In this document: in pieces, positions 1 to 51,783 of the stretch
How positions within the stretch are numbered: the first letter of the stretch is position 1
Layout: each line of letters begins with the position of its first letter
Assembly (NCBI GenBank): GCA_040756535.1
Contig: JBFLZA010000001.1
Span: 1 to 51,783 of the forward strand
Reading direction: 5' to 3'
Source: Cyanobacteriota bacterium
GTDB lineage: Bacteria; Cyanobacteriota; Cyanobacteriia; Cyanobacteriales; Coleofasciculaceae
DNA length: 51,783 bases
The notes under the pieces: generated by a model
Databases searched by the model: none
The model's input: only the letters and a program-made list of their open reading frames with translations
What the model was told of the DNA's origin: nothing
Made by a program: the position numbers and the translations under genes

Positions 1-307
1 CACTTTTGGTTGAGAAAAAGCGATCGCTCCACAGCAGTGAAGCGCAATCATGCGCGCTGGTGCTTCTGGGCGATCGCCTATCAATGTGCTTGTAATCAAG
101 TGGAAGTTGATACGTTTTTCACACTCTCTGTTCCATAGGCACAAGTGAACTCGACTCTTCGTGCAACAGGCTTTTTGCTTGCCAGAGGCGAATTTTTGGG
201 TCGCCTACATAGCTGATGATCAATCAATACCTTAATCAAGGAAAGATGCCCTAAAAAACGACATTCTGTTCTTGACAAGAAAATGAATTTGTGTATAAAG
301 CGCTTGA

Positions 308-604
308 CTACCTACCAGGACAGAGACGATTGATCAGCGTCTGTGGGATGTCCTCGTAAGACTCCAAAAAGATATCAGCTAGCGCCAGATACCATTTGTG
401 GTAATGCTTAGGGGGTTGGTAGTTGCGTCCTCGCTGAAACCATCGACTGACTGTAACAGTGTCACAGCGGCATAGCTGTGCTATCTGAGCGTAAGTTACT
501 GCCCATTTTGAGTAGAATTGCCGAGGGGACATTTCGAGTCGGCAATCAGCGAACAGCTCAATTAGCCGCAGTTCGCGATCGCCAAGGGGGCGGGGAGTAC
601 TCAT
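308..604 (-). CDS. small HTH-like hypothetical protein
   Basis: ORF 308..709 trimmed to the internal ATG at 604 (MSTPRPLGDRE...). This ATG overlaps the TGA stop of the upstream gene (ATGA at 601-604), which suggests translational coupling. The segment YAQIAQLCRCDTVTVSRWF looks like a helix-turn-helix. Confidence 0.5.
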   Translation of the reverse strand: MSTPRPLGDRELRLIELFADCRLEMSPRQFYSKWAVTYAQIAQLCRCDTVTVSRWFQRGRNYQPPKHYHKWYLALADIFLESYEDIPQTLINRLCPGR

Positions 605-1170
605 AGAACTTCCTCGACTTCTGGCTCCAAGTCTTCCTCCCAAGCGGTGGTGGCGACTATCCAAGATGCACTCAAGCTGGCTTGCGATAGCCACAAGATG
701 TAGCGCCACATCCAGCGGCAGCGGTGGGCAGCATAGTTGTAGAAGCGCCCAATCACCACACCGGATTCTCTGTCGCTGCTGACAGGAACTAAGCGAACTC
801 TGTCACCGTACAAAAAGTGAGGTGGAAGTGCGCTATCCGGGAAGTCGGAAGGCAAGCTGACTGATTGTGGAAATTCGAGGCTAATCGGACTAGAGAACAC
901 GTCATAGTTACCGTGGCGGTGAGCATTCAAATAACTGCCCAGGAGCTTAGAGTTGAGGCTAGCCGTTAGCCGACCGATGAGTATTGCCGCTAAGGAGTCG
1001 AGTTCTTCTGGCTCTAGGTGGAGTGAGTGGGCATCGAAGTCAGCATCTTTGAAATGACTCAGCTTTTCTAGTAACTCGGTAAGGCCAAAGTCGGATAGAG
1101 CTTGCTGGTATCCGTCTTGATAGGCTGTGGTACGGCACTTTGGAGTGCCTGAATTGGTGGAATTTGTCAT
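601..1170 (-). CDS. hypothetical protein
   Basis: ORF 601..1338 trimmed to the ATG at 1170 (MTNSTNSG...), which is preceded by a GGAGAA Shine-Dalgarno-like sequence. No recognisable motif. Confidence 0.5.
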   Translation of the reverse strand: MTNSTNSGTPKCRTTAYQDGYQQALSDFGLTELLEKLSHFKDADFDAHSLHLEPEELDSLAAILIGRLTASLNSKLLGSYLNAHRHGNYDVFSSPISLEFPQSVSLPSDFPDSALPPHFLYGDRVRLVPVSSDRESGVVIGRFYNYAAHRCRWMWRYILWLSQASLSASWIVATTAWEEDLEPEVEEVL

Positions 1171-1359
1171 GATAGGTATGGTTTCTCCTTGATTGGAAGA
1201 GCCATTGGCAGACCCAGTGCTTTGACCGGCGGGGGTCTGCCTTTTAGCTTTTTTGAGCGAGGAGCCTTTAAGCTCCGTATTTGTTACAGCAAGAAGCCAT
1301 ATACTTGCCATATACAAACTGCCCTTATTGTATGGCATAATGCCAGTCGTCTAAGTAAA

Positions 1360-1536
1360 ATGAGTTCAAGGCACTCCGTTTCGCTCGAAAAGAAAATGAC
1401 CTTTCGTCTGACCGAAGAAGAGTTTCAGCGTCTGGAGTCTTACTGCAACCAGGTCAAAAGAAGCAAAACAGAGATACTTCGAGAGCTTATCCGCTCTTTA
1501 CCCGAGTCAAAATCAGAAAACCAAGCAGAGCAGTGA
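1360..1536 (+). CDS. ribbon-helix-helix (CopG/MetJ-like) small protein
   Basis: ORF 1189..1536 trimmed to the ATG at 1360 (MSSRHSVSLEKKMTFRLTEEEFQRLESYCNQVKRSKTEILRELI). The beta-strand then two-helix pattern is typical of RHH regulators. The stop overlaps the next start (GTGA at 1533-1536). Confidence 0.5.
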   Translation: MSSRHSVSLEKKMTFRLTEEEFQRLESYCNQVKRSKTEILRELIRSLPESKSENQAEQ

Positions 1537-2060
1537 ACACAGTTACCATCCCACTTAACCTGCCATCAGTACCGTTGCTAGAACGGCATAATCTCCCTAG
1601 CTGCCAATCCATCTACTTTGTATTGGAAGATGGACAGGTTTTGTACATTGGTAGAACCGTTAATCTTAATCAGCGCTGGGCAGTACACCATATACTGCCC
1701 CAGTTGAAGATGAGAAAGGGAGAAGTAAGAATAGCTTGGCTTGAATGTAGCGTAGCCGAATTGCTTCCGGAGATTGAAACAGGATTAATTGAATATTTTC
1801 AACCAGCATTGAATGTTGTTAACAATCCGCTAATAACAAGGAAATCTCCAAATCCAGAGGGACGGCCACCCCGATATGGCAAGACGAAGACAAGAATCAA
1901 TTTGACGTTGACGGAGGAGGGAATTGCGAGATTAGAGCGATTAGCAGAAGCGTTGGGGCTGTCTCGGTCAGAGTTAGTCGAACGTATTGGACGCGGAGTT
2001 ATCCCACTTCATGCCGATGCGCTCTCGATGGAGGAGAAGACAATGCTGGGAAAGCATTAG
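1533..2060 (+). CDS. GIY-YIG nuclease domain protein with C-terminal RHH-like segment
   Basis: N-terminal motif IYFVLEDGQVLYIGRTVNLNQRWAVHH matches the GIY-YIG signature. The C-terminal INLTLTEEGIARLERLAEALGLSRSELVERI resembles an RHH. Confidence 0.65.
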   Translation: MNTVTIPLNLPSVPLLERHNLPSCQSIYFVLEDGQVLYIGRTVNLNQRWAVHHILPQLKMRKGEVRIAWLECSVAELLPEIETGLIEYFQPALNVVNNPLITRKSPNPEGRPPRYGKTKTRINLTLTEEGIARLERLAEALGLSRSELVERIGRGVIPLHADALSMEEKTMLGKH

Positions 2061-2074
2061 AGGAACTGATTTCC

Positions 2075-2257
2075 TTGTACCGGGATGAACTGGCAGGTCG
2101 GGGACTTTACCAACGCAAGGCTAAAGGCGATTCGCCAGAGAGCGACAGCTTCGCTTCACGCCGTCAGCAGTTAGAAGTCCAGATTGAGGCGTGGGAAGCG
2201 TTGCTCAAGAAGCTATACCGATTTGAAGCAGAGCCTGAGGAGAAGGAGACGCAGTGA
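2075..2257 (+). CDS. small hypothetical coiled-coil-like ORF
   Basis: ORF track only, with a non-ATG start. Charged helical sequence and no motif. Confidence 0.2.
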   Translation: MYRDELAGRGLYQRKAKGDSPESDSFASRRQQLEVQIEAWEALLKKLYRFEAEPEEKETQ

Positions 2258-2340
2258 CCCCGGAACAACGCTTGGATAACATCGACAGTCGATTGGCAAC
2301 ACTTTTGGCAGTAGCAGAAGCCCAATAAGGGGACATCACT

Positions 2341-2384
2341 GCGATCGCTCTTTTTCGAGTTGATGTGGAGCGATCGCCTTTTAC
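2341..2384 (+). terminator. HIP1-based hairpin, possible terminator
   Basis: GCGATCGCTC (2341-2350) pairs with GAGCGATCGC (2368-2377) and is followed by CTTTT. It lies after the 1360-2257 gene string. Confidence 0.35.
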
Positions 2385-2501
2385 ATCAATTCCTTTGTAC
2401 AGGGAGAGTAGTAGTATTTAAAGCTAAAAAGGACTTAAACCAGGAAAAAATAGGCAAAGTGCCAACTCCAGAAACCTAAACTCAACAGGAGTAAGAGCAT
2501 A

Positions 2502-3200
2502 ATGGGACTGAAAATAATGCCGCGACTACCAACGGATGGAATTCCTCATCCCTGGGATTTGACAATGCGTTGGCTCGATGAACCTTTGCCTATCTCACCA
2601 CTCTTACAACCAGCCATACAGCAACACATGGATTTGGCTGGGGGTGACTGGCGAATTACTCTTTATTGGGTTGTGAAAAAGAAGTGGAATCCAAAACTAA
2701 AAATTCCTGTAAAACGCAAGTACGCCAAGTTACTTGAACCCAGAGGAGAGTTATTTTTCAGGACACTTGAACTGTGCATCTCATGTCACGACTCTTCACA
2801 CCCCGACAGTCAACACTATCGCAATGCATCCGACTGGTATCTCCAACTGATGCAGGAAGCTAGAAACATAGACAATAAAGAAATTCAGGCGAACGAAGCG
2901 ATTGGGAAAAAGCCCTTCGTTCAACACCTGTACCAGATTATCAAAACTCTCAAAAACCTGGAAAACCCTGCTACTCCCTCTACATCACTTCATTTTTATA
3001 GATTGATGGAAGTAGCGCTGTCAATGGAGAAGCAAGATCAATTCAACGATAATTACTGGAAGCCTTTTTTAAGTGCTTTAAGTGGATGGATTCAAGCGGT
3101 AGATAGTCCCAATTGTCACGAATGCTACGTTGACGGTGACAAAATTGTCTGCCAAATGGGACAAGGGAGAGGGAAAAGGACGCTCCTGGTACTCCCTTGA
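2502..3200 (+). CDS. hypothetical protein
   Basis: 232 aa ORF with an ATG start and no recognisable motif. Confidence 0.5.
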   Translation: MGLKIMPRLPTDGIPHPWDLTMRWLDEPLPISPLLQPAIQQHMDLAGGDWRITLYWVVKKKWNPKLKIPVKRKYAKLLEPRGELFFRTLELCISCHDSSHPDSQHYRNASDWYLQLMQEARNIDNKEIQANEAIGKKPFVQHLYQIIKTLKNLENPATPSTSLHFYRLMEVALSMEKQDQFNDNYWKPFLSALSGWIQAVDSPNCHECYVDGDKIVCQMGQGRGKRTLLVLP

Positions 3201-3581
3201 AAAAATATTTTTTGAAACGCTTACTGCGTAAGGCTTACAAGCTTTAATGCGAAAAAGCAGAATTGGCAGCTATCCGTGCCAATCTGGATAGGAGTAAGCA
3301 AGTGATTAGCCCTTAAACTTTTTGGGCTTAAATTCTCATCACTGGAAAAATTCCCTGCCTCTAATTTCCCAAAATTAGTCAAAGCATCATGTCAATAAAA
3401 ATTCTAGTTTTTCGGTTCATCGCGGTTGAAATTTTTTACAACTTTCCAATAGAGCCATGCTATCTATTTCTTCTAAAAAACCTAAGTTCTACTACTTTTT
3501 ATGACTGAATTTGTGCAGGCTTTATTTGAGTAACAGTTGCACAAATTGCGAGTATCATAGCTGTAGATTTAGGAATAAATT

Positions 3582-5120
3582 ATGAGTCTGATTATTGGAT
3601 ATGCACGAGTATCAACCTACGAACAAGCTGATGCCCACAATGCTCTCAAGCAGCAAATCCACCGACTTGAGCAGTTTGGAGTCGATGAAATTTACCAAGA
3701 TATTGAATCAGGAGCCAATCCAGATCGAAAGGCTTTTACACAGCTCTTAGATTTAGTTCACCAGGGAAAGGTAGAAAAAATTGTTGCCACTCGATGGGAC
3801 AGATTAACTAGAGAAGAACTAGTGTATTTACAACTCAAGGCAATGCTGAGAACCTCTAATGTCAACTTGGTATTACTCGACCAAGGAGAAGTTGACCTCA
3901 GCACAGCTTTTGGAGAGCTGAGTGCGGATATGCAGGCTATGTTTGCGGTCCATGAACGGCGTATGCTCAAGGAGAGAGTTCAGCGTGGATTTGAATACCG
4001 TAGATCGAATAAAGTGGCTTGGACAAGAGCGCCTTGGGGTTATGTCATTAAAGATGATAAATACGTGCTGGATACGGAGCCTATTATTTGCCTACTGGAA
4101 GATAGACCAGAAAATTATCTAGATCTTTCCGATGAACCTGATACCTCACCCCTTCTTCTTGGTATTAGCAAATCCCAGATAGCTAGGGAGGTAATAGACG
4201 TTTTTCTTCAAGTCAGGAGAACTCGAAAAGTATTGAAATACCTTTATATCAAATACGGTGTTGAGCGAAAGAAGGGGACAGGGGAGAGAGGAAAGGGTCA
4301 AGAAAGTGATAAAAAGCGAACTAAGGGAACCAACCTAGTTTTGAGTAAAGAATTGCTGTTTTGGTCAGCGGGGGGACATTTTAAAGAATGGCTGGAGAAT
4401 CCTGTATTGCGAGGTCACACGGCTTACAAAAAATACAAAAAAAGAGGCTCAAAGAAAGACCCAGAAGACTGGGAGATGCACTATGATACACACCCCAACC
4501 AGCGATTAATTACTGATGAAGAATTTCAGGAAATTCAGGCAATTCTCAAGTCTAATGCCAGACAGGTTGGAACCCCCGGAGCTACGTTCTATCTGACAGG
4601 ACTTGTTGTTTGCGATCAATGTGGTCATAAGTGCGTGCTAAAGCGTAGCCCTGATTATCAGTACTACGGCTGTAGGAACTCGACAATTGGCTGTAACAAT
4701 CGAAAGTGTATCAGACTTGAAAAAATTGACGAAGCTATCATCAATCAGTTGTTTAATCGAGCCAAGGAAATTGTCGCGGCAAGTGATGAACTTCAGGACT
4801 CTCCCTTAGAGCCAGCGGAAATAACACTTCTTAAACAGCAATTAGAAGGTCTTGAACAATTACTAGAGATTAATCCAACACCCCGCCTCAAACAGGCTAA
4901 ATATGACCTAACGAAAGAGATTGAATCGCTCAGCACTCAGACAGGTCAGGAGAACTTCGTTCAAGCTACAGCTATGCAGATTCTCAGTCATCCTGAAGCC
5001 AGAAAAAAAAGTTTTTGGTACACCCTGTCCCTGGAGGAACGAGACATTATTTATGACAAGCTCGTTAGGAAGGTAGCGATTTTAGATGGAGAAATTGTTT
5101 CCGTCGATTTAACGATTTAA
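3582..5120 (+). CDS. large serine recombinase (resolvase/invertase N-domain, recombinase domain, zinc ribbon)
   Basis: N-terminus MSLIIGYARVSTYEQ carries the catalytic-serine resolvase motif. Cys cluster CDQCGHKC...YYGCRNSTIGCNNRKC. C-terminal coiled coil. The 512 aa length is typical of large serine integrases. Confidence 0.9.
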   Translation: MSLIIGYARVSTYEQADAHNALKQQIHRLEQFGVDEIYQDIESGANPDRKAFTQLLDLVHQGKVEKIVATRWDRLTREELVYLQLKAMLRTSNVNLVLLDQGEVDLSTAFGELSADMQAMFAVHERRMLKERVQRGFEYRRSNKVAWTRAPWGYVIKDDKYVLDTEPIICLLEDRPENYLDLSDEPDTSPLLLGISKSQIAREVIDVFLQVRRTRKVLKYLYIKYGVERKKGTGERGKGQESDKKRTKGTNLVLSKELLFWSAGGHFKEWLENPVLRGHTAYKKYKKRGSKKDPEDWEMHYDTHPNQRLITDEEFQEIQAILKSNARQVGTPGATFYLTGLVVCDQCGHKCVLKRSPDYQYYGCRNSTIGCNNRKCIRLEKIDEAIINQLFNRAKEIVAASDELQDSPLEPAEITLLKQQLEGLEQLLEINPTPRLKQAKYDLTKEIESLSTQTGQENFVQATAMQILSHPEARKKSFWYTLSLEERDIIYDKLVRKVAILDGEIVSVDLTI

Positions 5121-5161
5121 GTCCAGAATCTCATTTTTCAGTAAAATCATCGAGGATTTCC

Positions 5162-6046
5162 ATGAAATCAAAACTAACAATTAATATTTTTGAGCAAGCA
5201 GTAGAGCGATTTACTGTTACTGAGGCGTCCGTTCTTAAAGATTGGTGTTTACCCTGTAATTGTCCGGCTCCTGGAGAGAGGTCTAATTGCCAGAACTGCC
5301 CATACTTCAGGGAACTGGTACAACGGATTCAAGAAAAGCTGCATCCGACTCCCACCGAAGTTTTTCCTATAATGCTGCCACCGGAGATTAACCCCCCCTA
5401 TCCTTCGGAAGTAAGGCAACAGTGCCTAGAACTCTATGGACAGGGATACTCCCTTGAAAAGATTCAGCAGCTAACTGGTGTCGCTAATCGCCAAACTCTT
5501 AGGCGCTGGATTCGTAAGGCAGGAAAGTTAAAAGAGGCATCCGACTACTCGATGGCAGAGAGACAGCACTACGTGAATCTATATGTTCAGGGCATGAGTC
5601 CTCAGCAAATTGAGGACGAGACTGGAATCTCTGCTGATTTAATCAGAGAATGGACACGGCAAGCAGGTGTGTCTAGACCACGCACAAGCTATTCAGTTGA
5701 GCAAAAGAAGCAAGCTCTTGCACTGTATAAAGAGGGTCGAGATGTTAAGGAAATCGAGATACTGACCGGGGTCTATGCTAAATCTGTTCAGTCAATGGCA
5801 AAAAGAGCTAATTTATATAGACCTAGGAGATATAGAGGTGGTCGATCTCGATTACATTCACGAGAGGTCAGGCAATCTTGCCAAAAACTTCTTCAGGAGG
5901 GCAAAAGCCCACCCCAAATTGAAGAATTACTTGGCGTGAGTGCTGATACGGTTCGCAAGTGGAAAAAGCAGTGGGAACAGACAGCGGATGTGGTTTCTCC
6001 TCTCGATGAACCCAATACCCCGGATGAAGCTAGCAAACCAGGTTGA
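5162..6046 (+). CDS. protein with N-terminal Cys cluster and four tandem helix-turn-helix repeats
   Basis: Four units of about 45 aa of the form x(R/K)Qxxxxx(Y/L)xxGxSxxxIxxxxGVsaxxvrxWxxxxg. Examples are ERQHYVNLYVQGMSPQQIEDETGISADLIREWTRQAG and VRQSCQKLLQEGKSPPQIEELLGVSADTVRKWKKQW. N-terminal CLPCNCPAPGERSNCQNCPYF. Confidence 0.7.
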   Translation: MKSKLTINIFEQAVERFTVTEASVLKDWCLPCNCPAPGERSNCQNCPYFRELVQRIQEKLHPTPTEVFPIMLPPEINPPYPSEVRQQCLELYGQGYSLEKIQQLTGVANRQTLRRWIRKAGKLKEASDYSMAERQHYVNLYVQGMSPQQIEDETGISADLIREWTRQAGVSRPRTSYSVEQKKQALALYKEGRDVKEIEILTGVYAKSVQSMAKRANLYRPRRYRGGRSRLHSREVRQSCQKLLQEGKSPPQIEELLGVSADTVRKWKKQWEQTADVVSPLDEPNTPDEASKPG

Positions 6047-6098
6047 GTTCCTCATGGAGAAGATGTAGCTGAACATTCCTCTCACAATACACACAGTT

Positions 6099-8009
6099 AT
6101 GATTGAACGCGATTCCCTAAAGGATAGCTACTTTACTCATCGGGAAACGAGTACTCCCGATGAGTACGCTTCACGCATCCAGCAGTACGCACAACAGCTA
6201 CGCGAAGAGCAAGCTTTCAGAATCCAAATAGCCCAGCATATCGCTACCGACATCCATCTCCATCTAACGCGGCTCAAGCCAGAGTTAACAAACAAATCTT
6301 TTAACCTTAGCAAGGCTGTTATCTACCTAGAAAAGCTATTTAAAAATATTTTTCAGGGACAAGAATTTTGGGAGCAAAAAGCAACTTGGATATTATCTCA
6401 TCTTGATGCTTGGAGCTTAGAAGGGAAAGAACCCGACCCTTCAACTCTTTTGATTTGCTGGACGGGCAGAAATTATTCAACAACAGACGAAAAAGAATCC
6501 TATATTATCAGCTTGTGTGCCTCTAAAACGGCGGGGGAATTATTACATAAATTTAATCTATATAGCCTTCCTTTAGAAACCCTCCAAAGTCTTGTAGGAA
6601 TAGCGCAACAAAAATCCATGCCAGCGACAAAGGCTCCTCTATTCCAAACTCACGACGAGACTCCAGTCATGACATCCCAACCCTATTTAACTGGAGTACA
6701 AGCTTGTTTTGGGGCGGAACTTTGGGAGGACGTTGATGGAATTCCCCGCTTCCGACGCTTTTTTGGCAAAGGCTTTATTGAACACAATATTATTCAACAC
6801 CATCCAGAAACGAATAGATTAGAGCTAGTAGCGGGAAATGCAGCTTGGGAAATTATCAATCAATTGGGTCTTGAAACCGCTTATATGTTCCTACTCTTTG
6901 CTTCCTATGCTACTGACATGGAAAAGCCTTGGGAAGGAACGTTTAGCTTCAAGGCTACAAATGTTATTAACATGGGACTATTTAATTGGAATAAGAGAAG
7001 CGATTTAAGTCTAGGTCAAAAGCTAAAAAAATTGGGGGAATTAGCTCAACAAGTAGCTAGTCTGAGTATAGCTATTAACAACTTAGACCTGAAGCTGATG
7101 ACGTATGCAGCGGAAATCCAAGCTATGTGGCGGCTTAAGCTTCAGTATCTTGGTCAGCTCAGCTTGACTCTGGATTCTAACCAACCTGATAAGATTTCCT
7201 ACGAGCCAGAGGAACCTACCGAGTTAATTATTACCGCAGGACCAAACGATTGGGTAAAACCCTTTCAAGATTCAGGCAACTTCTCTTCTCTATATGAATA
7301 TGGATTCCTCGCTAAAAGTACCCTTTTAATTAATCCCTACAGACAGCCAATGGCGGCTGCACTGGCGGTGTTTTTGACAATAATGAGTCGAATTCAAACC
7401 AGTGGCAAATATAAAATCAAAACTTTGCTAAATCGGCTGGGATACCTTTCAAAAGAATCACATTTGCAGGTGGTACAGAACAATCGTCAGAAACGCAATG
7501 AACTGATTGAAAAATGGGATAACGCTCTGCTTACTCTACACGAACTCGGCTGGCAGATTGAGTTCGACCCGGATACCTATCTCGAATCAATTCAGCCCTC
7601 TTGGAAACGGGAGGAAGTCAAGCACTTAGAGGGCAAAAGGCGACCGCACAAGTGGCTGGAACTCTGGTTGGAAGCTTACGTGATTATAAAACCTACACCA
7701 AAGATTCAGACCAAGTTGGAAGCCATTAATGGTAAGGTACTACCAGCGACGCGGGTAAAGCGGCGAAAGTCCAAAAAGTCCGGTACGGATACAAACAGTC
7801 GAAGACAAATTCCGGGTTGGGTTTTAGCAAAGGCGTTGGAACTCAAAGGTTGGAGTTACGCCCACCTGGCAGAACAGCTTGGAGTACACAAATCACTGCC
7901 GGGTAAGTGGATACGGGGCGATCGCAAAATTCAGCCAATGCATCTACAGTTGATTTGGCAATGGTTAGATTCAGAGCTACACCAGGTAATGGGTAGCCAG
8001 TCAACCTAG
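6099..8009 (+). CDS. hypothetical protein with C-terminal XRE-like HTH
   Basis: 636 aa ORF. The C-terminal LAKALELKGWSYAHLAEQLGVHKSLPGKWIRGDRKI looks like an HTH. Its TAG stop lies inside the first iteron unit. Confidence 0.6.
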   Translation: MIERDSLKDSYFTHRETSTPDEYASRIQQYAQQLREEQAFRIQIAQHIATDIHLHLTRLKPELTNKSFNLSKAVIYLEKLFKNIFQGQEFWEQKATWILSHLDAWSLEGKEPDPSTLLICWTGRNYSTTDEKESYIISLCASKTAGELLHKFNLYSLPLETLQSLVGIAQQKSMPATKAPLFQTHDETPVMTSQPYLTGVQACFGAELWEDVDGIPRFRRFFGKGFIEHNIIQHHPETNRLELVAGNAAWEIINQLGLETAYMFLLFASYATDMEKPWEGTFSFKATNVINMGLFNWNKRSDLSLGQKLKKLGELAQQVASLSIAINNLDLKLMTYAAEIQAMWRLKLQYLGQLSLTLDSNQPDKISYEPEEPTELIITAGPNDWVKPFQDSGNFSSLYEYGFLAKSTLLINPYRQPMAAALAVFLTIMSRIQTSGKYKIKTLLNRLGYLSKESHLQVVQNNRQKRNELIEKWDNALLTLHELGWQIEFDPDTYLESIQPSWKREEVKHLEGKRRPHKWLELWLEAYVIIKPTPKIQTKLEAINGKVLPATRVKRRKSKKSGTDTNSRRQIPGWVLAKALELKGWSYAHLAEQLGVHKSLPGKWIRGDRKIQPMHLQLIWQWLDSELHQVMGSQST

Positions 8010-8560
8010 AATCCTCCGACAAAGCGTCTACCCTTCCAGAGCTACCCCAGGCATTAGCTAACTAATCGCTCTAGAATCTGCCGACAAAGCGTCTACTCTT
8101 CCAGAGCTCCCCAGACATTAGCTAACCAGTCACTCTAGAATCCTCCGACAAAACGTCTACCCTTCCAGAGCTACTACAGGCACTAGCTAGCCAGTCACTC
8201 TAGAATCCTCCGACAAAACGTCTACCCTTCCAGAGCTACTACAGGCACTAGCTAGCCAGTCACTCTAGAATCTGCCGACAATTGTCTAGTCTTCCAAAGT
8301 TACCTCAGACATTAGCTAACCAGTCACTCTAGAATCTGCCGACAATTGTCTAGTCTTCCAAAGTTACCTCAGACATTAGCTAACCAGTCACTCTAGAATC
8401 CTCCGACAAAGCGTCTACCCTTCCAGAGCTACTACAGGCACTAGCTAGCCAGTCACTCTAGAATCCTCCGACAAAGCGTCTACCCTTCCAGAGCTACTAC
8501 AGGCACTAGCTAGCCAGTCACTCTAGAATCCTCCGACAATTGTCTACTCTGTCAAAATCT
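8006..8560. repeat. tandem array of nine 64-65 bp iteron-like direct repeats
   Basis: CTAGAATC(C/T)(T/G)CCGACAA...GTCTA(C/G)(C/T)CTTCCA(G/A)AG...TAGCTA(A/G)CCAGTCACT starts at 8006, 8071, 8135, 8200, 8265, 8329, 8393, 8458 and 8523. Units 3-4, 5-6 and 7-8 form identical pairs. Confidence 0.9.
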
Positions 8561-8685
8561 CCCCACCAAAGTATCCAACGGGATTTCTGCCAAGCCTCAC
8601 TGGATATAGAGTTGACGCCGAACGTAAACGGTACGAATAGCGTCTCTTGAACTCAAATTCCCAAGTCTGAGGATAGCTGCTTGCT

Positions 8686-9025
8686 CTAGAATCCCCTGAC
8701 ATTTGTCTACCCCGACGCGCAAGCTCTATAAACCGCTCAGGGCTTCGATTCTGGCGTTTTGCAGGTAAAACGAAAACGGGCAGCTAAAAAACTTGTCTAC
8801 CCCTTTTTTTAGCCTAAAAATCGCCTGAAAACCAGGCTGTGTAACGCTTTAACTGGGTAGACAAGATTTCTAGAATCCCCTGACATTACCTCTAGAATCC
8901 CCTGACATTCTCTCTAGAATCCCCTGACATATTTTTTTTCAAATCCTTGATTTACAACGGTTTCAGGTGGGTAGACAAAACTAATTAAGCTAATTAAGTT
9001 AAGTGGATGCGTTTTTGTCTACCTT
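8686..9025. promoter_or_regulatory. second repeat cluster plus AT-rich tracts; candidate replication origin core
   Basis: TCTAGAATCCCCTGACAT occurs at 8685, 8869, 8891 and 8913, the last three spaced by 22 bp. The GTCTACC motif is direct at about 8707, 8793 and 9015 and inverted (GGTAGAC) at about 8855 and 8969. T-run at 8933-8940. CTAATTAAGCTAATTAAGTTAAG at about 8981-9003. Confidence 0.55.
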
Positions 9026-9370
9026 AAAAATGCATGTGGTATTAAGTTAGAAGCTTAGTTTTCGGGGAAAGCGCAGGAACCGAAAGCGAAGACAAAAATA
9101 AGAACGCCGAGCGATCGCCAGTCATGTTCGCTCTCGTCATAAAAACGCCAACAGCCGGGTTTTTCGTCTCGCGAACGTCTCCCTAGCTGACTGGCGGTGA
9201 GCTTTCGGTGAAGGCATACCCGAAGTATGTCTCTGCCTTAAATTACCTGCCAGTTAGTAGACAACTGGCGCTCGTTTAGTGTGCGTTCAATCGCCACACG
9301 AGCGTAGTGTGTTGCGTGTACTCGTGCGATCGCCACTTGCGGTGGTGCAATCGCAAGGAGGCTTCGTGCG

Positions 9371-12300
9371 TTGTTGTACCCGGCTCCTCGTAGGAGCCTC
9401 TGGATGCCATCTACATTCCGCCCTCTTAAAAGAAATTGTCCGATTTGCTCCGGCGCTCGTCGCGATTGCCGAGAGAACACCCAAAATCATCTGATTCACT
9501 GCCGCCACGATGTTGGAGAAGTCCCTGGCTACAAATATGTCGGAGAAGATAAGCACGGCTTCTTCATGTGGGCTGTCGATGACGGGAGCGATCGCTCACT
9601 CGAAGAGTTAGAACTCAAAAGACGCGAAAGAGAAGCCTTAAAGCAGCGACGACTCCAACAAGAACAAGATAGGCTGTCCCAGCTACTTTCTCCTTCAGAG
9701 CGAGATATCCAAATCAGAAAGCTTTTAGCTCAACTGGGATTAAAGGCTGCCCACAGAGCCGACTTGCACCAACGCGGCTTAACCGACTCTCAAATCGAAG
9801 CTGGACTGTTTCGCTCGGTCGAACCTTGGCAAAAGCTTGATAGAGAAATTAGCCACAGATTAGCTGGTATTAATATTATAGGGAGCGGACTAACAACACC
9901 TCACTCCGGTTATCTCTGCCCAATTTGGAACCCTGAGGGGCAGATAATTGGATGGCAGTTGCGGTTAGACAAAACTGAAGATGGCGGCAAGTACCGCTGG
10001 TCTACCAGTGCCAGTAAAAAACGCCCAAACGGACCAACTGCCCATTTGCCCAATGGTGAGTTACCCCTCACCTGCTGCCATCCCCTTGAGGGTAAACCCC
10101 AAATCCTGGCCATTGGACTTATTGAAGGCGTCGGACCCAAACCCTTCATCACCGCTATTGTGCGATCGCAAATCATCATTGGGGCAGCTGGGGGGAACTT
10201 CGCTGCCAGCCCAGAAACCCTAAAAGCCTACCTCGATACCTTATCAGCCGAACTAGGGACACAACAGCTCACCCTCTATCCCGATGCTGGTGCCATCAGT
10301 AACAGCCATGTGATGCGACAATATCGGCGGCTTAAAGATCTGGTTGCTCGCTGGGGCTACACCCTCCGCGTGGCATGGTGGAACCAAATTGACAAAGATA
10401 CCGATTTAGACGCCGACGAACTGCTGGCAGCAGGCAGGGGAGAGGAGATTGAAGAAATTACATGGGCTGAGTTTGAGGCTCACGCTCATAACCCTCATCG
10501 AATTTACCAGGAAATTGTCAATCTTTTCCAGAAGACAAAATCATTCATCCAGCACAGCGTTGTTGGCTTTGGCAAAGTCCCACAACGCCAGGAGGTGCAA
10601 CCCTTACAAAAACCCACTTCGGTTAACGGACACGAGCCAGCTCAACCCAAGACTCCCTTCCCTTCATCAGGTACTCTCAGCTATGTTCCCGGTCAGCTAC
10701 CGACACCACAAGAATATCAGGATATGGGTTGTCCCAGGATAATTTTCCAAGATGGACAGCGCCTGCAAGTCTGGCAAGAAGCCGTAACGAAAGGTTGGAA
10801 GCATATCTTAGATAAGTCAGCACCGGGGTTGGGTAAATCACACGCCGCAGGAATTGCTTTACCCGATGCCTTTGCAGTGGAGAAGTTGTGGTATTTTGCT
10901 CTAGACCACAGGAATCCCACCACTGGCGTCATTGAGCAGAACTACACGGATTTGCCTGTGCGAAATGCTGGAATGAAGATTGACCCTAGCCGTAAAACGC
11001 CACTAGGGAATAACGTTGTGATATGGCCTAAGCCGGGTGAGGAACCGGACATCCCAGGGAACTGCCATAGAGCACCGTTGTTTGCACTGATGCGAGACAA
11101 CAATATCAAAGGTGTTGAGAGTTCGCAAGAGTCGCCTATCTGTACTGGGTGTAAGCTGAACCATCTTTGCAAGGGTGCGTCAGGAGCGGGGTACGGATTT
11201 AGGAGCCAACGCAAACATGCGCTGAAATCATCTCGCAACCGTGCTCACCCCGACTCTGCACCAACGCCGATTGAGTTCCCTTACGAGAAAAACGGGGCGT
11301 TCTGGGATGAAGCGGGAACGCTGATTCAGCCGATGGAAAGCGTCACGGCTACCCTTGCAGACTTTGAACGGGTGATGGGGGAACTGGCAAGCATTGCACC
11401 GGAGTTACATTCGTTGCTCAAACCGCTGGCGCTTGAACTCAAACCGTTGTTTAACCAACAACTCAAGCCTCCCTCTCGGTATGGCTTTGATGATGCGGCT
11501 ATCCGGGCATTGCTACCGGAAAAGCCAGAAAACCTGACGCAGATTATCCAGCAGTTAGAGACAATTTTACAGCCCGACTTCGACTTTATCCAGCAACCCG
11601 ACAGCATTGATTTTGATAAAAGTATTTCTCACCCGATGCGTCGGTTGGTGCGAGAGCATTTTGCTAAAAACGCTTATCGGGAAGCTGCAACCGGACTGGA
11701 AAATGTTCTCCTTAACTGGTTCGTACCATTCCTTAAAGTGTGGAATGGCTTCCCCGGAGCGCTGCGGTGCGAGAAAGGTCGCTTAACCATTTTCAGCAGA
11801 AGCACTCGTCATACCCATGTGATTAAGTCATTGAAGTTTAACATTTATCTTGACGCTACGATATCAGCAGAACGATTGGGGCTGCTTGTGGGTATCGCTC
11901 CAGAAGAAATCCTGGCGATCGAACAATGGCATTGCGATCGCAACAATCTCAGGATTGTTCAAATCACTGGGATGGGCAAATTGGGCAAGGAGCGGTCTAA
12001 TGGACTTCAAATACGGGTACAAGCGCTCAGGACTGAGTTATTGCGGCGTCACCCTGATATTGCTTTTGGCGATTGGAAAGCTCAAGCAGAAGAAGGGGAC
12101 GGGCAATGGTTTGTTAATTTGCGCGGCTCAAATGAGTTTCAAAATCGCTCTGCCCTGGCTGTATTTGGCATCCCCTACCAGAACATTGGTTATCTACAAG
12201 CCCTCTACCAGACGCTTACAGGCTGTTATGCTTCGCTGAATGAGGAATTACTCCTAGAAGGCTTACAACGCTTTATAGATGCTCATGTAGAGGCAGATAT

Positions 12301-12901
12301 AGAGCAAGCTATGGAGAGGTTGCGATCGCTTATTCGCCCGGATGAACAACTTACCTTCTACTTTGTGGGTGACTATGACTTGAGTTTCCTGGGTATGCCT
12401 GTCGAGCAGATAGAGGCTTTTCTGATTGCTCCTGAGGCTGGTACTGCTGCTCAAATCACCCGCTGGAAAATTCAAGAGGCTTTTGGGCAGCTAACCCTAA
12501 GCGGGGAGAAAATCACCCAACAGAAACTGGCGCTTGAAGCCAACGTCACCCAAGGGAGATTGAGCCAGATTGCGGCTGAGTTTGGCGGTTGGGGAGTCCT
12601 CAAAAAAATATTAGCAGCACTATTAGATGGCTTTAATAGCACCACTAATAATTTTTCGGGTTTGTCTGAGGAAGAAAGATGGCTAGCCCAGACTTACTTA
12701 CCGTTGGTTGTTAACGAGATGCACATAGAGGCACTCTCTGAAATTGGGATTGCTGTGAAAGCTTATGGAGTTAAAGGCTTTTTGAGGATTCTTCAGTCCT
12801 GTTCCCTTCCCACTCAAGTTCGACTCTTGAGCCGAATATTTGAGGAGATGCCGGAGGGAGTGCAACAGGAATTGAGGGAGGTGGCGATGGGGAGTGCTTG
12901 A
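9371..12901 (+). CDS. large plasmid-type replication protein (zinc finger, Toprim/DUF3854-like primase region, P-loop helicase; CyRepA-like)
   Basis: CPICSGARRDCREN...HCRH zinc finger. LIEGVGPKPF...GAAGGNF Toprim-like region. Walker A SAPGLGKSHAAG and FWDEAG Walker B-like motif. AAGGAGG sits about 9 nt upstream of the TTG at 9371; an alternative ATG is at 9404. It lies directly downstream of the iterons. Confidence 0.7.
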   Translation: MLYPAPRRSLWMPSTFRPLKRNCPICSGARRDCRENTQNHLIHCRHDVGEVPGYKYVGEDKHGFFMWAVDDGSDRSLEELELKRREREALKQRRLQQEQDRLSQLLSPSERDIQIRKLLAQLGLKAAHRADLHQRGLTDSQIEAGLFRSVEPWQKLDREISHRLAGINIIGSGLTTPHSGYLCPIWNPEGQIIGWQLRLDKTEDGGKYRWSTSASKKRPNGPTAHLPNGELPLTCCHPLEGKPQILAIGLIEGVGPKPFITAIVRSQIIIGAAGGNFAASPETLKAYLDTLSAELGTQQLTLYPDAGAISNSHVMRQYRRLKDLVARWGYTLRVAWWNQIDKDTDLDADELLAAGRGEEIEEITWAEFEAHAHNPHRIYQEIVNLFQKTKSFIQHSVVGFGKVPQRQEVQPLQKPTSVNGHEPAQPKTPFPSSGTLSYVPGQLPTPQEYQDMGCPRIIFQDGQRLQVWQEAVTKGWKHILDKSAPGLGKSHAAGIALPDAFAVEKLWYFALDHRNPTTGVIEQNYTDLPVRNAGMKIDPSRKTPLGNNVVIWPKPGEEPDIPGNCHRAPLFALMRDNNIKGVESSQESPICTGCKLNHLCKGASGAGYGFRSQRKHALKSSRNRAHPDSAPTPIEFPYEKNGAFWDEAGTLIQPMESVTATLADFERVMGELASIAPELHSLLKPLALELKPLFNQQLKPPSRYGFDDAAIRALLPEKPENLTQIIQQLETILQPDFDFIQQPDSIDFDKSISHPMRRLVREHFAKNAYREAATGLENVLLNWFVPFLKVWNGFPGALRCEKGRLTIFSRSTRHTHVIKSLKFNIYLDATISAERLGLLVGIAPEEILAIEQWHCDRNNLRIVQITGMGKLGKERSNGLQIRVQALRTELLRRHPDIAFGDWKAQAEEGDGQWFVNLRGSNEFQNRSALAVFGIPYQNIGYLQALYQTLTGCYASLNEELLLEGLQRFIDAHVEADIEQAMERLRSLIRPDEQLTFYFVGDYDLSFLGMPVEQIEAFLIAPEAGTAAQITRWKIQEAFGQLTLSGEKITQQKLALEANVTQGRLSQIAAEFGGWGVLKKILAALLDGFNSTTNNFSGLSEEERWLAQTYLPLVVNEMHIEALSEIGIAVKAYGVKGFLRILQSCSLPTQVRLLSRIFEEMPEGVQQELREVAMGSA

Positions 12902-12994
12902 AGCTTTTTGATTGATGCGATCGCACAAAGTAAAGTGTCACATAACTAAAATTAGAGGAGATGACCAGTCAGGCTGATTGTTACCAGAGATTTT

Positions 12995-13729
12995 GTGGAA
13001 CTCAATCCTAAACAGCCATCCTCTGACCTAGCTAATATACCTCCAGTAATGCCAGCGTGCTGGACAACAGCCCGTCGAGAGATACGTGCTTGGTTGCACG
13101 AACAGTCTCCGTCTTTAGCAGAGTTATATGAGAGTGCAGTGAGTTTAACATTTGAAGTCCAGCTTCCCGGTCAGGTTCGACTTGTTGCTCATTGTCTTCG
13201 TGAAATCTGCAATCGATTACCTGATCGTGTGGTCGTACTTGATAAAAAGGGTAGTCGAGTGGATTATGTCAAAGAAATGGATGAAATTGCAGATATTTGG
13301 CAGAAAAATGGTTTCAAGCTAGATGGAACAATTCCCAACTCTGGAATTAGTTCTGGGGTCAGTCTTCCTTCCTCCTCGCCCGATATCATAATCCCCCGTG
13401 AGCTTTTTCTTCCCATTGCAGAACTACTCAAAGAACATGTGGAGAAAAGTTCCACACTTGAACGCAGAGCAATTCACTTTTTTGAAAAGTGTATTCCTGA
13501 CAATCAGCCTTATCCCGACAGGCTGTTTCCCATAGCAAAGCAATGGAAAGATCTCACGAATTGGCTTGCAAAGAAAGCACACGATAATGGTACAGTCGAT
13601 GCCGACTACGATGAGCAGGAACTCCTGTCTAGATTTGAATTGTTCGAGTCGTTTCTTAGCCCATTGGCTCGAAGTTTCTATAGCACTACAGATGAACTCG
13701 ATGAAATCTTGGAAGACACCAACTCCTGA
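12995..13729 (+). CDS. hypothetical protein
   Basis: 244 aa ORF with a GTG start and no recognisable motif. Its 3' end overlaps the next ORF by 29 nt. Confidence 0.5.
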   Translation: MELNPKQPSSDLANIPPVMPACWTTARREIRAWLHEQSPSLAELYESAVSLTFEVQLPGQVRLVAHCLREICNRLPDRVVVLDKKGSRVDYVKEMDEIADIWQKNGFKLDGTIPNSGISSGVSLPSSSPDIIIPRELFLPIAELLKEHVEKSSTLERRAIHFFEKCIPDNQPYPDRLFPIAKQWKDLTNWLAKKAHDNGTVDADYDEQELLSRFELFESFLSPLARSFYSTTDELDEILEDTNS

Positions 13730-16676
13730 ACAAGTTGAGAAAGCCATAGCCCTGATTGTTCACCCTCAGCAAAGCTCTTACTTTTTCAACCATCTCCAAA
13801 ATCCTAAGTGGATTTCCCCATTAAAGAAAAGAGATGTCTTTAAAAATCCTCCCCAAGCCATTCGTGATTCCAGCGAGGGTACTGTCAGCTTCCCAGCTTG
13901 GGCTGAGTCGAGTTATCTAGCGCGAATGGCTCAACACGAACCGAAAGCAGTTTTAGAAATTGCCATTCATACAGAAACCGAAAATCCCAGAATCCACAGA
14001 GATTTTGTTGAAGCTGCACTTCAGATGCCTCCTGAAGAAGCGATGAAAATGGTTGCTAAAGTTAAGACTTGGATCGAGTCCCCTTACTCGTCATTTGCCC
14101 TTCTGCCAGACAAAGTTGGCGCTCTTATTGTGCATCTTGCTAAGGGAGGTCAAGTTAAAAAAGCACTTGAACTAGCTCGGTCACTGCTCGCAGTTATGCC
14201 AGACTCTAGAGCAGAAAATGTAGAAGCCAACGAAGACCGAGTTTACCGTCCTCGTCCCAAACCGCGAACACATCTAGATAACGGGTCTCATAGCTGGCAA
14301 TACGAACGGATACTCAAAAAGTACGTACCAGAGTTGGTGACAATAGCGGGTGAATCTGCACTGAAGATGCTTGGTTACCTGCTCTATGATGCAGTTAAGT
14401 TTTCTCAATACCCTGGAGAAGGAGAGGAACAACAAGAAGACTCCTCTATCTGGGATGATGGGTCAATTTACTGGCGACCTGTAATTGAGAAGCATCCCCG
14501 AAACGACCATCCTTATGAAGTCAAAGAACTTTTGGCAATTGCAGTCCGGGATGCAGCAGAGCAGATTGTAGAAAGTGATCGAGCAAAGATGCGATCGCTA
14601 ATCCTAATGCTGGAAAAATGGCGCTGGCGAATCTTTCATCGCATTGCACTTTACCTGATTCGTAAGTATCCAGACACTGACCGCAATCTTCTCACTGAGA
14701 GATTAGTTGATCAGAAGCGTTTTAGCAATTCCAGTAGTTACGAAGATTATGAATATGTTTTCTTAGCTAAAGAGTATTTTGGCGACTTCCCAGAAGAAGA
14801 ACAAGAAAAAATCTTGGGTTGGATTGAAAATCCTAATCTAGACTTGTCTTGGTGGAAAGATCCAGAGAGAAGAACACAATGGGTGAAATATTGGCAGCTA
14901 AACAAACTGACTCCAATAAAGGATAGTCTTCCAGCCAAGTGGCAACAGCGATATCAGCAACTAGTCAATGAGTGTGGCACTATTGTTGAACTTCCCAATA
15001 TTGTTTTTGGTGGGGTAGGTGGCATAAGAGAATTAGGCATTGAGAGTCCTAAGACTTACTCAGAATTGGAGTCTATGAGTATTGAAGAGTTAGTCTCCTT
15101 CTTAAGGACATGGCAGCCTGACTCTAGAGACCCTTTTGAGCCTGGTTCATCAATTTCAGGAGTAGGATTTCAACTGTCGAGACTGGCAGAACAAAATCCC
15201 GAACGCTTTGCACTGGCAGCCGAACAGTTCAAAGAATTGCGCCTAACGTATTGTTGGAACCTAGTGCGAGGACTACGCAGTGCGCTAGCTAACAACAAAG
15301 GGCAAGAAGGAGAACTCAGAGAATTTTCTTGGTCATCGGTTCTAACGCTCTGTAGTTGGATAGTACAGAAATCTCAACCAAGTCCTGAGTGTGAGACAAT
15401 TGATGATAGCCGTGATTCAGATTTACGTGAAGCTCGTAGAGCAATAGCAGATTTACTAAGAGTTGGTTTTACTATTGAAGGCAACAGTAAAATTCCATTC
15501 CATCTTCGTAGTAAAGTTTGGGATACATTAGAACCTCTCACTCACGATCCAGATCCCACGCCTAAACAAGAGAAGAGTTACAGTACCTCAACTGATAAAT
15601 CACCTAGAGATTTGAGTAATCTTTCAATTAATACTGTTCGCGGTGAAGCCATGCATACAGTAGTACGCTACGCTCTCTGGCTTCGACGATACTTTGAGCA
15701 ATTGCCTGATGGCTCAGAACTAATTAAGAAAGGGTTTGACGAGATGCCAGAAGTTCGACAAGTACTTGACGAGCATCTTGACATAGACCAAGAGCCATCT
15801 CTAGCAATTCGCTCAGTCTATGGACAATGGTTTCCTTGGCTCATGCTGTTAGATGGAAATTGGGCAACTCAAAATGTGGCAAAGATTTTCCCGCATGATG
15901 AGGCTTTGAGCGACCTACGCAGCGCTGCTTGGGAAAGCTACATCAGATATTGCTCTGTCTATGACAATGTCTTCGACTTACTACAGGAAGAATACAGCTA
16001 TGCCGTTGAACGGAGTAACACAGCCTGTAGTAAGAAACAACAACTGACAGAACTGGAGGAAGGTCTTGCCGAACACCTAATGACCTTCTACTGGCGTGGA
16101 AAGCTCCGTTTCGATGAACCGAGGGGCTTGCTAACACTGTTCTATACCGAAGTTCCTGATGTTCTTCGAGGCTATGCTCTCAAATTCGTAGGACGAAGTC
16201 TGCGTAACACAGAAGATGCTATAGAACCCCAAATTCTTAACCGACTTCAGTTGCTTTGGGAAAGACGGCTTGAGGCAGCACGCGCAGCAACGCTACCCAC
16301 TTCGTATATTAATGAGCTTGCTGCCTTTGGCTGGTGGTTTGCCTCAGCGAAGTTTGACGACTCTTGGGCAATTGCTCAGCTCAAAGAGGTTCTTCAGCTT
16401 ATCGGTCAGGTAGAGCCTGACTTCCTGATATTTGAGCGCTTAGCTGCACTTGCGGATAAAATGCCAGAGTCAACTGTTGAGTGCCTCAAACTGATTATCG
16501 AAAAAGACAAGAACGGATTGGGTATTTATGGCAGTGATGATGAGGTAAAAACCATCCTTGCTACTGCTATTCAGGGGAGCAGCGATACAGCGAGACAGAC
16601 TGCCATAGAACTTATTAACCGTTTAGGTCAGTGTGGCAACTGGGAGTTTCGGGAGCTGCTTTCTATCGAGAGCTAA
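13701..16676 (+). CDS. large hypothetical, apparently all-helical protein
   Basis: ORF 13566..16676 trimmed to the in-frame ATG at 13701 (MKSWKTPTPEQVEKAI...), because the upstream extension overlaps the previous gene. About 991 aa. No P-loop or nuclease motif seen by eye. Confidence 0.6.
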   Translation: MKSWKTPTPEQVEKAIALIVHPQQSSYFFNHLQNPKWISPLKKRDVFKNPPQAIRDSSEGTVSFPAWAESSYLARMAQHEPKAVLEIAIHTETENPRIHRDFVEAALQMPPEEAMKMVAKVKTWIESPYSSFALLPDKVGALIVHLAKGGQVKKALELARSLLAVMPDSRAENVEANEDRVYRPRPKPRTHLDNGSHSWQYERILKKYVPELVTIAGESALKMLGYLLYDAVKFSQYPGEGEEQQEDSSIWDDGSIYWRPVIEKHPRNDHPYEVKELLAIAVRDAAEQIVESDRAKMRSLILMLEKWRWRIFHRIALYLIRKYPDTDRNLLTERLVDQKRFSNSSSYEDYEYVFLAKEYFGDFPEEEQEKILGWIENPNLDLSWWKDPERRTQWVKYWQLNKLTPIKDSLPAKWQQRYQQLVNECGTIVELPNIVFGGVGGIRELGIESPKTYSELESMSIEELVSFLRTWQPDSRDPFEPGSSISGVGFQLSRLAEQNPERFALAAEQFKELRLTYCWNLVRGLRSALANNKGQEGELREFSWSSVLTLCSWIVQKSQPSPECETIDDSRDSDLREARRAIADLLRVGFTIEGNSKIPFHLRSKVWDTLEPLTHDPDPTPKQEKSYSTSTDKSPRDLSNLSINTVRGEAMHTVVRYALWLRRYFEQLPDGSELIKKGFDEMPEVRQVLDEHLDIDQEPSLAIRSVYGQWFPWLMLLDGNWATQNVAKIFPHDEALSDLRSAAWESYIRYCSVYDNVFDLLQEEYSYAVERSNTACSKKQQLTELEEGLAEHLMTFYWRGKLRFDEPRGLLTLFYTEVPDVLRGYALKFVGRSLRNTEDAIEPQILNRLQLLWERRLEAARAATLPTSYINELAAFGWWFASAKFDDSWAIAQLKEVLQLIGQVEPDFLIFERLAALADKMPESTVECLKLIIEKDKNGLGIYGSDDEVKTILATAIQGSSDTARQTAIELINRLGQCGNWEFRELLSIES

Positions 16677-16791
16677 TAATTCAGTATAAAACTAACAATA
16701 GAATAGTATGCTCTAGCTCCACCCACAGTAGCTACTTTTCCTACGTTCGCTGGCATCAGGCTTCCTGCCTGGTTTTTCCAGCGAACTTCCC

Positions 16792-18147
16792 TTACTCCAG
16801 AATCTCTGACGAAATCGCCCTTAGTGCATCAAGGGCTAGAGTATTCTTTTGTGTTTGAGCATGACGGGAGTAGATTTTCTGTTGCATTTGCGGGCTATGA
16901 CCCATCAAGTCAGCTAAAGACTCCATCACTTCCACACTCGCTCCAGAATTCATCAGGTGAGCGATCGCCATATCCCGAATCAATTGCGGGTTAAAAGCTT
17001 TCCCAGTCAAGCGGTAAGCTACCTGCTTGAAAAGACCACAGAACGTCTCTGAGGTAAAAGGTTTGCCATTTTTCTGAAAAAACACGAAATTGTGCGTTGG
17101 TTCAAAAACCTGCCGCCAACCACAGCGATTACCCTTTTCATCCACGTAACCCTGCCACACCCCTTCCTCATCTTCATAGCCAAACAACCAAGCCTCTAAC
17201 TCCGGGTAATACCACTGTGGGATTGGTATAACACGCTTTTCCCCCAGTTTTGAGTAAGTCTCACCCGTTTTAAAGTCCTCTGGTCCCAATTCCAGATACC
17301 ACACCTCATCCCGCTTCACCAGCGTGCGTCCCAGTTCCAATTCTCTTACCGTGCGGGGTCGCTCCGGAATTGCACTAAAAAAGGCAAAAATTAAATATCG
17401 TTGAATAGAAGTAGCGATCGCGCTCTTGGAGCGCTGTTGATTGCTCTTACCAATCGGCGTACACTCCGCCTTTAGTTGTTTCACACAATTGAGAAACTCC
17501 GGCCAGTCTATCCACTTTGCAGCGTCATTTGCTACCCTTGGAGTTGTTTTCCCCTGTGCCTGGATATCGCTCATAAGCGATCGCAGTTCCTTGAGCACGG
17601 CTTCCTCCCATCTGGAAGTTTCTCTACGGGAACCGCGCTTTGAAACCTGATGGCTAGAAACAGATTCAAGAAACCTTACTACCCAGACAAGCGCTTTCAC
17701 CACCTGCAATTCGTAACTCGGAGCCACTTCCCGTTCCAGCCTGAGCCATTGCAGATAATCCTCAACATTTGCCATTGGTAAGCAGGTTGGCTTCTCCCGA
17801 AAAGCCTCTTCTGCTCTCAAACCACTCTGAGAAAACAGTTCGCTGAGTCTTAAGTGTGAAAGCGGTACAACCGGAGTGCGGTGACGGTGCATCCATCCTA
17901 GAAGCAGCCGCACCTGAGTGAGATAGTTGTTCGCTGTCACTGCCACGATGGACTTCACACCTCGTGCTTCAACACCAACAGAAGTCATAAACCTGTAAAA
18001 CTCAGCCAACTCCTGCCCTAACTCTGGCGTAATTTCAGCATCCGTCAACCCATAACTAGGCTTATGAGAACGACGTGTAACTCGCCTAGCTTTGAAGTCA
18101 GCTTGATGGGAACTCTGGATGGAAGAGGAGTTGGCTTTGGGATTCAT
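16792..18147 (-). CDS. tyrosine site-specific recombinase (phage integrase family)
   Basis: C-terminal IRDMAIAHLMNSGASVEVMESLADLMGHSPQMQQKIYSRH fits the R..H..R / H-x-x-x-x-x-Y catalytic region. Start trimmed to the ATG at 18147 (MNPKANSS). Confidence 0.8.
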   Translation of the reverse strand: MNPKANSSSIQSSHQADFKARRVTRRSHKPSYGLTDAEITPELGQELAEFYRFMTSVGVEARGVKSIVAVTANNYLTQVRLLLGWMHRHRTPVVPLSHLRLSELFSQSGLRAEEAFREKPTCLPMANVEDYLQWLRLEREVAPSYELQVVKALVWVVRFLESVSSHQVSKRGSRRETSRWEEAVLKELRSLMSDIQAQGKTTPRVANDAAKWIDWPEFLNCVKQLKAECTPIGKSNQQRSKSAIATSIQRYLIFAFFSAIPERPRTVRELELGRTLVKRDEVWYLELGPEDFKTGETYSKLGEKRVIPIPQWYYPELEAWLFGYEDEEGVWQGYVDEKGNRCGWRQVFEPTHNFVFFQKNGKPFTSETFCGLFKQVAYRLTGKAFNPQLIRDMAIAHLMNSGASVEVMESLADLMGHSPQMQQKIYSRHAQTQKNTLALDALRAISSEILE

Positions 18148-18433
18148 GAATTGACAAACGAAACAACAACTCGGAAAGGAAGAGCTCGCTTCATACTCGC
18201 TCCCCACTCTTCCCCTCCAGAAAATCCGATTATTCATCTCTCCCCTACGCCAGAGGAGGGAACTTTTCTGTCTTTATCCTCAAAAAGCATTGTGCCAAAT
18301 CCCTGGCAGCGTTCGCCTCTATTCCCAGGAAAATCAAAAAGATTTTCAAAAAATATCTAATCTCATATAATGGTATTAGTGATATATTGGAACGCTACAC
18401 CGCACTTCTCTCACCAGCCACTAGCGTTAAACC

Positions 18434-21400
18434 ATGACAGAAAGGGTCATCACCACTCACCAAAAAGCTCCGCCAAATGCCCCTCTTGCTGTGGAGCTAT
18501 TTGCGGGAGTGGGCGGGTTCTCCCTCGGCATGAAAGCGGCTGGGATAGATGTTGCCTTAGCGATTGAAAAAGACGAACAGACTCAAGCTACCTACTCTCA
18601 AAACTTTCCCTCTACGTCCGTCCTATGTGCTGATGTGCAAGAGCTGACGGGACTTGAGATTCGCCGTCTTCTTGAGGTAGCCCAGAACCAACAGGGTAGA
18701 GAGTGGGATGGGAAAATTGGTCTAGTCTTTGGAGGGCCTCCCTGTCAGGGTTTATCCAGAATTGGCAAACGGGATGTGGATGACCCCCGCAATCAACTAA
18801 TTGCCCATTTCTGTCGTTTGGTCATCGAACTTCAGCCTACTGCTTTTGTTCTGGAAAACGTTCCCGACCTCTTGCTGCCCAAATACGCAGGTTTAATTGA
18901 GCCTTCCCTGCAACAGCTACAACAGGCAGGGTACAACACCTGGACTTGGGTTCTAAATGCCTTAGACTACGGAGTTCCTCAGAATCGAAAACGGGTCTTT
19001 ATCGGAGGAATTCTTCACCACACCTCTCCCCAGTTGCCAGCGGCAGCATCTCAAGTCGTTACCGTTAGGGACGCGATCAGAGACTTAACATTTCTATCAA
19101 AAGAAGCGTTTCCCCAACTCTTTGATACCGATGAATTGCAACTAGACGAGAAGCAATCTTCTCTCGAAGCCCAGCCTTCCGAGTATGTACTCAAACTTGA
19201 ACAGGTATTCCCAGCACCGTTCACAACTAATCCTCACCTACTCACGGGCTGTTGCTTCACCCGTCACACACCGTCAGTTGTTGAACGATTCAAGGCTACC
19301 GCACCGGGAACGACGGAGCCAGAGAGCCGTTTATACCGCCTTAAGTGGGACGGAGTTGCCCGAACTTTGAGAGCAGGAACGGGAAGCGACAAGGGACGGC
19401 ACACCGCTGCACGTCCGATTCACCCCGCCCTAGCCAGAGTACTCATAGTCCGCGAGGCGGCTCGCCTGTCCTCTTTCCCGGACTGGTTCCGTTTTCATCA
19501 TCGGATTTGTCGGGGCATGAGACAAGTTGGGAATGCCGTACCACCGCTATTGGCGCTGGCGGTGGGGAAAGCCATTTATCAATGTTTGGTACAAATAGAG
19601 GGTGCAACAGCAATGGAGACAGCCACTTTAACTCCCGCGATCGCACACATATCGCCCACTCAAAAGCTTACTCCAGGTGAGCATCAACTAGACCCCAAAC
19701 TCCTCAGACCCCACCCGCGCAATGCTTCTCTCTATGGCGAGGATGAAAGTGTAGATGACTTGGTGGAATTGATTCGCAACTCCCACTGGCTCAAGCCGCT
19801 AGTGATTACTCCTGATTTCACTATTATTAGCGGTCATCGGCGCTGGAAAGCAGCCCTTCAGTTAGGGTGGTTGAGTATCCCCGTAATTGTTAGGGAGTTC
19901 AAGGACGCTATTGCTGAGCTAGAAGCGCTGCTGCTGGAGAATGCTACCAGGGAAAAAACGATTGAGCAGAAGGTGCGGGAAGCTGCCTTATGGAAGGAAA
20001 TCGAGCAGGAAAGTGCCAAACAACGACAAGGAACCCGTCGAGACATCCAGGAAAATTTTCCTGGAAGTTGTGAGCAGTTTGGGCAGTCTCGCGATCATGT
20101 GGCACAACGAGTGGGGTTGGGTTCGGGCAAAACTTACCAGAAAGCCGCTAAAGTAGTTGAGGAGATTGATAAAGCCGTTTCGAGCGGACGACTTGCTCGT
20201 GCTAAAGCATTGCGAAGTGTTTTGAATCACCAGAGTGTAGACGGGGCTTTCAAGCTGAGTGAAAAACCCGTTGAAGAGAGCGACCCAATTTTAGAATTAA
20301 TCGCTAGCGGAGAGGTTCGCACGAGCAAGCAAGCCCAGTCGTTGCTAAAGAAGCGGCAACGGAGTAAAGAGCGATCGCTCCTTTATCCTCCTACTCCAGA
20401 AAACGAGCATGACTTGTCCAACTCGCTTTCACATCATCTTACGAAGCAGCCAGGGGGACTTGTAGAGATTTACGCGCCAGAACTTTCTGACTGGCATCAG
20501 CGCCATGCTCGAATAGAATCAGTGGGTGAGAAGCAGTGTAAGGTTTGGAAGCGAAATGTTCAGACGATGGAGATGGAACTACGCAGCTTTCCCCATGCTG
20601 ATTTGACTCCTCTTCCCTTGGAGGAAGTGCCGTCCCTTCTGGAAATCAGTACACGTATAAAGGCATTGTACCAAATAGGAGGTCTAGACCCGTTTGAGCG
20701 ATACATTTTACAGTCGCTAGAGCGTTGCGTAAATTTGACTCCAACTGAACTGGAATATCTCAACCAAATTGAGTTGAAATATCAGCAAGGACAACCATCA
20801 AACCAGAAGGGAACAGGGAATGGGGAACGGGAAACAGTGAGGAGCGAAGCGTTCCCCGTTCCCTCGTTAAACCCGTCAGTACCTGATGTTACCCCCCTAC
20901 ATCAGCACTCAATACCTGTTACCTCTCCTCATGAATGTCGAATCGAAACCTTTGAGTTTCCTCTACCTCCAACACTCAATGAAATGATTCGCACAGCTAG
21001 AGGCGGTTGGCAAGCTTCGGCTAAAGAAAAGCGGGAGTGGACAGAATTAATTGCCTCTTACTGTAAGGGAGCGTATCAATTTAAAGGAAAAATTTGGCTG
21101 GAGTATATATGGCGGGTGAAGAATTTAGCTCGCGACAATAACAACATTGCTGCCGCAACTAAGTATATTGATGATGGCTTAGTTGAAGCTGGAGTGATGG
21201 CGGATGATTCACTCAAATATATCCAGTCTCCAGTCTGCCATTGGTACGTTCAAAGTAGTGAAGATATGGTTACTGTCAGGGTAGCCAACGTGCCTATTTA
21301 CAACGGTCAGCCATTAATAACAATTGATGGTTCAAGCGAGTTTCTTTCTGCTGTTTCAACCCAAGTGCAATTGTCGAAAGCACTGCGGAATGTTTCACCA

Positions 21401-21487
21401 GCAACGCTATCTAGCCCAAATCCAACAGTGGAGAATCCTCAAGAGCTGCTTTTATCAAAGTCAAACTCTATGTCCTACGCTCCATAA
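18434..21487 (+). CDS. fusion protein: DNA (cytosine-5) methyltransferase, ParB-like nuclease/HTH domain, RusA-like C-terminal domain
   Basis: C5-MTase motifs: ELFAGVGGFSLG (I), GGPPCQGLS (IV), ENV (VI), QNRKRVF (VIII), GNAVPPLLA (X). ParB/Srx-like LRPHPRN...IISGHRRWKAALQLG. The C-terminal FPLPPTLNEMIRTARGG ... RDNNNIAAATKYIDDGLVEAGVMADDS resembles the RusA pattern LPWPPS.N..Y ... D.DN..K...DAL..AG...DD. Confidence 0.85.
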   Translation: MTERVITTHQKAPPNAPLAVELFAGVGGFSLGMKAAGIDVALAIEKDEQTQATYSQNFPSTSVLCADVQELTGLEIRRLLEVAQNQQGREWDGKIGLVFGGPPCQGLSRIGKRDVDDPRNQLIAHFCRLVIELQPTAFVLENVPDLLLPKYAGLIEPSLQQLQQAGYNTWTWVLNALDYGVPQNRKRVFIGGILHHTSPQLPAAASQVVTVRDAIRDLTFLSKEAFPQLFDTDELQLDEKQSSLEAQPSEYVLKLEQVFPAPFTTNPHLLTGCCFTRHTPSVVERFKATAPGTTEPESRLYRLKWDGVARTLRAGTGSDKGRHTAARPIHPALARVLIVREAARLSSFPDWFRFHHRICRGMRQVGNAVPPLLALAVGKAIYQCLVQIEGATAMETATLTPAIAHISPTQKLTPGEHQLDPKLLRPHPRNASLYGEDESVDDLVELIRNSHWLKPLVITPDFTIISGHRRWKAALQLGWLSIPVIVREFKDAIAELEALLLENATREKTIEQKVREAALWKEIEQESAKQRQGTRRDIQENFPGSCEQFGQSRDHVAQRVGLGSGKTYQKAAKVVEEIDKAVSSGRLARAKALRSVLNHQSVDGAFKLSEKPVEESDPILELIASGEVRTSKQAQSLLKKRQRSKERSLLYPPTPENEHDLSNSLSHHLTKQPGGLVEIYAPELSDWHQRHARIESVGEKQCKVWKRNVQTMEMELRSFPHADLTPLPLEEVPSLLEISTRIKALYQIGGLDPFERYILQSLERCVNLTPTELEYLNQIELKYQQGQPSNQKGTGNGERETVRSEAFPVPSLNPSVPDVTPLHQHSIPVTSPHECRIETFEFPLPPTLNEMIRTARGGWQASAKEKREWTELIASYCKGAYQFKGKIWLEYIWRVKNLARDNNNIAAATKYIDDGLVEAGVMADDSLKYIQSPVCHWYVQSSEDMVTVRVANVPIYNGQPLITIDGSSEFLSAVSTQVQLSKALRNVSPATLSSPNPTVENPQELLLSKSNSMSYAP

Positions 21488-21866
21488 AACTAGATGACTA
21501 ATCAGGATATGATGAGTGCGATCTGCGCTGACGCTCGAAGACTCGCTAACGCTCCGCTATCGCAGCAGCGCTAGGCTTACGCCGACGCTCGTTCCTCGCT
21601 ACCGCTTCGCTATCGCTTCGCTAACGCTATCGCTAGCAATAAATGGATACGTGCTAGTAAACTATGGCAACCGACCCTACCTTGACTCAAGCTTGCCTGA
21701 AAGCGTCTCCCATCAATTGTAGTGAACACCTGTTGCCGCAGGGTCGTCTGAAATTCACCCGAAGCGATCGCACCGAGTGTTGCTTCCATTTTGTTTAGCG
21801 TTGCTTGGAGTGGATTGATGCGATCGGCACAGACGCCTTCACCGCTGATGCCATCTTAGAAGCTGC

Positions 21867-22340
21867 TTATATAGATTCAATGACCCTAAGAATATCTTCA
21901 TCAGTAGCCGGACTATTATTATCAATAACCGCATCCCATTTATGGTTAATGCTTGCTGCTATCTTATTGTATTCTTCTACTTTCTCATCTGATACGGGTA
22001 TGTGTTCTGAATTGTCTCTATTTCTCACTCTTCTCAAACACTCTTCTAAATCCGCATAGACTTTTACTAGCTTGACTTCGTATTTATTTCTTAATGACGA
22101 ATGCATCTGATTGAATCCGTCTCCTGCCCCTAAACTTTCAATCATCACCTTACTATGCTGCTGAAACTCCTTATCAATTTCCTTCTCAACTGTTTCCCAA
22201 CCATTCTCACCTGGCGCTAATTTCAGCCATATCGGCTCTACTCTTAAAAATTTTATGTCTGTATTTTTATTGACTCGACTTCCAATATATGTCTTTCCTG
22301 AGCCTTTTGGTCCAATGAGTATGTATAGTATTTTCCTCAT
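21867..22340 (-). CDS. small P-loop kinase/ATPase-like protein
   Basis: Walker A LIGPKGSGKTYIG at the N-terminus. The 157 aa size is typical of AAA_33/shikimate-kinase-like small kinases. Confidence 0.65.
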   Translation of the reverse strand: MRKILYILIGPKGSGKTYIGSRVNKNTDIKFLRVEPIWLKLAPGENGWETVEKEIDKEFQQHSKVMIESLGAGDGFNQMHSSLRNKYEVKLVKVYADLEECLRRVRNRDNSEHIPVSDEKVEEYNKIAASINHKWDAVIDNNSPATDEDILRVIESI

Positions 22341-22405
22341 CTTGTTATTACCTCTAACGGCTCTACTTGTATTGCAAACATGACGACAGGAGTTTACCCC
22401 CTAGT

Positions 22406-23608
22406 TCATACCGTTAACTGTATCTGCGTTACCCCTTGGCGCAACTGGCGCTGCCTAGAGAGCCAAGAGTGCCTCACGCGCTTGCCCAGCAGGGGTGCTA
22501 GCTGACTCGCCGCCCATCGCAGCAGTCCGCTCTTACGCAGTCGCTCAGCCTGAGTTGCTTCCTGACGTTGAAGCTGCTGCGCTCGAATAATCTCTGGCTC
22601 CCGCTTAGCTTGAATCTGTGGCAAGACGGCATCAATTGCCGCATCTGTTGCCCCGTCACGTAACAGGGGAACCAGATGATTGGCCGCAACAATCACATCC
22701 CGCAACGCCATATTGATGCCTTGGGCGCGAATCGGCGACATCGGGTGAACCGCATCGCCCAACAGCAGTAACCCTGGTGCATACCAATGCGGACAACGCC
22801 CGACTACAACGGATAACAAAACAGGCCGCTCAATAGTTTCTGCATGAGTTCGGATATGCTCGGCTAACCACGGGGGCGATGCTTCTGCCAAAACGACAGG
22901 CCAAGCGGCTTGCTTCCAGTCCATTGGGGCATCGTCATGGAGTGCCCAGCCTATCTGAAGATTCCCCTCAGAAGAGCGAAACAGCCCAAATGCATAGCGA
23001 TCGCGCACAATCGAATAAAATATATTCTCGGATTCAAAGCGCGAGCTATCCGCCAATTTAAACCAAAGAATATCAAAGCTTCCGGACTGCTGCTCTAGAG
23101 GTAAGTTGGCTCGCTGCCGAACAACGGAATTACGACCATCCGCCCCAATGACTAGGTTGGCACAAATAGAGCGATCGTCACCCAGCTTCACACCCGAAAC
23201 CCGTTGCTCGCTCCACAGCAAATCCTGCACGGGACTGCCCTGGATAAACTCAAAATTGGGATAAGCTTTTGCCTGGTCGATTAACGCTTCCAGGAAAGGT
23301 GGCTGTGAGACGAGGGTGCAGGGCTTACCACCCGGTTCGATTGGCTCATCAACTCGAAACAGAAATCGGTTTTCGATCAGAACCTCCCAGGCATCCAACG
23401 GTCGATGGGGGATGCTCTCTAGCACAGACGACAATCCCATCTGCTCGATCGCATCCAACCCACTGGGCATCAGTCCTTCACCGCGAAAAACTCTTCGGAA
23501 GTTCCGGGATGCTTCAATCAGTTTGACGGCGATGCCTCGTTTCACGAGAAGCAGTGCAAGCGTTGCACCAGAAGGTCCTGCCCCGACAATTACAACCTGA
23601 GTCATCAC
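22406..23608 (-). CDS. FAD-dependent monooxygenase (UbiH/aromatic-ring hydroxylase-like)
   Basis: N-terminal dinucleotide-binding motif VVIVGAGPSGATLALLLVKRGIAVKLIE. Downstream GADGRNS and LLGDAVHPMSP motifs are typical of flavoprotein monooxygenases. Confidence 0.85.
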   Translation of the reverse strand: MMTQVVIVGAGPSGATLALLLVKRGIAVKLIEASRNFRRVFRGEGLMPSGLDAIEQMGLSSVLESIPHRPLDAWEVLIENRFLFRVDEPIEPGGKPCTLVSQPPFLEALIDQAKAYPNFEFIQGSPVQDLLWSEQRVSGVKLGDDRSICANLVIGADGRNSVVRQRANLPLEQQSGSFDILWFKLADSSRFESENIFYSIVRDRYAFGLFRSSEGNLQIGWALHDDAPMDWKQAAWPVVLAEASPPWLAEHIRTHAETIERPVLLSVVVGRCPHWYAPGLLLLGDAVHPMSPIRAQGINMALRDVIVAANHLVPLLRDGATDAAIDAVLPQIQAKREPEIIRAQQLQRQEATQAERLRKSGLLRWAASQLAPLLGKRVRHSWLSRQRQLRQGVTQIQLTV

Positions 23609-23777
23609 GTTAAAACTGCATTGATGACTTCAGAATAGCAAACTTGTCTGTGCAGGGAATTGATGTCCGCTGTCGCTTGCCTAGCGCGAGGCAATCTTTA
23701 AAATTAAGTTTCGCCCTAGTAACTAACCTACGTGATGTTTAGTTTAGGGGAGTTTTTCACTCTAAGTACGGGAGAGC

Positions 23778-23807
23778 CAACATCCAGGAAAATTTTCCTG
23801 GATGTTG
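23778..23807. repeat. perfect 30 bp palindrome within a roughly 65 bp remnant homologous to the ParB-region coding sequence at about 20043-20105
   Basis: CAACATCCAGGAAAATTTTCCTGGATGTTG is self-complementary. The following TTATCAGTTCGGGTTGTCTTGCGATCGCTGG resembles TTGTGAGCAGTTTGGGCAGTCTCGCGATCATGTGG at about 20068. Confidence 0.8.
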
Positions 23808-23902
23808 TTATCAGTTCGGGTTGTCTTGCGATCGCTGGCTACTACGGTACGGTAGCCAGCCTCGTCAGTTTATAACACTCCTGACTAATTATTGAAAACT
23901 CT

Positions 23903-24285
23903 CTAATGATCGCGTTGTCCAAGAATCGAGAAGTTACAGATCAGGCAAGAAAAATGGCTCGTATCACCGAATCTATGCGAAGTCAGGTCGGAATATAAAG
24001 ATACAAGAAATCTCGTATCACCCTCGTGCTGCGCTGCCTCAATGAGTTCGGCCGAGGCATCGACTCCCACCCTTCAATTCCCTTGGAAAAGAATTCACGA
24101 CACAACCACCCTTCACCGCATCCCACATCCAAGAATGTTTTCGGGTTAAGCTCAATTACTGTTTCCAATATGGCTGAGTTTGTGACAAGAACCCGGCTTT
24201 CAATTTGCTGATTACGAATCACCCGTGTCCAAGACGAAGCATTATTGTTCCATGAATTGATCAGCCGTTGTTCATTTTCGTCCAT
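23903..24285 (-). pseudogene. frameshifted and truncated class I SAM-dependent methyltransferase
   Basis: MDENEQRLINSW...FLDVGCGEGWLCREF (motif I). The frame breaks near 24065. A shifted frame continues as VGVDASAELIEAAQHEGDTRFLVSLYSDL... and then stops early. Confidence 0.6.
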
Positions 24286-24472
24286 ATAGTATCTCCTAGT
24301 GGAACAGAGGCAGCCTCCAAGCCTAATCGTAAACCCTGCTACTGGAGAGGATAGGTTTGCACGCCTGATAGCCCAAAAAGATGATGTTACACCCGAAGGT
24401 TGGTTGACGACTCCTGAATTCGATACGTTAGGGTATGAGTATGTACTCAACAGTATTTCTGACTCCACTGCA

Positions 24473-24730
24473 ATGAATCTCCCCGACCTCGATTCTGAAA
24501 CCATCGATCGCATTATTGAGATGGCGTGGGAAGACCGCACACCCTTTGAGGCAATTGAACAACAGTTTTGTCTTCAGGAAAAACAAGTCATTGCCCTAAT
24601 GCGGCTCCAAATGAAAGCGTCTAGCTTCAAGATGTGGCGCGAGCGCGTAACTGGGCGCAAAACTAAACACCTCAAACAACGCGACTTCGTTTCTGGACGC
24701 TTTCACTCTCAAAATCAGAAAGGTTCTTGA
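24473..24730 (+). CDS. DUF2805/TIGR03643-like small protein
   Basis: ORF 24299..24730 trimmed to MNLPDLDSETIDRIIEMAWEDRTPFEAIEQQF...MWRERVTGRKTKH, which resembles the conserved AWeDrtpFeaI...WRkRv.gR.tKH family pattern. Confidence 0.6.
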   Translation: MNLPDLDSETIDRIIEMAWEDRTPFEAIEQQFCLQEKQVIALMRLQMKASSFKMWRERVTGRKTKHLKQRDFVSGRFHSQNQKGS

Positions 24731-24763
24731 TGGGTTCTGACAAGGGGTTTGGGTATTGGAGTG

Positions 24764-24940
24764 ATGGTGCGCTCTCGTCAAAAACCGTGTACGCTTTGCC
24801 AGCAACTGAAGCCGGTACTCTACCGGGTAAAATATGACGAGTCGGCTCAATGGAGCTTTGTTTGTCGCCATTGCTGGGATAGTGTAAGTCAAAACAACCC
24901 GTTCTATGTGTATGGCGGCACTTGGAAAGCGAAGAAATAA
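24764..24940 (+). CDS. small Cys-containing hypothetical protein
   Basis: MVRSRQKPCTLCQQ...CRHCWDS has a four-Cys arrangement. ORF track trimmed to the ATG. Confidence 0.4.
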   Translation: MVRSRQKPCTLCQQLKPVLYRVKYDESAQWSFVCRHCWDSVSQNNPFYVYGGTWKAKK

Positions 24941-25099
24941 GAATCTACCCCTCGCCTCCCCCACTTCTTTTAGACAACGCGCTATTAGAAGGAGAATACA
25001 AGGAGCTAAAATACCTTAGTTCCAAAGTACGACAATACGCGATCGCTCACGGCGATCTATGATCGTGGATGATTCGCGAAAGAACCTGGTTGCCATTGT

Positions 25100-25411
25100 C
25101 CAGAGACGTTGACCAATGACTTCTTCGTGAACCTGCTCGACTTGGGCACGAAGTGGAAGGCGACCTCTGAAGATGAGTATGAGTTCGAGGGGAGCGATCG
25201 CAAAATCGGCGACCATAAGTGGACCGCTACCCGTGTTGAGTTCATCTTTGGCTCAAACTCTCAGCTCCGAACCCTCGCGGAAGTCTACGGAGCTGAGGAC
25301 TCGCAGCAGAAGTTTGTGAAAGACTTTGTAGCGGCGTGGGACAAGGTGATGAACCTTGACGGCTATGACCTCCGCGCAGTCCAAGCGTCAAGTTCTGCAA
25401 GGGGTTTTTAA
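25100..25411 (+). pseudogene. katG: catalase-peroxidase C-terminal remnant
   Basis: [20 protein letters not shown]...[42 protein letters not shown] matches the extreme C-terminus of KatG. The upstream ~600 residues of a full-length KatG are absent, and an in-frame stop sits at 25070-25072. Confidence 0.8.
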
Positions 25412-25693
25412 GCCTAGCGTCAGCTGAGCTAATCTGCGGCAATCTTGAACGTAGGTAGAAGCTAGCAACAAAAATGAGAGCGGCGTTTCAACTTCTCACC
25501 GATTGCCTCACCTTGTTTCGGTGCATTGGAATTGTTAGGCATCATCTTGGACGTGGTGATGCGTGGACTAAAGAGGTACAGCGAACCAGGCAAGGAGGAC
25601 GATATTGAGAGAGGCATTCTGCATTTAAGTAGGCTGGCCCAATCGCCGGAAGTCTTGCTCTTTAATAAATTAGGCCGATTGTGCCAGTTTTGG

Positions 25694-26632
25694 TTAGTCC
25701 CATCGGTGTTGTCGAGCTTCATTGACTATCCCTTGAGCCTCTTCGAGTGAAATATTGTAGCGATCGCTCAAAAGTTGGGGAATGCGATCGCAGTCGCGAT
25801 TGGGATTCACTTTTCGTTGATGGGAGTAGGAAGGCAGTGCAACATTACATAAAAAAGGCGAACGTTGCGCCTGTAGTTGAAGCGGTTCAAGATTCCGAAC
25901 TTCGCGTGAATTTACAAAAAATAGCAAGGCACCACTGAGGTTAGCATTGCTGAGGTTGGCATCGCTGAGTAAGGTACAGTTGAGGTCGGCACCGCTGAGA
26001 TTAGCATATTTGAGGTTGGCACCACTGAGGTTGGCACTACTGAGGTCAGCACCGCTGAGGTTGGCATATCTGAGGTTGGCACCGCTGAGGTTGGCACCAC
26101 TGAGATTGGCATTGATAAGGTCAGTACCGCTGAGATTGGCATTGATGAGGTCGGCACCACTGAGATTGGCATTGATGAGGTCGGCACCACAGAGCTCCGC
26201 ACTGCTGAGATTGGCATTGATGAGGTCGGCACCGCTGAGGTCGGCACCACTGAGGTCGGCATTGATAAGGTCAGCACCGCTGAGGTCGGCATTGATAAGG
26301 TCAGCACCGCTGAGGTCGGCTGTTTCTGTATTTCTGTTGGCCCTGCGAAAATTGAGCAACAGGAAGACTCCACCGGCAACCATCACAATCGCCCCCATAC
26401 CGCTGATGAGGGTTTCACGGTGTGGGTGAGCAAGGGTCGCGCTCTCGTTGTGGGATAGGCGATCGCCATCCGGCTGAAGTCTACGATCGGAGAGTAACCA
26501 CAGCCACCACACTATCCCAATAAGGGCTGGAGTCGCGATCGCTCCAATCACCCACCACTTGTTGATCCTTATCTTTCGCTGCCACTGCTTGGATCGCTCC
26601 CGCATTCTTGAGACTCCCTCAATACTGAGCAC
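25694..26632 (-). CDS. membrane-anchored pentapeptide repeat protein
   Basis: Long run of A(D/N)LSG/ANLIN pentapeptides ([18 protein letters not shown]...). N-terminal hydrophobic segments ([22 protein letters not shown]). Confidence 0.9.
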
Positions 26633-26904
26633 ATTATTAATTCCCTGATTCGGGAATGCTCTAATCTTTATGCACGCTTAACTAACCCATTCACTCTAAA
26701 GTAAACGGGTCTCTCTCGACATTTTCCGGGGGACAGATTCAGGGCGATCGCGGCGGCATCGAATAGGCAGATGCCACCTAACGCTGCCCATCACCCACCG
26801 TAGATAACCTTTGCATCATAGCCAACCAAATCTCGGCGGTCGGCGTGCATGGGGGTTGTTAGCTTGTGTCTTCCTTGCTAAAGCACTCGCGGTTTTATAA
26901 TTGA

Positions 26905-27960
26905 GTGATGCAAAAGCTTACGATCACCCGACCCGACGACTGGCATCTGCATCTACGTGACGGTGCGGCGCTGAAAGCGGTTCTGCCCCATACAGTGCGT
27001 CAGTTTGCCCGTGCCATCATCATGCCGAACTTGAAGCCCCCGGTACGCACGGTAGCTGATGCTGCGGCCTATCGCGATCGCGTCATTGCAGCGATTCCGG
27101 CTGGCAAACAGTTTGAGCCACTGATGACGCTCTACCTCACCGACAACACCAGCCCCGAAGAAATTATCCGGGCTAAAGAATCCCAGTTTGTCAAAGCGGT
27201 AAAGTACTACCCAGTCGGTGCAACGACCAATTCAGACTTCGGGGTGACGGACATTCGTAAGTGCGATCGCGTCTTTGAAGCGATGCAGCAGGTAGACATG
27301 CCTTTACTACTGCACGGGGAAGTGACCGATCAAAGTGTCGATATGTTTGATCGTGAGAAGGTATTTATCGAGCGACATTTGATCCCCCTCAAGCAGCGAT
27401 TTCCTAACCTGCGCGTGGTGCTTGAACACGTTACCACCTCAGATGCTGTGCAGTATGTCCTGTCTGCCAACAATATCGCTGCAACGATTACGCCACAACA
27501 TTTGTTATTTAACCGCAATATCCTATTTCAAGGTGGTATTCGCCCCCATTTTTATTGCCTGCCAATTTTGAAACGTGAGGAGCATCGCCTGGCTCTTTTG
27601 CAAGCAGCAACCTCTGGCAATCCTAAGTTTTTTCTTGGCACCGATAGCGCCCCCCATCCTCGCAATGGCAAAGAAAGTTCCTGTGGCTGCGCGGGTTGTT
27701 ATTCGGCTATGCACGCGATGGAGTTATACGCAGAAGCTTTTGAGAGCGTTGATGCACTCGATAAACTTGAAGCTTTCGCCAGCTTCTATGGGCCAGATTT
27801 TTATCAACTCCCACGCAATACGGAACAGATTACTTTGGGCAGAACGACCTGGCGCGTTCCCGATGAAGTGCCATTTACTGAATTCGGACTTGTGCCCTTA
27901 CGGGCAGGTCAGGAAATGACGTGGCAAATGCTTGACGCTAGCATGGCTGAAGCTAATTGA
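26905..27960 (+). CDS. pyrC: dihydroorotase (homodimeric type)
   Basis: [16 protein letters not shown] metal-binding HxH motif, plus ...LLHGEVT..., VLEHVTT and GTDSAPH. The 351 aa length fits class II PyrC. Confidence 0.9.
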
Positions 27961-28257
27961 TTTGGATGATCGTGTAATAGACACGCTATTCCTTAGTTAT
28001 TGATGGTCGAAGAATCGGCAAGGACTCTTTACGGCGCAAAAAAGATCTGTTTTGGAGAGGGCTAACGGCAAAGCTAACCGGACGGCAACAATCCTTGCAA
28101 CTTAACAGATAGCTTATGCTCCGTTCCGGTTCAGCGTAGTGTTAGCTGGCGGTTTCTAGTATTGATTTTAAAGTAATTGCGCTGTGCAAGGAAGGTGAAA
28201 CCCTGCCCGCATGAAAAACTGCCAGACTTAGAATAGGATGAATTTCCTCTGTTCCCT

Positions 28258-28878
28258 GTGAAGCTAGAAAACTTACTGTTACCCGTAGGACTCCTGGCAG
28301 TGGTAGCGATCGCTTTCTTCGCCTACAGCGCTACTGCTGCTCCCTTGCCAGAAGGATTTCCCCCTCCAACACCAGAAGGGCAAATTGAGGTCAAACAATA
28401 TCCGGCATACCGTTCTGCCACAGTCCGCTATTCAGGAGAACTCTCAATGGCAGCGAATAGAGCTTTTGATCCTCTCTATCGCCACATCAGCTCAAACAAT
28501 ATCTCCATGACGGCTCCTGTAGAAACCCGTTATCCAGTTAGTACTCTAGAAGCTGGTGAGATGGGCGCATCCGATGAACGGGGTGAAGCTCTCGTTTCAT
28601 TCCTCTACCGCAGCACTGACATCTACCCTTCTGAGATTGCTCAAAACATTCAGGTAGAAGATATTGCACCAATGACAGTCGTCAGCCTTGGACTAAAAGG
28701 CAGTTACGATTACTCCAGCTACCAAAAGAACATAGAGCGCTTACGAGAGTGGTTAGCGCAGCACCCGGAGTGGACTGTCGTCGGTTCACCTCGCCGCTTC
28801 TTCTACGATGCTCCCTATGTCCCCGAACCTGCCAAGCGCAGTGAAATCCAAATTCCCATTCGTCGGGTCGATGGTTAG
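28258..28878 (+). CDS. SOUL/HEBP-like heme-binding family protein with signal peptide
   Basis: N-terminal hydrophobic signal LLPVGLLAVVAIAFFAYSATA. YPAYRSATV...AFDPLYRHISSNNISMTAPV resembles the SOUL family core. Confidence 0.65.
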   Translation: MKLENLLLPVGLLAVVAIAFFAYSATAAPLPEGFPPPTPEGQIEVKQYPAYRSATVRYSGELSMAANRAFDPLYRHISSNNISMTAPVETRYPVSTLEAGEMGASDERGEALVSFLYRSTDIYPSEIAQNIQVEDIAPMTVVSLGLKGSYDYSSYQKNIERLREWLAQHPEWTVVGSPRRFFYDAPYVPEPAKRSEIQIPIRRVDG

Positions 28879-29171
28879 CGAAAAGCAACGACCTCATAGT
28901 GTTCCACTGTTGGGAATGGGTCATAGAAGTGATGCAACAAGGAACGCCACTGTTGGTACTCTGGCGATTGTCGAAACCCAATCGTGTGAGCTTCTAACGT
29001 TTGCCAGCGCACAAGTAGAATATAGCGGTTCGTGGTTTCTAAGCAACGTTGGAGTTCATGAGAGATGTACCCTGGCATGGAAGCAATGATGGTTGAGGCT
29101 GTTTTAAAAGCCGTTTCAAACTCATTAACCCGACTGGGCTTAACATCAAGGATGGCAACCTCTAGTATCAT
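28875..29171 (-). CDS. antibiotic biosynthesis monooxygenase (ABM) domain protein
   Basis: MILEVAILDVKP...FETAF...MPGYISHELQRCLE..NRYILLVRWQTLEAHT.GFRQSPEYQQWR is a typical ABM ferredoxin-like fold sequence. Trimmed to an internal ATG. Confidence 0.7.
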   Translation of the reverse strand: MILEVAILDVKPSRVNEFETAFKTASTIIASMPGYISHELQRCLETTNRYILLVRWQTLEAHTIGFRQSPEYQQWRSLLHHFYDPFPTVEHYEVVAFR

Positions 29172-29249
29172 GGGCTGGATGTTTTTACCACGGATACTAT
29201 AGTACAAGGTGCTATCAAGTAGCGGCTACTCAGCAGCATCGCCTTCTTT

Positions 29250-29876
29250 TTAATAGGATTGGCGCAACCTGAGTGCATGTACAATACTCAATACATCATG
29301 AGTCCACTGAGGAAGGATTAACGTCATCGCAATTTCTTCCACCGTGTGAATAATGCCCACTGCGATCGCAAGACTCAGCGTCAATCCTCCATAACCAAAA
29401 CCGAACAGAGCGATCGTCGCAAGAAACAGACTGACTCCCCAGGCTTTGGCTGAATAAGTATGATAGCTGGCGGGTTGACCGTATTTGGCTAAATTGACGA
29501 CCCACCAAATCAACTGAATGCCCACTACCGCACTCAACCCATGAGAGAAGGTGATAATCACATCAGAATGCACCAAAAAGGCACTGATTCCAACACAAAT
29601 ATACAGGCAGACATCAGCCCAACTATCAGCCTTTCTCAGGGAAGCTGTACTAACACCGAGACGACGTGCAATGACACCATCCAAGATATCTGAGAGAAAG
29701 GCGGCTACAAACCCAACAATGAACCAGGCATCTGTCTCGCCATCGATCGCATTGAGTAGTAGTAACGGTCCCATGAAAAAGCGGAGGATGACGAGTGCGG
29801 CAGGAACAAATTGAATCACTGCCGCCAATAGTGAGCGAGAGCTTTCGGTTTTCGCAATTTCACGGGTGTCGTTCAT
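29250..29876 (-). CDS. CDP-alcohol phosphatidyltransferase family membrane protein
   Basis: DILDGVIARRLGVSTASLRKADSWADV resembles the D-x2-DG-x2-AR...D-x3-D motif. Multiple hydrophobic helices. Confidence 0.65.
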   Translation of the reverse strand: MNDTREIAKTESSRSLLAAVIQFVPAALVILRFFMGPLLLLNAIDGETDAWFIVGFVAAFLSDILDGVIARRLGVSTASLRKADSWADVCLYICVGISAFLVHSDVIITFSHGLSAVVGIQLIWWVVNLAKYGQPASYHTYSAKAWGVSLFLATIALFGFGYGGLTLSLAIAVGIIHTVEEIAMTLILPQWTHDVLSIVHALRLRQSY

Positions 29877-30207
29877 AAGTCCTTTCGCAACAGCGCTTCG
29901 ATTAACCTGAGTTTTGCCGAAATCTGTGTTGCAATGGGGCTTGTCGTGACCAGTTTCCTGGAAAGTCTACCCAGTTGTGATTAAAAACCTGGGTTTAGAG
30001 TAGTGGGGATTTGAGCCTTGGTAGGACAGTTGGAGAGATTGGCACTGATTATCGGCGATCGCGTAATTCTATCGACACAAAAAGCCGCAGGCGCACTTTG
30101 ATTCCATCGGAAAGATGGAGCAGATGGCAGCGAGTTTACTTTTTTGAGACGTAAGCATGTGGTAGAGTGAATGCAACCAAATTATGTGTTTATTTGCATA
30201 GGAATTC

Positions 30208-31233
30208 ATGAGAGCCAAACCGAAGGCTCCCGATCGCTCTGCGCCAGAAGAAGGCGTGGAAGACCAGGAACTGTTGTGGATGTGGTTGCACGCCAAAAGC
30301 GATCGCACCCGTGCTGTCTATAGAGAGGAAGCAGAGAAGTTCCTAGCTTGGGTCAATAAGCCTTTAAAAGCAGTTACTTTAGTAGACCTCTACAGGTATG
30401 TGGACAGTCGCGGAGACTTAGCGTCTGCAACCCTGGCTCGGATTGTCAATACGTTGAAGTCTTTGTTTCGCTTTGCCCACGAAGCGGGTTATTGCCCCGT
30501 TAATGTGGCGTTGAAACTGAAGCCTCCTAAAGTTCGCAATTGCTTAGCCGAACGGTTGCTCACGCAGCAGGACGTTGTGCGGTTAATCGAGAATGCCACG
30601 AGCGATCGCAACAAAGTTTTGCTGCTGTTGGCGTATACAACGGGGTTGAGAGTTTCCGAGATTTGCGGCTTGAAATGGCGCGATCTGATTGCCAAAGAGG
30701 GCGGGGGACAACTGGTGGTGCGGGGAAAAGGCGGGAAAACTCGCTACCTTGGACTCCCGACTCCAGTATGGATGGCTGTGGAACGTTTAAGAGGGACGGC
30801 GAGTGCTAGTGACCCCGTGTTTTCCTCGCGCAAAAAAGGAGGACATTTAAGCCGCTCGATGGTGATGCGAATTGTCCGAGCGGCGGCTCAAAAAGCCGGG
30901 ATTGATGCGCCCGTCAGTCCGCATTGGTTGAGACACGCCCACGCAAGTCATGCTTTGGAGCGAGGAGCGCCGCTACATTTGGTGCAGCACACCTTAGGAC
31001 ACTCGCAAATCCAATCCGTCGCGGTTTATCTCCACGTTCAGCCGATGGATAGTTCGGCAAGATTTTTGATAGGAATTGTTTCTGATCAACCAATCAATCA
31101 GGTAGAGGGTAACGAGGTGACAGAAGCGATCGCTCCAATCACAGTGGAAGTTCTACCCTCAAGTCCGATTCCAAAGCTTCCCGAATCGATGAGTGCTTCT
31201 GACATAGAAGTCAGTTCGGCTGTTGTCGAATAA
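30208..31233 (+). CDS. tyrosine recombinase (XerC/XerD-like integrase)
   Basis: LLLAYTTGLRVSEICGLKWRDL (Arg I region) and HWLRHAHASHALERGAPLHLVQHTLGHSQIQSVAVYLH (H-x-x-R ... H ... Y). Confidence 0.85.
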   Translation: MRAKPKAPDRSAPEEGVEDQELLWMWLHAKSDRTRAVYREEAEKFLAWVNKPLKAVTLVDLYRYVDSRGDLASATLARIVNTLKSLFRFAHEAGYCPVNVALKLKPPKVRNCLAERLLTQQDVVRLIENATSDRNKVLLLLAYTTGLRVSEICGLKWRDLIAKEGGGQLVVRGKGGKTRYLGLPTPVWMAVERLRGTASASDPVFSSRKKGGHLSRSMVMRIVRAAAQKAGIDAPVSPHWLRHAHASHALERGAPLHLVQHTLGHSQIQSVAVYLHVQPMDSSARFLIGIVSDQPINQVEGNEVTEAIAPITVEVLPSSPIPKLPESMSASDIEVSSAVVE

Positions 31234-31406
31234 GCTCAATGGCTTTGAAGCAGCAACCAGAGCTTTATTTCTAGAGAAACTTAGGAAATCTAGATTTTTA
31301 TCGAGTTTACCGAACCCGGATTTTTTCAGTTTACCGTACTTTCTATTGAGCCTAAATTCTGGCATGAAAGGTTTCTAGTTGGTTATCAGATTTCGCCATA
31401 TGTTGG

Positions 31407-31805
31407 TCAGGGTTCAAAAACTTCTGCTCTTTCAATGACAAACCATTCGTGATATAAAATTGCTAGAAAGAAGTCTTCTCCCTTCAGGCGATCGCAGACC
31501 GCCATAAAGCCAGAGAAAAAGGGGTCGTCATCATAGGTGGTATCCTGGAGAAACAGCGTCAGCGAGTTCCCATCTGCGCTCCAAATCGAACGCAAAATCG
31601 TGATATTTGGATGGTGTGATTTCTCGACGGGCAGAAGCACCCAGCGTCCTTCAATTTCTAAGAACTCAGGTTCGTAGTATCTTAGAACCGAATCCCAATC
31701 TTCTGGGCCTTCGTGCTTTTCAATAATCCTGTCCCATCGCACTGACTTAATTTTATCTAGGGTTTCTGTCGATAAATTTTCTACTTTCATTCTCGTTTCA
31801 GCCAA
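31407..31805 (-). CDS. hypothetical protein
   Basis: 132 aa ORF with an ATG start and no motif. Confidence 0.45.
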   Translation of the reverse strand: MAETRMKVENLSTETLDKIKSVRWDRIIEKHEGPEDWDSVLRYYEPEFLEIEGRWVLLPVEKSHHPNITILRSIWSADGNSLTLFLQDTTYDDDPFFSGFMAVCDRLKGEDFFLAILYHEWFVIERAEVFEP

Positions 31806-31832
31806 GGGTCGGTATTAACGGTAGAGAGTTTG

Positions 31833-32201
31833 TCAACGGTAAGGAGAGTGAATCGCTAATTGAGCATCAGAATCTCCATCTACGCCAGTCATATTAATCA
31901 ATTCCAGCAATCTTTCTGGAGTCATCGTCGGGTCTTGAACGCAATCCCAAAGCGAACCCATTGTCCAACTTGGTCGTTGCCAATCTCTGGGATAAGACCG
32001 TTCTAAAAACCACTGCCATTGGCTAGGATGGTTAAGCATATGCTGGGCTATTTTCAGTTCTGATTCCGCCTCCACAACGCGAAAACTCGACGGATACATC
32101 CCTTCGTCGTAAAGAGGAGAGCGATTTTTTTCGGGGGAGATGAGCAGAACGCGAGCCAACTTGCGCCAATAAATAGACCCAGACCCTTCTTGTTGAAACA
32201 T
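31833..32201 (-). CDS. hypothetical protein
   Basis: ORF 31833..32357 trimmed to the ATG at 32201 (MFQQEGSGS...). The longer form would overlap the Tn3 remnant. Confidence 0.4.
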   Translation of the reverse strand: MFQQEGSGSIYWRKLARVLLISPEKNRSPLYDEGMYPSSFRVVEAESELKIAQHMLNHPSQWQWFLERSYPRDWQRPSWTMGSLWDCVQDPTMTPERLLELINMTGVDGDSDAQLAIHSPYR

Positions 32202-32235
32202 TATAGAACCCTCAACCCCAGGACGAATTGACCGC

Positions 32236-33598
32236 TTGATTCGGACAGCCCTGCACCAGTATGAAACCCACTTCTGTGCAGACATACTCTCCAAGTTACC
32301 CTCACAAGCGTTAAGGCAAATTGATACCTTTCTGGATGTAGAGAACAGTACAGACAAAGCAACTGAGGCGGAAGAATCTGAAAAACTGAGACAATCAGAT
32401 TTCTCTTACCTGAAAACTGACCCCGGTCCAGTTGGACTGGATAGTCTCCTGACAGAAGTAGAGAAGTTGCAACGCCTACGTCAAGTTGGATTACCACCTA
32501 ATCTCTTTTCTTGTGTTTCTGCGAAAATCTTACAAACCTATCGACAACGAGCTGCCACTGAATCCCCCCGCGATTTACGGATGCACCCAGAGCCAATTCG
32601 TTATACTCTTATGTCCGTTTTTTGTTGGGTAAGGAGTCAGGAAATCACCGATAACTTAGTAGAACTGCTAATTCAAATTGTCCATCGGATTGGAGTTAGG
32701 GCAGAGAAGCGTATTGAGCAGGAAATCCTCAACAACTTCAAGCAAGTAGAAGGGAAGACGAATTTACTCTTTCGACTAGCTTTTATCCGCCCTTGAGTAT
32801 CCAGAAGGAATTATCAAGAAAGTTCTCTACCCAGTTGTAGGTGAACAAACCTTAAAAGATTTGGTTAAAGAGTACAAATCTACAGGTTTGGCTTACCGTC
32901 AAAGAGTCCACACCGTTATGCGCTCCTCCTACGCCAGTCACTATCGACGCATGGTTCCAAAATTACTTGAAGTTCTAGAATTTCGCTCGAATAATGAAGT
33001 CCACCGTCCTGTAATTCAAGCCCTAGAGTTACTCAAAAAGTATGCTGACAGTAAACAGCGGTACTATTCAGCTTCAGACGAAGTGCCAATTGAAGGCGTG
33101 TTGAAAAGCGGTTGGCGCGAAATTCTCTTGGAAAAGCTATTCTAAAACGGTTTACTCGTAACCCTCTGCAACATCCTACTTATCAAGCTTTGGCAGAACT
33201 AGGTAAGGCAGTTAAGACGATTTTCTTGTGCCAGTATCTACATTCTGAAGCTGTCCGACGTGAAGTTAATGAAGGGTTGAATGTGGTAGAACACTGGAAT
33301 AGCGTCAACGATTTCATCTTCTATGGAAAGGGGGGTGAGTTCGCTACTAACCAACTGGAGAACCAGGAGTTGTCTGTCCTGTCGTTGCATCTCCTGCAAA
33401 GAAAGCCTGGTGTACATCAACACCCTGATGATTCAACGGGTATTGCAAGAGAAGCATTGGTTAGGGAAACTCACACCAGAAGACCAAAGGGCGCTCACGC
33501 CGCTGATTTACAGTCATGTTACTCCCTACGGCACGTTTCGACTGGATATGAATGAGCGGTTATCCCTCTTGAGCGACCCAGAGTTAGTGATGGGATAA
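32236..33598 (+). pseudogene. Tn3-family transposase remnant (N-terminally truncated, internally deleted, frameshifted)
   Basis: Three or four consecutive ORF pieces. The first part (LKTDPGPVGLDSLLTEVEKLQRLRQVGLP...HPEPIRYTLMSVFCW) is Tn3 TnpA N-terminal-region-like. The last part ([53 protein letters not shown]...[18 protein letters not shown]) is the TnpA C-terminus. The DDE core between them is missing. Confidence 0.8.
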
Positions 33599-33604
33599 GG
33601 GAAG

Positions 33605-34240
33605 TTAGTCTGTCCAAAAATTCTCAAATCGCTGAGGGGACATCTGAGTGTAGCGAACCGTGTGGTGAATATTCTTGTGTCCCAAATAATCCTGAATCGC
33701 TCTGGTGTCATGTCCTTTCGAGGCTAGATAGTAGCCACAGGCATGACGCAGTTGGTGAGGATGAACGGGGAAGGAAAGACCAGCTACAACACCAGCTCGT
33801 GCGATAATCTGACGGATTGACCGAGTTGATAAAGGAGCTTTGCGCTCGGAGACAAAGACATACTGGGTATCGGGATAATCTCGTAATAGCTGGCGCAGCG
33901 CTCGCAATTCCGGAGCGCGAAGCGGATGGATACTATCGTGCCCGTGTTTGACCCGGTGAACTTCTATGTAGCCTTCACACAGATCTAGGTTCGACCACTT
34001 GAGCGCAACTAATTCGGCTGTACGCAGTCCATGACGGAACATCAGCAGGATAATGGCAGCATCCCTGATTCCATGTCTTCCCACTTTTCGGGCTGCTCGA
34101 ATCAGTGACTCAACTTCTTTAAGTCGCAAGTATTCTCTATCTCGCTCTGATCTCTGTTTGGGCGGTGGAGGAGAGTGAGAAGAAAACTTTGCCTTAAACG
34201 GAAGTGGAGCTGTTGCTGCTGGCATGAGTCTAAACCTCAT
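33605..34240 (-). CDS. small tyrosine recombinase (FimB/TnpI-like)
   Basis: GRHGIRDAAIILLMFRHGLRTAELVALKWSNLDL and HQLRHACGYYLASKGHDTRAIQDYLGHKNIHHTVRYT catalytic regions. 211 aa. Confidence 0.85.
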   Translation of the reverse strand: MRFRLMPAATAPLPFKAKFSSHSPPPPKQRSERDREYLRLKEVESLIRAARKVGRHGIRDAAIILLMFRHGLRTAELVALKWSNLDLCEGYIEVHRVKHGHDSIHPLRAPELRALRQLLRDYPDTQYVFVSERKAPLSTRSIRQIIARAGVVAGLSFPVHPHQLRHACGYYLASKGHDTRAIQDYLGHKNIHHTVRYTQMSPQRFENFWTD

Positions 34241-34282
34241 GCTTGTGTATGTATCTCTACAATACTCTGCCTAAAAGGAGGC

Positions 34283-34375
34283 GAAGTAGGCAAAGTAGGC
34301 AAAGTAATGATTTGTATTACTTATCAAAAACGGGCAGGAAAGGGATTGACTTTTGCGTCATTCTTCTACTTTGCC
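34283..34375. promoter_or_regulatory. candidate recombinase binding sites (GGCAAAGTA motif)
   Basis: GAAGTAGGCAAAGTAGGCAAAGTA (34283-34306) holds two direct copies. An inverted copy, TACTTTGCC, is at 34367-34375. The region lies between the intact recombinase gene and its truncated paralogue. Confidence 0.35.
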
Positions 34376-34410
34376 CCTGGTGACACGAACCCTAGTTTTA
34401 CCCCAAACTG

Positions 34411-34632
34411 AAGAATTCAGAGCGGCGTTCCAGAGAATACTTGTTACCAACCGAGGTGAGGCAACTGATAGAAGCCGCCAAGAAGCTTGGGCGTCACGGC
34501 CATCGCGATGCTGTTTTAATTACGATGGCTTATCGTCATGCCTTACGAGTGGGAGAGTTAGTCAATTTACGCTGGTATCAAGTGAATTTTTCTGAAGGAA
34601 AGCTTCATATCAATCGTCTCAAACATGGTTAA
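34411..34632 (+). pseudogene. N-terminal fragment of a paralogous small tyrosine recombinase
   Basis: SERRSREYLLPTEVRQLIEAAKKLGRHGHRDAVLITMAYRHALRVGELVNLRWYQVNFSEGKLHINRLKHG* aligns with residues of the 33605..34240 product up to ...VHRVKHG. It has no proper start and no catalytic half. Confidence 0.7.
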
Positions 34633-34665
34633 GTAGCAGAATTCATTAGACTTCTTGCATAAATG

Positions 34666-34709
34666 CTACAGCACTAGGAGATAAGTACTACAGCATTAGG
34701 AGATAAGTA
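34666..34709. repeat. 22 bp tandem direct repeat (2 copies, 1 mismatch)
   Basis: CTACAGCACTAGGAGATAAGTA / CTACAGCATTAGGAGATAAGTA, immediately after the break point of the truncated recombinase gene. Confidence 0.85.
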
Positions 34710-34911
34710 CTACTAAGCTGTTCAGCATTTAGATTGAGATACCTAAATTCCTCAAAGGGAACAGGGAACAGGCGACGGAGAATACCCAATTTAAATGTAC
34801 ATCAGCTCAGTACGTCATAACAATCGACTTTTGCAATAGGTCTATTTAACTAGCTTTTCTTCGTGATTACGGTAATAGAGATGGCGTAGGTGAAGCAATC
34901 TAGGAGGATTT

Positions 34912-37900
34912 ATGGAAATAGCGGTAAACTTCGAGTTTTGTGATGGAGACTTTGAGCGCGGATTTACTCAAATCAAACTTCAGGTAACTAATGCACAGCG
35001 TAACTCTATACAATTAGAAGCGCAATTACCCCCAATTCCAGAACTTCCAGTTTCCTATCAAATTTGGAAAGATAAATTCGATTCTTTACTGAAGAATAGC
35101 AGAGGCGGTTTTAAAAAAAATCAAGTAACAAATCTTTCCACAGCCGAGTGTTATCAACTCGAGGAAAATTTATGCAATCACCTTCATCAGTGGTTGAACC
35201 CCATCAAGTTACAATTAGAATCCTTATTCCAATTAAGTCCTCCTTCAGAAATTCGTCTAATTATCCACACGCAGAATATAGCAGCAGAAGATACCAAAGA
35301 CATCTTACATCGACTGCCTTGGCAAGAATGGGATTTATTTCCAGAAAATTGCCACTCAGAAGCAGCACTTTGTTTTAATTCTTCTCAACCCAATACCGCT
35401 GCATCCGAACAACCATCAACAACTGGAAAAATTAGAAGAGCTAGAATTATCAGTATCTTTGGAGATAGTGACAATATTGATATTACAGCTGATGAAGAAT
35501 TAATTAATAAATTAAAGAAACGAGGAGCCGAACTGATTCCTCTGCGAGAGCCAAAACGCTCAGAGTTTATAAAACTCTGGGAAGAACCTTGCGATATCCT
35601 GTTTTTCGCCGGTCACAGTGAAACTACCGATAAGGGTCAAACTGGTGGACTTTACATTAATTCTGATGACTATTTAAATCTAGAGGAAATTAGAAAGACT
35701 CTCAGGGCAGCCATTAGCAAGGGTTTAAAATTAGCCATATTCAATTCCTGTGACGGTCTAGGTTTAGCAAGGCAATTAGCGGATTTAAACTTACCCTACA
35801 TTATCGTGTGGCGCTCGGAAGTACCAGATCAGCTCGCCCAAAAGTTTCTCAAATATTTTCTCAGTTCCTACACGCTAGGTCAATCTTTATTTGTAGCTGT
35901 TGCAGAAGCAAGGGCACAACTGAAAGAACTCGCAGACGACCGGGATATTGAAAAGCAACTACCAGGAGTGAGCTGGTTACCAGTTATCTGTCAAAATACA
36001 ACGGAGCCTCCACCAAGTTGGGAAGATTTGGGAGGATTGTCTGGCGAACTTCCTGAGTGTCCTTATCACGGTTTATCTGCGTTTCAGGAAAAAGATGCGG
36101 ACTTCTTTTTTGGTAGGGAGAAGTTTATTGCTTCTTTAGTGGAAGCAGTAAACAGCAAACCGCTAGTTCCTGTAGTTGGTGCTTCTGGGAGTGGAAAATC
36201 TTCTGTGGTATTTGCAGGGTTGATTCCCCGTTTACGAGCTTCTGGGAATGTGGAGATAGTCAGTTTTCGTCCGGGGAAAAATCCGTTTGATGCTTTGGCA
36301 GTGGCGCTAAGCAAATATTGCAAGTCTCTGGTACAAGGACAAACAGAAGCATCAGGAGAAAGGGCTAGCAGGTTGGCGGAACTGGAATTTGAGGTCAACC
36401 TGCGACATGATGAGACAGTATTATGCCATCTTATCGAAAATATTGTTAGTTCTTCAGAATACCACCGTTTGGTGTTAGTAGCAGACCAGTTTGAAGAACT
36501 TTACACCCTCACTCCAGAAGATGAACGTTACAGTTTTTTGAAGGCACTGCTTTTGACAGTAAGAAACACTCCGGCGTTGACGCTGGTGCTGACGTTGCGA
36601 GCAGATTTTTTGGGAATTGTGCTTGATGAGCAACCAATGGGAAAGGCTTTGCAGCAATACTCCCCATTGTTACTGACTCCGATGGACTCTGAGGAATTAC
36701 GAGATGCGATTGAAAAACCAGCTTTAAAAATGAAGGTGGAGCTGGAGGAGGGGTTAACAGGTAAACTTATTAATGATGTGGGGAATCACCTTGGTCGTTT
36801 ACCAATGCTTGAGTTTGCGCTCTCCAAGCTTTGGTCGAAACAGAGAAATTGGTATCTGACGCATCAGGCTTATGAAGAAATTGGCGGTTTAGAAAAAGCC
36901 TTGACCAAACATGCTTCGGAAGTATTAAAGCTGCTATCTAAGGCGGAAAAACAACAAGCCGAACGAGTGTTTATTCAGTTAGTGTGTCCAGGGGAAGGTA
37001 CGGAAGACACCAGGCGTGTTGCTACTTGCAACGAGGTGGGGAAAGAAAATTGGAATTTAGTCAAACGTTTAGCTGATGCGCGTTTACTGGTGACTGGGTG
37101 GGATGAAACTGAGAAAATAGAAACAGTGGAAATCGTCCATGAAGCATTAATTCGAGAATGGGGAACCTTGCGGGAGTGGATAACAACTAACCGTGAGTTT
37201 CGCATTTGGCAAGAAAGGTTCAAGCAAGATGTGCGTGACTGGGAAAATAGTCATCAAAACCCAGAAGCCTTATTGCAAGGAACGCGCCTAGCTGTAGCAG
37301 AAGATTGGTACAAGCAACGAGGAGATGAACTAACACCACGAGCGCGAGATTTTATTACCGCTAGCATTACACGGCGGGAACAGGAGCAACAAAAACAGAG
37401 GCTGAGACGACAGCTAACTATTTTTGGGCTTACTGGTGGTTCCCTGGTAGCCTTGATGCTAGCTGGAGCAGCTTGGTGGCAATGGCAGAATGCACACTTT
37501 AACGAAATAAAAGCTATTAATGTATCAAGTGAAGCGCTTTTAACCTCGGCTCAAGATTTTGAAGCGCTGATAGAAAGTTTGAAGGCATCCAGAAAACTAA
37601 AAGAAACACCAACTTATCTAGTATTTCGTAGACTTCAGGAAAAGGTTGATATCCAAAAGCAGGTTGATATTTTATTACAGGAGGCACTCTATAAAGTTAC
37701 AGAACGCAATCGACTGGAAAAGCATAAAGATGAGGTTACAAACGTTAGTTTCAGTCCTGACGGTAAGATGATTGCCACGGCAAGCAAAGACAAAACCGTC
37801 AAACTCTGGAGTTTGGATGGGAAAGAAATCAAAACCCTCCAAGGGCATCAAGCTTTGGTACAGAGGGTCAGGTTTAGCCCTACAGGAAACAGAATTGCAA

Positions 37901-39576
37901 CAGCTAGTTGGGACGGAACTGTCAAACTTTGGACGAGAGAAGGTAAATTAATCACTACCCTCAAGGAAAATAAAAAAAAGCTTGATAGTGTATATGGTCT
38001 GAGTTTTAGCCCTGATGAAAAAACAATTGCTACTGCTGACGCTGGAGGAAATGTCAAACTCTGGACGAGAGAAGGTAAATTAATCAAAACCTTTAAGGGA
38101 CATGACCAGCCTATCTTGAACCTTAGTTTCAGTCCTGATGGTAATACTCTTGCCACCGCCAGTCAGGATAAAACAGTCAAACTCTGGAACCGGGACGGAA
38201 AACTACTGCGAACCTTGACTGGACATAAAGATTGGGTTTGGAGTGTGAGTTTCAGCCCCAACGGTCAGAAGATTGCTACTGCTAGTAGGGATGAAACTGT
38301 GAAACTTTGGAGCATTGAGGGAAAGGCAATCAGAACCCTAAATGCTCATAAAAATTCGGTAACTAGCGTTAGTTTTAATCCTGATGGAAAGCAGATTGCC
38401 ACCGCTGGTGCTGACAACACCGTCAAAATCTGGAGTGAATCTGGTGAAGAACTTCAGACCTTGAGCGGACATAAAGATTGGGTTTGGAGCGTCAGTTTCA
38501 GCCCTGACAGCAAGATGCTTGTCACTGCTAGCAAGGATGGAACTGCCAAACTCTGGCAATTAAAAGGGAAGAATTATCAAATTCATCAGGCGCATAACAG
38601 CGGAATTTATAGCATAAGTTTTAGTCCTGATGGGAAGGAGTATGCTACTGCTAGTAAGGACAGAACTGTCAAACTTTGGAAGCGTTCAGGTAAATTAATT
38701 AAAACTATCGAAGGGAACGACAGTGAACTCCTGAAAAACCCAGAGACCTGGTTTACTCACGTCAGTTTTAGCCCTAATGGACAAATAATTGCTACCGCTA
38801 CTAGTGATGGAAATGTGATTCTTTGGAGTCGCCAAGGAGAGAAAATTAAAAATTTCAAGGGACACGAACGAAAATGGATCTGGCAGGTAAGTTTCAGTCC
38901 TAATGGCAAGACTTTTGCCACTGCTGGTCATGACGGCACTGTTAAACTCTGGAGCTTAGATGGCAAGCTACTCAAAGCCATTGAGGCACATACAAAAGAT
39001 AAAGATGGGGAAGGGGTTAATAGCGTCAGTTTTAGTCCCGATGGCAAAATTGTCGCCACCGCTGGCTGGGACAAAAAAGTCAAACTTTGGACGAGTGAAG
39101 GTAAACCAATCAAAATCCTTAAAGGACATGAAGATGGAGTTCATAGTGTCAGTTTCAGCCCCGACGGCAAGGTGATTGCTACTGCCAGTGAGGATAAAAC
39201 TGTCAAGCTTTGGACGAGTGAAGGTAAATTCATTAGAACCATTAAAGGGCATGATGCTGGAGTCTTTCGTGTCAGATTTAGTCCAGATGGAAAAGTAATT
39301 GCTACTGCCAGTTTAGATAAGACTGTTAAACTCTGGAGTCTTGACGGTAAGGAACTGAAAACCTACAAGGGACACGATGATTCTGTTTGGAGCCTTAATT
39401 TCAGCCCCGATGGTCATACCCTTGCCTCAGCTGACAATGCCGGAAAATTAATTATGTGGGATTTGGGCTTGGAGTCAAATCAGCTACTGGTTGATGGTTG
39501 CAATTGGGTAGGTGATTATCTGAAAAACAATCCAAAAGTGAGTGAGAGCGAGCGCACTTTCTGTAACGGTAGATGA
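34912..39576 (+). CDS. CHAT protease domain, STAND-type P-loop NTPase, transmembrane helix, WD40 array
   Basis: CHAT His/Cys dyad context: ILFFAGHSE and AIFNSCDGLG. P-loop VVGASGSGKSSVVFAGLIP (about 36178-36204). TM LTIFGLTGGSLVALMLAGAAWWQW (37414-37485). About 14 WD40 units of the form V.SVSFSPDG..IATAS.DKTVKLW. Confidence 0.9.
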   Translation: MEIAVNFEFCDGDFERGFTQIKLQVTNAQRNSIQLEAQLPPIPELPVSYQIWKDKFDSLLKNSRGGFKKNQVTNLSTAECYQLEENLCNHLHQWLNPIKLQLESLFQLSPPSEIRLIIHTQNIAAEDTKDILHRLPWQEWDLFPENCHSEAALCFNSSQPNTAASEQPSTTGKIRRARIISIFGDSDNIDITADEELINKLKKRGAELIPLREPKRSEFIKLWEEPCDILFFAGHSETTDKGQTGGLYINSDDYLNLEEIRKTLRAAISKGLKLAIFNSCDGLGLARQLADLNLPYIIVWRSEVPDQLAQKFLKYFLSSYTLGQSLFVAVAEARAQLKELADDRDIEKQLPGVSWLPVICQNTTEPPPSWEDLGGLSGELPECPYHGLSAFQEKDADFFFGREKFIASLVEAVNSKPLVPVVGASGSGKSSVVFAGLIPRLRASGNVEIVSFRPGKNPFDALAVALSKYCKSLVQGQTEASGERASRLAELEFEVNLRHDETVLCHLIENIVSSSEYHRLVLVADQFEELYTLTPEDERYSFLKALLLTVRNTPALTLVLTLRADFLGIVLDEQPMGKALQQYSPLLLTPMDSEELRDAIEKPALKMKVELEEGLTGKLINDVGNHLGRLPMLEFALSKLWSKQRNWYLTHQAYEEIGGLEKALTKHASEVLKLLSKAEKQQAERVFIQLVCPGEGTEDTRRVATCNEVGKENWNLVKRLADARLLVTGWDETEKIETVEIVHEALIREWGTLREWITTNREFRIWQERFKQDVRDWENSHQNPEALLQGTRLAVAEDWYKQRGDELTPRARDFITASITRREQEQQKQRLRRQLTIFGLTGGSLVALMLAGAAWWQWQNAHFNEIKAINVSSEALLTSAQDFEALIESLKASRKLKETPTYLVFRRLQEKVDIQKQVDILLQEALYKVTERNRLEKHKDEVTNVSFSPDGKMIATASKDKTVKLWSLDGKEIKTLQGHQALVQRVRFSPTGNRIATASWDGTVKLWTREGKLITTLKENKKKLDSVYGLSFSPDEKTIATADAGGNVKLWTREGKLIKTFKGHDQPILNLSFSPDGNTLATASQDKTVKLWNRDGKLLRTLTGHKDWVWSVSFSPNGQKIATASRDETVKLWSIEGKAIRTLNAHKNSVTSVSFNPDGKQIATAGADNTVKIWSESGEELQTLSGHKDWVWSVSFSPDSKMLVTASKDGTAKLWQLKGKNYQIHQAHNSGIYSISFSPDGKEYATASKDRTVKLWKRSGKLIKTIEGNDSELLKNPETWFTHVSFSPNGQIIATATSDGNVILWSRQGEKIKNFKGHERKWIWQVSFSPNGKTFATAGHDGTVKLWSLDGKLLKAIEAHTKDKDGEGVNSVSFSPDGKIVATAGWDKKVKLWTSEGKPIKILKGHEDGVHSVSFSPDGKVIATASEDKTVKLWTSEGKFIRTIKGHDAGVFRVRFSPDGKVIATASLDKTVKLWSLDGKELKTYKGHDDSVWSLNFSPDGHTLASADNAGKLIMWDLGLESNQLLVDGCNWVGDYLKNNPKVSESERTFCNGR

Positions 39577-39599
39577 AAGCCCTTTTGTTTGTTCTCGAC

Positions 39600-40517
39600 C
39601 TAGTTGAATGGAGTTTGGTATCCGGCAAATTCGCTTAAGTAAGCGAGAATAGAAGTGCCACTTTCATCCTGAGAAACCTCATTATTAAGCAGCAGCCTGG
39701 ACACCCCTTTTTCGCCACGTAGATGGGCAGCTGCAAGAATTCCGGATTTGGTGACCAATACTCCTCCTCGTTCTTGTCCGATAAATTCTTCTATGGAGCG
39801 TCCATTCAGTTGATTTTTGAGCAGAACCCACTTGTATTGCATAGCCTCTTGAATAGCTATTTCTTGCACATTGTTCTTATTATTCAGAAAATCTTCCTTG
39901 CTATTAACTCCATGTTTTCCTGTCCATGTACCGCGCCAATAATTCTTGTCAACACCCGGTTGTCCGTAGTAAGAATTGGCTTGGTAGTACCCAAGGTCAA
40001 TAAGTAGAGCTTCCCCAAATTGGTACTTGCCGATAAAGCCCCATAGATTATTAGTATTGTTGTAAGTTGGATTTCCGGGTCCTGTTTCCCTCTTTGCAAG
40101 TGCGTTCAAAAAGTCGTTGTAACTTCCCTTGCTAGAACCCGGCGTGGGCTTAGGCTGATTAGCTCCAGGTATAACAAGCACCATCCCAGCTTGGAGTTGA
40201 GTATGGTCAGGTCCAATCACATCGTGATTAGCCTCATAGATTTTTCTCCACGACGCTTCACTGCCATCTCCGTAAAATTTCTCAGCAATCAGTGATAAAA
40301 AGTCACCAGGTTGTACGGTATATCGAGTCAGATTTGTCTGTTTTGCTTGTGCGATATAACCGCTTTTGTTGAAGACACTGTAAGCGTAGCTAGATTCAAA
40401 TGGTAAAAATGATGTGGTTAAAGCTGAACACACCACCAGTCCTATAGCATAAAGTTTGTCTATTTTTCGTGGCAATGATTTTGTTTTTGGCAACAGAGTC
40501 ATGGAACTTTTTACCAA
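39600..40517 (-). CDS. secreted LysM domain protein with lysozyme/transglycosylase-like C-terminal region (tentative)
   Basis: N-terminal hydrophobic segment LYAIGLVVCSALTTSFLPF. LysM: YTVQPGDFLSLIAEKFYGDGSEASWRKIYEANHDVIGPDHTQLQAGMVLVIPG. The C-terminal GKYQFGEALL...ILAAAHLRG resembles muramidase-like folds. Only the LysM domain is confidently recognised. Confidence 0.75.
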   Translation of the reverse strand: MVKSSMTLLPKTKSLPRKIDKLYAIGLVVCSALTTSFLPFESSYAYSVFNKSGYIAQAKQTNLTRYTVQPGDFLSLIAEKFYGDGSEASWRKIYEANHDVIGPDHTQLQAGMVLVIPGANQPKPTPGSSKGSYNDFLNALAKRETGPGNPTYNNTNNLWGFIGKYQFGEALLIDLGYYQANSYYGQPGVDKNYWRGTWTGKHGVNSKEDFLNNKNNVQEIAIQEAMQYKWVLLKNQLNGRSIEEFIGQERGGVLVTKSGILAAAHLRGEKGVSRLLLNNEVSQDESGTSILAYLSEFAGYQTPFN

Positions 40518-40595
40518 ATAAGGTTTGAGGTTTACAAGAATGTTTCTTTTGATTGTGTAATTTTCTGTTGAACGGAAGCAAGGAGAAGCTTAAGA

Positions 40596-40803
40596 TAATT
40601 GCTTGTTTGCCCTGTTTCTACTTTTAAATAGATTCAAGTCCAATCGACCTATACACTTGTGTGAGCAAAATGGAAGTTTACTCCTAACAAATACATTATG
40701 AAACCCTTATATATCAAGGTTCACAAGAAATTGCGTTTCTTTCATGTTTCACTTGCAGCGTGCCGCTAGATAGTGGCTCACATCTTGCATAGCGACACTC
40801 CCA
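40596..40803. repeat. copy 1 of a roughly 210 bp dispersed direct repeat
   Basis: TAATTGCTTGTTTGCCCTGTTTCTACTTTTAAATAGATTCAAGTCCAATCGACC...GTGCCGCTAGATAGTGGCTCACATCTTGCATAGCGACACTCC aligns along its whole length with 51087-51297. Differences are scattered substitutions and small indels. Confidence 0.85.
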
Positions 40804-40968
40804 TCACAGTGGGAACGCCGCCATAGAATAAGACGGCTTGGTAAATGAGGAGCCGTTTCCTCCATGCCTAGTGTCTGGACTGCCTTGCATCAGGTGTATA
40901 CCATCGAAATGAAAACCGCTATAGGTTTTTCATTGTCCCTATAGCTTGTTTGTTATGTTTCCCTACTG

Positions 40969-43900
40969 TTACTGAGATTGGCGTCGAGAAAGCTCTTCTG
41001 CTTTTCGTTGGTTTGCCTGGGCTGCTTGTTGATCTCCCAGACGGGTATAAGCTAGTGCTCGGTTAGTGTATGCCAAGGCATTACTAGGAGCGAGTTCGAT
41101 CGCCTTGTTGTAATCTGTGATCGCCTGTTGAGAGTTGCCCTGATGGTAGTAAGCTATTCCGCGATTGATATAAGCATTAGCATAAGTCGGATTAAGACTA
41201 ATTGCCTTACTACTATCAGCGATCGCTTTGGGGTAATCTTTCTGCTCGTTATAGGCGGCTGCCCGATTGCTGTAAGCTTTATCACTATTGGGATTGAGAG
41301 CGAGCGCTTGACTATAGTTGCTGATTGCTTGTTGGTAATTTCTTTGTCTGTGGTAGGTTAAGCCCTGATTGATGTAGACATCAACTGAGTTGAGCTTGCT
41401 CGCCTGCTTGCGATCGCTAGGGGCTTGCCTATAGTTATTCTGTCCGTTGTTAGACGAAGAGTTTGGAGACGGAACATTCTGAGGACGGACTGAGGCATTA
41501 GCAGGAGCAGATGAGCTTGGTGTATCCTGTCCATTGTTAGACGAAGGAGTTGGAGACGGAACATTCTGAGCCTGATTGTTAGGATTAGTGACGGTTGGCA
41601 CAGGGGTTTCGTCAGCGATAGTAGTTGTTTGCTTCTGTTTATTAAAGTCGTCACAAAGACGCTTATCGCTCTCATCGAGATTGGGATTCTTCTGTAGATA
41701 GTCCTGCACTAGATAGCAAATTTGCTGCCTCAGCTCCTCCACCTCACCAACTTGCCATACCCTAACCTGACCATCCGTTCCAAAGGTTGCTAGTTGCTTG
41801 CGGTTAGGGCTGAATTTTACTCTCTTAATAGCCTCTTGTTGCATTTCAAATTGTTTAAGTTCGTTGCCTGAGGTGTCCCACAGCTTGATTAAATTCTCCT
41901 CTTTCTCTGATGAACCAATGGTTACTAGTTTATTGCCGTCCGGGCTGAACACTATACTATAGATATTCTGTTGTCGCGTTGGGAATTGGTTGAGCAGGTT
42001 GCCCTGAATATCCCATAGCTTGATCTTGCCGCCCTCTCCACCAGTTGCTAATTGTTTGCCGTCTGGACTGAACGCCACATAAGCTCTTTCTTGCTGTATT
42101 GGGAATTCACCCAGGTTTTTACCATCAGTGTCCCACAACTGGGCGTTATCGTTTTCCCTTGAGGTAGTTGCCATTCGAGCGCCATCACTGCTGAACGCCA
42201 CGCTATAGATTTTCTGCTGGTTTTGGAATTTGTCGAAGTCGGTGTTCAAAATAGAACGAGGCACGAATTCGTCATCTTTGAAATCCCACAGCTTGATCGT
42301 CCCTTCGTCCTTTCCACGGGTTGCCAGTAGATTTCCTTCAAGACTAAACGCTATAAGATCAATATTTTTTTGCTCTGTTTTTATCTCCATTAGAGCGGGC
42401 TTTTTACCTGATAAGTCCCACAGCCTAACGATGTCGTCATCTTCAACAGTTGCCAGTTGATTATTTTTGGGACTGAATTCGACGAGCTTGGTTCTTCTTT
42501 TATAAAGTTCGGGGTTCGAGGTGTTCTTCCGCCTGATATTACCGTCATCTTCAATGTTCCACAGCTTAACTGTGCTATCCTTTCCGATGATTGCTAGTAC
42601 CTTGCCGTCACGACTAAACGCCACACTCTTGACATCCCTTTCGTGTGCTGGTGATGGGGCAGGTTTATTGCTCGATATGTCTAATAGCCTGACAGTGCCA
42701 TCGTCTCCGCCGATCGCCAGTAGCTTAGCGTTATGGGGATGGAACGCTAAGCTATTGATGTTTTCTTGCTGTGTCTGGAACTGTGTCTGGAATTGGTTGA
42801 TCGGATCGCCCAACTTCTTCAACAGCGTAACTGTGCCGCTCTTTCCACCGATTGCTAGTACCTCGCCGTCAGGACTAAACGCCAAATCTATTGCTATACT
42901 GTTGGGCTGCATTGGAATTTTCTTGAGCAGCTTACCCGATTGATCCGATAGATTCACCATACTGCCGCCCTTGACAAGCGTTGCCAACTTACCATCCTTG
43001 GGACTATATGCCAAGCTCTCAATAAACCCTAGGCTCGTTGGATATTGTCTGATGGATAGGGAATTGTTTTCCCTCTTGAACCTCATCGTATTTTTGTCAA
43101 TGTCAACTATCCTAGCAACGCCAACTGCATCAACGGTTATTAGCTGGCTACCGTCAGGCATGAACATTATGCTCTCGATACTCTTTTTCAGGGGGTGGGT
43201 GTAGTCGAGCTGCTTACCTGAGGAGGTATCCCAAAGACTAACCTCACCGTTTTTTGTAGCGATTGCTAAGACTTGGCTATCTTTAGGGCTGAATACCACG
43301 CTATTGACATCTTTTCGATCCGTTGAGAATAGATTTCCTTTACTCGTTGGTAGGTTGATTGACTCGCCCGACTTGGCGTTCCACAGCCTGACTGTGCCGT
43401 TCCCTGCAATAGTCGCTAGTTTCTCACCGTTAGGACTAAAGGCCACGCTCTTAACTGTTATGTCTTCGATACTCCCTTCAAGCGGTTCGATTTTGGCAAT
43501 TTCTTGGGAATTAGAAGTCTCCCACAGCCTGACTGTGTAGTCCATTCCAAGGGTTGCCAATTGCTTACTCTCAGAGCTGAACGCCATGCTAAATATATAC
43601 TCTGACTGCTTTGGCTGCTGCTGGGACTCTAAAGGGAGGGGTTGTCCTGGATTCCCATCAAACTTGCTATTTTTAATGTTCCATAGCTTGACCGTGTTAT
43701 CCTGTCCACCAATTGCCAGCTTGGTGTTATCTTTGAAGGCCACGCTATAGACATTTTTTTGATCGGTGGGTTTTAGACTGCACTTTTTGCCGTCGATGTC
43801 CCACAGTATGACTCTGTCGCTCTCTCCAACGATTGCCAGTAACTTGTTGTCAGGACTGAACGCCACATCATAGATATTCTCGCCCTTGTTGAGCTGGTCG

Positions 43901-46900
43901 CAGCTCTGAGTATTCAAAGTTGTTTTACTTGGCTTGAACTGCCAGTTGTCCTGGAAGGAGCCAAAAGGGTTCCCAAAAAATAGCAACCAGTTAAAAGGTT
44001 GGCTGATGTCGTTCTTGTTCTGAGCGACCCTGTCCCATAGCTTGATTGTGCGCTTCCCTTTGTTGTCCTCGTTAATCGTTACCAGAAACTTGCTGTCAGA
44101 AGTAAATTCCACATCACGGATTATCTGTTGCTGACTTTGCTTTGAGGTAAGGATCTCTTTACCAGAAGCGGTATCTACCGTGTTGTTCTCGTTAATTTTC
44201 CACAGCTTGACCGTACCGTCTTCTGCACCAGTTGCCAGTTGCTTGCCATCATTAGTGAACGCCAAGCTATAGACCAGCTTTTTTGTCTCTGCCGAAAAAA
44301 GCTGGATTTGTTTCGGTTGTTGGGGTTTGCTAGTATCCCAGAGCCTAACACTGCCTCTACCTCCAACGGTTGCTAGTAAATTCCTTTTAGGATTGAACGC
44401 TATCTGATAGACACTCCCTCGATCTAGCTGTAGTCGGTTGCGTTCTTTCACTGTATAAAGAACCTTGGACAGCGTTTCTCTCACTTGTGCCAGCTCTTCG
44501 TTTGGTTTGAGCAGCCCCCAAAAAGATGAACCCTTAAGGTTTTTTGTGGCTCGCAAAATATCGATAGCTGCTTCTAAATCACGATTGGATTTCAAATTGG
44601 CTTCTGCGGATTGTTGGAAAGTACGGATTTGCTCTATTTGTTTTTGCCGCCCATTGATTAAAGCCCAGAAAGTTAGCCCACTCAAGCCCAGCATAACTGC
44701 GATCGCAATCACCCACCGCAAATTAGTATTTCTACGTCTTCGCCAAACGCTTTTCTGGACAAACTCAGTTTCTACCTGGTTAAACCAGTTGTCTTTCTCA
44801 GATGTGAGTACCTGTTTTAAGACATCGAGATAGGGGTCAGCATTCCAAAGAAACCGTGCCTCTTGCTTACTTTTCCACTCAATGGCCGCTGGTGTCAGCC
44901 GCCGTTGCAGAGGTAAATCTTCCTGCTCCTCCTGCTGCCATTTCTGTAGCTTATCCCACCCACGTACTAAGGCATCGTGAGCGGGTTCAACGCATTCAAC
45001 TTCGTCGGTATTGGCTGGCTGTAGCGGGTCGGGAATCGTATATTTTACTAGAAGTCGCTCAAAAACGAAGCTGTTAATGACATTATCGGCTCGATTATTT
45101 TCGTCCGGAGCGGCATACGTCCATTCTAATTTCACCAATTTGCGGCGAGAAATCTCACCTCCTTCTAGAGAAATCATCCGAAGCATGACATTGCGGATTG
45201 TTCGCGCATACGCATCTTTTTCTTTTGGATTGTTCTCTAACAAACTCTGGTATACTTCATTTGCCTTTTTGGTAACTGACTGAGTTACGCCACCCAACTC
45301 GTTATAGTCCGCCCAAGTGATGGTGCGATCAGGAATCTCGCCCTTGTTCAGCGCGTTTATGAATCGCGTTGCTAACTTGCGATAAAGTTCACTCAACGCA
45401 AACGATAGCAAGGGTAATGCTCCTGGCATATCTGCAACTTCATGAATTAGTTGTTGAACTAGAGTACGGTTGTTTGGTTTATCCGAGCCAAATTGAATAG
45501 CTTTGACCGCCGCAGGAGCCTCGATCACTTCTTGCAGCTCCTCCCGCGTCATGGGTGGTACGATAAATCGTGCTGCATTCCAAATACGTTCCTCAAATTG
45601 CTGTTTCGATTCAACACCTTTTGATTGATTAGGCTGTTGAGCGTTCAGTAGCGATGCTAAATTTTTATGCTTTTTGAGTTCAGCTTCAACGCTTTCTCGC
45701 AGTTGGGGTTCAAAATCTAACCGCAACGTGAGAACAAGGTGTAATCTGCCTGAATACTTTTCCAGTTGCTCTGATAGTCGTCGCAGAAACTGCTCTCGCT
45801 CAGGCTGATCGCGGCATTGCGTCACTAACTCTTCAAATTGGTCAATTACCAGCAGGAATTTTGTCCCAGTAGGGATGGTATCCAGATTTGTCCCTTCGAG
45901 TGCATTTTCCAAAGTCTTTGCAGGTGACTCACCAGGACGTATCGGCTTTAGAATCTCCCACTTTTCGTGTTTGTGACGATGAGTTTGACCGTCTTGGAGC
46001 GATACCAATACCTGCGACTGCTGTGCTTCTTCTGGCGATCGCTTGAGATGGGGAATCAAACCTGCTTTGACTAGACTTGACTTACCAGAACCGGACGCAC
46101 CTAAGACAACAGTTAGGGGATGTTCGCACACGCGATCACAAAGTTCTTCAATTAACTTAGTTCTCCCAAAGAACAGTTGGCTATGCTCTTCCTCGTAGGA
46201 TTCTAAGCCTCGGTAGGGATTGCTTTCTTTGGTATCCTCCAGAGTAGGAGCAGGAGGCAGTTTCGTTTTGTCGAAGTGTTTTGTGAGAAAAACGTACACA
46301 CCCTTGTCGTGTTTTTCGTCTACTATCCATAACCCAGGAGTTTGACGTTTGTTGCGTTGAGCTGTTTCTAGCTCGATCTGGTATCGCACATACTGATACA
46401 GTTCATCGGCAGTAATGATTCCATCGCCTGCTGGCTTGTCATCTTTAGCTGGCGGATATGTATCGGCGGCTTCATCTCTTAACGCCTTCATCAAAGCAAT
46501 AGCAAAGGGGGAGTGCTCTGCATTTCCAAAATCACGGTTATTCTCCAGTACCATCTCATCAGCAGCCGTCTGATCGTGTGCTGAAGAAGTGATAACTTGC
46601 CAGGCCGGATCGTTAATGAACAAGTCAAAATTATCCCTGAAAATCTCCCTGACATGACCAAACTGTCGTGTATTAGACCACCGGAAAGCACCTGAATAAC
46701 AGCAGTCCAGAATAATCAAACAGTGACGGCAGGGTAGTTCCGCCAGTACTTTCCTCAACTGGCTCATGGATAGATATGTATTTCTATTCATAACCCCAGG
46801 TTTGGCATCCTGCGGAATCAGGAAACCCTGAGGACCGTCCTCGCTGTTGAGAGCAATGCCGTGTCCTGCAAAATAGAACAGGAGGCGATCGTCTGAACCA

Positions 46901-47169
46901 ACGGTTTCTTTGAGAGTCTTCAACAGAGCGTTGAGGTTTTCTAAGGTTGCATTCTCATCTAGCCACGCCTTGTTCTCAATCTGACTGGCTGGCTTTGATG
47001 GCGAAATTAGCGTATATTCGTGTTCACTCTCCAAAATTTCAGCGATTTTCTGGGCATCGTTAACTGCGGTTCGCAGTGGAGGAACTCCTGAGTGGTAATC
47101 ATTAATACCGATGACCACAGCATAGCTGTTCGCAAAGCCTGATTCTGATTGAGAAGTTGGTGAAGTCAT
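40969..47169 (-). CDS. caspase (peptidase C14) domain, STAND-type P-loop NTPase, transmembrane helix, WD40 array, low-complexity linker, TPR repeats
   Basis: Caspase dyad context: YAVVIGINDY, LLFYFAGHG, IILDCCYSG. P-loop VVLGASGSGKSSLVKAGLIP (46081-46101). TM LRWVIAIAVMLGLSGLTFWALI (about 44658-44721). Many divergent WD40 units. C-terminal TPRs (AISNYSQALALNPNSDKAYSNRAAAY...). Confidence 0.9.
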   Translation of the reverse strand: MTSPTSQSESGFANSYAVVIGINDYHSGVPPLRTAVNDAQKIAEILESEHEYTLISPSKPASQIENKAWLDENATLENLNALLKTLKETVGSDDRLLFYFAGHGIALNSEDGPQGFLIPQDAKPGVMNRNTYLSMSQLRKVLAELPCRHCLIILDCCYSGAFRWSNTRQFGHVREIFRDNFDLFINDPAWQVITSSAHDQTAADEMVLENNRDFGNAEHSPFAIALMKALRDEAADTYPPAKDDKPAGDGIITADELYQYVRYQIELETAQRNKRQTPGLWIVDEKHDKGVYVFLTKHFDKTKLPPAPTLEDTKESNPYRGLESYEEEHSQLFFGRTKLIEELCDRVCEHPLTVVLGASGSGKSSLVKAGLIPHLKRSPEEAQQSQVLVSLQDGQTHRHKHEKWEILKPIRPGESPAKTLENALEGTNLDTIPTGTKFLLVIDQFEELVTQCRDQPEREQFLRRLSEQLEKYSGRLHLVLTLRLDFEPQLRESVEAELKKHKNLASLLNAQQPNQSKGVESKQQFEERIWNAARFIVPPMTREELQEVIEAPAAVKAIQFGSDKPNNRTLVQQLIHEVADMPGALPLLSFALSELYRKLATRFINALNKGEIPDRTITWADYNELGGVTQSVTKKANEVYQSLLENNPKEKDAYARTIRNVMLRMISLEGGEISRRKLVKLEWTYAAPDENNRADNVINSFVFERLLVKYTIPDPLQPANTDEVECVEPAHDALVRGWDKLQKWQQEEQEDLPLQRRLTPAAIEWKSKQEARFLWNADPYLDVLKQVLTSEKDNWFNQVETEFVQKSVWRRRRNTNLRWVIAIAVMLGLSGLTFWALINGRQKQIEQIRTFQQSAEANLKSNRDLEAAIDILRATKNLKGSSFWGLLKPNEELAQVRETLSKVLYTVKERNRLQLDRGSVYQIAFNPKRNLLATVGGRGSVRLWDTSKPQQPKQIQLFSAETKKLVYSLAFTNDGKQLATGAEDGTVKLWKINENNTVDTASGKEILTSKQSQQQIIRDVEFTSDSKFLVTINEDNKGKRTIKLWDRVAQNKNDISQPFNWLLFFGNPFGSFQDNWQFKPSKTTLNTQSCDQLNKGENIYDVAFSPDNKLLAIVGESDRVILWDIDGKKCSLKPTDQKNVYSVAFKDNTKLAIGGQDNTVKLWNIKNSKFDGNPGQPLPLESQQQPKQSEYIFSMAFSSESKQLATLGMDYTVRLWETSNSQEIAKIEPLEGSIEDITVKSVAFSPNGEKLATIAGNGTVRLWNAKSGESINLPTSKGNLFSTDRKDVNSVVFSPKDSQVLAIATKNGEVSLWDTSSGKQLDYTHPLKKSIESIMFMPDGSQLITVDAVGVARIVDIDKNTMRFKRENNSLSIRQYPTSLGFIESLAYSPKDGKLATLVKGGSMVNLSDQSGKLLKKIPMQPNSIAIDLAFSPDGEVLAIGGKSGTVTLLKKLGDPINQFQTQFQTQQENINSLAFHPHNAKLLAIGGDDGTVRLLDISSNKPAPSPAHERDVKSVAFSRDGKVLAIIGKDSTVKLWNIEDDGNIRRKNTSNPELYKRRTKLVEFSPKNNQLATVEDDDIVRLWDLSGKKPALMEIKTEQKNIDLIAFSLEGNLLATRGKDEGTIKLWDFKDDEFVPRSILNTDFDKFQNQQKIYSVAFSSDGARMATTSRENDNAQLWDTDGKNLGEFPIQQERAYVAFSPDGKQLATGGEGGKIKLWDIQGNLLNQFPTRQQNIYSIVFSPDGNKLVTIGSSEKEENLIKLWDTSGNELKQFEMQQEAIKRVKFSPNRKQLATFGTDGQVRVWQVGEVEELRQQICYLVQDYLQKNPNLDESDKRLCDDFNKQKQTTTIADETPVPTVTNPNNQAQNVPSPTPSSNNGQDTPSSSAPANASVRPQNVPSPNSSSNNGQNNYRQAPSDRKQASKLNSVDVYINQGLTYHRQRNYQQAISNYSQALALNPNSDKAYSNRAAAYNEQKDYPKAIADSSKAISLNPTYANAYINRGIAYYHQGNSQQAITDYNKAIELAPSNALAYTNRALAYTRLGDQQAAQANQRKAEELSRRQSQ

Positions 47170-47295
47170 AATTTCTGAGGTCGATCGCGCACTGGGTTGA
47201 CTTGTTGAAGCAACGGGAGGGTTTCCTGGCGGCTGAGGCGATTGAGATGAAGTGGTTCTCTTGCCTGTATTCCCCTCTGGAGCAATCGGGTTGGG

Positions 47296-50200
47296 CTAAG
47301 GAGGGGGAGGCGTTTTTGGAGGAGTTGTCGGACCTGAATAACCGGGAAAAGCCCGCGCCACAGCCCTTGCTAAGGCATCTAAACCAGCGGGATGTCGGAA
47401 GTATGATAAGTGATCGCAAGCCACTTGATTCTGAATGTAAGCCGCAGGCGATCGCTCCTCTGGTACACTCACAATGCTCTTCACAGTTACTGCAATATCA
47501 TTAGCTTCCTTCATGAAAGGAAACTCAATGGCTCGACGCCAGGTTCGTTGAAGAGCCGCCTGAAGTCGATTAATTGCTTCTTCTTGTTGAGGAATCAGCG
47601 AAGTGTTTCCAGCAATAATACTGTACGGACACTGCGGATCGGCACAGTCCTTCAACTCCTGGAGAAATTTCGATTTGGTAGGATGCATCTCATCCAGGTT
47701 GACATCCTTCTCCTCAATCCATGCCACCAGATCGGCTAGTACTTTCGCAGGGAATACCACAGAAGACAAACCATTTAATCCAGCCGCAAGCGCGAAAGTC
47801 GCCAAGTCTTGCACGACAGCCCAGGGTGAGCCAGCATTGGGAGTCCCCAACATAATTAGATGTTGTACGACTTGATTGCCCTCCCACTGCTCAATAAAGC
47901 TGCGAGAAACCAATCCGCCCATCGAGTGAGCCACGATATGCAGCGTCTTACCATGATTGGGTTTCAATCCGACAGCAGCCAGTTTATCCTTGAGTTGCTT
48001 GCCAAGTTCTTTAATCGGCGTGTTCAGGCTTTCATAATCAAATGTCAGCACTAAGTCATAAATATCAGCGAGGACTTGGGATTGTCCATTCGCCACCACT
48101 TTGGCTTGTTGCACACTCGGCACCATACTTTCCGTATCGCCGATAATGCCGTGAATGTAGAGGGCAATGCATTGGGCTTTCGCTACCTCTGCTTTGATCT
48201 GCTGCTCGTCTTCCTCATAGCTGACAGTTCTATCCTCAGCAACACGAGCAATTCTGAGCTTAGGATAGGGAGACTCATGTCCCAGGTTTTCGTATATTAC
48301 CTTTTGGAAGTAGATTCGGATTGCACCACCGAGGCTGCGTTTCTTCTCGCCTGATGTTTGCTCACTATCTAGTGTCGGTATCCGTTCTATCCGAATCTCG
48401 GTTTTACCGTCCTTTCCTTTCCCCTGTCCCAAAGGCAGCCAGAACTCCCCATCGTAGGCAACTGGAAGAATGTATTCATCCTGAGCAATAGACTTGTTAA
48501 CCGACAGAACCAATGGGTTTTCCGGAGTCACAGTCTCGATAGTCTCACGGTCATTCACCTGCAACTCCAGCACGCTTAACCCTGAATCAACTCCTCGGCT
48601 AGCGGTGAACTGGAAGGGCTGCGTGTAGTCACCCAACATTGGCGGCAAAGTGGGACTGCCTATATCTCGGGTTGATGGTGGAACAGAGGATAGGCGAACA
48701 CTTGCACGTAAACCGATGTGGGGCTGAATTGTCACACCAAAGGAGAGGTCAGTAGGAGCTTGGTGATTGAGTGGGACCGCATCTTTAGGTCGAACCGTTG
48801 TGATGCTAACTTGCCTGGTTACCCAATCATCGATCTCCTCAACAACACCAAATTGTCGGGTCTGAATTTGATACATCAACAGATTAAGTGTATTAAGGCG
48901 ACTGGGACACTCTCGGCTCTCACCACTCGACTCAACACTCCGAGATGACAAATCATCCTGACAAAGAAGGGTGGCATCAAACTCTGCCGTACTGACGAGC
49001 AGCTTGAAGACATCCTGATATTCGGTAACTCCCTTTTTCCAAATCTTGTCTGGCACACTGGCGGGGATATCATCCCTTATTTTTCGGTTGCCGTTCCAAA
49101 TAGCGGCATCAACTTCTTCTCCTGGCTCAATCCACAAACCACCCTTGTAGGACAGTTCGCCCTGAGGGAATAAAGGTGGAACATTCACAGAATAGTCTTC
49201 CGCTACATCCAGAATGGCGCAGAAAAGCCGTTGTTCGTAAGTGTTGGTCAGCTTAACCCGGAATGTCGGTTGATGCCATTCATCGTTCCTGTACTCATAT
49301 TCCAGCCGCAGATGGGGTTCTTTGACCTCCTCGCCCTCGCCATTGCGATAGATCTGAACCTTGACCGCATTGGCAGGAATTTGGCTCTCTGGATTTGCCA
49401 AATCAATCGTTGTTGTCCAACGGGCGATGTGTTCCAGATTCTTCACAGCCCTGAAGGCTTTGTCGTATCCTTTCAGCGGTTCTACCAACGGGCGATCGTC
49501 TGATGGTTTAGTAATTACATACTGCCTATCCTTTGCCAAAAGACGATACTGAGCTTGATTCAGTGTGTTTTCTTCCCGAATATAAAGCGAGGGTTTCTCA
49601 CCGAGACCTACTCTCTGAAGTTGTTGCCGCACCTGTTCTAATGCGTCTGAATCTCCTTCGAGATAAACTCCAATGGTCGGAGGCGGCAGACTGAGAGCGA
49701 TCGCTCTCAGTCTGGTATCTTCTGTCAGGTTTGGAGGCTCTTGGGTGAACTCGACAATACTCCTATCGGGTAGCACCTCAATAACCTCCGCTTCACCAAC
49801 TGCCTCAGACACTTGTCGCATTTGCTCTGGAGTACTGCCTTGAGAATAAAGCGCAAGTTTAATAGGAATATTGCTAATTTTGGGAAAACCATGTATGGCT
49901 CCCCCATCAATCTCCCAATTTGTGCCATTGTGTCTCAAGGTAAAGAAAGGTTCGCGAGGTTTAATAATGTCTGAGCCACCTAGAAATGATAAATTATCTA
50001 AATCTTCGGAATTATTAGCTTCTAATCGCGGAGTTTGATCTTTGATACGGCTGCGGACACGGGAACTAACTTCCTTGAAAAATTCGCGGTAGGAGAGAGT
50101 ACTATTAGTTTTGTTAAGCGAATCCAACAAAAAGTAAGAAAAAGCACCTCTCGTTTTACCATCACCGGAATACTCACTTGCCTTTTCCCGATCCTCGCAA

Positions 50201-50811
50201 GCTGCCAACAGTACATGCCGTCCCTCTGGCAAGTCCCAGCTATCTCCGTGCTTTTGAGAGCGGAGTGCTACATCATTAGCAAAAATGAATTCTTCAATCT
50301 TTCTGGGTCGTGTATCTGCGGGAGTATGGCGAACTTTCTGCTTCTGCTCCACATCTCTGGTGCCAGAACCAGAATGGCAGCTATCCAGTACTATGACAAT
50401 GTGTGGATTGCGTTCAGCGACTTTAGCAATCAGATAGCGCAATTCCTTATTGGCTAAGTCCCTGGTGCTGGTGCGGCTATCCCAACATACGAGCGTTTCC
50501 AGCTTACCGTCTCGCTCTAAATATGAAAACTCTGGAGAGGCAGGTTCCTGCGAACCGTGCCCACAGAAGTAGAACAGCACAACATCATCTTTACCCGCCT
50601 GAGTTAGGTGTTTTTCAAAACTATCGATAACTGCTTGCCGGGTAGCTTCTGCATTCCGTAGTGTCTTTATGTTGCCGTGTTGGCTACTATCAACCCGTGT
50701 TTTCAAATAGTCTTCTATCGCATTAATATCGTTAACGCAGCCATCCAGTTTGCGAACTGGTGCAGGATAATCATCGATGCCAACAAGAAGTGCGTAGAGG
50801 TTGCGAGTCAT
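47296..50811 (-). CDS. caspase (peptidase C14) domain fused to a large unknown middle region and a C-terminal alpha/beta-hydrolase (lipase/esterase-like) domain
   Basis: YALLVGIDDYPAP, VLFYFCGHGS and IVLDSCHSGSG form the caspase dyad context. The nucleophile elbow HIVAHSMGGLVSR (47911-47940) is a GxSxG motif. Start trimmed to the ATG at 50811 (MTRNLYALL). Same strand as the 40969..47169 gene and 126 bp upstream of it. Confidence 0.85.
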   Translation of the reverse strand: MTRNLYALLVGIDDYPAPVRKLDGCVNDINAIEDYLKTRVDSSQHGNIKTLRNAEATRQAVIDSFEKHLTQAGKDDVVLFYFCGHGSQEPASPEFSYLERDGKLETLVCWDSRTSTRDLANKELRYLIAKVAERNPHIVIVLDSCHSGSGTRDVEQKQKVRHTPADTRPRKIEEFIFANDVALRSQKHGDSWDLPEGRHVLLAACEDREKASEYSGDGKTRGAFSYFLLDSLNKTNSTLSYREFFKEVSSRVRSRIKDQTPRLEANNSEDLDNLSFLGGSDIIKPREPFFTLRHNGTNWEIDGGAIHGFPKISNIPIKLALYSQGSTPEQMRQVSEAVGEAEVIEVLPDRSIVEFTQEPPNLTEDTRLRAIALSLPPPTIGVYLEGDSDALEQVRQQLQRVGLGEKPSLYIREENTLNQAQYRLLAKDRQYVITKPSDDRPLVEPLKGYDKAFRAVKNLEHIARWTTTIDLANPESQIPANAVKVQIYRNGEGEEVKEPHLRLEYEYRNDEWHQPTFRVKLTNTYEQRLFCAILDVAEDYSVNVPPLFPQGELSYKGGLWIEPGEEVDAAIWNGNRKIRDDIPASVPDKIWKKGVTEYQDVFKLLVSTAEFDATLLCQDDLSSRSVESSGESRECPSRLNTLNLLMYQIQTRQFGVVEEIDDWVTRQVSITTVRPKDAVPLNHQAPTDLSFGVTIQPHIGLRASVRLSSVPPSTRDIGSPTLPPMLGDYTQPFQFTASRGVDSGLSVLELQVNDRETIETVTPENPLVLSVNKSIAQDEYILPVAYDGEFWLPLGQGKGKDGKTEIRIERIPTLDSEQTSGEKKRSLGGAIRIYFQKVIYENLGHESPYPKLRIARVAEDRTVSYEEDEQQIKAEVAKAQCIALYIHGIIGDTESMVPSVQQAKVVANGQSQVLADIYDLVLTFDYESLNTPIKELGKQLKDKLAAVGLKPNHGKTLHIVAHSMGGLVSRSFIEQWEGNQVVQHLIMLGTPNAGSPWAVVQDLATFALAAGLNGLSSVVFPAKVLADLVAWIEEKDVNLDEMHPTKSKFLQELKDCADPQCPYSIIAGNTSLIPQQEEAINRLQAALQRTWRRAIEFPFMKEANDIAVTVKSIVSVPEERSPAAYIQNQVACDHLSYFRHPAGLDALARAVARAFPGYSGPTTPPKTPPPP

Positions 50812-51086
50812 CTTAATTTTTCCTAGTGATACATCCACGTATAGCGTTTTCAAACAAGACAAGAAAAATTGTTGTATTTTTCTTGGTTAGGAAAATTGAA
50901 TAATTGCAAGTTTCTTCATTACCTGGAGGCAGTTGGCTTCCTGTTGATAAACTAGACGCACTCGCCGGACAATTACCTGCATCACCGTTACTGCATACTG
51001 TAGGGATGCATAATCGCTGCCAAAGACTAAACGGTTGCCCTCCCAAAAAAGCATGGGCGTTTGTGAGGGAAATTTACTGTGGACTT

Positions 51087-51297
51087 TAATTGCTTGCTTA
51101 TCCTGCTTCTACTTTTAGATAGATTCAAGTCCTATCGACTTATACACTTGCGTGAACCAAATGGAAGTTCCTTGTAAGAAAGACATTTTAAAGCCCTTGT
51201 ATATCAAGGTTCACAGGAAATTGTGTTTCTTTCATGTATGTTTCACTTGCGGTGTGCCGCTAGATAGTGGCTGACATCTAGCATGGCGACACTCCTC
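51087..51297. repeat. copy 2 of the roughly 210 bp dispersed direct repeat
   Basis: Aligns with 40596-40803 in the same orientation. It lies upstream of the caspase-hydrolase gene start. Confidence 0.85.
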
Positions 51298-51405
51298 TCA
51301 CTGAACTGCCTTTTTCTTAAAGGTGGCTCCAGATATGAAACCTGTGCGAATATCGTCACTAGCAAGTAATCCATCAAAGTTTGTTGCGTCTTCATCGTGA
51401 GTCAT
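51298..51405 (-). CDS. possible 35 aa small ORF
   Basis: ATG at 51405-51403 preceded by AAGGAGAA with about 5 nt spacing. Product: MTHDEDATNFDGLLASDDIRTGFISGATFKKKAVQ. The stop abuts the right edge of repeat copy 2. It is below the ORF-track length threshold. Confidence 0.3.
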   Translation of the reverse strand: MTHDEDATNFDGLLASDDIRTGFISGATFKKKAVQ

Positions 51406-51442
51406 GATGTTCTCCTTTGTACAAGACATGAATCACGTCAAT

Positions 51443-51783
51443 CTATAACCCCGGCTGGTCGGATGGATGATGCAGCTTTTCGATTTGGGATTCAGCTACA
51501 TTAACCGATTCATCATCTTGTCCAACAGCAATTTCTTGCTCAATATCTTGCGTCTGAATTGTTTTAACCTTGCTCAGCCTATCAGAAGCTGGGAGGTCTC
51601 CCTGAGCTTCGTCGTAGAGAGCGAACCAAGGCAGCCCATATTGCGTGTAGAGTTGAGCGGTGATTGGTGTTGGCGGAGGTTCGAGGTTAGTCAACTCCTG
51701 GTACTGCTCACTGTTGATGATGTGTACGAACACAGAGCCGTCGTTTTCAGTATCCCAAGTGTCGATTCCGTAGGGGTCAGGGT
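51443..51783 (-). CDS. hypothetical protein, 5' end outside the window
   Basis: The reading frame stays open from 51733 to the window edge (...PDPYGIDTWDTENDGSVFVHIINSEQY...), so the annotated GTG start is probably internal. No motif recognised. Confidence 0.4.
   Translation of the reverse strand, partial: PDPYGIDTWDTENDGSVFVHIINSEQYQELTNLEPPPTPITAQLYTQYGLPWFALYDEAQGDLPASDRLSKVKTIQTQDIEQEIAVGQDDESVNVAESQIEKLHHPSDQPGL

What the first reader, a model, noticed from the sequence alone, without database searches (positions are those of the whole stretch)
18434..21487. Single 1017 aa ORF fusing C5-cytosine methyltransferase, ParB-like domain and RusA-like domain
All the canonical Dcm-type motifs occupy the first ~390 residues. 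A ParB/Srx-type segment follows (HPRN...GHRRW) with an HTH-like region. The last ~150 residues resemble the RusA Holliday-junction resolvase pattern (LPPTLNEM...GG ... RDNNNI...KYIDDGLVEAGVMADDS). One of the RusA acidic positions is possibly replaced by Asn.

ParB-methylase fusions are known from phages and plasmids. Those I know of pair ParB with N6/N4 amino-methylases. I do not recognise a C5 methylase placed N-terminal to ParB with a resolvase-like tail as a described architecture.

No restriction endonuclease candidate is adjacent, so it looks like an orphan, mobile-element-borne enzyme. Possible roles include self-marking, anti-restriction or partition, or a toxin-like nuclease.
Basis: partly seen in the sequence, partly recalled or inferred. 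Interest (0 to 1): 0.7.

Follow-up and report, generated by a model that had tools for sequence, protein, structure and literature searches.

The report
Cytosine methylase fused to ParB and RusA
A rare cyanobacterial mobile-element gene joins a working-looking DNA cytosine methylase to a ParB-type DNA clamp and to a Holliday-junction-resolvase fold that has lost a key catalytic residue, so it looks like a methylase that is steered onto particular DNA; the exact function has not been tested.

Summary
Window 18434-21487 (+) is one uninterrupted 1017-aa ORF. It contains a complete C5-cytosine methyltransferase (aa 1-395), a ParB N-domain plus HTH of the CTP-clamp type (aa 415-650), an SH3-like barrel and three-helix bundle (aa 676-784), a disordered linker, and a RusA-fold domain (aa 837-955).

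The RusA assignment rests on a PHROG hit (2e-19), a family profile that hits only E. coli RusA in PDB (6.7e-5), and fold matches (TM 0.70-0.72). Pfam RusA misses it.

The equivalent of catalytic RusA D72 is Asn903. It is Asp in 151 of 156 family representatives and Asn only in ParB-fused forms. A second fused clade loses either this residue or the D90/D91 pair. The domain still has the lowest dN/dS in the protein (0.16). It is therefore probably a retained, non-cleaving DNA-binding or dimerising module.

The fusion is real: at least seven full-length clusters, plus a second clade. It travels with a divergent tyrosine recombinase, its outer flanks vary, and no restriction partner is conserved.

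A 24-30-bp palindrome inside the ParB-coding region is conserved at nucleotide level even in ParB relatives of 31-61% identity, and it recurs intergenically. It is a candidate parS-like site.

Verdict: a new variant of the ParB-methyltransferase fusions.

The parts
18434..21487 (+). Complete 1017-aa fusion ORF, stop codon included
   Evidence: the ORF listing. Full-length relatives at 85-91% identity in 7 clusters. Re-translated from 5 loci without stops.
18434..19618 (+). C5-cytosine DNA methyltransferase domain (aa 1-395) with motifs I, IV (PCQ), VI, VIII, IX and X intact
   Evidence: Pfam PF00145 E 2.1e-59 and TIGR00675 above cut-off. PDB 3g7u E 2.4e-60 over the full length. Motif positions. 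dN/dS 0.28.
19676..20029 (+). ParB N-terminal domain (aa 415-532), CTP-clamp type: HPRN, GHRRWKAA, ENATRE
   Evidence: Pfam ParB_N 44 bits. phmmer hits to Spo0J 1vz0 at 5.7e-11, and to Noc and Caulobacter ParB. Foldseek hits to ParB, Noc, KorB and pNOB8 ParB at 5e-8 to 1e-4. dN/dS 0.17.
20084..20383 (+). Helical DNA-binding region with HTH (aa 551-650; QSRDHVAQRVGLGSGKTYQKAAKVV)
   Evidence: AF2 helices 151-250 of model mf1eaca9c6048. Foldseek ParB, Noc and KorB alignments of 210-280 columns cover the N-domain plus HTH.
20043..20070 (.). Intragenic near-perfect palindrome ACATCCAGGAAAATTTTCCTGGAAGTTG (codes DIQENFPG, aa 537-544). Candidate parS-like or operator site.
   Evidence: It lies in the longest invariant nucleotide run of the gene across 5 loci (36 nt). 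The core is exact in 7 independent loci. It is also exact in ParB relatives with only 59-60% nucleotide and 37-40% third-position identity.
23778..23807 (.). Intergenic perfect 30-bp palindrome CAACATCCAGGAAAAT/ATTTTCCTGGATGTTG. The similarity to the intragenic copy continues to 23833 (54 nt, 87%).
   Evidence: 0 matches expected in shuffles. Equivalent extragenic copies lie on the Symplocastrum contig at 8.7 kb and 57.5 kb, and in L028.
20459..20614 (+). Five-stranded SH3-like beta-barrel (aa 676-727)
   Evidence: AF2 strands 276-327. Foldseek 3c4s, TM 0.84, rmsd 1.7. Shared with P0015, P0016, clade 2 and the ParB-only proteins P0303-P0305.
20630..20785 (+). Three-helix bundle (aa 733-784)
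   Evidence: AF2 helices 333-384. The sequence is conserved in clade 2 and in ParB-only relatives.
20792..20938 (+). Pro/Ser-rich disordered linker (aa 787-835)
   Evidence: pLDDT below 50 for model residues 387-418. dN/dS 0.39.
20942..21298 (+). RusA-fold domain (aa 837-955)
   Evidence: phrog_1682 E 2e-19. Family profile to 1q8r at E 6.7e-5, the only PDB family hit. Foldseek 2h8c_D TM 0.72 and 1q8r_B TM 0.70. dN/dS 0.16, the lowest in the protein.
21131..21148 (+). Degenerate catalytic motif RDNNNI (aa 900-905). Asn903 (21140-21142) replaces the RusA D72 equivalent. The equivalents of D70 (D901), K76 (K910) and D90/D91 (D924/D925) are kept.
   Evidence: Family alignment: the D72 equivalent is Asp in 151/156 representatives and Asn only in fused forms. 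Alignments to RusA. D70, D72, K76 and D90/91 are critical for cleavage (PMC1636454; PMC10956419).
21314..21484 (+). Variable C-terminal tail (aa 961-1017)
   Evidence: DNA homology to L001 and L010 stops at 21316-21340, and to L009 and L011 at 21478-21522. dN 0.63 and dS 1.14. Clade 2 proteins end directly after the RusA fold.
16792..18237 (-). Divergently transcribed tyrosine recombinase (481 aa here, 451 aa in relatives), conserved partner of the fusion gene
   Evidence: Pfam Phage_integrase E 1.5e-7 at the C-terminus; weak XerD-type hits. Adjacent in L001, L002, L010 and L011, and as a cut-off, unannotated 392-aa ORF at the same position in L009. DNA homology starts 0-13 nt from its stop codon.
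18238..18433 (.). 196-bp divergent intergenic region between the recombinase gene and the fusion gene
   Evidence: Coordinates. It lies within the block that is 88-91% identical in all relatives. It was not analysed further.

Best explanation
SHOWN. The gene encodes one polypeptide with these modules in order:
- a catalytically complete C5-cytosine methyltransferase;
- a ParB N-domain with the nucleotide-binding boxes of CTP-dependent ParB clamps, plus an HTH;
- an SH3-like barrel;
- a three-helix bundle;
- a flexible linker;
- a RusA-fold domain in which a metal-binding aspartate (the RusA D72 equivalent) is Asn.

The gene forms a roughly 4.6-kb two-gene unit with a divergent tyrosine recombinase. 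That unit sits in different genomic contexts in filamentous cyanobacteria and has no conserved restriction partner.

INFERRED.
- It is an orphan, mobile-element-borne methylase whose non-catalytic half is a DNA-targeting platform.
- The ParB-HTH part recognises the palindrome embedded in its own coding sequence, and the extragenic copies. It may then clamp and slide in a CTP-dependent way, so that methylation is concentrated on the element and nearby DNA.
- The RusA-fold domain no longer cuts. It is kept as an obligate-dimer module that binds branched or duplex DNA. It supplies the C-terminal dimerisation a ParB clamp needs, or draws the enzyme to replication and recombination intermediates.
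- The probable benefit is self-marking or protection of the element's DNA from cytosine-sensitive restriction in new hosts.
For: Architecture.

The fusion is real and selected. There are 7 full-length clusters. A second clade (P0295, P0297, P0298) has the same domain order but a Dcm only 25% identical, which argues for a platform onto which different C5 methylases were placed. dN/dS is 0.16-0.31 in all folded modules.

Loss of catalysis. The D72 equivalent is Asp in 151/156 family representatives and Asn only in fused proteins. P0298 keeps it but has 'NG' in place of D90/D91. These residues are critical for RusA cleavage, and the D70N variant still binds DNA, as its DNA co-crystal structure shows (PMC1636454; PMC10956419). 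The free-standing closest relatives (P0137-P0140, P0144, P0145) keep all of them and sit in phage or phage-plasmid contexts.

Cis site. The 25-nt identical run against a 59-60% nucleotide background is shared by ParB relatives with and without Dcm and RusA. Extragenic copies exist. No recombinase homologue was found in L026 or L033, so the site travels with the ParB and not with the integrase.

Orphan and mobile. Flanks vary, the recombinase is conserved, and no REase was found. ParB-middle relatives lie on cyanobacterial plasmids, and one (L026) sits beside a large primase/helicase-type replication protein.
Against: - No biochemical datum exists for any member. Methylation, CTP binding, palindrome binding and lack of cleavage are all inferences.
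- Asn can still ligate Mg2+, and an extra Asp (D913, shared by P0295 and P0297) might compensate, so the domain could retain activity.
- Box II reads GHRR rather than GERR, so CTP binding is not assured.
- The peptide DIQENFPG is itself conserved, so part of the palindrome's conservation is protein-level.
- No comparable palindrome was found in clade 2 genes.
- The ParB-middle proteins without RusA (P0303-P0305, L026) show that the RusA domain is not essential to that platform.
- The methylase's target sequence is unknown.
Confidence: 0.5

Rival explanations
1. The RusA-like domain is still an active structure-specific nuclease. Either Asn903 is tolerated or the neighbouring D913 substitutes for it. 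The protein would then combine methylation with junction or branch cleavage. It could resolve concatemers or recombination intermediates of the element, or act as a single-chain modification-plus-nuclease (restriction-like or toxic) enzyme.
For: D70, K76 and D90/D91 equivalents are all retained in the window clade. The domain is under strong purifying selection, dN/dS 0.16. The fused forms P0295 and P0297 share with the window an extra Asp before the invariant helix Asp (KYIDDGL / KFIDDGL), where the family mostly has L, M or F. The closest free-standing relatives are ordinary-looking phage resolvases.
Against: D72 is listed among the residues critical for RusA endonuclease activity (PMC1636454). 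The substitution is confined to fused proteins (3 of 156 representatives). A fused relative (P0298) has lost the D90/D91 pair instead, which is the pattern expected when catalysis is dispensable. A constitutively tethered junction nuclease on a DNA clamp would be hazardous.
Confidence: 0.2
2. The non-methylase half mainly serves maintenance or regulation of the mobile element. It would be a KorB/ParB-like clamp that silences or partitions the element from the palindromic site. The methylase would be a secondary passenger, and the RusA fold would merely replace the ParB C-terminal dimerisation domain.
For: Fold matches to KorB, Noc and ParB. ParB-middle relatives occur on cyanobacterial plasmids, and one lies beside a primase/helicase-type replication gene. 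The palindrome is shared with relatives that lack Dcm and RusA. RusA is an obligate homodimer (PMC10956419).
Against: No ParA partner was found among the neighbours scanned in the window. TIGR00180 parB_part scores below its cut-off (53.7 against 58.45). The window copy is in a chromosomal-looking context next to housekeeping-type genes. Dcm domains were attached in both clades, which suggests methylation is the point of the fusion.
Confidence: 0.17
3. The protein is an accessory factor of the adjacent tyrosine recombinase. The dead RusA domain would bind the Holliday-junction intermediate of integration or excision, and the palindrome (11-nt arms around AAAATTTT) would be the recombinase core site, so that copies inside and outside the gene mediate rearrangement.
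For: The recombinase gene is invariably adjacent wherever that flank is complete. The palindrome has a lox/FRT-like layout. Similarity between the internal and external copies extends on one side only, as after site-specific recombination. Window and Symplocastrum share homology out to the external copy.
Against: The same palindrome sits in ParB genes with no recombinase homologue on the contig (L026, L033). L009, L010, L011 and L012 show no external copy within the fetched DNA. Recombination between the two window copies would truncate the gene. Clade 2 has the RusA fusion, but its integrase is 4 kb away and of a different, 280-aa type.
Confidence: 0.08
4. The long ORF is an artefact, or a recent read-through of separate genes (a sequencing frameshift or a lost stop codon), and the RusA part is non-functional baggage.
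For: In Trichocoleus sp. Lan the region is annotated as two proteins on one contig: P0012 (839 aa) and P0126 (159 aa, starting at an internal Met of the RusA domain). Many database entries are fragments.
Against: There are seven independent full-length clusters and a second clade with the same junction. Five DNA loci translate without stops. The RusA domain has the lowest dN/dS in the protein. P0126 lacks the first ~20 residues of the fold, so the Trichocoleus split looks like the derived or defective state.
Confidence: 0.03

Closest known systems
ParB-domain / DNA methyltransferase fusions of phages and plasmids (ParBc PF02195 with N6_N4_Mtase PF01555, MT-A70 PF05063 or Dam PF05869)
   Same: A ParB N-domain is covalently joined to a DNA methyltransferase on a mobile element. 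The literature notes that such fusions are frequent and of unknown function (PMC12783734). The ParB part of the related P0158 (clade 2) hits dozens of them.
   Different: In this protein the methylase is a C5-cytosine enzyme and lies N-terminal to ParB. The ParB part is the long ParB/Noc/KorB-like form with HTH. It is followed by an SH3-like barrel, a helical bundle and a RusA fold. None of the fusions listed with N6/N4 methylase domains carries these extra modules.
RusA Holliday-junction resolvase (E. coli DLP12 RusA, PDB 1Q8R and 2H8C; Pfam PF05866; phage RusA-like resolvases)
   Same: The same fold and order of secondary-structure elements (TM 0.70-0.72). The conserved motif pattern is R-D-x-D-N ... 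K ... D ... DD. Free-standing close relatives lie in phage contexts.
   Different: The domain is not free-standing: it is the C-terminal module of a 1017-aa protein. The D72 equivalent is Asn. It scores below Pfam's RusA model (no hit at E<=10). It is predicted to bind DNA rather than cut it.
CTP-dependent ParB-family clamps (chromosomal ParB/Spo0J, Noc, plasmid RK2 KorB)
   Same: The N-domain boxes (RPHPRN / GHRRWKAA / ENATRE) and the following HTH align in sequence and in structure. A palindromic candidate site lies inside the protein's own gene, as parS does in B. subtilis spo0J (my own knowledge, not checked here).
   Different: No canonical ParB C-terminal dimerisation domain was recognised. 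No ParA partner was found. TIGR00180 scores below its cut-off. Box II has His for Glu. The protein carries an enzyme domain at its N-terminus.
Orphan C5-cytosine methyltransferases of prophages and mobile elements (e.g. PDB 3G7U; PADLOC MTase_II and oMTase models)
   Same: The Dcm domain is full length and aligns end to end with 3g7u (E 2.4e-60) and with PADLOC MTase_II models (4e-100). No cognate endonuclease is present.
   Different: There is a 620-residue C-terminal extension with DNA-targeting modules. Close Dcm relatives in other filamentous cyanobacteria (P0017-P0021) carry unrelated long extensions.

Membership tests
C5-cytosine DNA methyltransferase (Pfam PF00145 / TIGR00675 dcm) | Score above the curated cut-offs | tested here: met
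   PF00145 202 bits against 22; TIGR00675 148.9 against 100.65.
C5-cytosine DNA methyltransferase (Pfam PF00145 / TIGR00675 dcm) | Conserved motifs I (FxGxG), IV (PCQ catalytic Cys), VI (ENV), VIII (QxRxR), IX and X (GNAV) | tested here: met
   FAGVGG 23-28, PPCQG 102-106, ENV 141-143, QNRKR 183-187, REAARL 340-345, GNAVPP 366-371.
C5-cytosine DNA methyltransferase (Pfam PF00145 / TIGR00675 dcm) | Produces 5-methylcytosine at a defined motif | not testable with these tools
   Needs methylome data or an enzyme assay. The target sequence is unknown.
ParB/Srx superfamily, CTP-clamp ParB type | ParB N-domain above the Pfam cut-off, with box I, II (GxRRxRA) and III (ENxxRE) motifs | tested here: met
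   PF02195 44 bits against 26.3. RPHPRN, GHRRWKAA and ENATRE align to Spo0J 1vz0. Note His for Glu in box II.
ParB/Srx superfamily, CTP-clamp ParB type | HTH DNA-binding domain directly after the N-domain | tested here: met
   Foldseek alignments of 210-280 columns to ParB, Noc and KorB N+HTH structures. Helices at aa 551-650.
ParB/Srx superfamily, CTP-clamp ParB type | Canonical partition ParB: curated model score, C-terminal ParB dimerisation domain, adjacent ParA | tested here: not met
   TIGR00180 53.7 against a cut-off of 58.45. Downstream of the HTH, the PDB matches listed are to an SH3-like fold (3c4s) and to RusA; the ParB-family alignments are 210-280 columns long. No ParA-type hit among the neighbours scanned.
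ParB/Srx superfamily, CTP-clamp ParB type | CTP binding or hydrolysis, and loading at a parS-type site | not testable with these tools
   Only a candidate site was found: a palindrome conserved at nucleotide level.
RusA Holliday-junction resolvase (Pfam PF05866) | Match to the curated Pfam model | tested here: not met
   No PF05866 hit for the window domain at E<=10. However, 11 of 37 members of its wider family do hit it, best E 9.6e-8.
RusA Holliday-junction resolvase (Pfam PF05866) | RusA fold (four-stranded sheet plus two helices) and profile-level homology | tested here: met
   Family profile to 1q8r at E 6.7e-5, the only PDB family hit. Foldseek TM 0.70-0.72, rmsd 3.5-3.8. phrog_1682 at 2e-19.
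RusA Holliday-junction resolvase (Pfam PF05866) | Complete catalytic set: D70, D72, K76, D91 | tested here: not met
   D901, N903 (in place of D72), K910, D924/D925. D72 is critical for cleavage (PMC1636454).
RusA Holliday-junction resolvase (Pfam PF05866) | Homodimer that binds and cleaves four-way junctions | not testable with these tools
   Needs biochemistry or multimer modelling.
Type II restriction-modification system | Cognate restriction endonuclease gene adjacent and co-conserved | tested here: not met
   The window neighbours are a recombinase, a Dsr1-like protein, a P-loop kinase-like protein and an FAD monooxygenase. The outer flanks differ in all five loci.
Known ParB-methyltransferase fusions (ParBc + N6/N4 amino-methyltransferase) | ParB domain joined to an amino-methyltransferase (PF01555, PF05063 or PF05869) | tested here: not met
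   The methylase here is PF00145 and N-terminal. The amino-MTase fusions appear only as distant ParB hits.

The most novel reading that the evidence does not exclude
This may be a 'sliding methyltransferase'. A CTP-gated ParB clamp would load at a palindromic parS-like site embedded in its own coding sequence and carry a C5-cytosine methylase along the DNA. The clamp would be closed, or directed to branched replication and recombination intermediates, by a resolvase fold that evolution has disarmed. If so, it would be a mechanism for cis-restricted epigenetic marking of a mobile element, and a natural example of a dead Holliday-junction resolvase reused as a DNA-structure sensor.
Probability: 0.2. 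Interest if true: 0.8.

Novelty: new variant of a known kind. Interest (0 to 1): 0.55.

Why it matters
ParB-methyltransferase fusions are common on phages and plasmids, but their logic is unknown (PMC12783734). This family offers an unusually legible case for three reasons:

- The ParB half is of the well-understood CTP-clamp type.
- A candidate loading site can be named from sequence alone.
- The extra RusA fold has a specific, testable catalytic lesion.

If the methylase is delivered in cis from that site, it would show how a mobile element can mark its own DNA without methylating the whole host genome. It would also add a natural precedent for catalytically dead junction resolvases as targeting modules, an idea already used in engineering (RusA D70N-FokI fusions, PMC12120656, listed). 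It also defines a cyanobacterial ParB subfamily and its probable binding site on plasmids and integrative elements.

Tried and rejected
- Direct Pfam and PDB sequence searches with the C-terminal 217 or 125 residues found no RusA. The relationship only emerged through PHROGs, a family profile and structure.
- The first AF2 model of the RusA domain, from a 6-sequence alignment, was weak (pLDDT 62). It was superseded by the 20-sequence model.
- Restriction partner or defence-system membership: PADLOC gave only generic MTase hits for the fusion. The Dsr1-like neighbour is not conserved with it, except in L011.
- Terminal repeats or att sites at the cassette ends: none were convincing.
- A palindrome in clade 2, in the P0305 ParB-only locus (L018) and in the P0016 locus (L007): none was comparable.
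- Viral origin: neither fusion clade is present in IMG/VR, in INPHARED phages or in PLSDB plasmids as a full-length protein. An alignment-based viral scan failed for lack of conserved stretches.
- The long C-termini of the nearest Dcm relatives P0017-P0021 are unrelated to ParB or RusA.
- Literature searches for the architecture returned nothing relevant.
- The frameshift-artefact reading was rejected.

Full report

Yes. The ORF listing returns a single ATG-initiated ORF at 18434..21487 (+) of 1017 aa. Composition is unremarkable, about 48-52% GC.

Seven database clusters of 996-1027 aa from independent assemblies and MAGs are 85-91% identical over 96-100% of the length. These include Symplocastrum torsivum and an unclassified Cyanobacteriota MAG; shorter clusters in the same clade are named Allocoleopsis, Stenomitos, Microcoleus and Trichocoleus. 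I re-translated the gene from five DNA loci without meeting a stop. A frameshift or read-through artefact is therefore excluded for the family.

The one split case is Trichocoleus sp. Lan. There P0012 (839 aa) and P0126 lie on one contig, and P0126 starts at an internal Met of the last domain. It looks like a derived defect. I did not inspect its DNA.

**2. Domain anatomy**

| Residues | Module | Main evidence |
|---|---|---|
| aa 1-395 | C5-cytosine methyltransferase | PF00145 E 2.1e-59; TIGR00675 above cut-off; end-to-end match to PDB 3g7u, E 2.4e-60; all six classical motifs, including the PCQ cysteine |
| aa 415-532 | ParB N-domain | PF02195 above cut-off; boxes RPHPRN, GHRRWKAA and ENATRE align to T. 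thermophilus Spo0J, Noc and Caulobacter ParB |
| aa 551-650 | HTH / helical region | AF2 model |
| aa 676-727 | five-stranded beta-barrel | closest PDB 3c4s, an SH3-like fold, TM 0.84 |
| aa 733-784 | three-helix bundle | AF2 model |
| aa 787-830 | disordered Pro/Ser-rich linker | pLDDT below 50 |
| aa 837-951 | alpha/beta (RusA-fold) domain | see section 3 |

The structural assignments come from an AF2 model of aa 401-965, built on a 20-sequence alignment (pLDDT 75.7). Foldseek matches the first ~250 residues of that model to ParB-CDP/CTPgammaS, Noc, KorB and pNOB8 ParB-N at E 5e-8 to 1e-4. The ParB part is therefore of the CTP-clamp type and not the short Srx or 'nuclease' type.

**3. Is the C-terminal domain RusA?**

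Pfam's RusA model and a direct PDB sequence search both miss it. Four independent lines agree that it is nevertheless a RusA fold:

- PHROGs gives phrog_1682 'RusA-like Holliday junction resolvase' at E 2e-19, and phrog_34 at 1e-8.
- An exhaustive profile search finds 2621 representative proteins with E<=0.001. Nearly all of the 150 best listed are free-standing proteins of about 115-185 aa.
- A 37-member profile of that family hits only E. coli RusA in the whole PDB (1q8r, E 6.7e-5, residues 5-116). Eleven of the 37 members reach PF05866.
- Foldseek places RusA structures as the best match for this domain in both models. With the weak first model RusA took the top six places. With the better model the values were TM 0.72 for 2h8c_D and 0.70 for 1q8r_B, rmsd 3.5-3.8 Å. 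The viral library likewise returns phage 'RusA-like resolvase' proteins.

**4. The catalytic lesion**

Aligned to RusA, the window has D901 (D70), N903 (D72), N904 (N73), K910 (K76), D914 (D80) and D924/D925 (D90/D91).

Counts in 156 family representatives:

| RusA position | Conserved residue | Count |
|---|---|---|
| D70 equivalent | Asp | 154 |
| D72 equivalent | Asp | 151 |
| K76 equivalent | Lys | 153 |
| D91 equivalent | Asp | 153 |

The only Asn at the D72 position are two fragments of the window clade and P0158. P0158 turned out to be a truncated member of a second fusion clade. In that clade P0295 and P0297 read RDPNN, while P0298 keeps RDPDN but has 'NG' where D90/D91 should be.

D70, D72, K76 and D90/91 are the residues critical for RusA endonuclease activity, and the aspartates bind Mg2+. 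The D70N variant was crystallised bound to DNA, so it still binds DNA (PMC1636454; PMC10956419).

The fused domain is not decaying. Across five loci its dN/dS is 0.16, the lowest of any segment. The others are Dcm 0.28, ParB_N 0.17, HTH 0.31, middle 0.30 and linkers about 0.4.

Different catalytic residues are lost in different fused lineages, while purifying selection stays strong. That is the signature of a domain retained for something other than cleavage. A caveat is that the window, P0295 and P0297 share an extra Asp (D913), which could conceivably compensate. I keep an 'active nuclease' rival at about 0.2.

**5. Evolutionary assembly**

The fused RusA domains of both clades fall in one small subclade together with six free-standing, catalytically intact proteins (P0137-P0140, P0144, P0145; NJ tree). 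P0140 lies among phage portal, Mu-F and tail-completion genes. Planktothrix plasmids carry free-standing copies next to KilA-N, Bro-N and Gp37/Gp68 genes.

The barrel-plus-bundle 'middle' region occurs in several settings:

- with ParB alone (P0303-P0305, 383-411 aa);
- with Dcm and ParB but a different C-terminus (P0015, P0016);
- in annotated 'ParB N-terminal domain-containing proteins' on Planktothrix and Gloeocapsa plasmids; on Planktothrix p1 that protein sits next to a tyrosine recombinase.

The two fusion clades share the middle and RusA parts at about 40-47% identity. Their Dcm domains are only 25% identical, with different target-recognition regions, and their ParB boxes differ (GHRRW against DGHHRF). 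So a ParB-middle(-RusA) platform has been combined with different C5 methylases.

The nearest Dcm relatives in other filamentous cyanobacteria carry unrelated long C-termini.

Neither fusion clade appears as a full-length protein in IMG/VR, INPHARED or PLSDB. Among 185,579 species-representative genomes only Allocoleopsis (93%), Symplocastrum and Stenomitos MAGs have it.

**6. Genomic setting**

A 451-481-aa tyrosine recombinase is divergently adjacent in the window, L001, L002, L010 and L011. Its Phage_integrase hit is confined to the C-terminus, and it has weak XerD-type matches. In L009 a cut-off, unannotated 392-aa ORF lies at the same position.

DNA identity of about 88-91% begins 0-13 nt from the recombinase stop codon and ends at or just inside the 3' end of the fusion gene. 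L011 is the exception: it also shares the upstream Dsr1-like gene. Genes beyond those limits differ in every locus. The two genes therefore behave as a roughly 4.6-kb unit, although I could not find terminal repeats.

No restriction endonuclease candidate is adjacent or co-conserved. Clade 2 genes sit beside a DnaB-type helicase, a small integrase and, in one case, a GmrSD_N protein.

**7. An unexpected cis element**

Window 23778-23807 is a perfect 30-bp palindrome, CAACATCCAGGAAAAT/ATTTTCCTGGATGTTG. It lies in an intergenic region. A one-mismatch copy lies inside the fusion gene at 20043-20070, just upstream of the HTH-coding segment, where it encodes DIQENFPG. The similarity extends to 54 nt on the 3' side only (none expected in shuffles).

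Evidence for nucleotide-level conservation:

- The core is exact in all seven independent window-clade loci. It lies in the longest invariant nucleotide run of the gene, 36 nt where 73% of columns are invariant overall.
- The 24-mer occurs in only ten stretches of the whole metagenome collection.
- Several of those stretches are ParB genes only 31-61% identical in protein (L026, L029, L031, L033). Against the window, L026, L031 and L033 show 59-60% nucleotide identity and 37-40% third-position identity. Yet the longest identical run in each is the same 25 nt of the palindrome, and the next longest is 10-11 nt.
- L026 encodes a 481-aa ParB-HTH-barrel protein without Dcm or RusA, directly upstream of a 1149-aa primase/helicase-type replication protein. 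No recombinase homologue was detected on that contig.
- Extragenic copies occur in L028, and twice more on the Symplocastrum contig, at 8.7 and 57.5 kb.

The site therefore goes with this ParB subfamily and not with the integrase. The simplest reading is a parS-like or operator site for the protein's own HTH. This is analogous to the parS inside B. subtilis spo0J, which I cite from my own knowledge and did not check here.

The palindrome contains two CCWGG pentamers. Whether that relates to the methylase's specificity is unknown. No comparable palindrome was found in clade 2 genes.

**8. Most likely mechanism (inference)**

I read the protein as an orphan, element-borne C5 methylase tethered to a DNA-targeting platform, working in three steps:

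- The ParB-HTH part recognises the palindrome and may clamp or slide in a nucleotide-dependent way. This would concentrate methylation on the element and neighbouring DNA.
- The disarmed RusA dimer provides C-terminal dimerisation, affinity for branched or duplex DNA, or both.
- The pay-off is self-marking or protection against cytosine-sensitive restriction.

Confidence by level: about 0.95 for the anatomy, about 0.6 for 'RusA domain does not cleave', and about 0.35 for cis-targeted methylation. I give 0.5 for the composite statement.

The rivals, each with a refuting experiment listed in the report sections, are:

- an active nuclease (0.2);
- a KorB/ParB-like maintenance or silencing factor with the methylase as passenger (0.17);
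- a recombinase accessory or recombination site (0.08);
- an artefact (0.03).

**9. Comparison with known systems, and novelty**

ParB-methyltransferase fusions are well known but involve amino-methyltransferases. The searchable literature calls their function unknown. I found no paper that describes a Dcm-ParB-RusA protein.

Public annotation calls these proteins 'DNA (cytosine-5-)-methyltransferase'. For two JGI fragments of clade 2 it reads 'Holliday junction resolvase RusA-like endonuclease'.

The protein passes the membership tests for C5 methylases and for the ParB N-domain/HTH. It fails those for a canonical partition ParB: it scores below TIGR00180, no ParA is present, and no ParB C-domain was recognised. 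For RusA it has the fold and the profile-level homology, but it fails both the curated Pfam model and the catalytic-set test.

I class it as a new variant of a known kind. It is rare and taxonomically narrow, but mechanistically suggestive and readily testable.

Noticed in passing
window 23778-23833 and 20043-20096; L001 7107-7126 and 8725-8744; L030 10098-10121; L026 2145-2168; L028 1569-1592: A 24-30-bp palindrome (CATCCAGGAAAATTTTCCTGGATG core, with two CCWGG pentamers) lies inside the ParB-coding sequence and recurs in intergenic DNA. It is conserved at nucleotide level in ParB genes down to 31% protein identity. The extragenic copies also share about 30 nt of 3' flank with the gene.
   Followed up: yes
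window 13566-16676 (+) and 12995-13729 (+): A 1036-aa ORF matches the PADLOC Dsr1 model only over profile positions 306-1192 of 1227 (E 8.6e-45), so the N-terminal SIR2 effector part is missing. An overlapping 244-aa ORF with no family hit lies just upstream and could be a replaced or frameshifted effector domain. The gene is shared with L011 but not with the other relatives.
   Followed up: partly
window 21317-23842 compared with L001 8369-8783: In the window, a P-loop kinase-like gene (21867-22340, -; weak AAA_33, shikimate-kinase and BrxF hits) and an intact FAD-dependent monooxygenase gene (22406-23608, -) lie between the fusion gene and the external palindrome. In Symplocastrum only short remnants of the monooxygenase gene remain there.
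   Followed up: partly
window 3582-12901: Upstream there is a large serine recombinase (3582-5120; Resolvase + Recombinase + Zn ribbon), a multi-HTH protein (5162-6046), and two large ORFs with no Pfam or PADLOC hit (6099-8009, 636 aa; 9371-12901, 1176 aa). Together with the Dsr1-like gene this looks like a mobile or defence island.
   Followed up: no
P0012 and P0126 (Trichocoleus sp. Lan, one 73,317-bp contig): In this isolate genome the fusion is annotated as two proteins. The second starts at an internal Met of the RusA domain, which suggests a frameshift or nonsense mutation, or an assembly error, between aa ~839 and ~850. The DNA was not inspected.
   Followed up: no
P0295, P0297, P0298 (loci L015-L017): The second fusion clade has an atypical C5-methylase motif IV (LSCSHF rather than PCQ). 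It sits beside a DnaB-type helicase, a small integrase and, in L017, a GmrSD_N protein, which suggests a replicative mobile element.
   Followed up: partly
P0017-P0021, P0025 (Symploca, Leptolyngbyaceae, Planktothrix): The closest Dcm relatives outside the family carry 550-750-residue C-terminal extensions. These have no Pfam hit, are rich in coiled coil, and contain a barrel-like motif (e.g. ARVKVLTSPEGWSGYTGEVV). They are unrelated to ParB or RusA, so this Dcm subfamily is repeatedly fused to uncharacterised modules.
   Followed up: partly
window 34912-39576 (+), 40969-47169 (-), 47296-50862 (-): There are three very large ORFs (1554, 2066 and 1188 aa) in the right-hand third of the window. 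They were not examined.
   Followed up: no

Follow-up and report, generated by a model that had tools for sequence, protein, structure and literature searches.

Four large genes lie within about 16 kb of the window, the whole 51,783-nucleotide stretch of DNA from a Cyanobacteriota bacterium analysed here, and the question is whether they form one functional unit. A preliminary description made from the sequence had proposed such a unit, with a sensor, a switch, and protease or lipase effectors encoded by neighbouring genes. All four large genes described there were found as open reading frames (g1–g4, Table 1), and profile searches with Pfam agreed with the domain make-up given for each of them. 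The strand of g1 is opposite to that of g2–g4, and g1 and g2 are convergent. The mechanical reading frame of g4 extends upstream to a TTG at 50862, and the database gene call for g2 is 300 aa long, starting from the ATG at 40502. The three His/Cys dyad contexts reported earlier, AGHS/SCDG (g1), AGHG/DCCYSG (g3), and CGHG/DSCHSG (g4), are all present in the translations. In alignments, the g1 dyad was invariant (24 homologues), and those of g3 and g4 were at least 90% conserved (46 and 75 homologues, respectively). The general assignment to the caspase/STAND conflict systems of multicellular cyanobacteria also stands. As for the unit itself, the 16 kb probably comprise a g4-g3 conflict module, a separate g1, and a separate g2, next to one another in a region prone to recombination.

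Table 1. Position of the genes, domains, and repeats of the locus, counted from the first nucleotide of the window.
Feature	Coordinates	Strand	Remarks
Tyrosine integrase	30208-31233	+	Pfam
Tn3 DDE transposase fragment	33112-33555	+	Pfam
Second integrase	33605-34240	-	Pfam
g1	34912-39576	+	1554 aa ORF
g1 CHAT module	34912-36051	+	
g1 nSTAND1	36061-37263	+	
g1 TM helix	37414-37470	+	hydrophobic segment, aa 835-853
g1 14 WD40 repeats	37702-39495	+	Pfam
g2	39600-40517	-	305 aa ORF
Direct repeat, copy A (~215 bp)	40594-40810		downstream of g3, 77 bp upstream of g2
g3	40969-47169	-	2066 aa ORF
g3 four TPR repeats	40987-41391	-	Pfam; low-complexity linker between WD40 and TPR
g3 swapped sensor segment	41572-44701	-	WD40 array, aa about 823-1866
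g3 WD40 array	about 41740-44472	-	Pfam
g3 single TM helix	44656-44712	-	hydrophobic segment, aa 820-838
g3 nSTAND1 NTPase	44770-46218	-	Pfam
g3 caspase	46315-47130	-	Pfam Peptidase_C14
TAG + spacer	47170-47298	-	TAG at 47296-47298, then 42-codon Pro/Ser/Thr-rich spacer
g4	47296-50811	-	1171 aa counted from ATG
g4 lipase-like alpha/beta hydrolase	47332-48201	-	aa 871-1160
g4 two beta-rich domains	48202-49956	-	aa 286-870; without Pfam match
g4 metacaspase-type domain	49957-50811	-	aa 1-285
Direct repeat, copy B	51085-51305		about 275 bp upstream of g4 ATG

By its predicted domains, g4 is a caspase genetically linked (fused) to an alpha/beta hydrolase with a conserved catalytic triad. The caspase part matched Peptidase_C14 (PF00656) with E 3.1e-23 and 83 bits against a cut-off of 21.4, and the C-terminus matched alpha/beta hydrolases of the DUF7379/PGAP1/LCAT type (Pfam, E 1.3e-13; 51.8 bits for DUF7379 against a cut-off of 33). 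In a PDB profile search, aa 6–284 matched metacaspases (8e-19), and lipases were matched weakly. Alignment of 75 homologues showed the caspase dyad H85 and C145 as well as conserved hydrolase residues: H887-G888 of the HG oxyanion motif, S963 (AHSMGG), D1105, and H1134. A segment scan of the translation revealed no hydrophobic membrane segment. The AlphaFold2 model of g4 had a mean pLDDT of 68 and a pTM of 0.42; Foldseek with this model retrieved GSU0716 and metacaspases (probability 1.00 for both), MALT1 caspase-Ig3, and the lipase BlEst2. R715, R739-G740, and R825 are conserved in the same set of 75 and fall in loops of low pLDDT that precede the hydrolase. Their conservation, read with a model of moderate quality, suggests that they are candidate cleavage sites. 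The search for g4 homologues gave 1,779 matches. The gene is chromosomal in most filamentous genera, and its identity across cyanobacterial orders is 46–65%, unusually high conservation for a defence gene.

The g3 protein has the layout of a sensor and switch. Its caspase scored 71 bits with Peptidase_C14 (PF00656, E 1.4e-19, cut-off 21.4) and its NTPase 297 bits with nSTAND1 (PF20703, E 5.6e-88, cut-off 27). Across 46 homologues, the AGHG and DCC motifs of the caspase are at least 90% conserved, and the P-loop GASGSGKSS and the Walker B motif LLVIDQFEEL are conserved too. A transmembrane segment is present in 40 of the 46 g3-type partners. On its N-side flank there are 5.7 Lys+Arg vs. 2.4 on the C-side flank, and 39 of the 40 partners that bear the segment have the positive charge at the N-side flank. 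Judged by hydrophobicity and this charge bias alone, the WD40 and TPR repeats are predicted to lie beyond the membrane, with the caspase and nSTAND1 in the cytoplasm.

The two genes belong together in many genomes. Of 72 species-representative loci, 39 have a caspase-nSTAND1-TM-WD40 gene directly downstream of the g4 homologue and in the same orientation, and 49 have a caspase-nSTAND1 gene no more than 10 kb away. The other 23 showed no caspase-STAND gene over this distance, and g4 may therefore also act alone or with a distant partner. The position of the partner is strongly asymmetric, the downstream side of g4 homologues being favoured. Besides cyanobacteria, at least three lineages show the pairing (Sericytochromatia, Boseaceae, and Planctomycetota, the last in reverse order). 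Most species keep two separate genes with gaps of −63 to 1360 bp; in at least nine proteins the two halves are joined in a single chain, seven of them with the g4 part followed by the g3-type part (P0058, P0361, P0362, P0368, P0372, P0373, and P0395) and two with other domain orders (P0366 and P0389). The identity matrices of g4 and of the caspase-STAND region of its partner are correlated (Mantel r = 0.73, a value reached in 0 of 2000 permutations); such congruence could come from shared vertical descent. The proposed unit thus holds for g3 and g4, because they are adjacent across phyla, occur as fused forms, and track each other in sequence similarity, but not for g1 and g2. The g4-g3 type appears to be a widespread bacterial two-gene module.

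The sensor part of this module is replaceable. The closest relative of the g4-g3 locus in the window (L081) comes from an independent sample and differs by about 5% in DNA. Nucleotide homology between the two (blastn) is 95% over 50826–44702, absent over 44701–41572, and 93% over 41571–41219. Taken part by part, g4 is about 95% identical to its counterpart, and within g3 the caspase and STAND domains are 94% and 97% identical vs. about 20% for the WD40 array. A constant backbone with a replaced WD40 array was also seen in other closely related pairs.

We consider that g4-g3 is probably best read as a protease-effector conflict module with a lipase-like death effector. The adjacency, the fusions, the shared frame described below, the catalytic residues, the charge bias at the membrane helix, and the sensor swap were observed, and the biochemical steps proposed from them are as follows. 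The g3 protein would be a membrane-anchored STAND receptor and g4 a soluble, highly conserved effector. A cue on the variable WD40 array would lead to nucleotide-dependent oligomerisation of the STAND module, and proximity would then switch on the g3 caspase. This caspase would cleave g4 after Arg in the flexible loops (R715, R739-G740, R825) and may also activate the g4 caspase as a second tier. The released hydrolase would attack membrane lipids or another ester substrate, with growth arrest or death as the outcome. The overall logic would be that of abortive infection or programmed death.

A more elaborate version is possible, and we put it forward tentatively: g3 and g4 may constitute a transmembrane apoptosome-like death switch, with interchangeable external WD40 propellers and a two-tier caspase cascade inside. 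The cue could be external or come from the envelope, for instance contact with a phage, a signal from kin or non-kin, or damage to the wall. The STAND-bound initiator caspase would act on the executioner caspase of g4, which would free its own lipase, and the in-frame TAG between the genes might determine how much fused relative to separate product is made. If true, initiator/executioner caspase signalling would have an equivalent in bacteria.

The preliminary description rated the cluster the strongest candidate in the window for an undescribed system. That label is too strong, because the pairing of a caspase and an alpha/beta hydrolase on STAND/WD40 sensors is already in the literature, such pairs having been published in 2020 (PMC7159879) and one of them characterised in 2025 (PMC12642450). 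In VMAP systems, caspase domains always occur with a neighbouring alpha/beta-hydrolase gene (Kaur et al., 2020, PMC7159879). The zymogen LcHydrolase becomes active once LcCaspase has cleaved it at two R|G sites (Evans et al., 2025, PMC12642450); according to the same paper, WD40 and STAND sensors occur fused to proteases of the LcCaspase type. The g4-g3 module resembles both in domain type and linkage, with a caspase-fold protease obligately linked to a lipase-like alpha/beta hydrolase. It further resembles them in having the protease side on STAND and/or WD40 sensors and in belonging to a group enriched in multicellular bacteria; its protease may also be Arg-directed like theirs, the candidate Arg sites of g4 being drawn from conservation. 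The differences are also clear. LcHydrolase has about 33 kDa and stands alone as a small zymogen, whereas the g4 hydrolase forms the C-terminus of a 1171-aa protein, behind an intact metacaspase and beta-rich domains of about 580 aa. Unlike the described modules, g3 places a second caspase on the sensor protein, together with a TM helix and a predicted outward WD40 array. The g4-g3 type is mainly cyanobacterial, whereas the described modules are those of Actinobacteria and Pseudomonadota. We therefore regard g4-g3 as a probable variant within the known caspase/alpha-beta-hydrolase kind rather than a wholly new system. PADLOC returned only generic candidate models (caspase PDLC02987 and HEAT-ARM_XIII; weak mad3, mad8, and LmuA) and no named defence system.

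Other likenesses are looser. Both g1 and g3 follow the plan of nSTAND1 conflict proteins, in which an effector protease comes first, a STAND NTPase lies in the middle, and sensor repeats form the C-terminus (Kaur et al., 2021, PMC8195603), and also that of the Apaf-1-like caspase-STAND-WD40 proteins of cyanobacteria (PMC13581612). Both papers treat STAND proteases as single-protein sensor-effectors, and in their descriptions we found no caspase-hydrolase partner, fusions, or TM helix between NTPase and propellers. The Peptidase_C14 p20 domain type of g3 and g4 is that of the reviewed cyanobacterial orthocaspases. That review (PMC7475262) describes TM-anchored orthocaspases with presumed external WD40 repeats and speculates on an initiator/executioner cascade; a search of its text found nothing on conserved pairing of genes or on fusions to a hydrolase (lipase/esterase). 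The two-gene, membrane-associated, caspase-based EACC1-caspase system (Kaur et al., 2020) is similar in outline. Membership of g3 and g4 in it was rejected, because their caspases scored 78 and 53 bits with NF047832 (NCBIfam "caspase, EACC1-associated type"), below the cut-off of 140. In addition, inspection by eye upstream of g4 showed no small single-TM EACC1 gene: every ORF there seemed too short for an EACC1 protein, the longest minus-strand one being 96 aa without an obvious hydrophobic stretch. As cited in PMC12642450, the metazoan apoptosome and the type III-B CRISPR cascade from SAVED-CHAT to PCaspase resemble g3-g4 in logic only: an oligomerisation-activated, sensor-bound protease would act on a second, damage-doing caspase-fold protein. 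The cascade of g3-g4 is only proposed; its NTPase belongs to nSTAND1 instead of NB-ARC, it lacks both a CARD/Death adaptor and a cyclic-nucleotide signal, and its terminal effector is a hydrolase in fused form.

The sensors of Avs and NLR proteins bind phage proteins in the cytoplasm. The predicted outward sensor of g3 differs from these, and it favours an alternative in which g4-g3 is a real unit with a signalling or developmental role (regulated death, envelope stress, or membrane-lipid remodelling) instead of an anti-invader one, responding to an extracytoplasmic or neighbour-cell cue. The high conservation and chromosomal location of g4 point the same way, as does the proposal, made for programmed cell death in cyanobacteria, that initiator orthocaspases are bound to the membrane and executioners are cytosolic (PMC7475262). 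We nevertheless consider this role rather unlikely. Exchange of the sensor on near-identical backbones is expected for receptors under diversifying pressure with variable targets, the module adjoins integrase and transposase remnants, and the closest characterised relatives are anti-phage (PMC12642450).

The junction of the two genes invites another reading. Together, g4, the spacer, and g3 form one reading frame of 3,281 codons with a single internal stop, the TAG, and in the spacer no promoter-like or terminator-like site was found. The spacer aligns to a linker that is translated in P0361, a fused relative. The locus could thus be a broken fusion gene of about 3,280 aa, with the TAG as a nonsense codon and g3 poorly or not expressed, or the TAG could be read through at low frequency to give both products; intact fusions do exist. 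However, L081 has the identical TAG and the same spacer, and since that sample is independent and about 5% diverged, the TAG is neither a sequencing error nor a very recent lesion. The two spacers differ by four substitutions, three of them synonymous in the shared frame, which are too few to show coding constraint. The start ATG of g3 aligns with a Thr in the fused relative, and two separate genes are the rule in most species. A broken or read-through fusion is therefore improbable, and the conflict module of two genes remains the preferred reading.

The other two genes have little to do with this module. By profile, g1 is a predicted independent single-gene sensor-protease outside it. Its CHAT module (PF12770, E 5e-9, 36.4 bits, cut-off 24) and nSTAND1 (PF20703, E 1.8e-114, 384 bits, cut-off 27) were readily recognised, the Walker A (GxSGxGKSS) and Walker B (hhhhDQxEE) motifs are intact as in g3, and the dyad H235/C280 lies in the invariant G234-H235-S236 and S279-C280-D281-G282 (24 homologues). 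A search with the CHAT module gave 1,427 matches, and elsewhere the module is fused to nSTAND1, CHASE2, TPR, NACHT, TIR, or PsbP. With its N-terminal signal-like segment, LysM domain (Pfam, E 4.9e-8), and lysozyme-like C-terminal half (aa 131–296; phrog_27932 "baseplate hub subunit and tail lysozyme", 1.9e-14), g2 is in all appearance an ordinary secreted cell-wall enzyme, a neighbour rather than a conserved partner.

A system of all four genes, in which the LysM protein would provide the link to the cell wall, is very improbable. The genes are physically close, and the ~215 bp repeat upstream of both g2 and g4 could mean shared regulation; its copies are 85% identical over 216 bp (blastn) and bracket the g4-g3 block. 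The repeat, however, had no Rfam match and no significant RNA fold. The integrase and transposase remnants at 30208–34240 adjoin g1, and the order integrase-g1-g2 is kept in two other loci (L082 and L083), but this synteny is confined to near relatives in which g1 is 90% identical, and shared ancestry therefore explains it. In one other locus (L004), a g2-like gene precedes the g4-g3 pair at a distance of 2 kb. Against this, the neighbourhood survey of 80 loci with g4 homologues found a g1-like CHAT gene no more than 10 kb away in only 3 of them and a g2-like LysM gene in 2, which largely refutes the four-gene system and leaves the earlier emphasis on three protease architectures clustered with a cell-wall-binding protein without meaning. 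Homologues of g2 with 65–72% identity have unrelated neighbours (genes for GGDEF, TPS, or glycosyltransferase proteins), and g1 is on the other strand.

Mere chance clustering of functionally unlinked g3 and g4, drawn from caspase/STAND/WD40 paralogues that are abundant, as the match counts for g1 and g4 show, and that gather in variable regions rich in mobile elements such as this one, is hardly credible in view of the order and strand kept across phyla, the downstream asymmetry, the repeated independent fusions, and the frame that g4 and g3 share in the window.

All four large open reading frames were found at the positions that the preliminary description had assigned to them, and its domain assignments were borne out by Pfam. 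The product of g1 carried a CHAT domain, nSTAND1 (1.8e-114), and 14 WD40 repeats, and that of g2 carried LysM. The sensor gene g3 encoded Peptidase_C14, nSTAND1 (5.6e-88), WD40, and four TPR repeats. In the product of g4, Peptidase_C14 and a DUF7379/PGAP1/LCAT-type alpha/beta hydrolase were separated by a stretch of approximately 580 residues that matched no Pfam family. Hydrophobicity profiles revealed one membrane segment each in g1 (aa 835-853) and g3 (aa 820-838) and a signal-like segment at the N-terminus of g2; no membrane segment was revealed in g4. The His/Cys dyads reported earlier for the three proteases were present in the translations and held in the alignments of homologues: H235/C280 of g1 was invariant (24 homologues), the AGHG and DCC motifs of g3 were at least 90% conserved (46 homologues, in which the P-loop and Walker B were also conserved), and so was H85/C145 of g4 (75 homologues). 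Three details were absent from the earlier account: g1 lies on the strand opposite to g2, and the two genes are convergent; the C-terminal half of g2 is similar to phage tail lysozyme; and g4 and g3 share a reading frame.

Features of the window and their positions
Feature	Position (nt)	Strand	Remarks
Serine recombinase	3582-5120		
Multi-HTH protein	5162-6046		
Large ORF	6099-8009		636 aa, without Pfam/PHROG match
Large ORF	9371-12901		1176 aa, without Pfam/PHROG match
Large ORF	13566-16676		1036 aa, without Pfam/PHROG match
Integrase-like gene	16792-18237	-	
C5 cytosine methylase fused to ParB-N	18434-21487		
Two tyrosine integrases and Tn3 DDE transposase fragment	30208-34240		between housekeeping genes and g1, directly 5' of g1
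g1	34912-39576	+	1554 aa
g2	39600-40517	-	LysM
~215-bp direct repeat, copy A	40594-40810		
g3	40969-47169	-	2066 aa
48-nt direct repeat, first copy	41436-41483		
48-nt direct repeat, second copy	41523-41570		
g4	47296-50811	-	1171 aa from ATG; mechanical ORF reaches TTG at 50862
~215-bp direct repeat, second copy	51085-51305		

Profile searches against the PDB aligned aa 6-284 of g4 with complete metacaspases and, weakly, its C-terminus with small lipases. The AlphaFold2 model of the full-length protein was of moderate quality (mean pLDDT 68, pTM 0.42) and contained the caspase domain, beta-rich domains at aa 290-620 and 660-870, and an alpha/beta fold from aa 870. Foldseek matched this model with GSU0716, metacaspases, the caspase-Ig3 part of MALT1, and lipase BlEst2; the MALT1 alignments were long and may extend beyond the caspase domain. 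The hydrolase retained the HG oxyanion motif, the AHSMGG nucleophile elbow (S963), D1105, and H1134. Three arginines located N-terminally to the hydrolase in low-confidence loops of the model, R715, R739 (followed by a conserved Gly), and R825, were at least 90% conserved in the 75 homologues. Judging from the alignment and the model, they are plausible candidates, nothing more, for cleavage by an Arg-directed metacaspase.

The g4 family comprised 1,779 protein clusters (E <= 1e-5) with full-length conservation, and identity across cyanobacterial orders was 46-65%. Scanning genomes with the g4 sequence alone gave no confirmed relative. A 25-sequence g4 alignment used as a query against one genome per species detected at least 587 loci. 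The 80 best of these were extracted together with 10 kb of sequence on either side, and all their ORFs were searched with each domain of g1-g4. Downstream sequence of 1.5 kb or more was available at 72 loci; at 39 of these, a caspase-nSTAND1 gene was located directly 3' of g4 on the same strand, at a distance of -63 to 1360 bp, and at 49, such a gene was found anywhere within 10 kb. The pairing was present in cyanobacteria, in one genome each of Sericytochromatia (locus L002) and Boseaceae (L077), and, in the reversed order, in one of Planctomycetota (L057). For 40 adjacent pairs, the identity matrices of g4 and of the partner caspase-STAND region were correlated (Mantel r 0.73, 0 of 2000 permutations as high), to which shared vertical descent could contribute in part.

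The two proteins also occurred as natural fusions. In protein P0058, the hydrolase is followed by a Ser/Thr/Pro-rich linker and caspase-nSTAND1 within one chain. When the middle region of g4 was searched against 1.84 billion representatives, P0361, P0362, P0368, P0372, P0373, and P0395 were added; P0395 (3416 aa) contains, in this order, caspase, middle region, hydrolase, caspase, STAND, WD40, and TPR. Other domain orders were caspase-STAND-caspase-middle-hydrolase-WD40 in P0366 (3279 aa) and caspase-STAND-middle-hydrolase in P0389 (2271 aa). The separate g4 caspase is absent from P0389, which hints that a single caspase may fill both roles.

Variants of the module were seen among loci L015 (13786-15846), L009, L044, L045, L048, and L064: in one, g4 and the sensor gene had a truncated second g4 (caspase and middle region, without hydrolase) between them, and several had two tandem caspase-STAND-WD40 genes after a single g4. 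In L037 (6575-9412), L044 (4908-7805), and L051 (6566-9418), a divergent gene of approximately 950 aa lay just 5' of the g4 homologue; its nSTAND1-like NTPase was nearer to the one in g1, and its caspase match was weak. This gene may be another recurrent neighbour of g4.

Forty of the 46 g3-type partners had a hydrophobic segment after the STAND module and before the WD40 array. The flanks of this segment averaged 5.7 Lys and Arg residues N-terminally vs. 2.4 C-terminally, and in 39 of these 40 proteins the N-terminal flank was the richer one. Under the positive-inside rule, this N-side charge predicts a cytoplasmic caspase-STAND part and extracytoplasmic WD40/TPR repeats. The sensor was the variable part. 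Compared to contig L081, the closest relative, the window showed 95% DNA identity from 50826, just 5' of the g4 start codon, to g3 codon 822 in the transmembrane helix; DNA homology was gone over the WD40 array (44701-41572), and identity reached 93% again in the linker/TPR region. Two other pairs of loci had the same kind of profile, with identities of 93% in g4, 91% in caspase-STAND, and 34% in the post-membrane region (L014 vs. L017) and of 97%, 71%, and 37%, respectively (L045 vs. L078).

We propose that a cue would bind the outward-facing WD40 array of g3 and cause nucleotide-dependent assembly of nSTAND1, and that this assembly would activate the N-terminal caspases of g3 by proximity. 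In g4, these caspases would cleave the conserved arginine loops, and the caspase of g4 itself would perhaps be activated too; the lipase-like hydrolase would be freed, and the cell would be damaged or killed. The data presented here show the genetic linkage, the fusions, the intact catalytic residues, the predicted topology, and the sensor swapping, and we infer all the enzymatic steps by analogy. In VMAP ternary systems, caspase domains are always accompanied by a neighbouring alpha/beta-hydrolase gene (Kaur et al., 2020; PMC7159879). The LcHydrolase zymogen is activated when LcCaspase cleaves it at two R|G sites, and WD40 and STAND sensors occur as fusion partners of proteases of the LcCaspase type (Evans et al., 2025; PMC12642450). 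The nSTAND1 family was defined by Kaur et al. (2021; PMC8195603). A 2026 survey reported cyanobacterial STANDs that resemble Apaf-1 and carry a caspase at the N-terminus (PMC13581612), and a 2020 review of cyanobacterial orthocaspases described membrane-anchored forms with presumed external WD40 and speculated that orthocaspases may act as initiators and executioners (PMC7475262). The g4-g3 module is common and clearly defined, and it represents a putative form of an already known kind of protease-gated effector system. PADLOC returned generic candidate models only. Assignment to the EACC1 system was rejected: NCBIfam matches were weak and below the cut-off, and no EACC1 gene was recognized by eye among the ORFs 5' of g4. 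A literature search that covered few subscription journals found no description of a 1,150-aa caspase/beta-domain/hydrolase protein, of its partnership or fusions with caspase-nSTAND1-TM-WD40 proteins, or of sensor swapping of the g3 type, and literature queries with DUF7379 and related terms returned nothing.

To our knowledge, cyanobacterial caspase homologues have been tied to programmed cell death for about two decades with their substrate, partner, and trigger undefined. The present data single out, among many caspase paralogues, a specific and very widespread partnership of a constant caspase-lipase effector with a variable membrane-anchored STAND sensor. It offers testable handles: two catalytic Cys, one catalytic Ser, the candidate Arg sites, natural fusions, and natural sensor swaps. 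If the proposal is true, it would widen the protease-gated effector logic recently shown elsewhere among bacteria to arrangements with two caspases, add an outward-facing STAND receptor, and bear on the origin of apoptosome-like signalling. The module is less a surprise than a good starting point for experiments.

The combination of a constant effector and an exchangeable sensor is the pattern expected of a receptor tracking variable targets. The predicted outward position of the sensor and the strong conservation of g4 favour a rival reading, in which the module serves a non-defence signalling or developmental death pathway.

Another rival is that, in this strain, g4-g3 represents a fusion that is broken or read through. 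From the ATG of g4 (50811) to the stop codon of g3 (40969), the window contains a single frame of 3,281 codons, whose sole internal stop is a TAG at 47296-47298. The 42-codon spacer between the genes is Pro/Ser/Thr-rich and can be aligned with the linker that is translated in the fused protein P0361; no promoter- or terminator-like sites were found in it by a scan that was weak, with counts at chance level. Contig L081, from a different sample and with approximately 5% DNA difference, has the same TAG and the same spacer, in which three of the four substitutions are synonymous in the shared frame. The data fit two explanations: the splitting of an ancestral fusion, with retention of the split form, or partial read-through of the TAG.

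The preliminary description had proposed one functional unit of all four genes. Adjacency, correlated identities, fusions, and the shared frame support this for g3 and g4. Co-conservation of the four genes was not seen around g4 homologues: among the 80 loci, a g1-like CHAT gene was near g4 at three and a g2-like LysM gene at two, and the four-gene unit is poorly supported. Homologues of g2 (65-72% identity) sit amid unrelated genes (GGDEF, TPS, glycosyltransferase). The order integrase-g1-g2 recurs only in two near-identical contigs, L082 and L083 (g1 90% and g2 78% identical to the window), because of shared ancestry. Elsewhere, the N-terminal CHAT module of g1 is joined to nSTAND1, CHASE2, TPR, NACHT, TIR, or PsbP-like partners, and this variety fits g1 as a self-contained single-gene sensor-protease. 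The flank survey and the data on the neighbours of g1 and g2 therefore define g4 and g3 only as the conserved unit. Pure chance clustering is also poorly supported, set beside the recurrence of this pair.

The contigs L082 and L083 were dropped as proof that g3-g4 is absent beside g2, as they end within an ORF recognized by eye as transposase-like. Its C-terminal end occupies L082 1-279 and L083 1-349, at the position equivalent to window 40690, within repeat copy A. The C-terminal half of g2 (aa 131-296) resembled phage tail lysozyme (phrog_27932, baseplate hub/tail lysozyme family, 1.9e-14), and a sequence search of g2 against the PDB gave LysM-level matches only. This C-terminal domain also occurs as a stand-alone protein of approximately 240 aa, without LysM, in many Nostocales.

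The g4-g3 block is flanked by the ~215-bp direct repeat (85% identity, copies 10.49 kb apart), with copy A 5' of g2 and the second copy 5' of g4, both minus-strand genes. The repeat may be a scar left by recombination when the block was inserted, or a common regulatory region. Two metagenome scans gave no match to it, and it was not found in the fetched loci, except for a partial copy A in L082 and L083. A structured regulatory RNA was considered and abandoned: the copies folded no better than shuffled sequences (z = -1.4 and -1.1), and Rfam gave no match over 39000-51783 at E <= 0.1. In g3, the Asn/Gln/Ser/Pro low-complexity linker from WD40 to TPR contains the two 48-nt direct repeats, which are 87 nt apart with 90% identity and encode the duplicated QNVPSP...SSNNGQ motif. 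The integrase of L082/L083 has only about 61% protein identity to that of the window, while g1 has 90%. Farther upstream, with its recombinase, integrase-like, and methylase genes and large ORFs, window 3582-21487 resembles a mobile element or a region of the defence type.

Follow-up and report, generated by a model that had tools for sequence, protein, structure and literature searches.

One gene of the window (the whole stretch of 51,783 nt analysed here) combines a caspase domain with an alpha/beta-hydrolase domain and lies directly upstream of a gene for a caspase fused to a STAND NTPase. This arrangement raises the question whether the two proteins belong to one functional unit and, if so, which of them acts on the other.

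Domain architecture of the caspase-hydrolase protein

The gene is located on the minus strand (47296..50811), like all features described below. According to ORF listing and translation, it starts with ATG at 50811, ends at 47296 and encodes 1171 aa. A longer ORF with upstream TTG start at 50862 is not supported, since homologues begin with MTRN. The initial annotation placed a caspase at the N-terminus and a GxSxG hydrolase at the C-terminus, and both assignments are borne out by Pfam (C14 and DUF7379) and by homologues, giving a caspase / beta-sandwich / alpha-beta-hydrolase ("A-B") protein. Residues 4-548 also match the PADLOC "caspase" model PDLC02987, a defence candidate, at 1.4e-38.

The caspase domain (Peptidase C14, metacaspase/orthocaspase-like) spans residues 1-285 (49957..50811). 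Its assignment is based on Pfam (PF00656, residues 6-268, E = 3e-23, score 83.1 bits, cut-off 21.4), conservation, PDB profiles matching metacaspases (1e-19) and GSU0716, and Foldseek, which retrieved 3bij (E = 9e-13, TMt 0.71) as well as metacaspases 4 and 9 and MALT1. In the predicted model, the domain has the caspase-hemoglobinase fold by Foldseek comparison. The catalytic dyad, His85 (50557-50559) and Cys145 (50377-50379), lies within GHG and D-x-C-H-S-G motifs and is identical in 44 of 44 aligned sequences, as is Asp143. From the DxCHSG motif, Arg/Lys specificity at P1 is predicted for this caspase. Past the catalytic cysteine, a flexible linker (residues 148-198, 50218..50370) is marked by pLDDT and conservation as a candidate activation-cleavage region. 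It contains low-pLDDT loops at 148-156 and 183-191, and its basic residues Arg152, Arg161 and Arg170 are conserved in 44/44, 43/44 and 43/44 sequences, respectively.

The region between the two enzymes, initially described as about 500 residues with no recognisable motif, does exist; it is larger (about 545-590 residues), conserved and predicted to be a string of mostly beta-sandwich domains. We delimit it to residues 286-830 (48322..49956) on the basis of an AF2 model and structure matches. The model of residues 285-875 reached pLDDT 80.4 and pTM 0.73, and searches of PDB and BFVD gave weak Ig-like or beta-sandwich matches only, with no enzyme-like fold detected. A phmmer census of the region retrieved 1184 clusters at E <= 1e-3. 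Among the relatives are stand-alone genes in Actinomycetota and Bacteroidota that code for caspase and middle region and lack the hydrolase.

Three conserved basic residues are found in predicted disordered loops just N-terminal of the hydrolase (48337..48669) and represent candidate release sites. These are Arg715 (48667-48669; R/K in 44/44 sequences), Arg739 (48595-48597; R in 39/44), which is followed by Gly740, and Arg825 (48337-48339; R/K in 39/44). The corresponding loops (713-720, 738-742 and 816-828) have pLDDT below 50, and the three residues are retained in fused and alternative architectures. Such loops are modelled poorly by AlphaFold, and the conserved arginines could equally be interaction motifs.

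The alpha/beta-hydrolase domain (DUF7379, lipase-like) covers residues 831-1160 (47332..48321). Pfam DUF7379 (PF24096) matches residues 884-1006 with E = 1.2e-13 and 51.8 bits (gathering cut-off 33); on the same stretch Palm_thioest, PGAP1 and LCAT give weaker matches, with scores just over their cut-offs. The HIVAHSMGG motif pointed out initially corresponds to residues 958-966, and its AHSMG elbow was aligned with chains of the Bacillus lipase A family in the PDB profile search. With the hydrolase model, Foldseek retrieved the Bacillus lipase BlEst2 (6wpy_A, E = 1.2e-7, TMt 0.64), and the order of strands and helices in the model is compatible with the alpha/beta-hydrolase fold.

The alignment places a Ser-Asp-His triad at Ser963 (47923-47925; 39/44 sequences), Asp1105 (47497-47499) and His1134 (47410-47412), the latter two present in all 40 sequences ungapped there. 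The putative oxyanion His-Gly is at residues 887-888, with His887 in 44/44 sequences. The nucleophilic serine is missing from a few aligned sequences; one hydrolase-bearing homologue (L045) has Gly in its place. Judged from the alignment, both the caspase and the hydrolase active sites are intact and conserved. Within residues 831-1160 the only conserved basic residues are R/K832, K837, K955 and R970, none of which precedes a conserved Gly. Short "hydrolase-only" database entries were also considered; they are fragments or frameshifts and not free-standing hydrolases.

Gene linkage, reading frame and natural fusions

The partner gene (40969..47169) encodes 2066 aa. By Pfam and hydropathy, it consists of C14 (~1-300), nSTAND1 (318 to ~800; Pfam E = 5.6e-88), WD40 propellers (~900-1850) and TPR (~1920-2066), WD40 and TPR being matched in Pfam too. 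The sequence contains Walker A motif GASGSGKS and a DQFEE motif. A conserved hydrophobic helix at residues 819-839 is a predicted membrane helix according to hydropathy scan. Integrases and recombinases abound in the window, which also harbours a second CHAT-nSTAND1-WD40 gene.

The gap of 126 nt between the two same-strand genes, reported in the initial annotation, is exact (47170-47295), and the reading frame runs on through it. Both ORFs share one frame, and the segment 47170..47298 consists of the TAG stop (47296-47298) and 42 in-frame sense codons up to the STAND ATG (47167-47169), so that read-through translation meets a single stop. These codons encode a Pro/Ser/Thr-rich, linker-like peptide, and in fused relatives the stretch that matches the spacer in the alignment codes for the linker. 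A relative with 94% identity (L084) retains the identical TAG and downstream ATG. In a relative with ~82% identity (L081), an in-frame 6-nt deletion over TAGCCC together with absence of the ATG results in one ORF. Neither an ORF nor a promoter-like or terminator-like site was found within the 126-nt gap; this, the shared frame and the fused relative leave nothing that points to separate transcription. It is more speculative that the conserved in-frame TAG could permit low-level read-through, yielding split and fused isoforms.

Fusion is not restricted to this relative. In at least six further proteins both parts are joined in a single chain, the longest having 3416 aa. Complete pairs within one ORF are P0277 (3416 aa, WD40 and TPR included), P0252, P0242, P0249, P0241, P0253 and P0058, the last one seen in two independent assemblies. 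In P0268, STAND caspase and NTPase are joined straight to middle region and hydrolase, without a second caspase. S8 subtilase and CHAT are further proteases to which the caspase-middle-hydrolase unit is found fused.

The 1171-aa protein belongs to a large family spread over many phyla. Clustering at 50% identity gives at least 316 clusters, and there are more than 120 clusters of full-length homologues (46-94% identity). Current annotations of its members go no further than "caspase family protein" or carboxylesterase. Genome neighbourhoods were surveyed at 43 assessable loci, taking one genome per species. A C14- or CHAT-STAND gene lies immediately downstream on the same strand at 19 loci. 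Another caspase-fold protease (TPR-CHAT, C14-GDSL-CHAT, CHAT-like, or C14 followed by C14-STAND) takes this place at four, and at two more a C14-STAND gene follows past one small ORF. In all, 25 of the 43 loci thus have a gene for a caspase-fold protease downstream, 19 of them with STAND NTPase; together with the several one-ORF fusions, this shows that homologues are very often linked to STAND caspases, as the initial annotation required. At three further loci a STAND gene adjoins on the upstream side.

The remaining 15 loci have no adjacent protease or STAND (three of them have a STAND elsewhere within 10 kb), and the effector must therefore also work alone or with an unlinked partner. Within 10 kb, roughly every third member of the family lacks a partner of this kind. 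The survey brought up no further neighbour family that recurs. Viewed from the opposite side, a gene for the hydrolase protein precedes only ~13 of 62 STAND relatives; the STAND can do without it. Separate genes, with gaps of 20-360 nt, are the commonest state of the family. Representatives of the cassette come from Cyanobacteria, Sericytochromatia, Chloroflexia, Methylomonas, Ideonella and Trueperaceae. When effectors are compared with one another, their pairwise identities vary together with those of the STANDs next to them (r = 0.71, 15 pairs, Mantel p ~5e-4).

Since the survey reveals gene linkage, the frame is shared with a single TAG and relatives encode single polypeptides, functional coupling of the two proteins is well supported. 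The same holds for the initially proposed partnership and probable operon, because the triad, the linkage and the gap and fusion evidence on transcription all came out in favour.

Proposed order of action and its alternatives

We propose that the two genes constitute one cassette for cell death or defence, gated by proteolysis and built in two tiers, in which a STAND initiator acts on a caspase-hydrolase executioner; the chance that this reading is right seems to us about even. It is based on the observed domain make-up, conservation of catalytic residues, gene linkage, co-variation and natural fusions. The downstream protein would serve as sensor and switch, its WD40/TPR region detecting a signal. 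Oligomerisation of the nSTAND1 NTPase would then bring N-terminal caspase domains together and activate them as initiator. The upstream protein would be the effector, synthesised as a multi-domain precursor that is latent at first. Once active, the STAND caspase, a predicted Arg/Lys cutter, would cleave this precursor at conserved arginines of flexible loops, three in the linker of the caspase (Arg152/161/170) and three before the hydrolase (Arg715/739/825). Cleavage would switch the second caspase on and free the lipase-like Ser-Asp-His hydrolase, and the freed enzymes would degrade cell proteins and probably membrane lipids, leading to growth stop or death. The order of events, with the STAND oligomerising and then cleaving the sensor-less protein, is what we infer from the precedent of published protease-effector systems, and we likewise infer that the conserved arginine loops are where cleavage takes place, that lipids are the substrate and that the outcome is death or defence.

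The protein might instead be self-contained. Its own caspase, with an invariant His85/Cys145 dyad, would free its own hydrolase through dimerisation and autoprocessing in cis or trans, and the STAND would only recruit or concentrate it without cleavage, for example through heterodimers of the two caspases formed on the STAND oligomer. Kaur et al. proposed autoproteolytic effector deployment for caspase-fused components (PMC7159879), and both the members without adjacent protease or STAND (about one third) and the stand-alone caspase-middle genes without hydrolase fit such autonomy. However, adjacency or fusion repeatedly couples the protein specifically to a second protease (C14, CHAT or S8). 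Because this coupling recurs with several protease families, it is hard to sustain that the activity of the partner protease is irrelevant, and in P0268 STAND caspase and NTPase are joined to middle region and hydrolase with no second caspase. We thus regard a self-contained effector, by either route, as improbable, though it is the most serious of the alternatives. Linkage and fusion show partnership and carry no direction, so the order could also be reversed, the sensor-less caspase acting on the STAND (e.g. trimming an autoinhibitory region), or both could have parallel, separate targets. This is quite unlikely: the sensor-fused protease is upstream in every characterised prokaryotic protease-effector module (PMC12642450, 10.1101/2023.06.23.546230), and the conserved arginine loops of the effector sit exactly between its domains.

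The module might also serve regulation or development rather than death or defence, e.g. remodelling of envelope or membrane lipids, or protein maturation, in multicellular bacteria. Caspase homologues of cyanobacteria lack a proven role in death (PMC8283722), PGAP1, LCAT and palmitoyl thioesterase, which neighbour the hydrolase in Pfam, remodel lipids or lipoproteins, and the hydrophobic helix of the STAND is conserved. The integrase- and recombinase-rich window with its second CHAT-nSTAND1-WD40 gene, the match to the PADLOC defence-candidate model (1.4e-38) and the patchy spread of the cassette over phyla, as expected of mobile conflict systems, all argue for conflict instead, and we consider a regulatory role unlikely, if slightly less so than a reversed order. 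Finally, the ORFs are kept apart by no more than a single in-frame TAG, and the spacer is alignable with the coding linker of the ~82%-identical fused relative; this could indicate a former single gene split by nonsense mutation and now decaying. Retention of both TAG and downstream ATG in the 94%-identical relative, otherwise intact ORFs across ~3240 codons and the prevalence of separate genes in the family (gaps 20-360 nt) make such decay very improbable.

Should the STAND-to-executioner cascade be confirmed, a large and widespread family would turn out to supply the executioners of a protease cascade that STAND proteins trigger, and the bacterial death effectors known to be licensed by proteolysis would gain one that combines caspase and lipase. 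For tests, ready-made constructs and mutants are offered by the split and fused forms that occur naturally and by the conserved arginine loops.

Relation to known systems

The initial annotation was right that caspase-lipase fusions of this kind are not a characterised family; pairing of caspases with alpha/beta-hydrolases and bacterial caspase cascades have nevertheless been published. The pairing was first predicted computationally by Kaur et al. 2020 (PMC7159879), and the preprint of Evans et al. 2025 (PMC12642450) described sensor-fused caspases whose cleavage targets are latent effectors encoded next to them, among these an alpha/beta-hydrolase zymogen. As in the modules of both studies, a hydrolase is encoded beside a sensor-fused caspase-like protease, in the window as well as in surveyed loci. 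With LcCaspase/LcHydrolase (PMC12642450) our pair has in common a sensor-fused protease (beta-propeller repeats or STAND NTPase) and, putatively, a latent death effector gated by proteolysis. LcHydrolase is a free protein of ~300 aa, whereas the hydrolase here forms the C-terminus of a 1171-aa protein with caspase and ~545-residue beta-sandwich region. Compared by description, the two R|G sites inside the LcHydrolase fold have no counterpart here, where conserved arginines occur in linkers before the fold.

Two caspase-fold proteases per cluster, an oligomerising one coupled to a sensor and a sensor-less C14, are also found in the type III-B CRISPR / CBASS hybrid in which SAVED-CHAT cleaves and thereby activates PCaspase, a broad executioner (Steens et al., 10.1101/2023.06.23.546230). 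Catalytic positions are similar, H79/C146 in PCaspase and H85/C145 here. SAVED-CHAT senses cyclic oligoadenylate by its cyclic-nucleotide-binding SAVED domain, in contrast to STAND NTPase with WD40/TPR in our case; Pfam found no SAVED domain in the partner, which is nSTAND1-WD40-TPR. Compared by description with PCaspase, our protein carries the fused hydrolase in addition. EACC1-caspase and Pepco-protease systems with Avs/STAND sensors (PMC7159879, PMC12642450) display the same gene order, the effector gene being 5' of the protease-STAND gene. Their 5' gene codes for a small pore-forming protein (single-TM in EACC1), unlike the large bifunctional enzyme here, and scores with the EACC1-associated type NCBIfam NF047832 (52.6 and 78.2 bits) are below its cut-off of 140.

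Cyanobacterial orthocaspases (PMC8283722, PMC3501461) share the N-terminal C14 domain, His-Cys dyad and DxCHSG motif, followed by accessory domains. Neither survey lists the caspase-hydrolase architecture in its accessory-domain tables; the nearest case mentioned is one metacaspase with amidase and GDSL lipase domains. Apaf-1-like STANDs with N-terminal caspase have been described in cyanobacteria (PMC13581612). The animal pathway from Apaf-1 and caspase-9 to caspase-3 likewise couples a STAND NTPase with WD40 to a caspase and employs a second caspase, here the putative executioner. The animal apoptosome recruits its initiator via CARD, whereas here the initiator caspase is STAND-fused, the executioner carries a lipase-like domain and the partner has a helix predicted to lie in the membrane; the parallel is in the logic of the cascade. 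That a membrane-anchored, Apaf-1-like STAND-WD40 sensor caspase proteolytically licenses a bifunctional protease and lipase executioner, in a genuine bacterial two-tier caspase cascade, we hold to be possible, at somewhat below even chances. If so, the cassette would be a tractable bacterial model of the initiator/executioner logic of animal apoptosis and, as two genes or as a ~3400-aa polypeptide, the closest prokaryotic counterpart to the axis from apoptosome to executioner caspase.

Domains and catalytic residues of the effector

The effector gene extends on the minus strand from ATG at 50811 to TAG at 47296-47298 and encodes 1171 amino acids. A longer TTG-initiated ORF reaches 50862; since homologues start at MTRN..., the start at 50811 is the likely one. 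Pfam matches comprise Peptidase_C14 at residues 6-268 (E = 3e-23) and DUF7379 at residues 884-1006 (E = 1.2e-13, 51.8 bits against a cut-off of 33), the latter overlapped by weaker matches to palmitoyl-protein thioesterase, PGAP1 and LCAT. An AlphaFold2 model was built with 41 homologues as input (mean pLDDT 77.5) and used for structure comparison. Its N-terminal part resembles the bacterial caspase-like protein GSU0716 (3bij, E = 9e-13) and also matches plant metacaspases 4 and 9 and MALT1 caspase-Ig3; its C-terminal part resembles Bacillus lipase 6wpy (E = 1e-7). Sequence profile of the caspase retrieves PDB metacaspases at 1e-19, and the AHSMG elbow of the hydrolase, part of the HIVAHSMGG motif (residues 958-966), aligns with the Bacillus lipase A family.

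Residue conservation was scored over 44 long members of the family, drawn from many phyla. The caspase dyad, His85 and Cys145, is identical in all of them (44/44), as is the oxyanion His887-Gly of the hydrolase (44/44). Ser963 is present in 39 of 44 sequences, and Asp1105 and His1134 in all 40 that are ungapped at these columns. Among the sequences that deviate at Ser963 are Bacteroidota proteins with a different C-terminus that is not a DUF7379 hydrolase; one relative (L045) bears the hydrolase yet has glycine at this position. On the basis of their invariance and typical contexts (NDIAV around the acid, CDHL around the histidine), Ser963, Asp1105 and His1134 were assigned as the catalytic triad. 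The hydrolase reading of the initial annotation, which depended on such a Ser-Asp-His triad, is thereby upheld. Pfam matches, model and conserved residues alike are those of a C14 caspase and of a DUF7379-type alpha/beta-hydrolase. Hydropathy scan of the effector revealed no hydrophobic helix.

The region between the two domains, in which no motif had been recognised at first, was modelled separately with AlphaFold2 (residues 285-875), giving a confident structure (pLDDT 80.4, pTM 0.73). Comparison of this model with PDB and BFVD (viral models) returned only weak, generic Ig-like/beta-sandwich matches (best E = 6e-4, TM at most 0.15 over the query), which allowed no assignment of a catalytic or ligand-binding fold. 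The region is conserved across the family and we read it as a scaffold.

Distribution of the family, linkage to STAND genes and fused forms

Word-indexed search with the effector retrieved 1779 proteins at E <= 1e-5. The best 120 of these are nearly all full length, share 46-94% identity and combine C14 with DUF7379 as the effector does. Relatives are named "caspase family protein" or "pimeloyl-ACP methyl ester carboxylesterase" in their sources, and every one of the nearest named homologues is cyanobacterial. With the middle region as sole query, exhaustive phmmer search of a set holding one representative for each 50%-identity cluster detected 1184 clusters at E <= 1e-3 and 316 at E <= 1e-30. 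When one genome per species was scanned, the architecture was seen well outside cyanobacteria, in Planctomycetota, Acidobacteriota, Deinococcota, Chloroflexota, Bacteroidota, Actinomycetota and Proteobacteria. Shorter proteins turned up as well, in which the caspase is followed by no more than the first half of the middle region.

Stand-alone hydrolases and other architectures were sought with the hydrolase as the only query, which yielded almost solely fragments of the effector family. A "short" match on a long contig (L080) was rejected as a free form, being a frameshift-split copy, and an apparent hydrolase-only gene (L057) is without the Asp and His region and probably frameshifted. A genuine free "middle + hydrolase" form is therefore not established. 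In Methylomonas fluvii (L048:12419-13475), an insertion of ~1.1-1.2 kb breaks a family member after residue 805; it bears, on the other strand, an ORF of 344 aa and is probably an insertion sequence. The downstream C14-nSTAND1-WD40 partner remains intact.

In the window, the effector gene is followed on the same strand, after a gap of 126 nt, by the gene of the STAND partner (47169-40969), a 2066-aa protein with C14, nSTAND1 (E = 5.6e-88), WD40 propellers and C-terminal TPR. ORFs, Pfam matches and gap thus agree with the gene pair as initially annotated. Promoter and terminator scan of the 126-nt gap found nothing, and its counts as a whole were at background level or close to it; this is weak evidence.

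We examined 43 loci having a hydrolase-bearing gene and enough downstream sequence to judge its neighbour. Directly downstream and on the same strand, 19 of them encode a C14 or CHAT protease fused to a STAND NTPase (18 nSTAND1, 1 NACHT; gaps 7-360 nt), and four encode another caspase-fold protease (TPR-CHAT, C14-GDSL lipase-CHAT, a CHAT-like protein, or C14 followed by C14-STAND). With two further loci in which C14-STAND lies beyond one small ORF, a downstream caspase-fold protease gene was counted in 25/43 (58%). An adjacent STAND gene is located upstream in three loci, and 15 are without adjacent partner, three of these having a STAND gene elsewhere within 10 kb. Linkage of homologues to a STAND caspase is thus very frequent and not universal. 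All-against-all clustering of 833 flanking ORFs revealed no recurrent neighbour besides protease/STAND genes. The cassette of effector gene and adjacent protease/STAND gene is seen in lineages as distant as Sericytochromatia, Methylomonas, Ideonella, Chloroflexia and Trueperaceae. Pairwise identities of effector and STAND protein co-vary over 15 adjacent pairs (r = 0.71, Mantel p ~5e-4), to which shared phylogeny contributes.

One downstream neighbour, from Spirosoma sp. KNUC1025 (L039:13386-17729), is a 1448-aa protein composed of C14 caspase, GDSL lipase and CHAT protease. It represents a second, independent combination of caspase and lipase, with an unrelated lipase fold.

The reverse survey covered 62 metagenomic relatives of the STAND N-terminus for which 1 kb or more of upstream sequence was available. 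Directly upstream, about 13 of 62 have an effector-type hydrolase protein, five other C14 proteins, one TPR-CHAT and one another caspase-STAND; no further recurrent upstream family was found in these loci. The STAND family therefore pairs with the effector in a substantial minority of loci and is not dependent on it.

In the window, effector and STAND ORFs lie in one reading frame, and straight-through translation across 47170-47298 (minus strand) meets a single stop. Past this TAG, 42 sense codons rich in Pro, Ser and Thr extend the C-terminal tail of the effector in a linker-like manner up to the STAND ATG. Both TAG and ATG are retained in a 94%-identical relative (L084). In a relative of ~82% identity (L081), a 6-nt in-frame deletion has removed TAGCCC, ACC replaces ATG and the remaining indels of the linker are all multiples of three; the product, P0241, is a single ORF of C14-DUF7379-C14-nSTAND1. 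P0277 is a 3416-aa single ORF comprising everything, WD40 and TPR included. Further single-ORF effector-STAND versions are P0252, P0242, P0249, P0253 and P0058, the last present in two independent assemblies. The effector unit is also joined to an N-terminal S8 subtilase (P0340) or to a C-terminal CHAT domain (P0266, P0330). In P0268 (2271 aa), a STAND-type caspase and nSTAND1 NTPase lead straight onto middle region and hydrolase, the second caspase missing; the protein has about 650 residues besides. Downstream linkage and single-ORF fusions lend good support to the proposed partnership and probable operon.

Surroundings of the pair

The HIP1 octamer GCGATCGC occurs 44 times in the window, with 0.4 expected, as befits a cyanobacterial host. 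A perfect inverted repeat with a 12-bp stem, centred on a HIP1 site (CAGACTGAGAGCGATCGCTCTCAGTCTG), lies at 49687-49714, within the part of the gene that encodes the middle domain; it surfaced in the terminator scan, on the antisense strand. HIP1 is entirely absent from a stretch of ~10 kb (31496-41218) that also has lower G+C (0.41-0.44), and is found about once per kb elsewhere in the window. The stretch surrounds a second STAND gene, CHAT-nSTAND1-WD40 (34912-39576, plus strand, 1554 aa), which is convergent to the effector/STAND pair and has a phage-type integrase gene beside it (33605-34240, minus strand). This stretch was probably acquired recently. Other residents of the window are a serine recombinase (3582-5120), two more integrase-family genes (16792-18237 and 30208-31233) and a fusion of C5 cytosine methylase with ParB N-terminal domain (18434-21487). 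Taken together, these elements suggest a mobile region rich in conflict systems. Three large ORFs, 6099-8009 (636 aa), 9371-12901 (1176 aa) and 13566-16676 (1036 aa), gave no Pfam match.

Possible activation and comparison with published systems

The region following the catalytic Cys is the site of metacaspase autoprocessing, and the motif D-x-C-(H/Y)-S-G is typical of Arg/Lys-specific metacaspases. Arginines in loops were selected as positions basic in at least 85% of sequences with loop pLDDT below 50. In the effector they form two groups: Arg152, Arg161 and Arg170 immediately past the catalytic Cys, and Arg715, Arg739 (in most sequences with Gly after it) and Arg825 between the beta-sandwich region and strand 1 of the hydrolase. 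These motifs are kept in relatives of other architectures. Because both caspases of the locus have the Arg/Lys-type D-x-C-(H/Y)-S-G motif, we infer that the loop arginines are candidate cleavage sites.

In the STAND partner, a strongly hydrophobic segment of 21 residues, WVIAIAVMLGLSGLTFWALI (residues 819-839; 44653-44715, minus strand), is located between NTPase and WD40 repeats and preceded by RRRR. Hydropathy scan detected a comparable segment in 18 of 25 STAND proteins of the surveyed loci and, on this basis, it may serve to anchor the protein in the membrane. Should it be membrane-spanning, the sensor repeats would lie outside the cytoplasm, and activation of the effector would take place at the membrane.

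By analogy with published modules, the STAND protein would sense a signal and oligomerise, its caspase would cleave the upstream-encoded effector precursor at the conserved arginine loops, and cleavage would activate the caspase of the effector and free its lipase-like hydrolase, with growth arrest or death as the end result. This chain is the reading with the best support, and we give it as a whole about an even chance. Domains, conservation of catalytic residues, linkage and fusions are observed; direction and sites of cleavage, lipid substrate and biological outcome are those that we infer. That the STAND caspase acts on the effector is a plausible order of events. A true two-caspase cascade resembling the apoptosome, with a bifunctional executioner, is a tentative reading which we hold to be somewhat doubtful.

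Alternatively, the effector might activate itself, the STAND protein serving as a recruiting platform only, or cleavage might proceed in the reverse order. That the two proteins act together, and that the protease activity of the partner is of importance, is most strongly supported by the repeated fusion and fission, along with the recurrent coupling to a second protease drawn from several families. The pair might also serve in regulation that does not kill the cell. That a broken gene is decaying in this genome, with the TAG as its lesion, is unlikely, given that TAG and ATG are conserved and both ORFs are otherwise intact.

The proposed cascade of STAND caspase and effector has several published counterparts. 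Caspase domains of certain conflict systems are always accompanied by a neighbouring alpha/beta-hydrolase (Kaur et al., PMC7159879). In modules described by Evans et al. (PMC12642450), effector genes are situated immediately 5' of protease-STAND genes, and an adjacent alpha/beta-hydrolase zymogen becomes toxic when cut at two R|G sites by a caspase-like protease. Steens et al. (10.1101/2023.06.23.546230) showed that a sensor-coupled CHAT protease cuts a second caspase, one lacking a sensor, and thereby activates it. Cyanobacterial Apaf-1-like STAND-WD40 proteins with N-terminal caspase appear in a 2026 survey (PMC13581612). The caspase + DUF7379 architecture is not listed in orthocaspase surveys of cyanobacteria, and literature searches for DUF7379 and for its fusion with caspase found no description. 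As judged from published descriptions, the effector would be alike in working logic to such protease-activated effectors as LcHydrolase and PCaspase (Hoch_1323). However, its hydrolase is not a free zymogen and, unlike in LcHydrolase-type modules, the hydrolase fold is without conserved internal R|G sites; with the PCaspase cascade it shares a similar logic, the sensor being STAND here and SAVED there. We class the pair as a new variation on known protease-effector modules, in which a putative caspase-plus-lipase executioner is coupled genetically, in some cases by outright fusion, to an Apaf-1-like sensor caspase.
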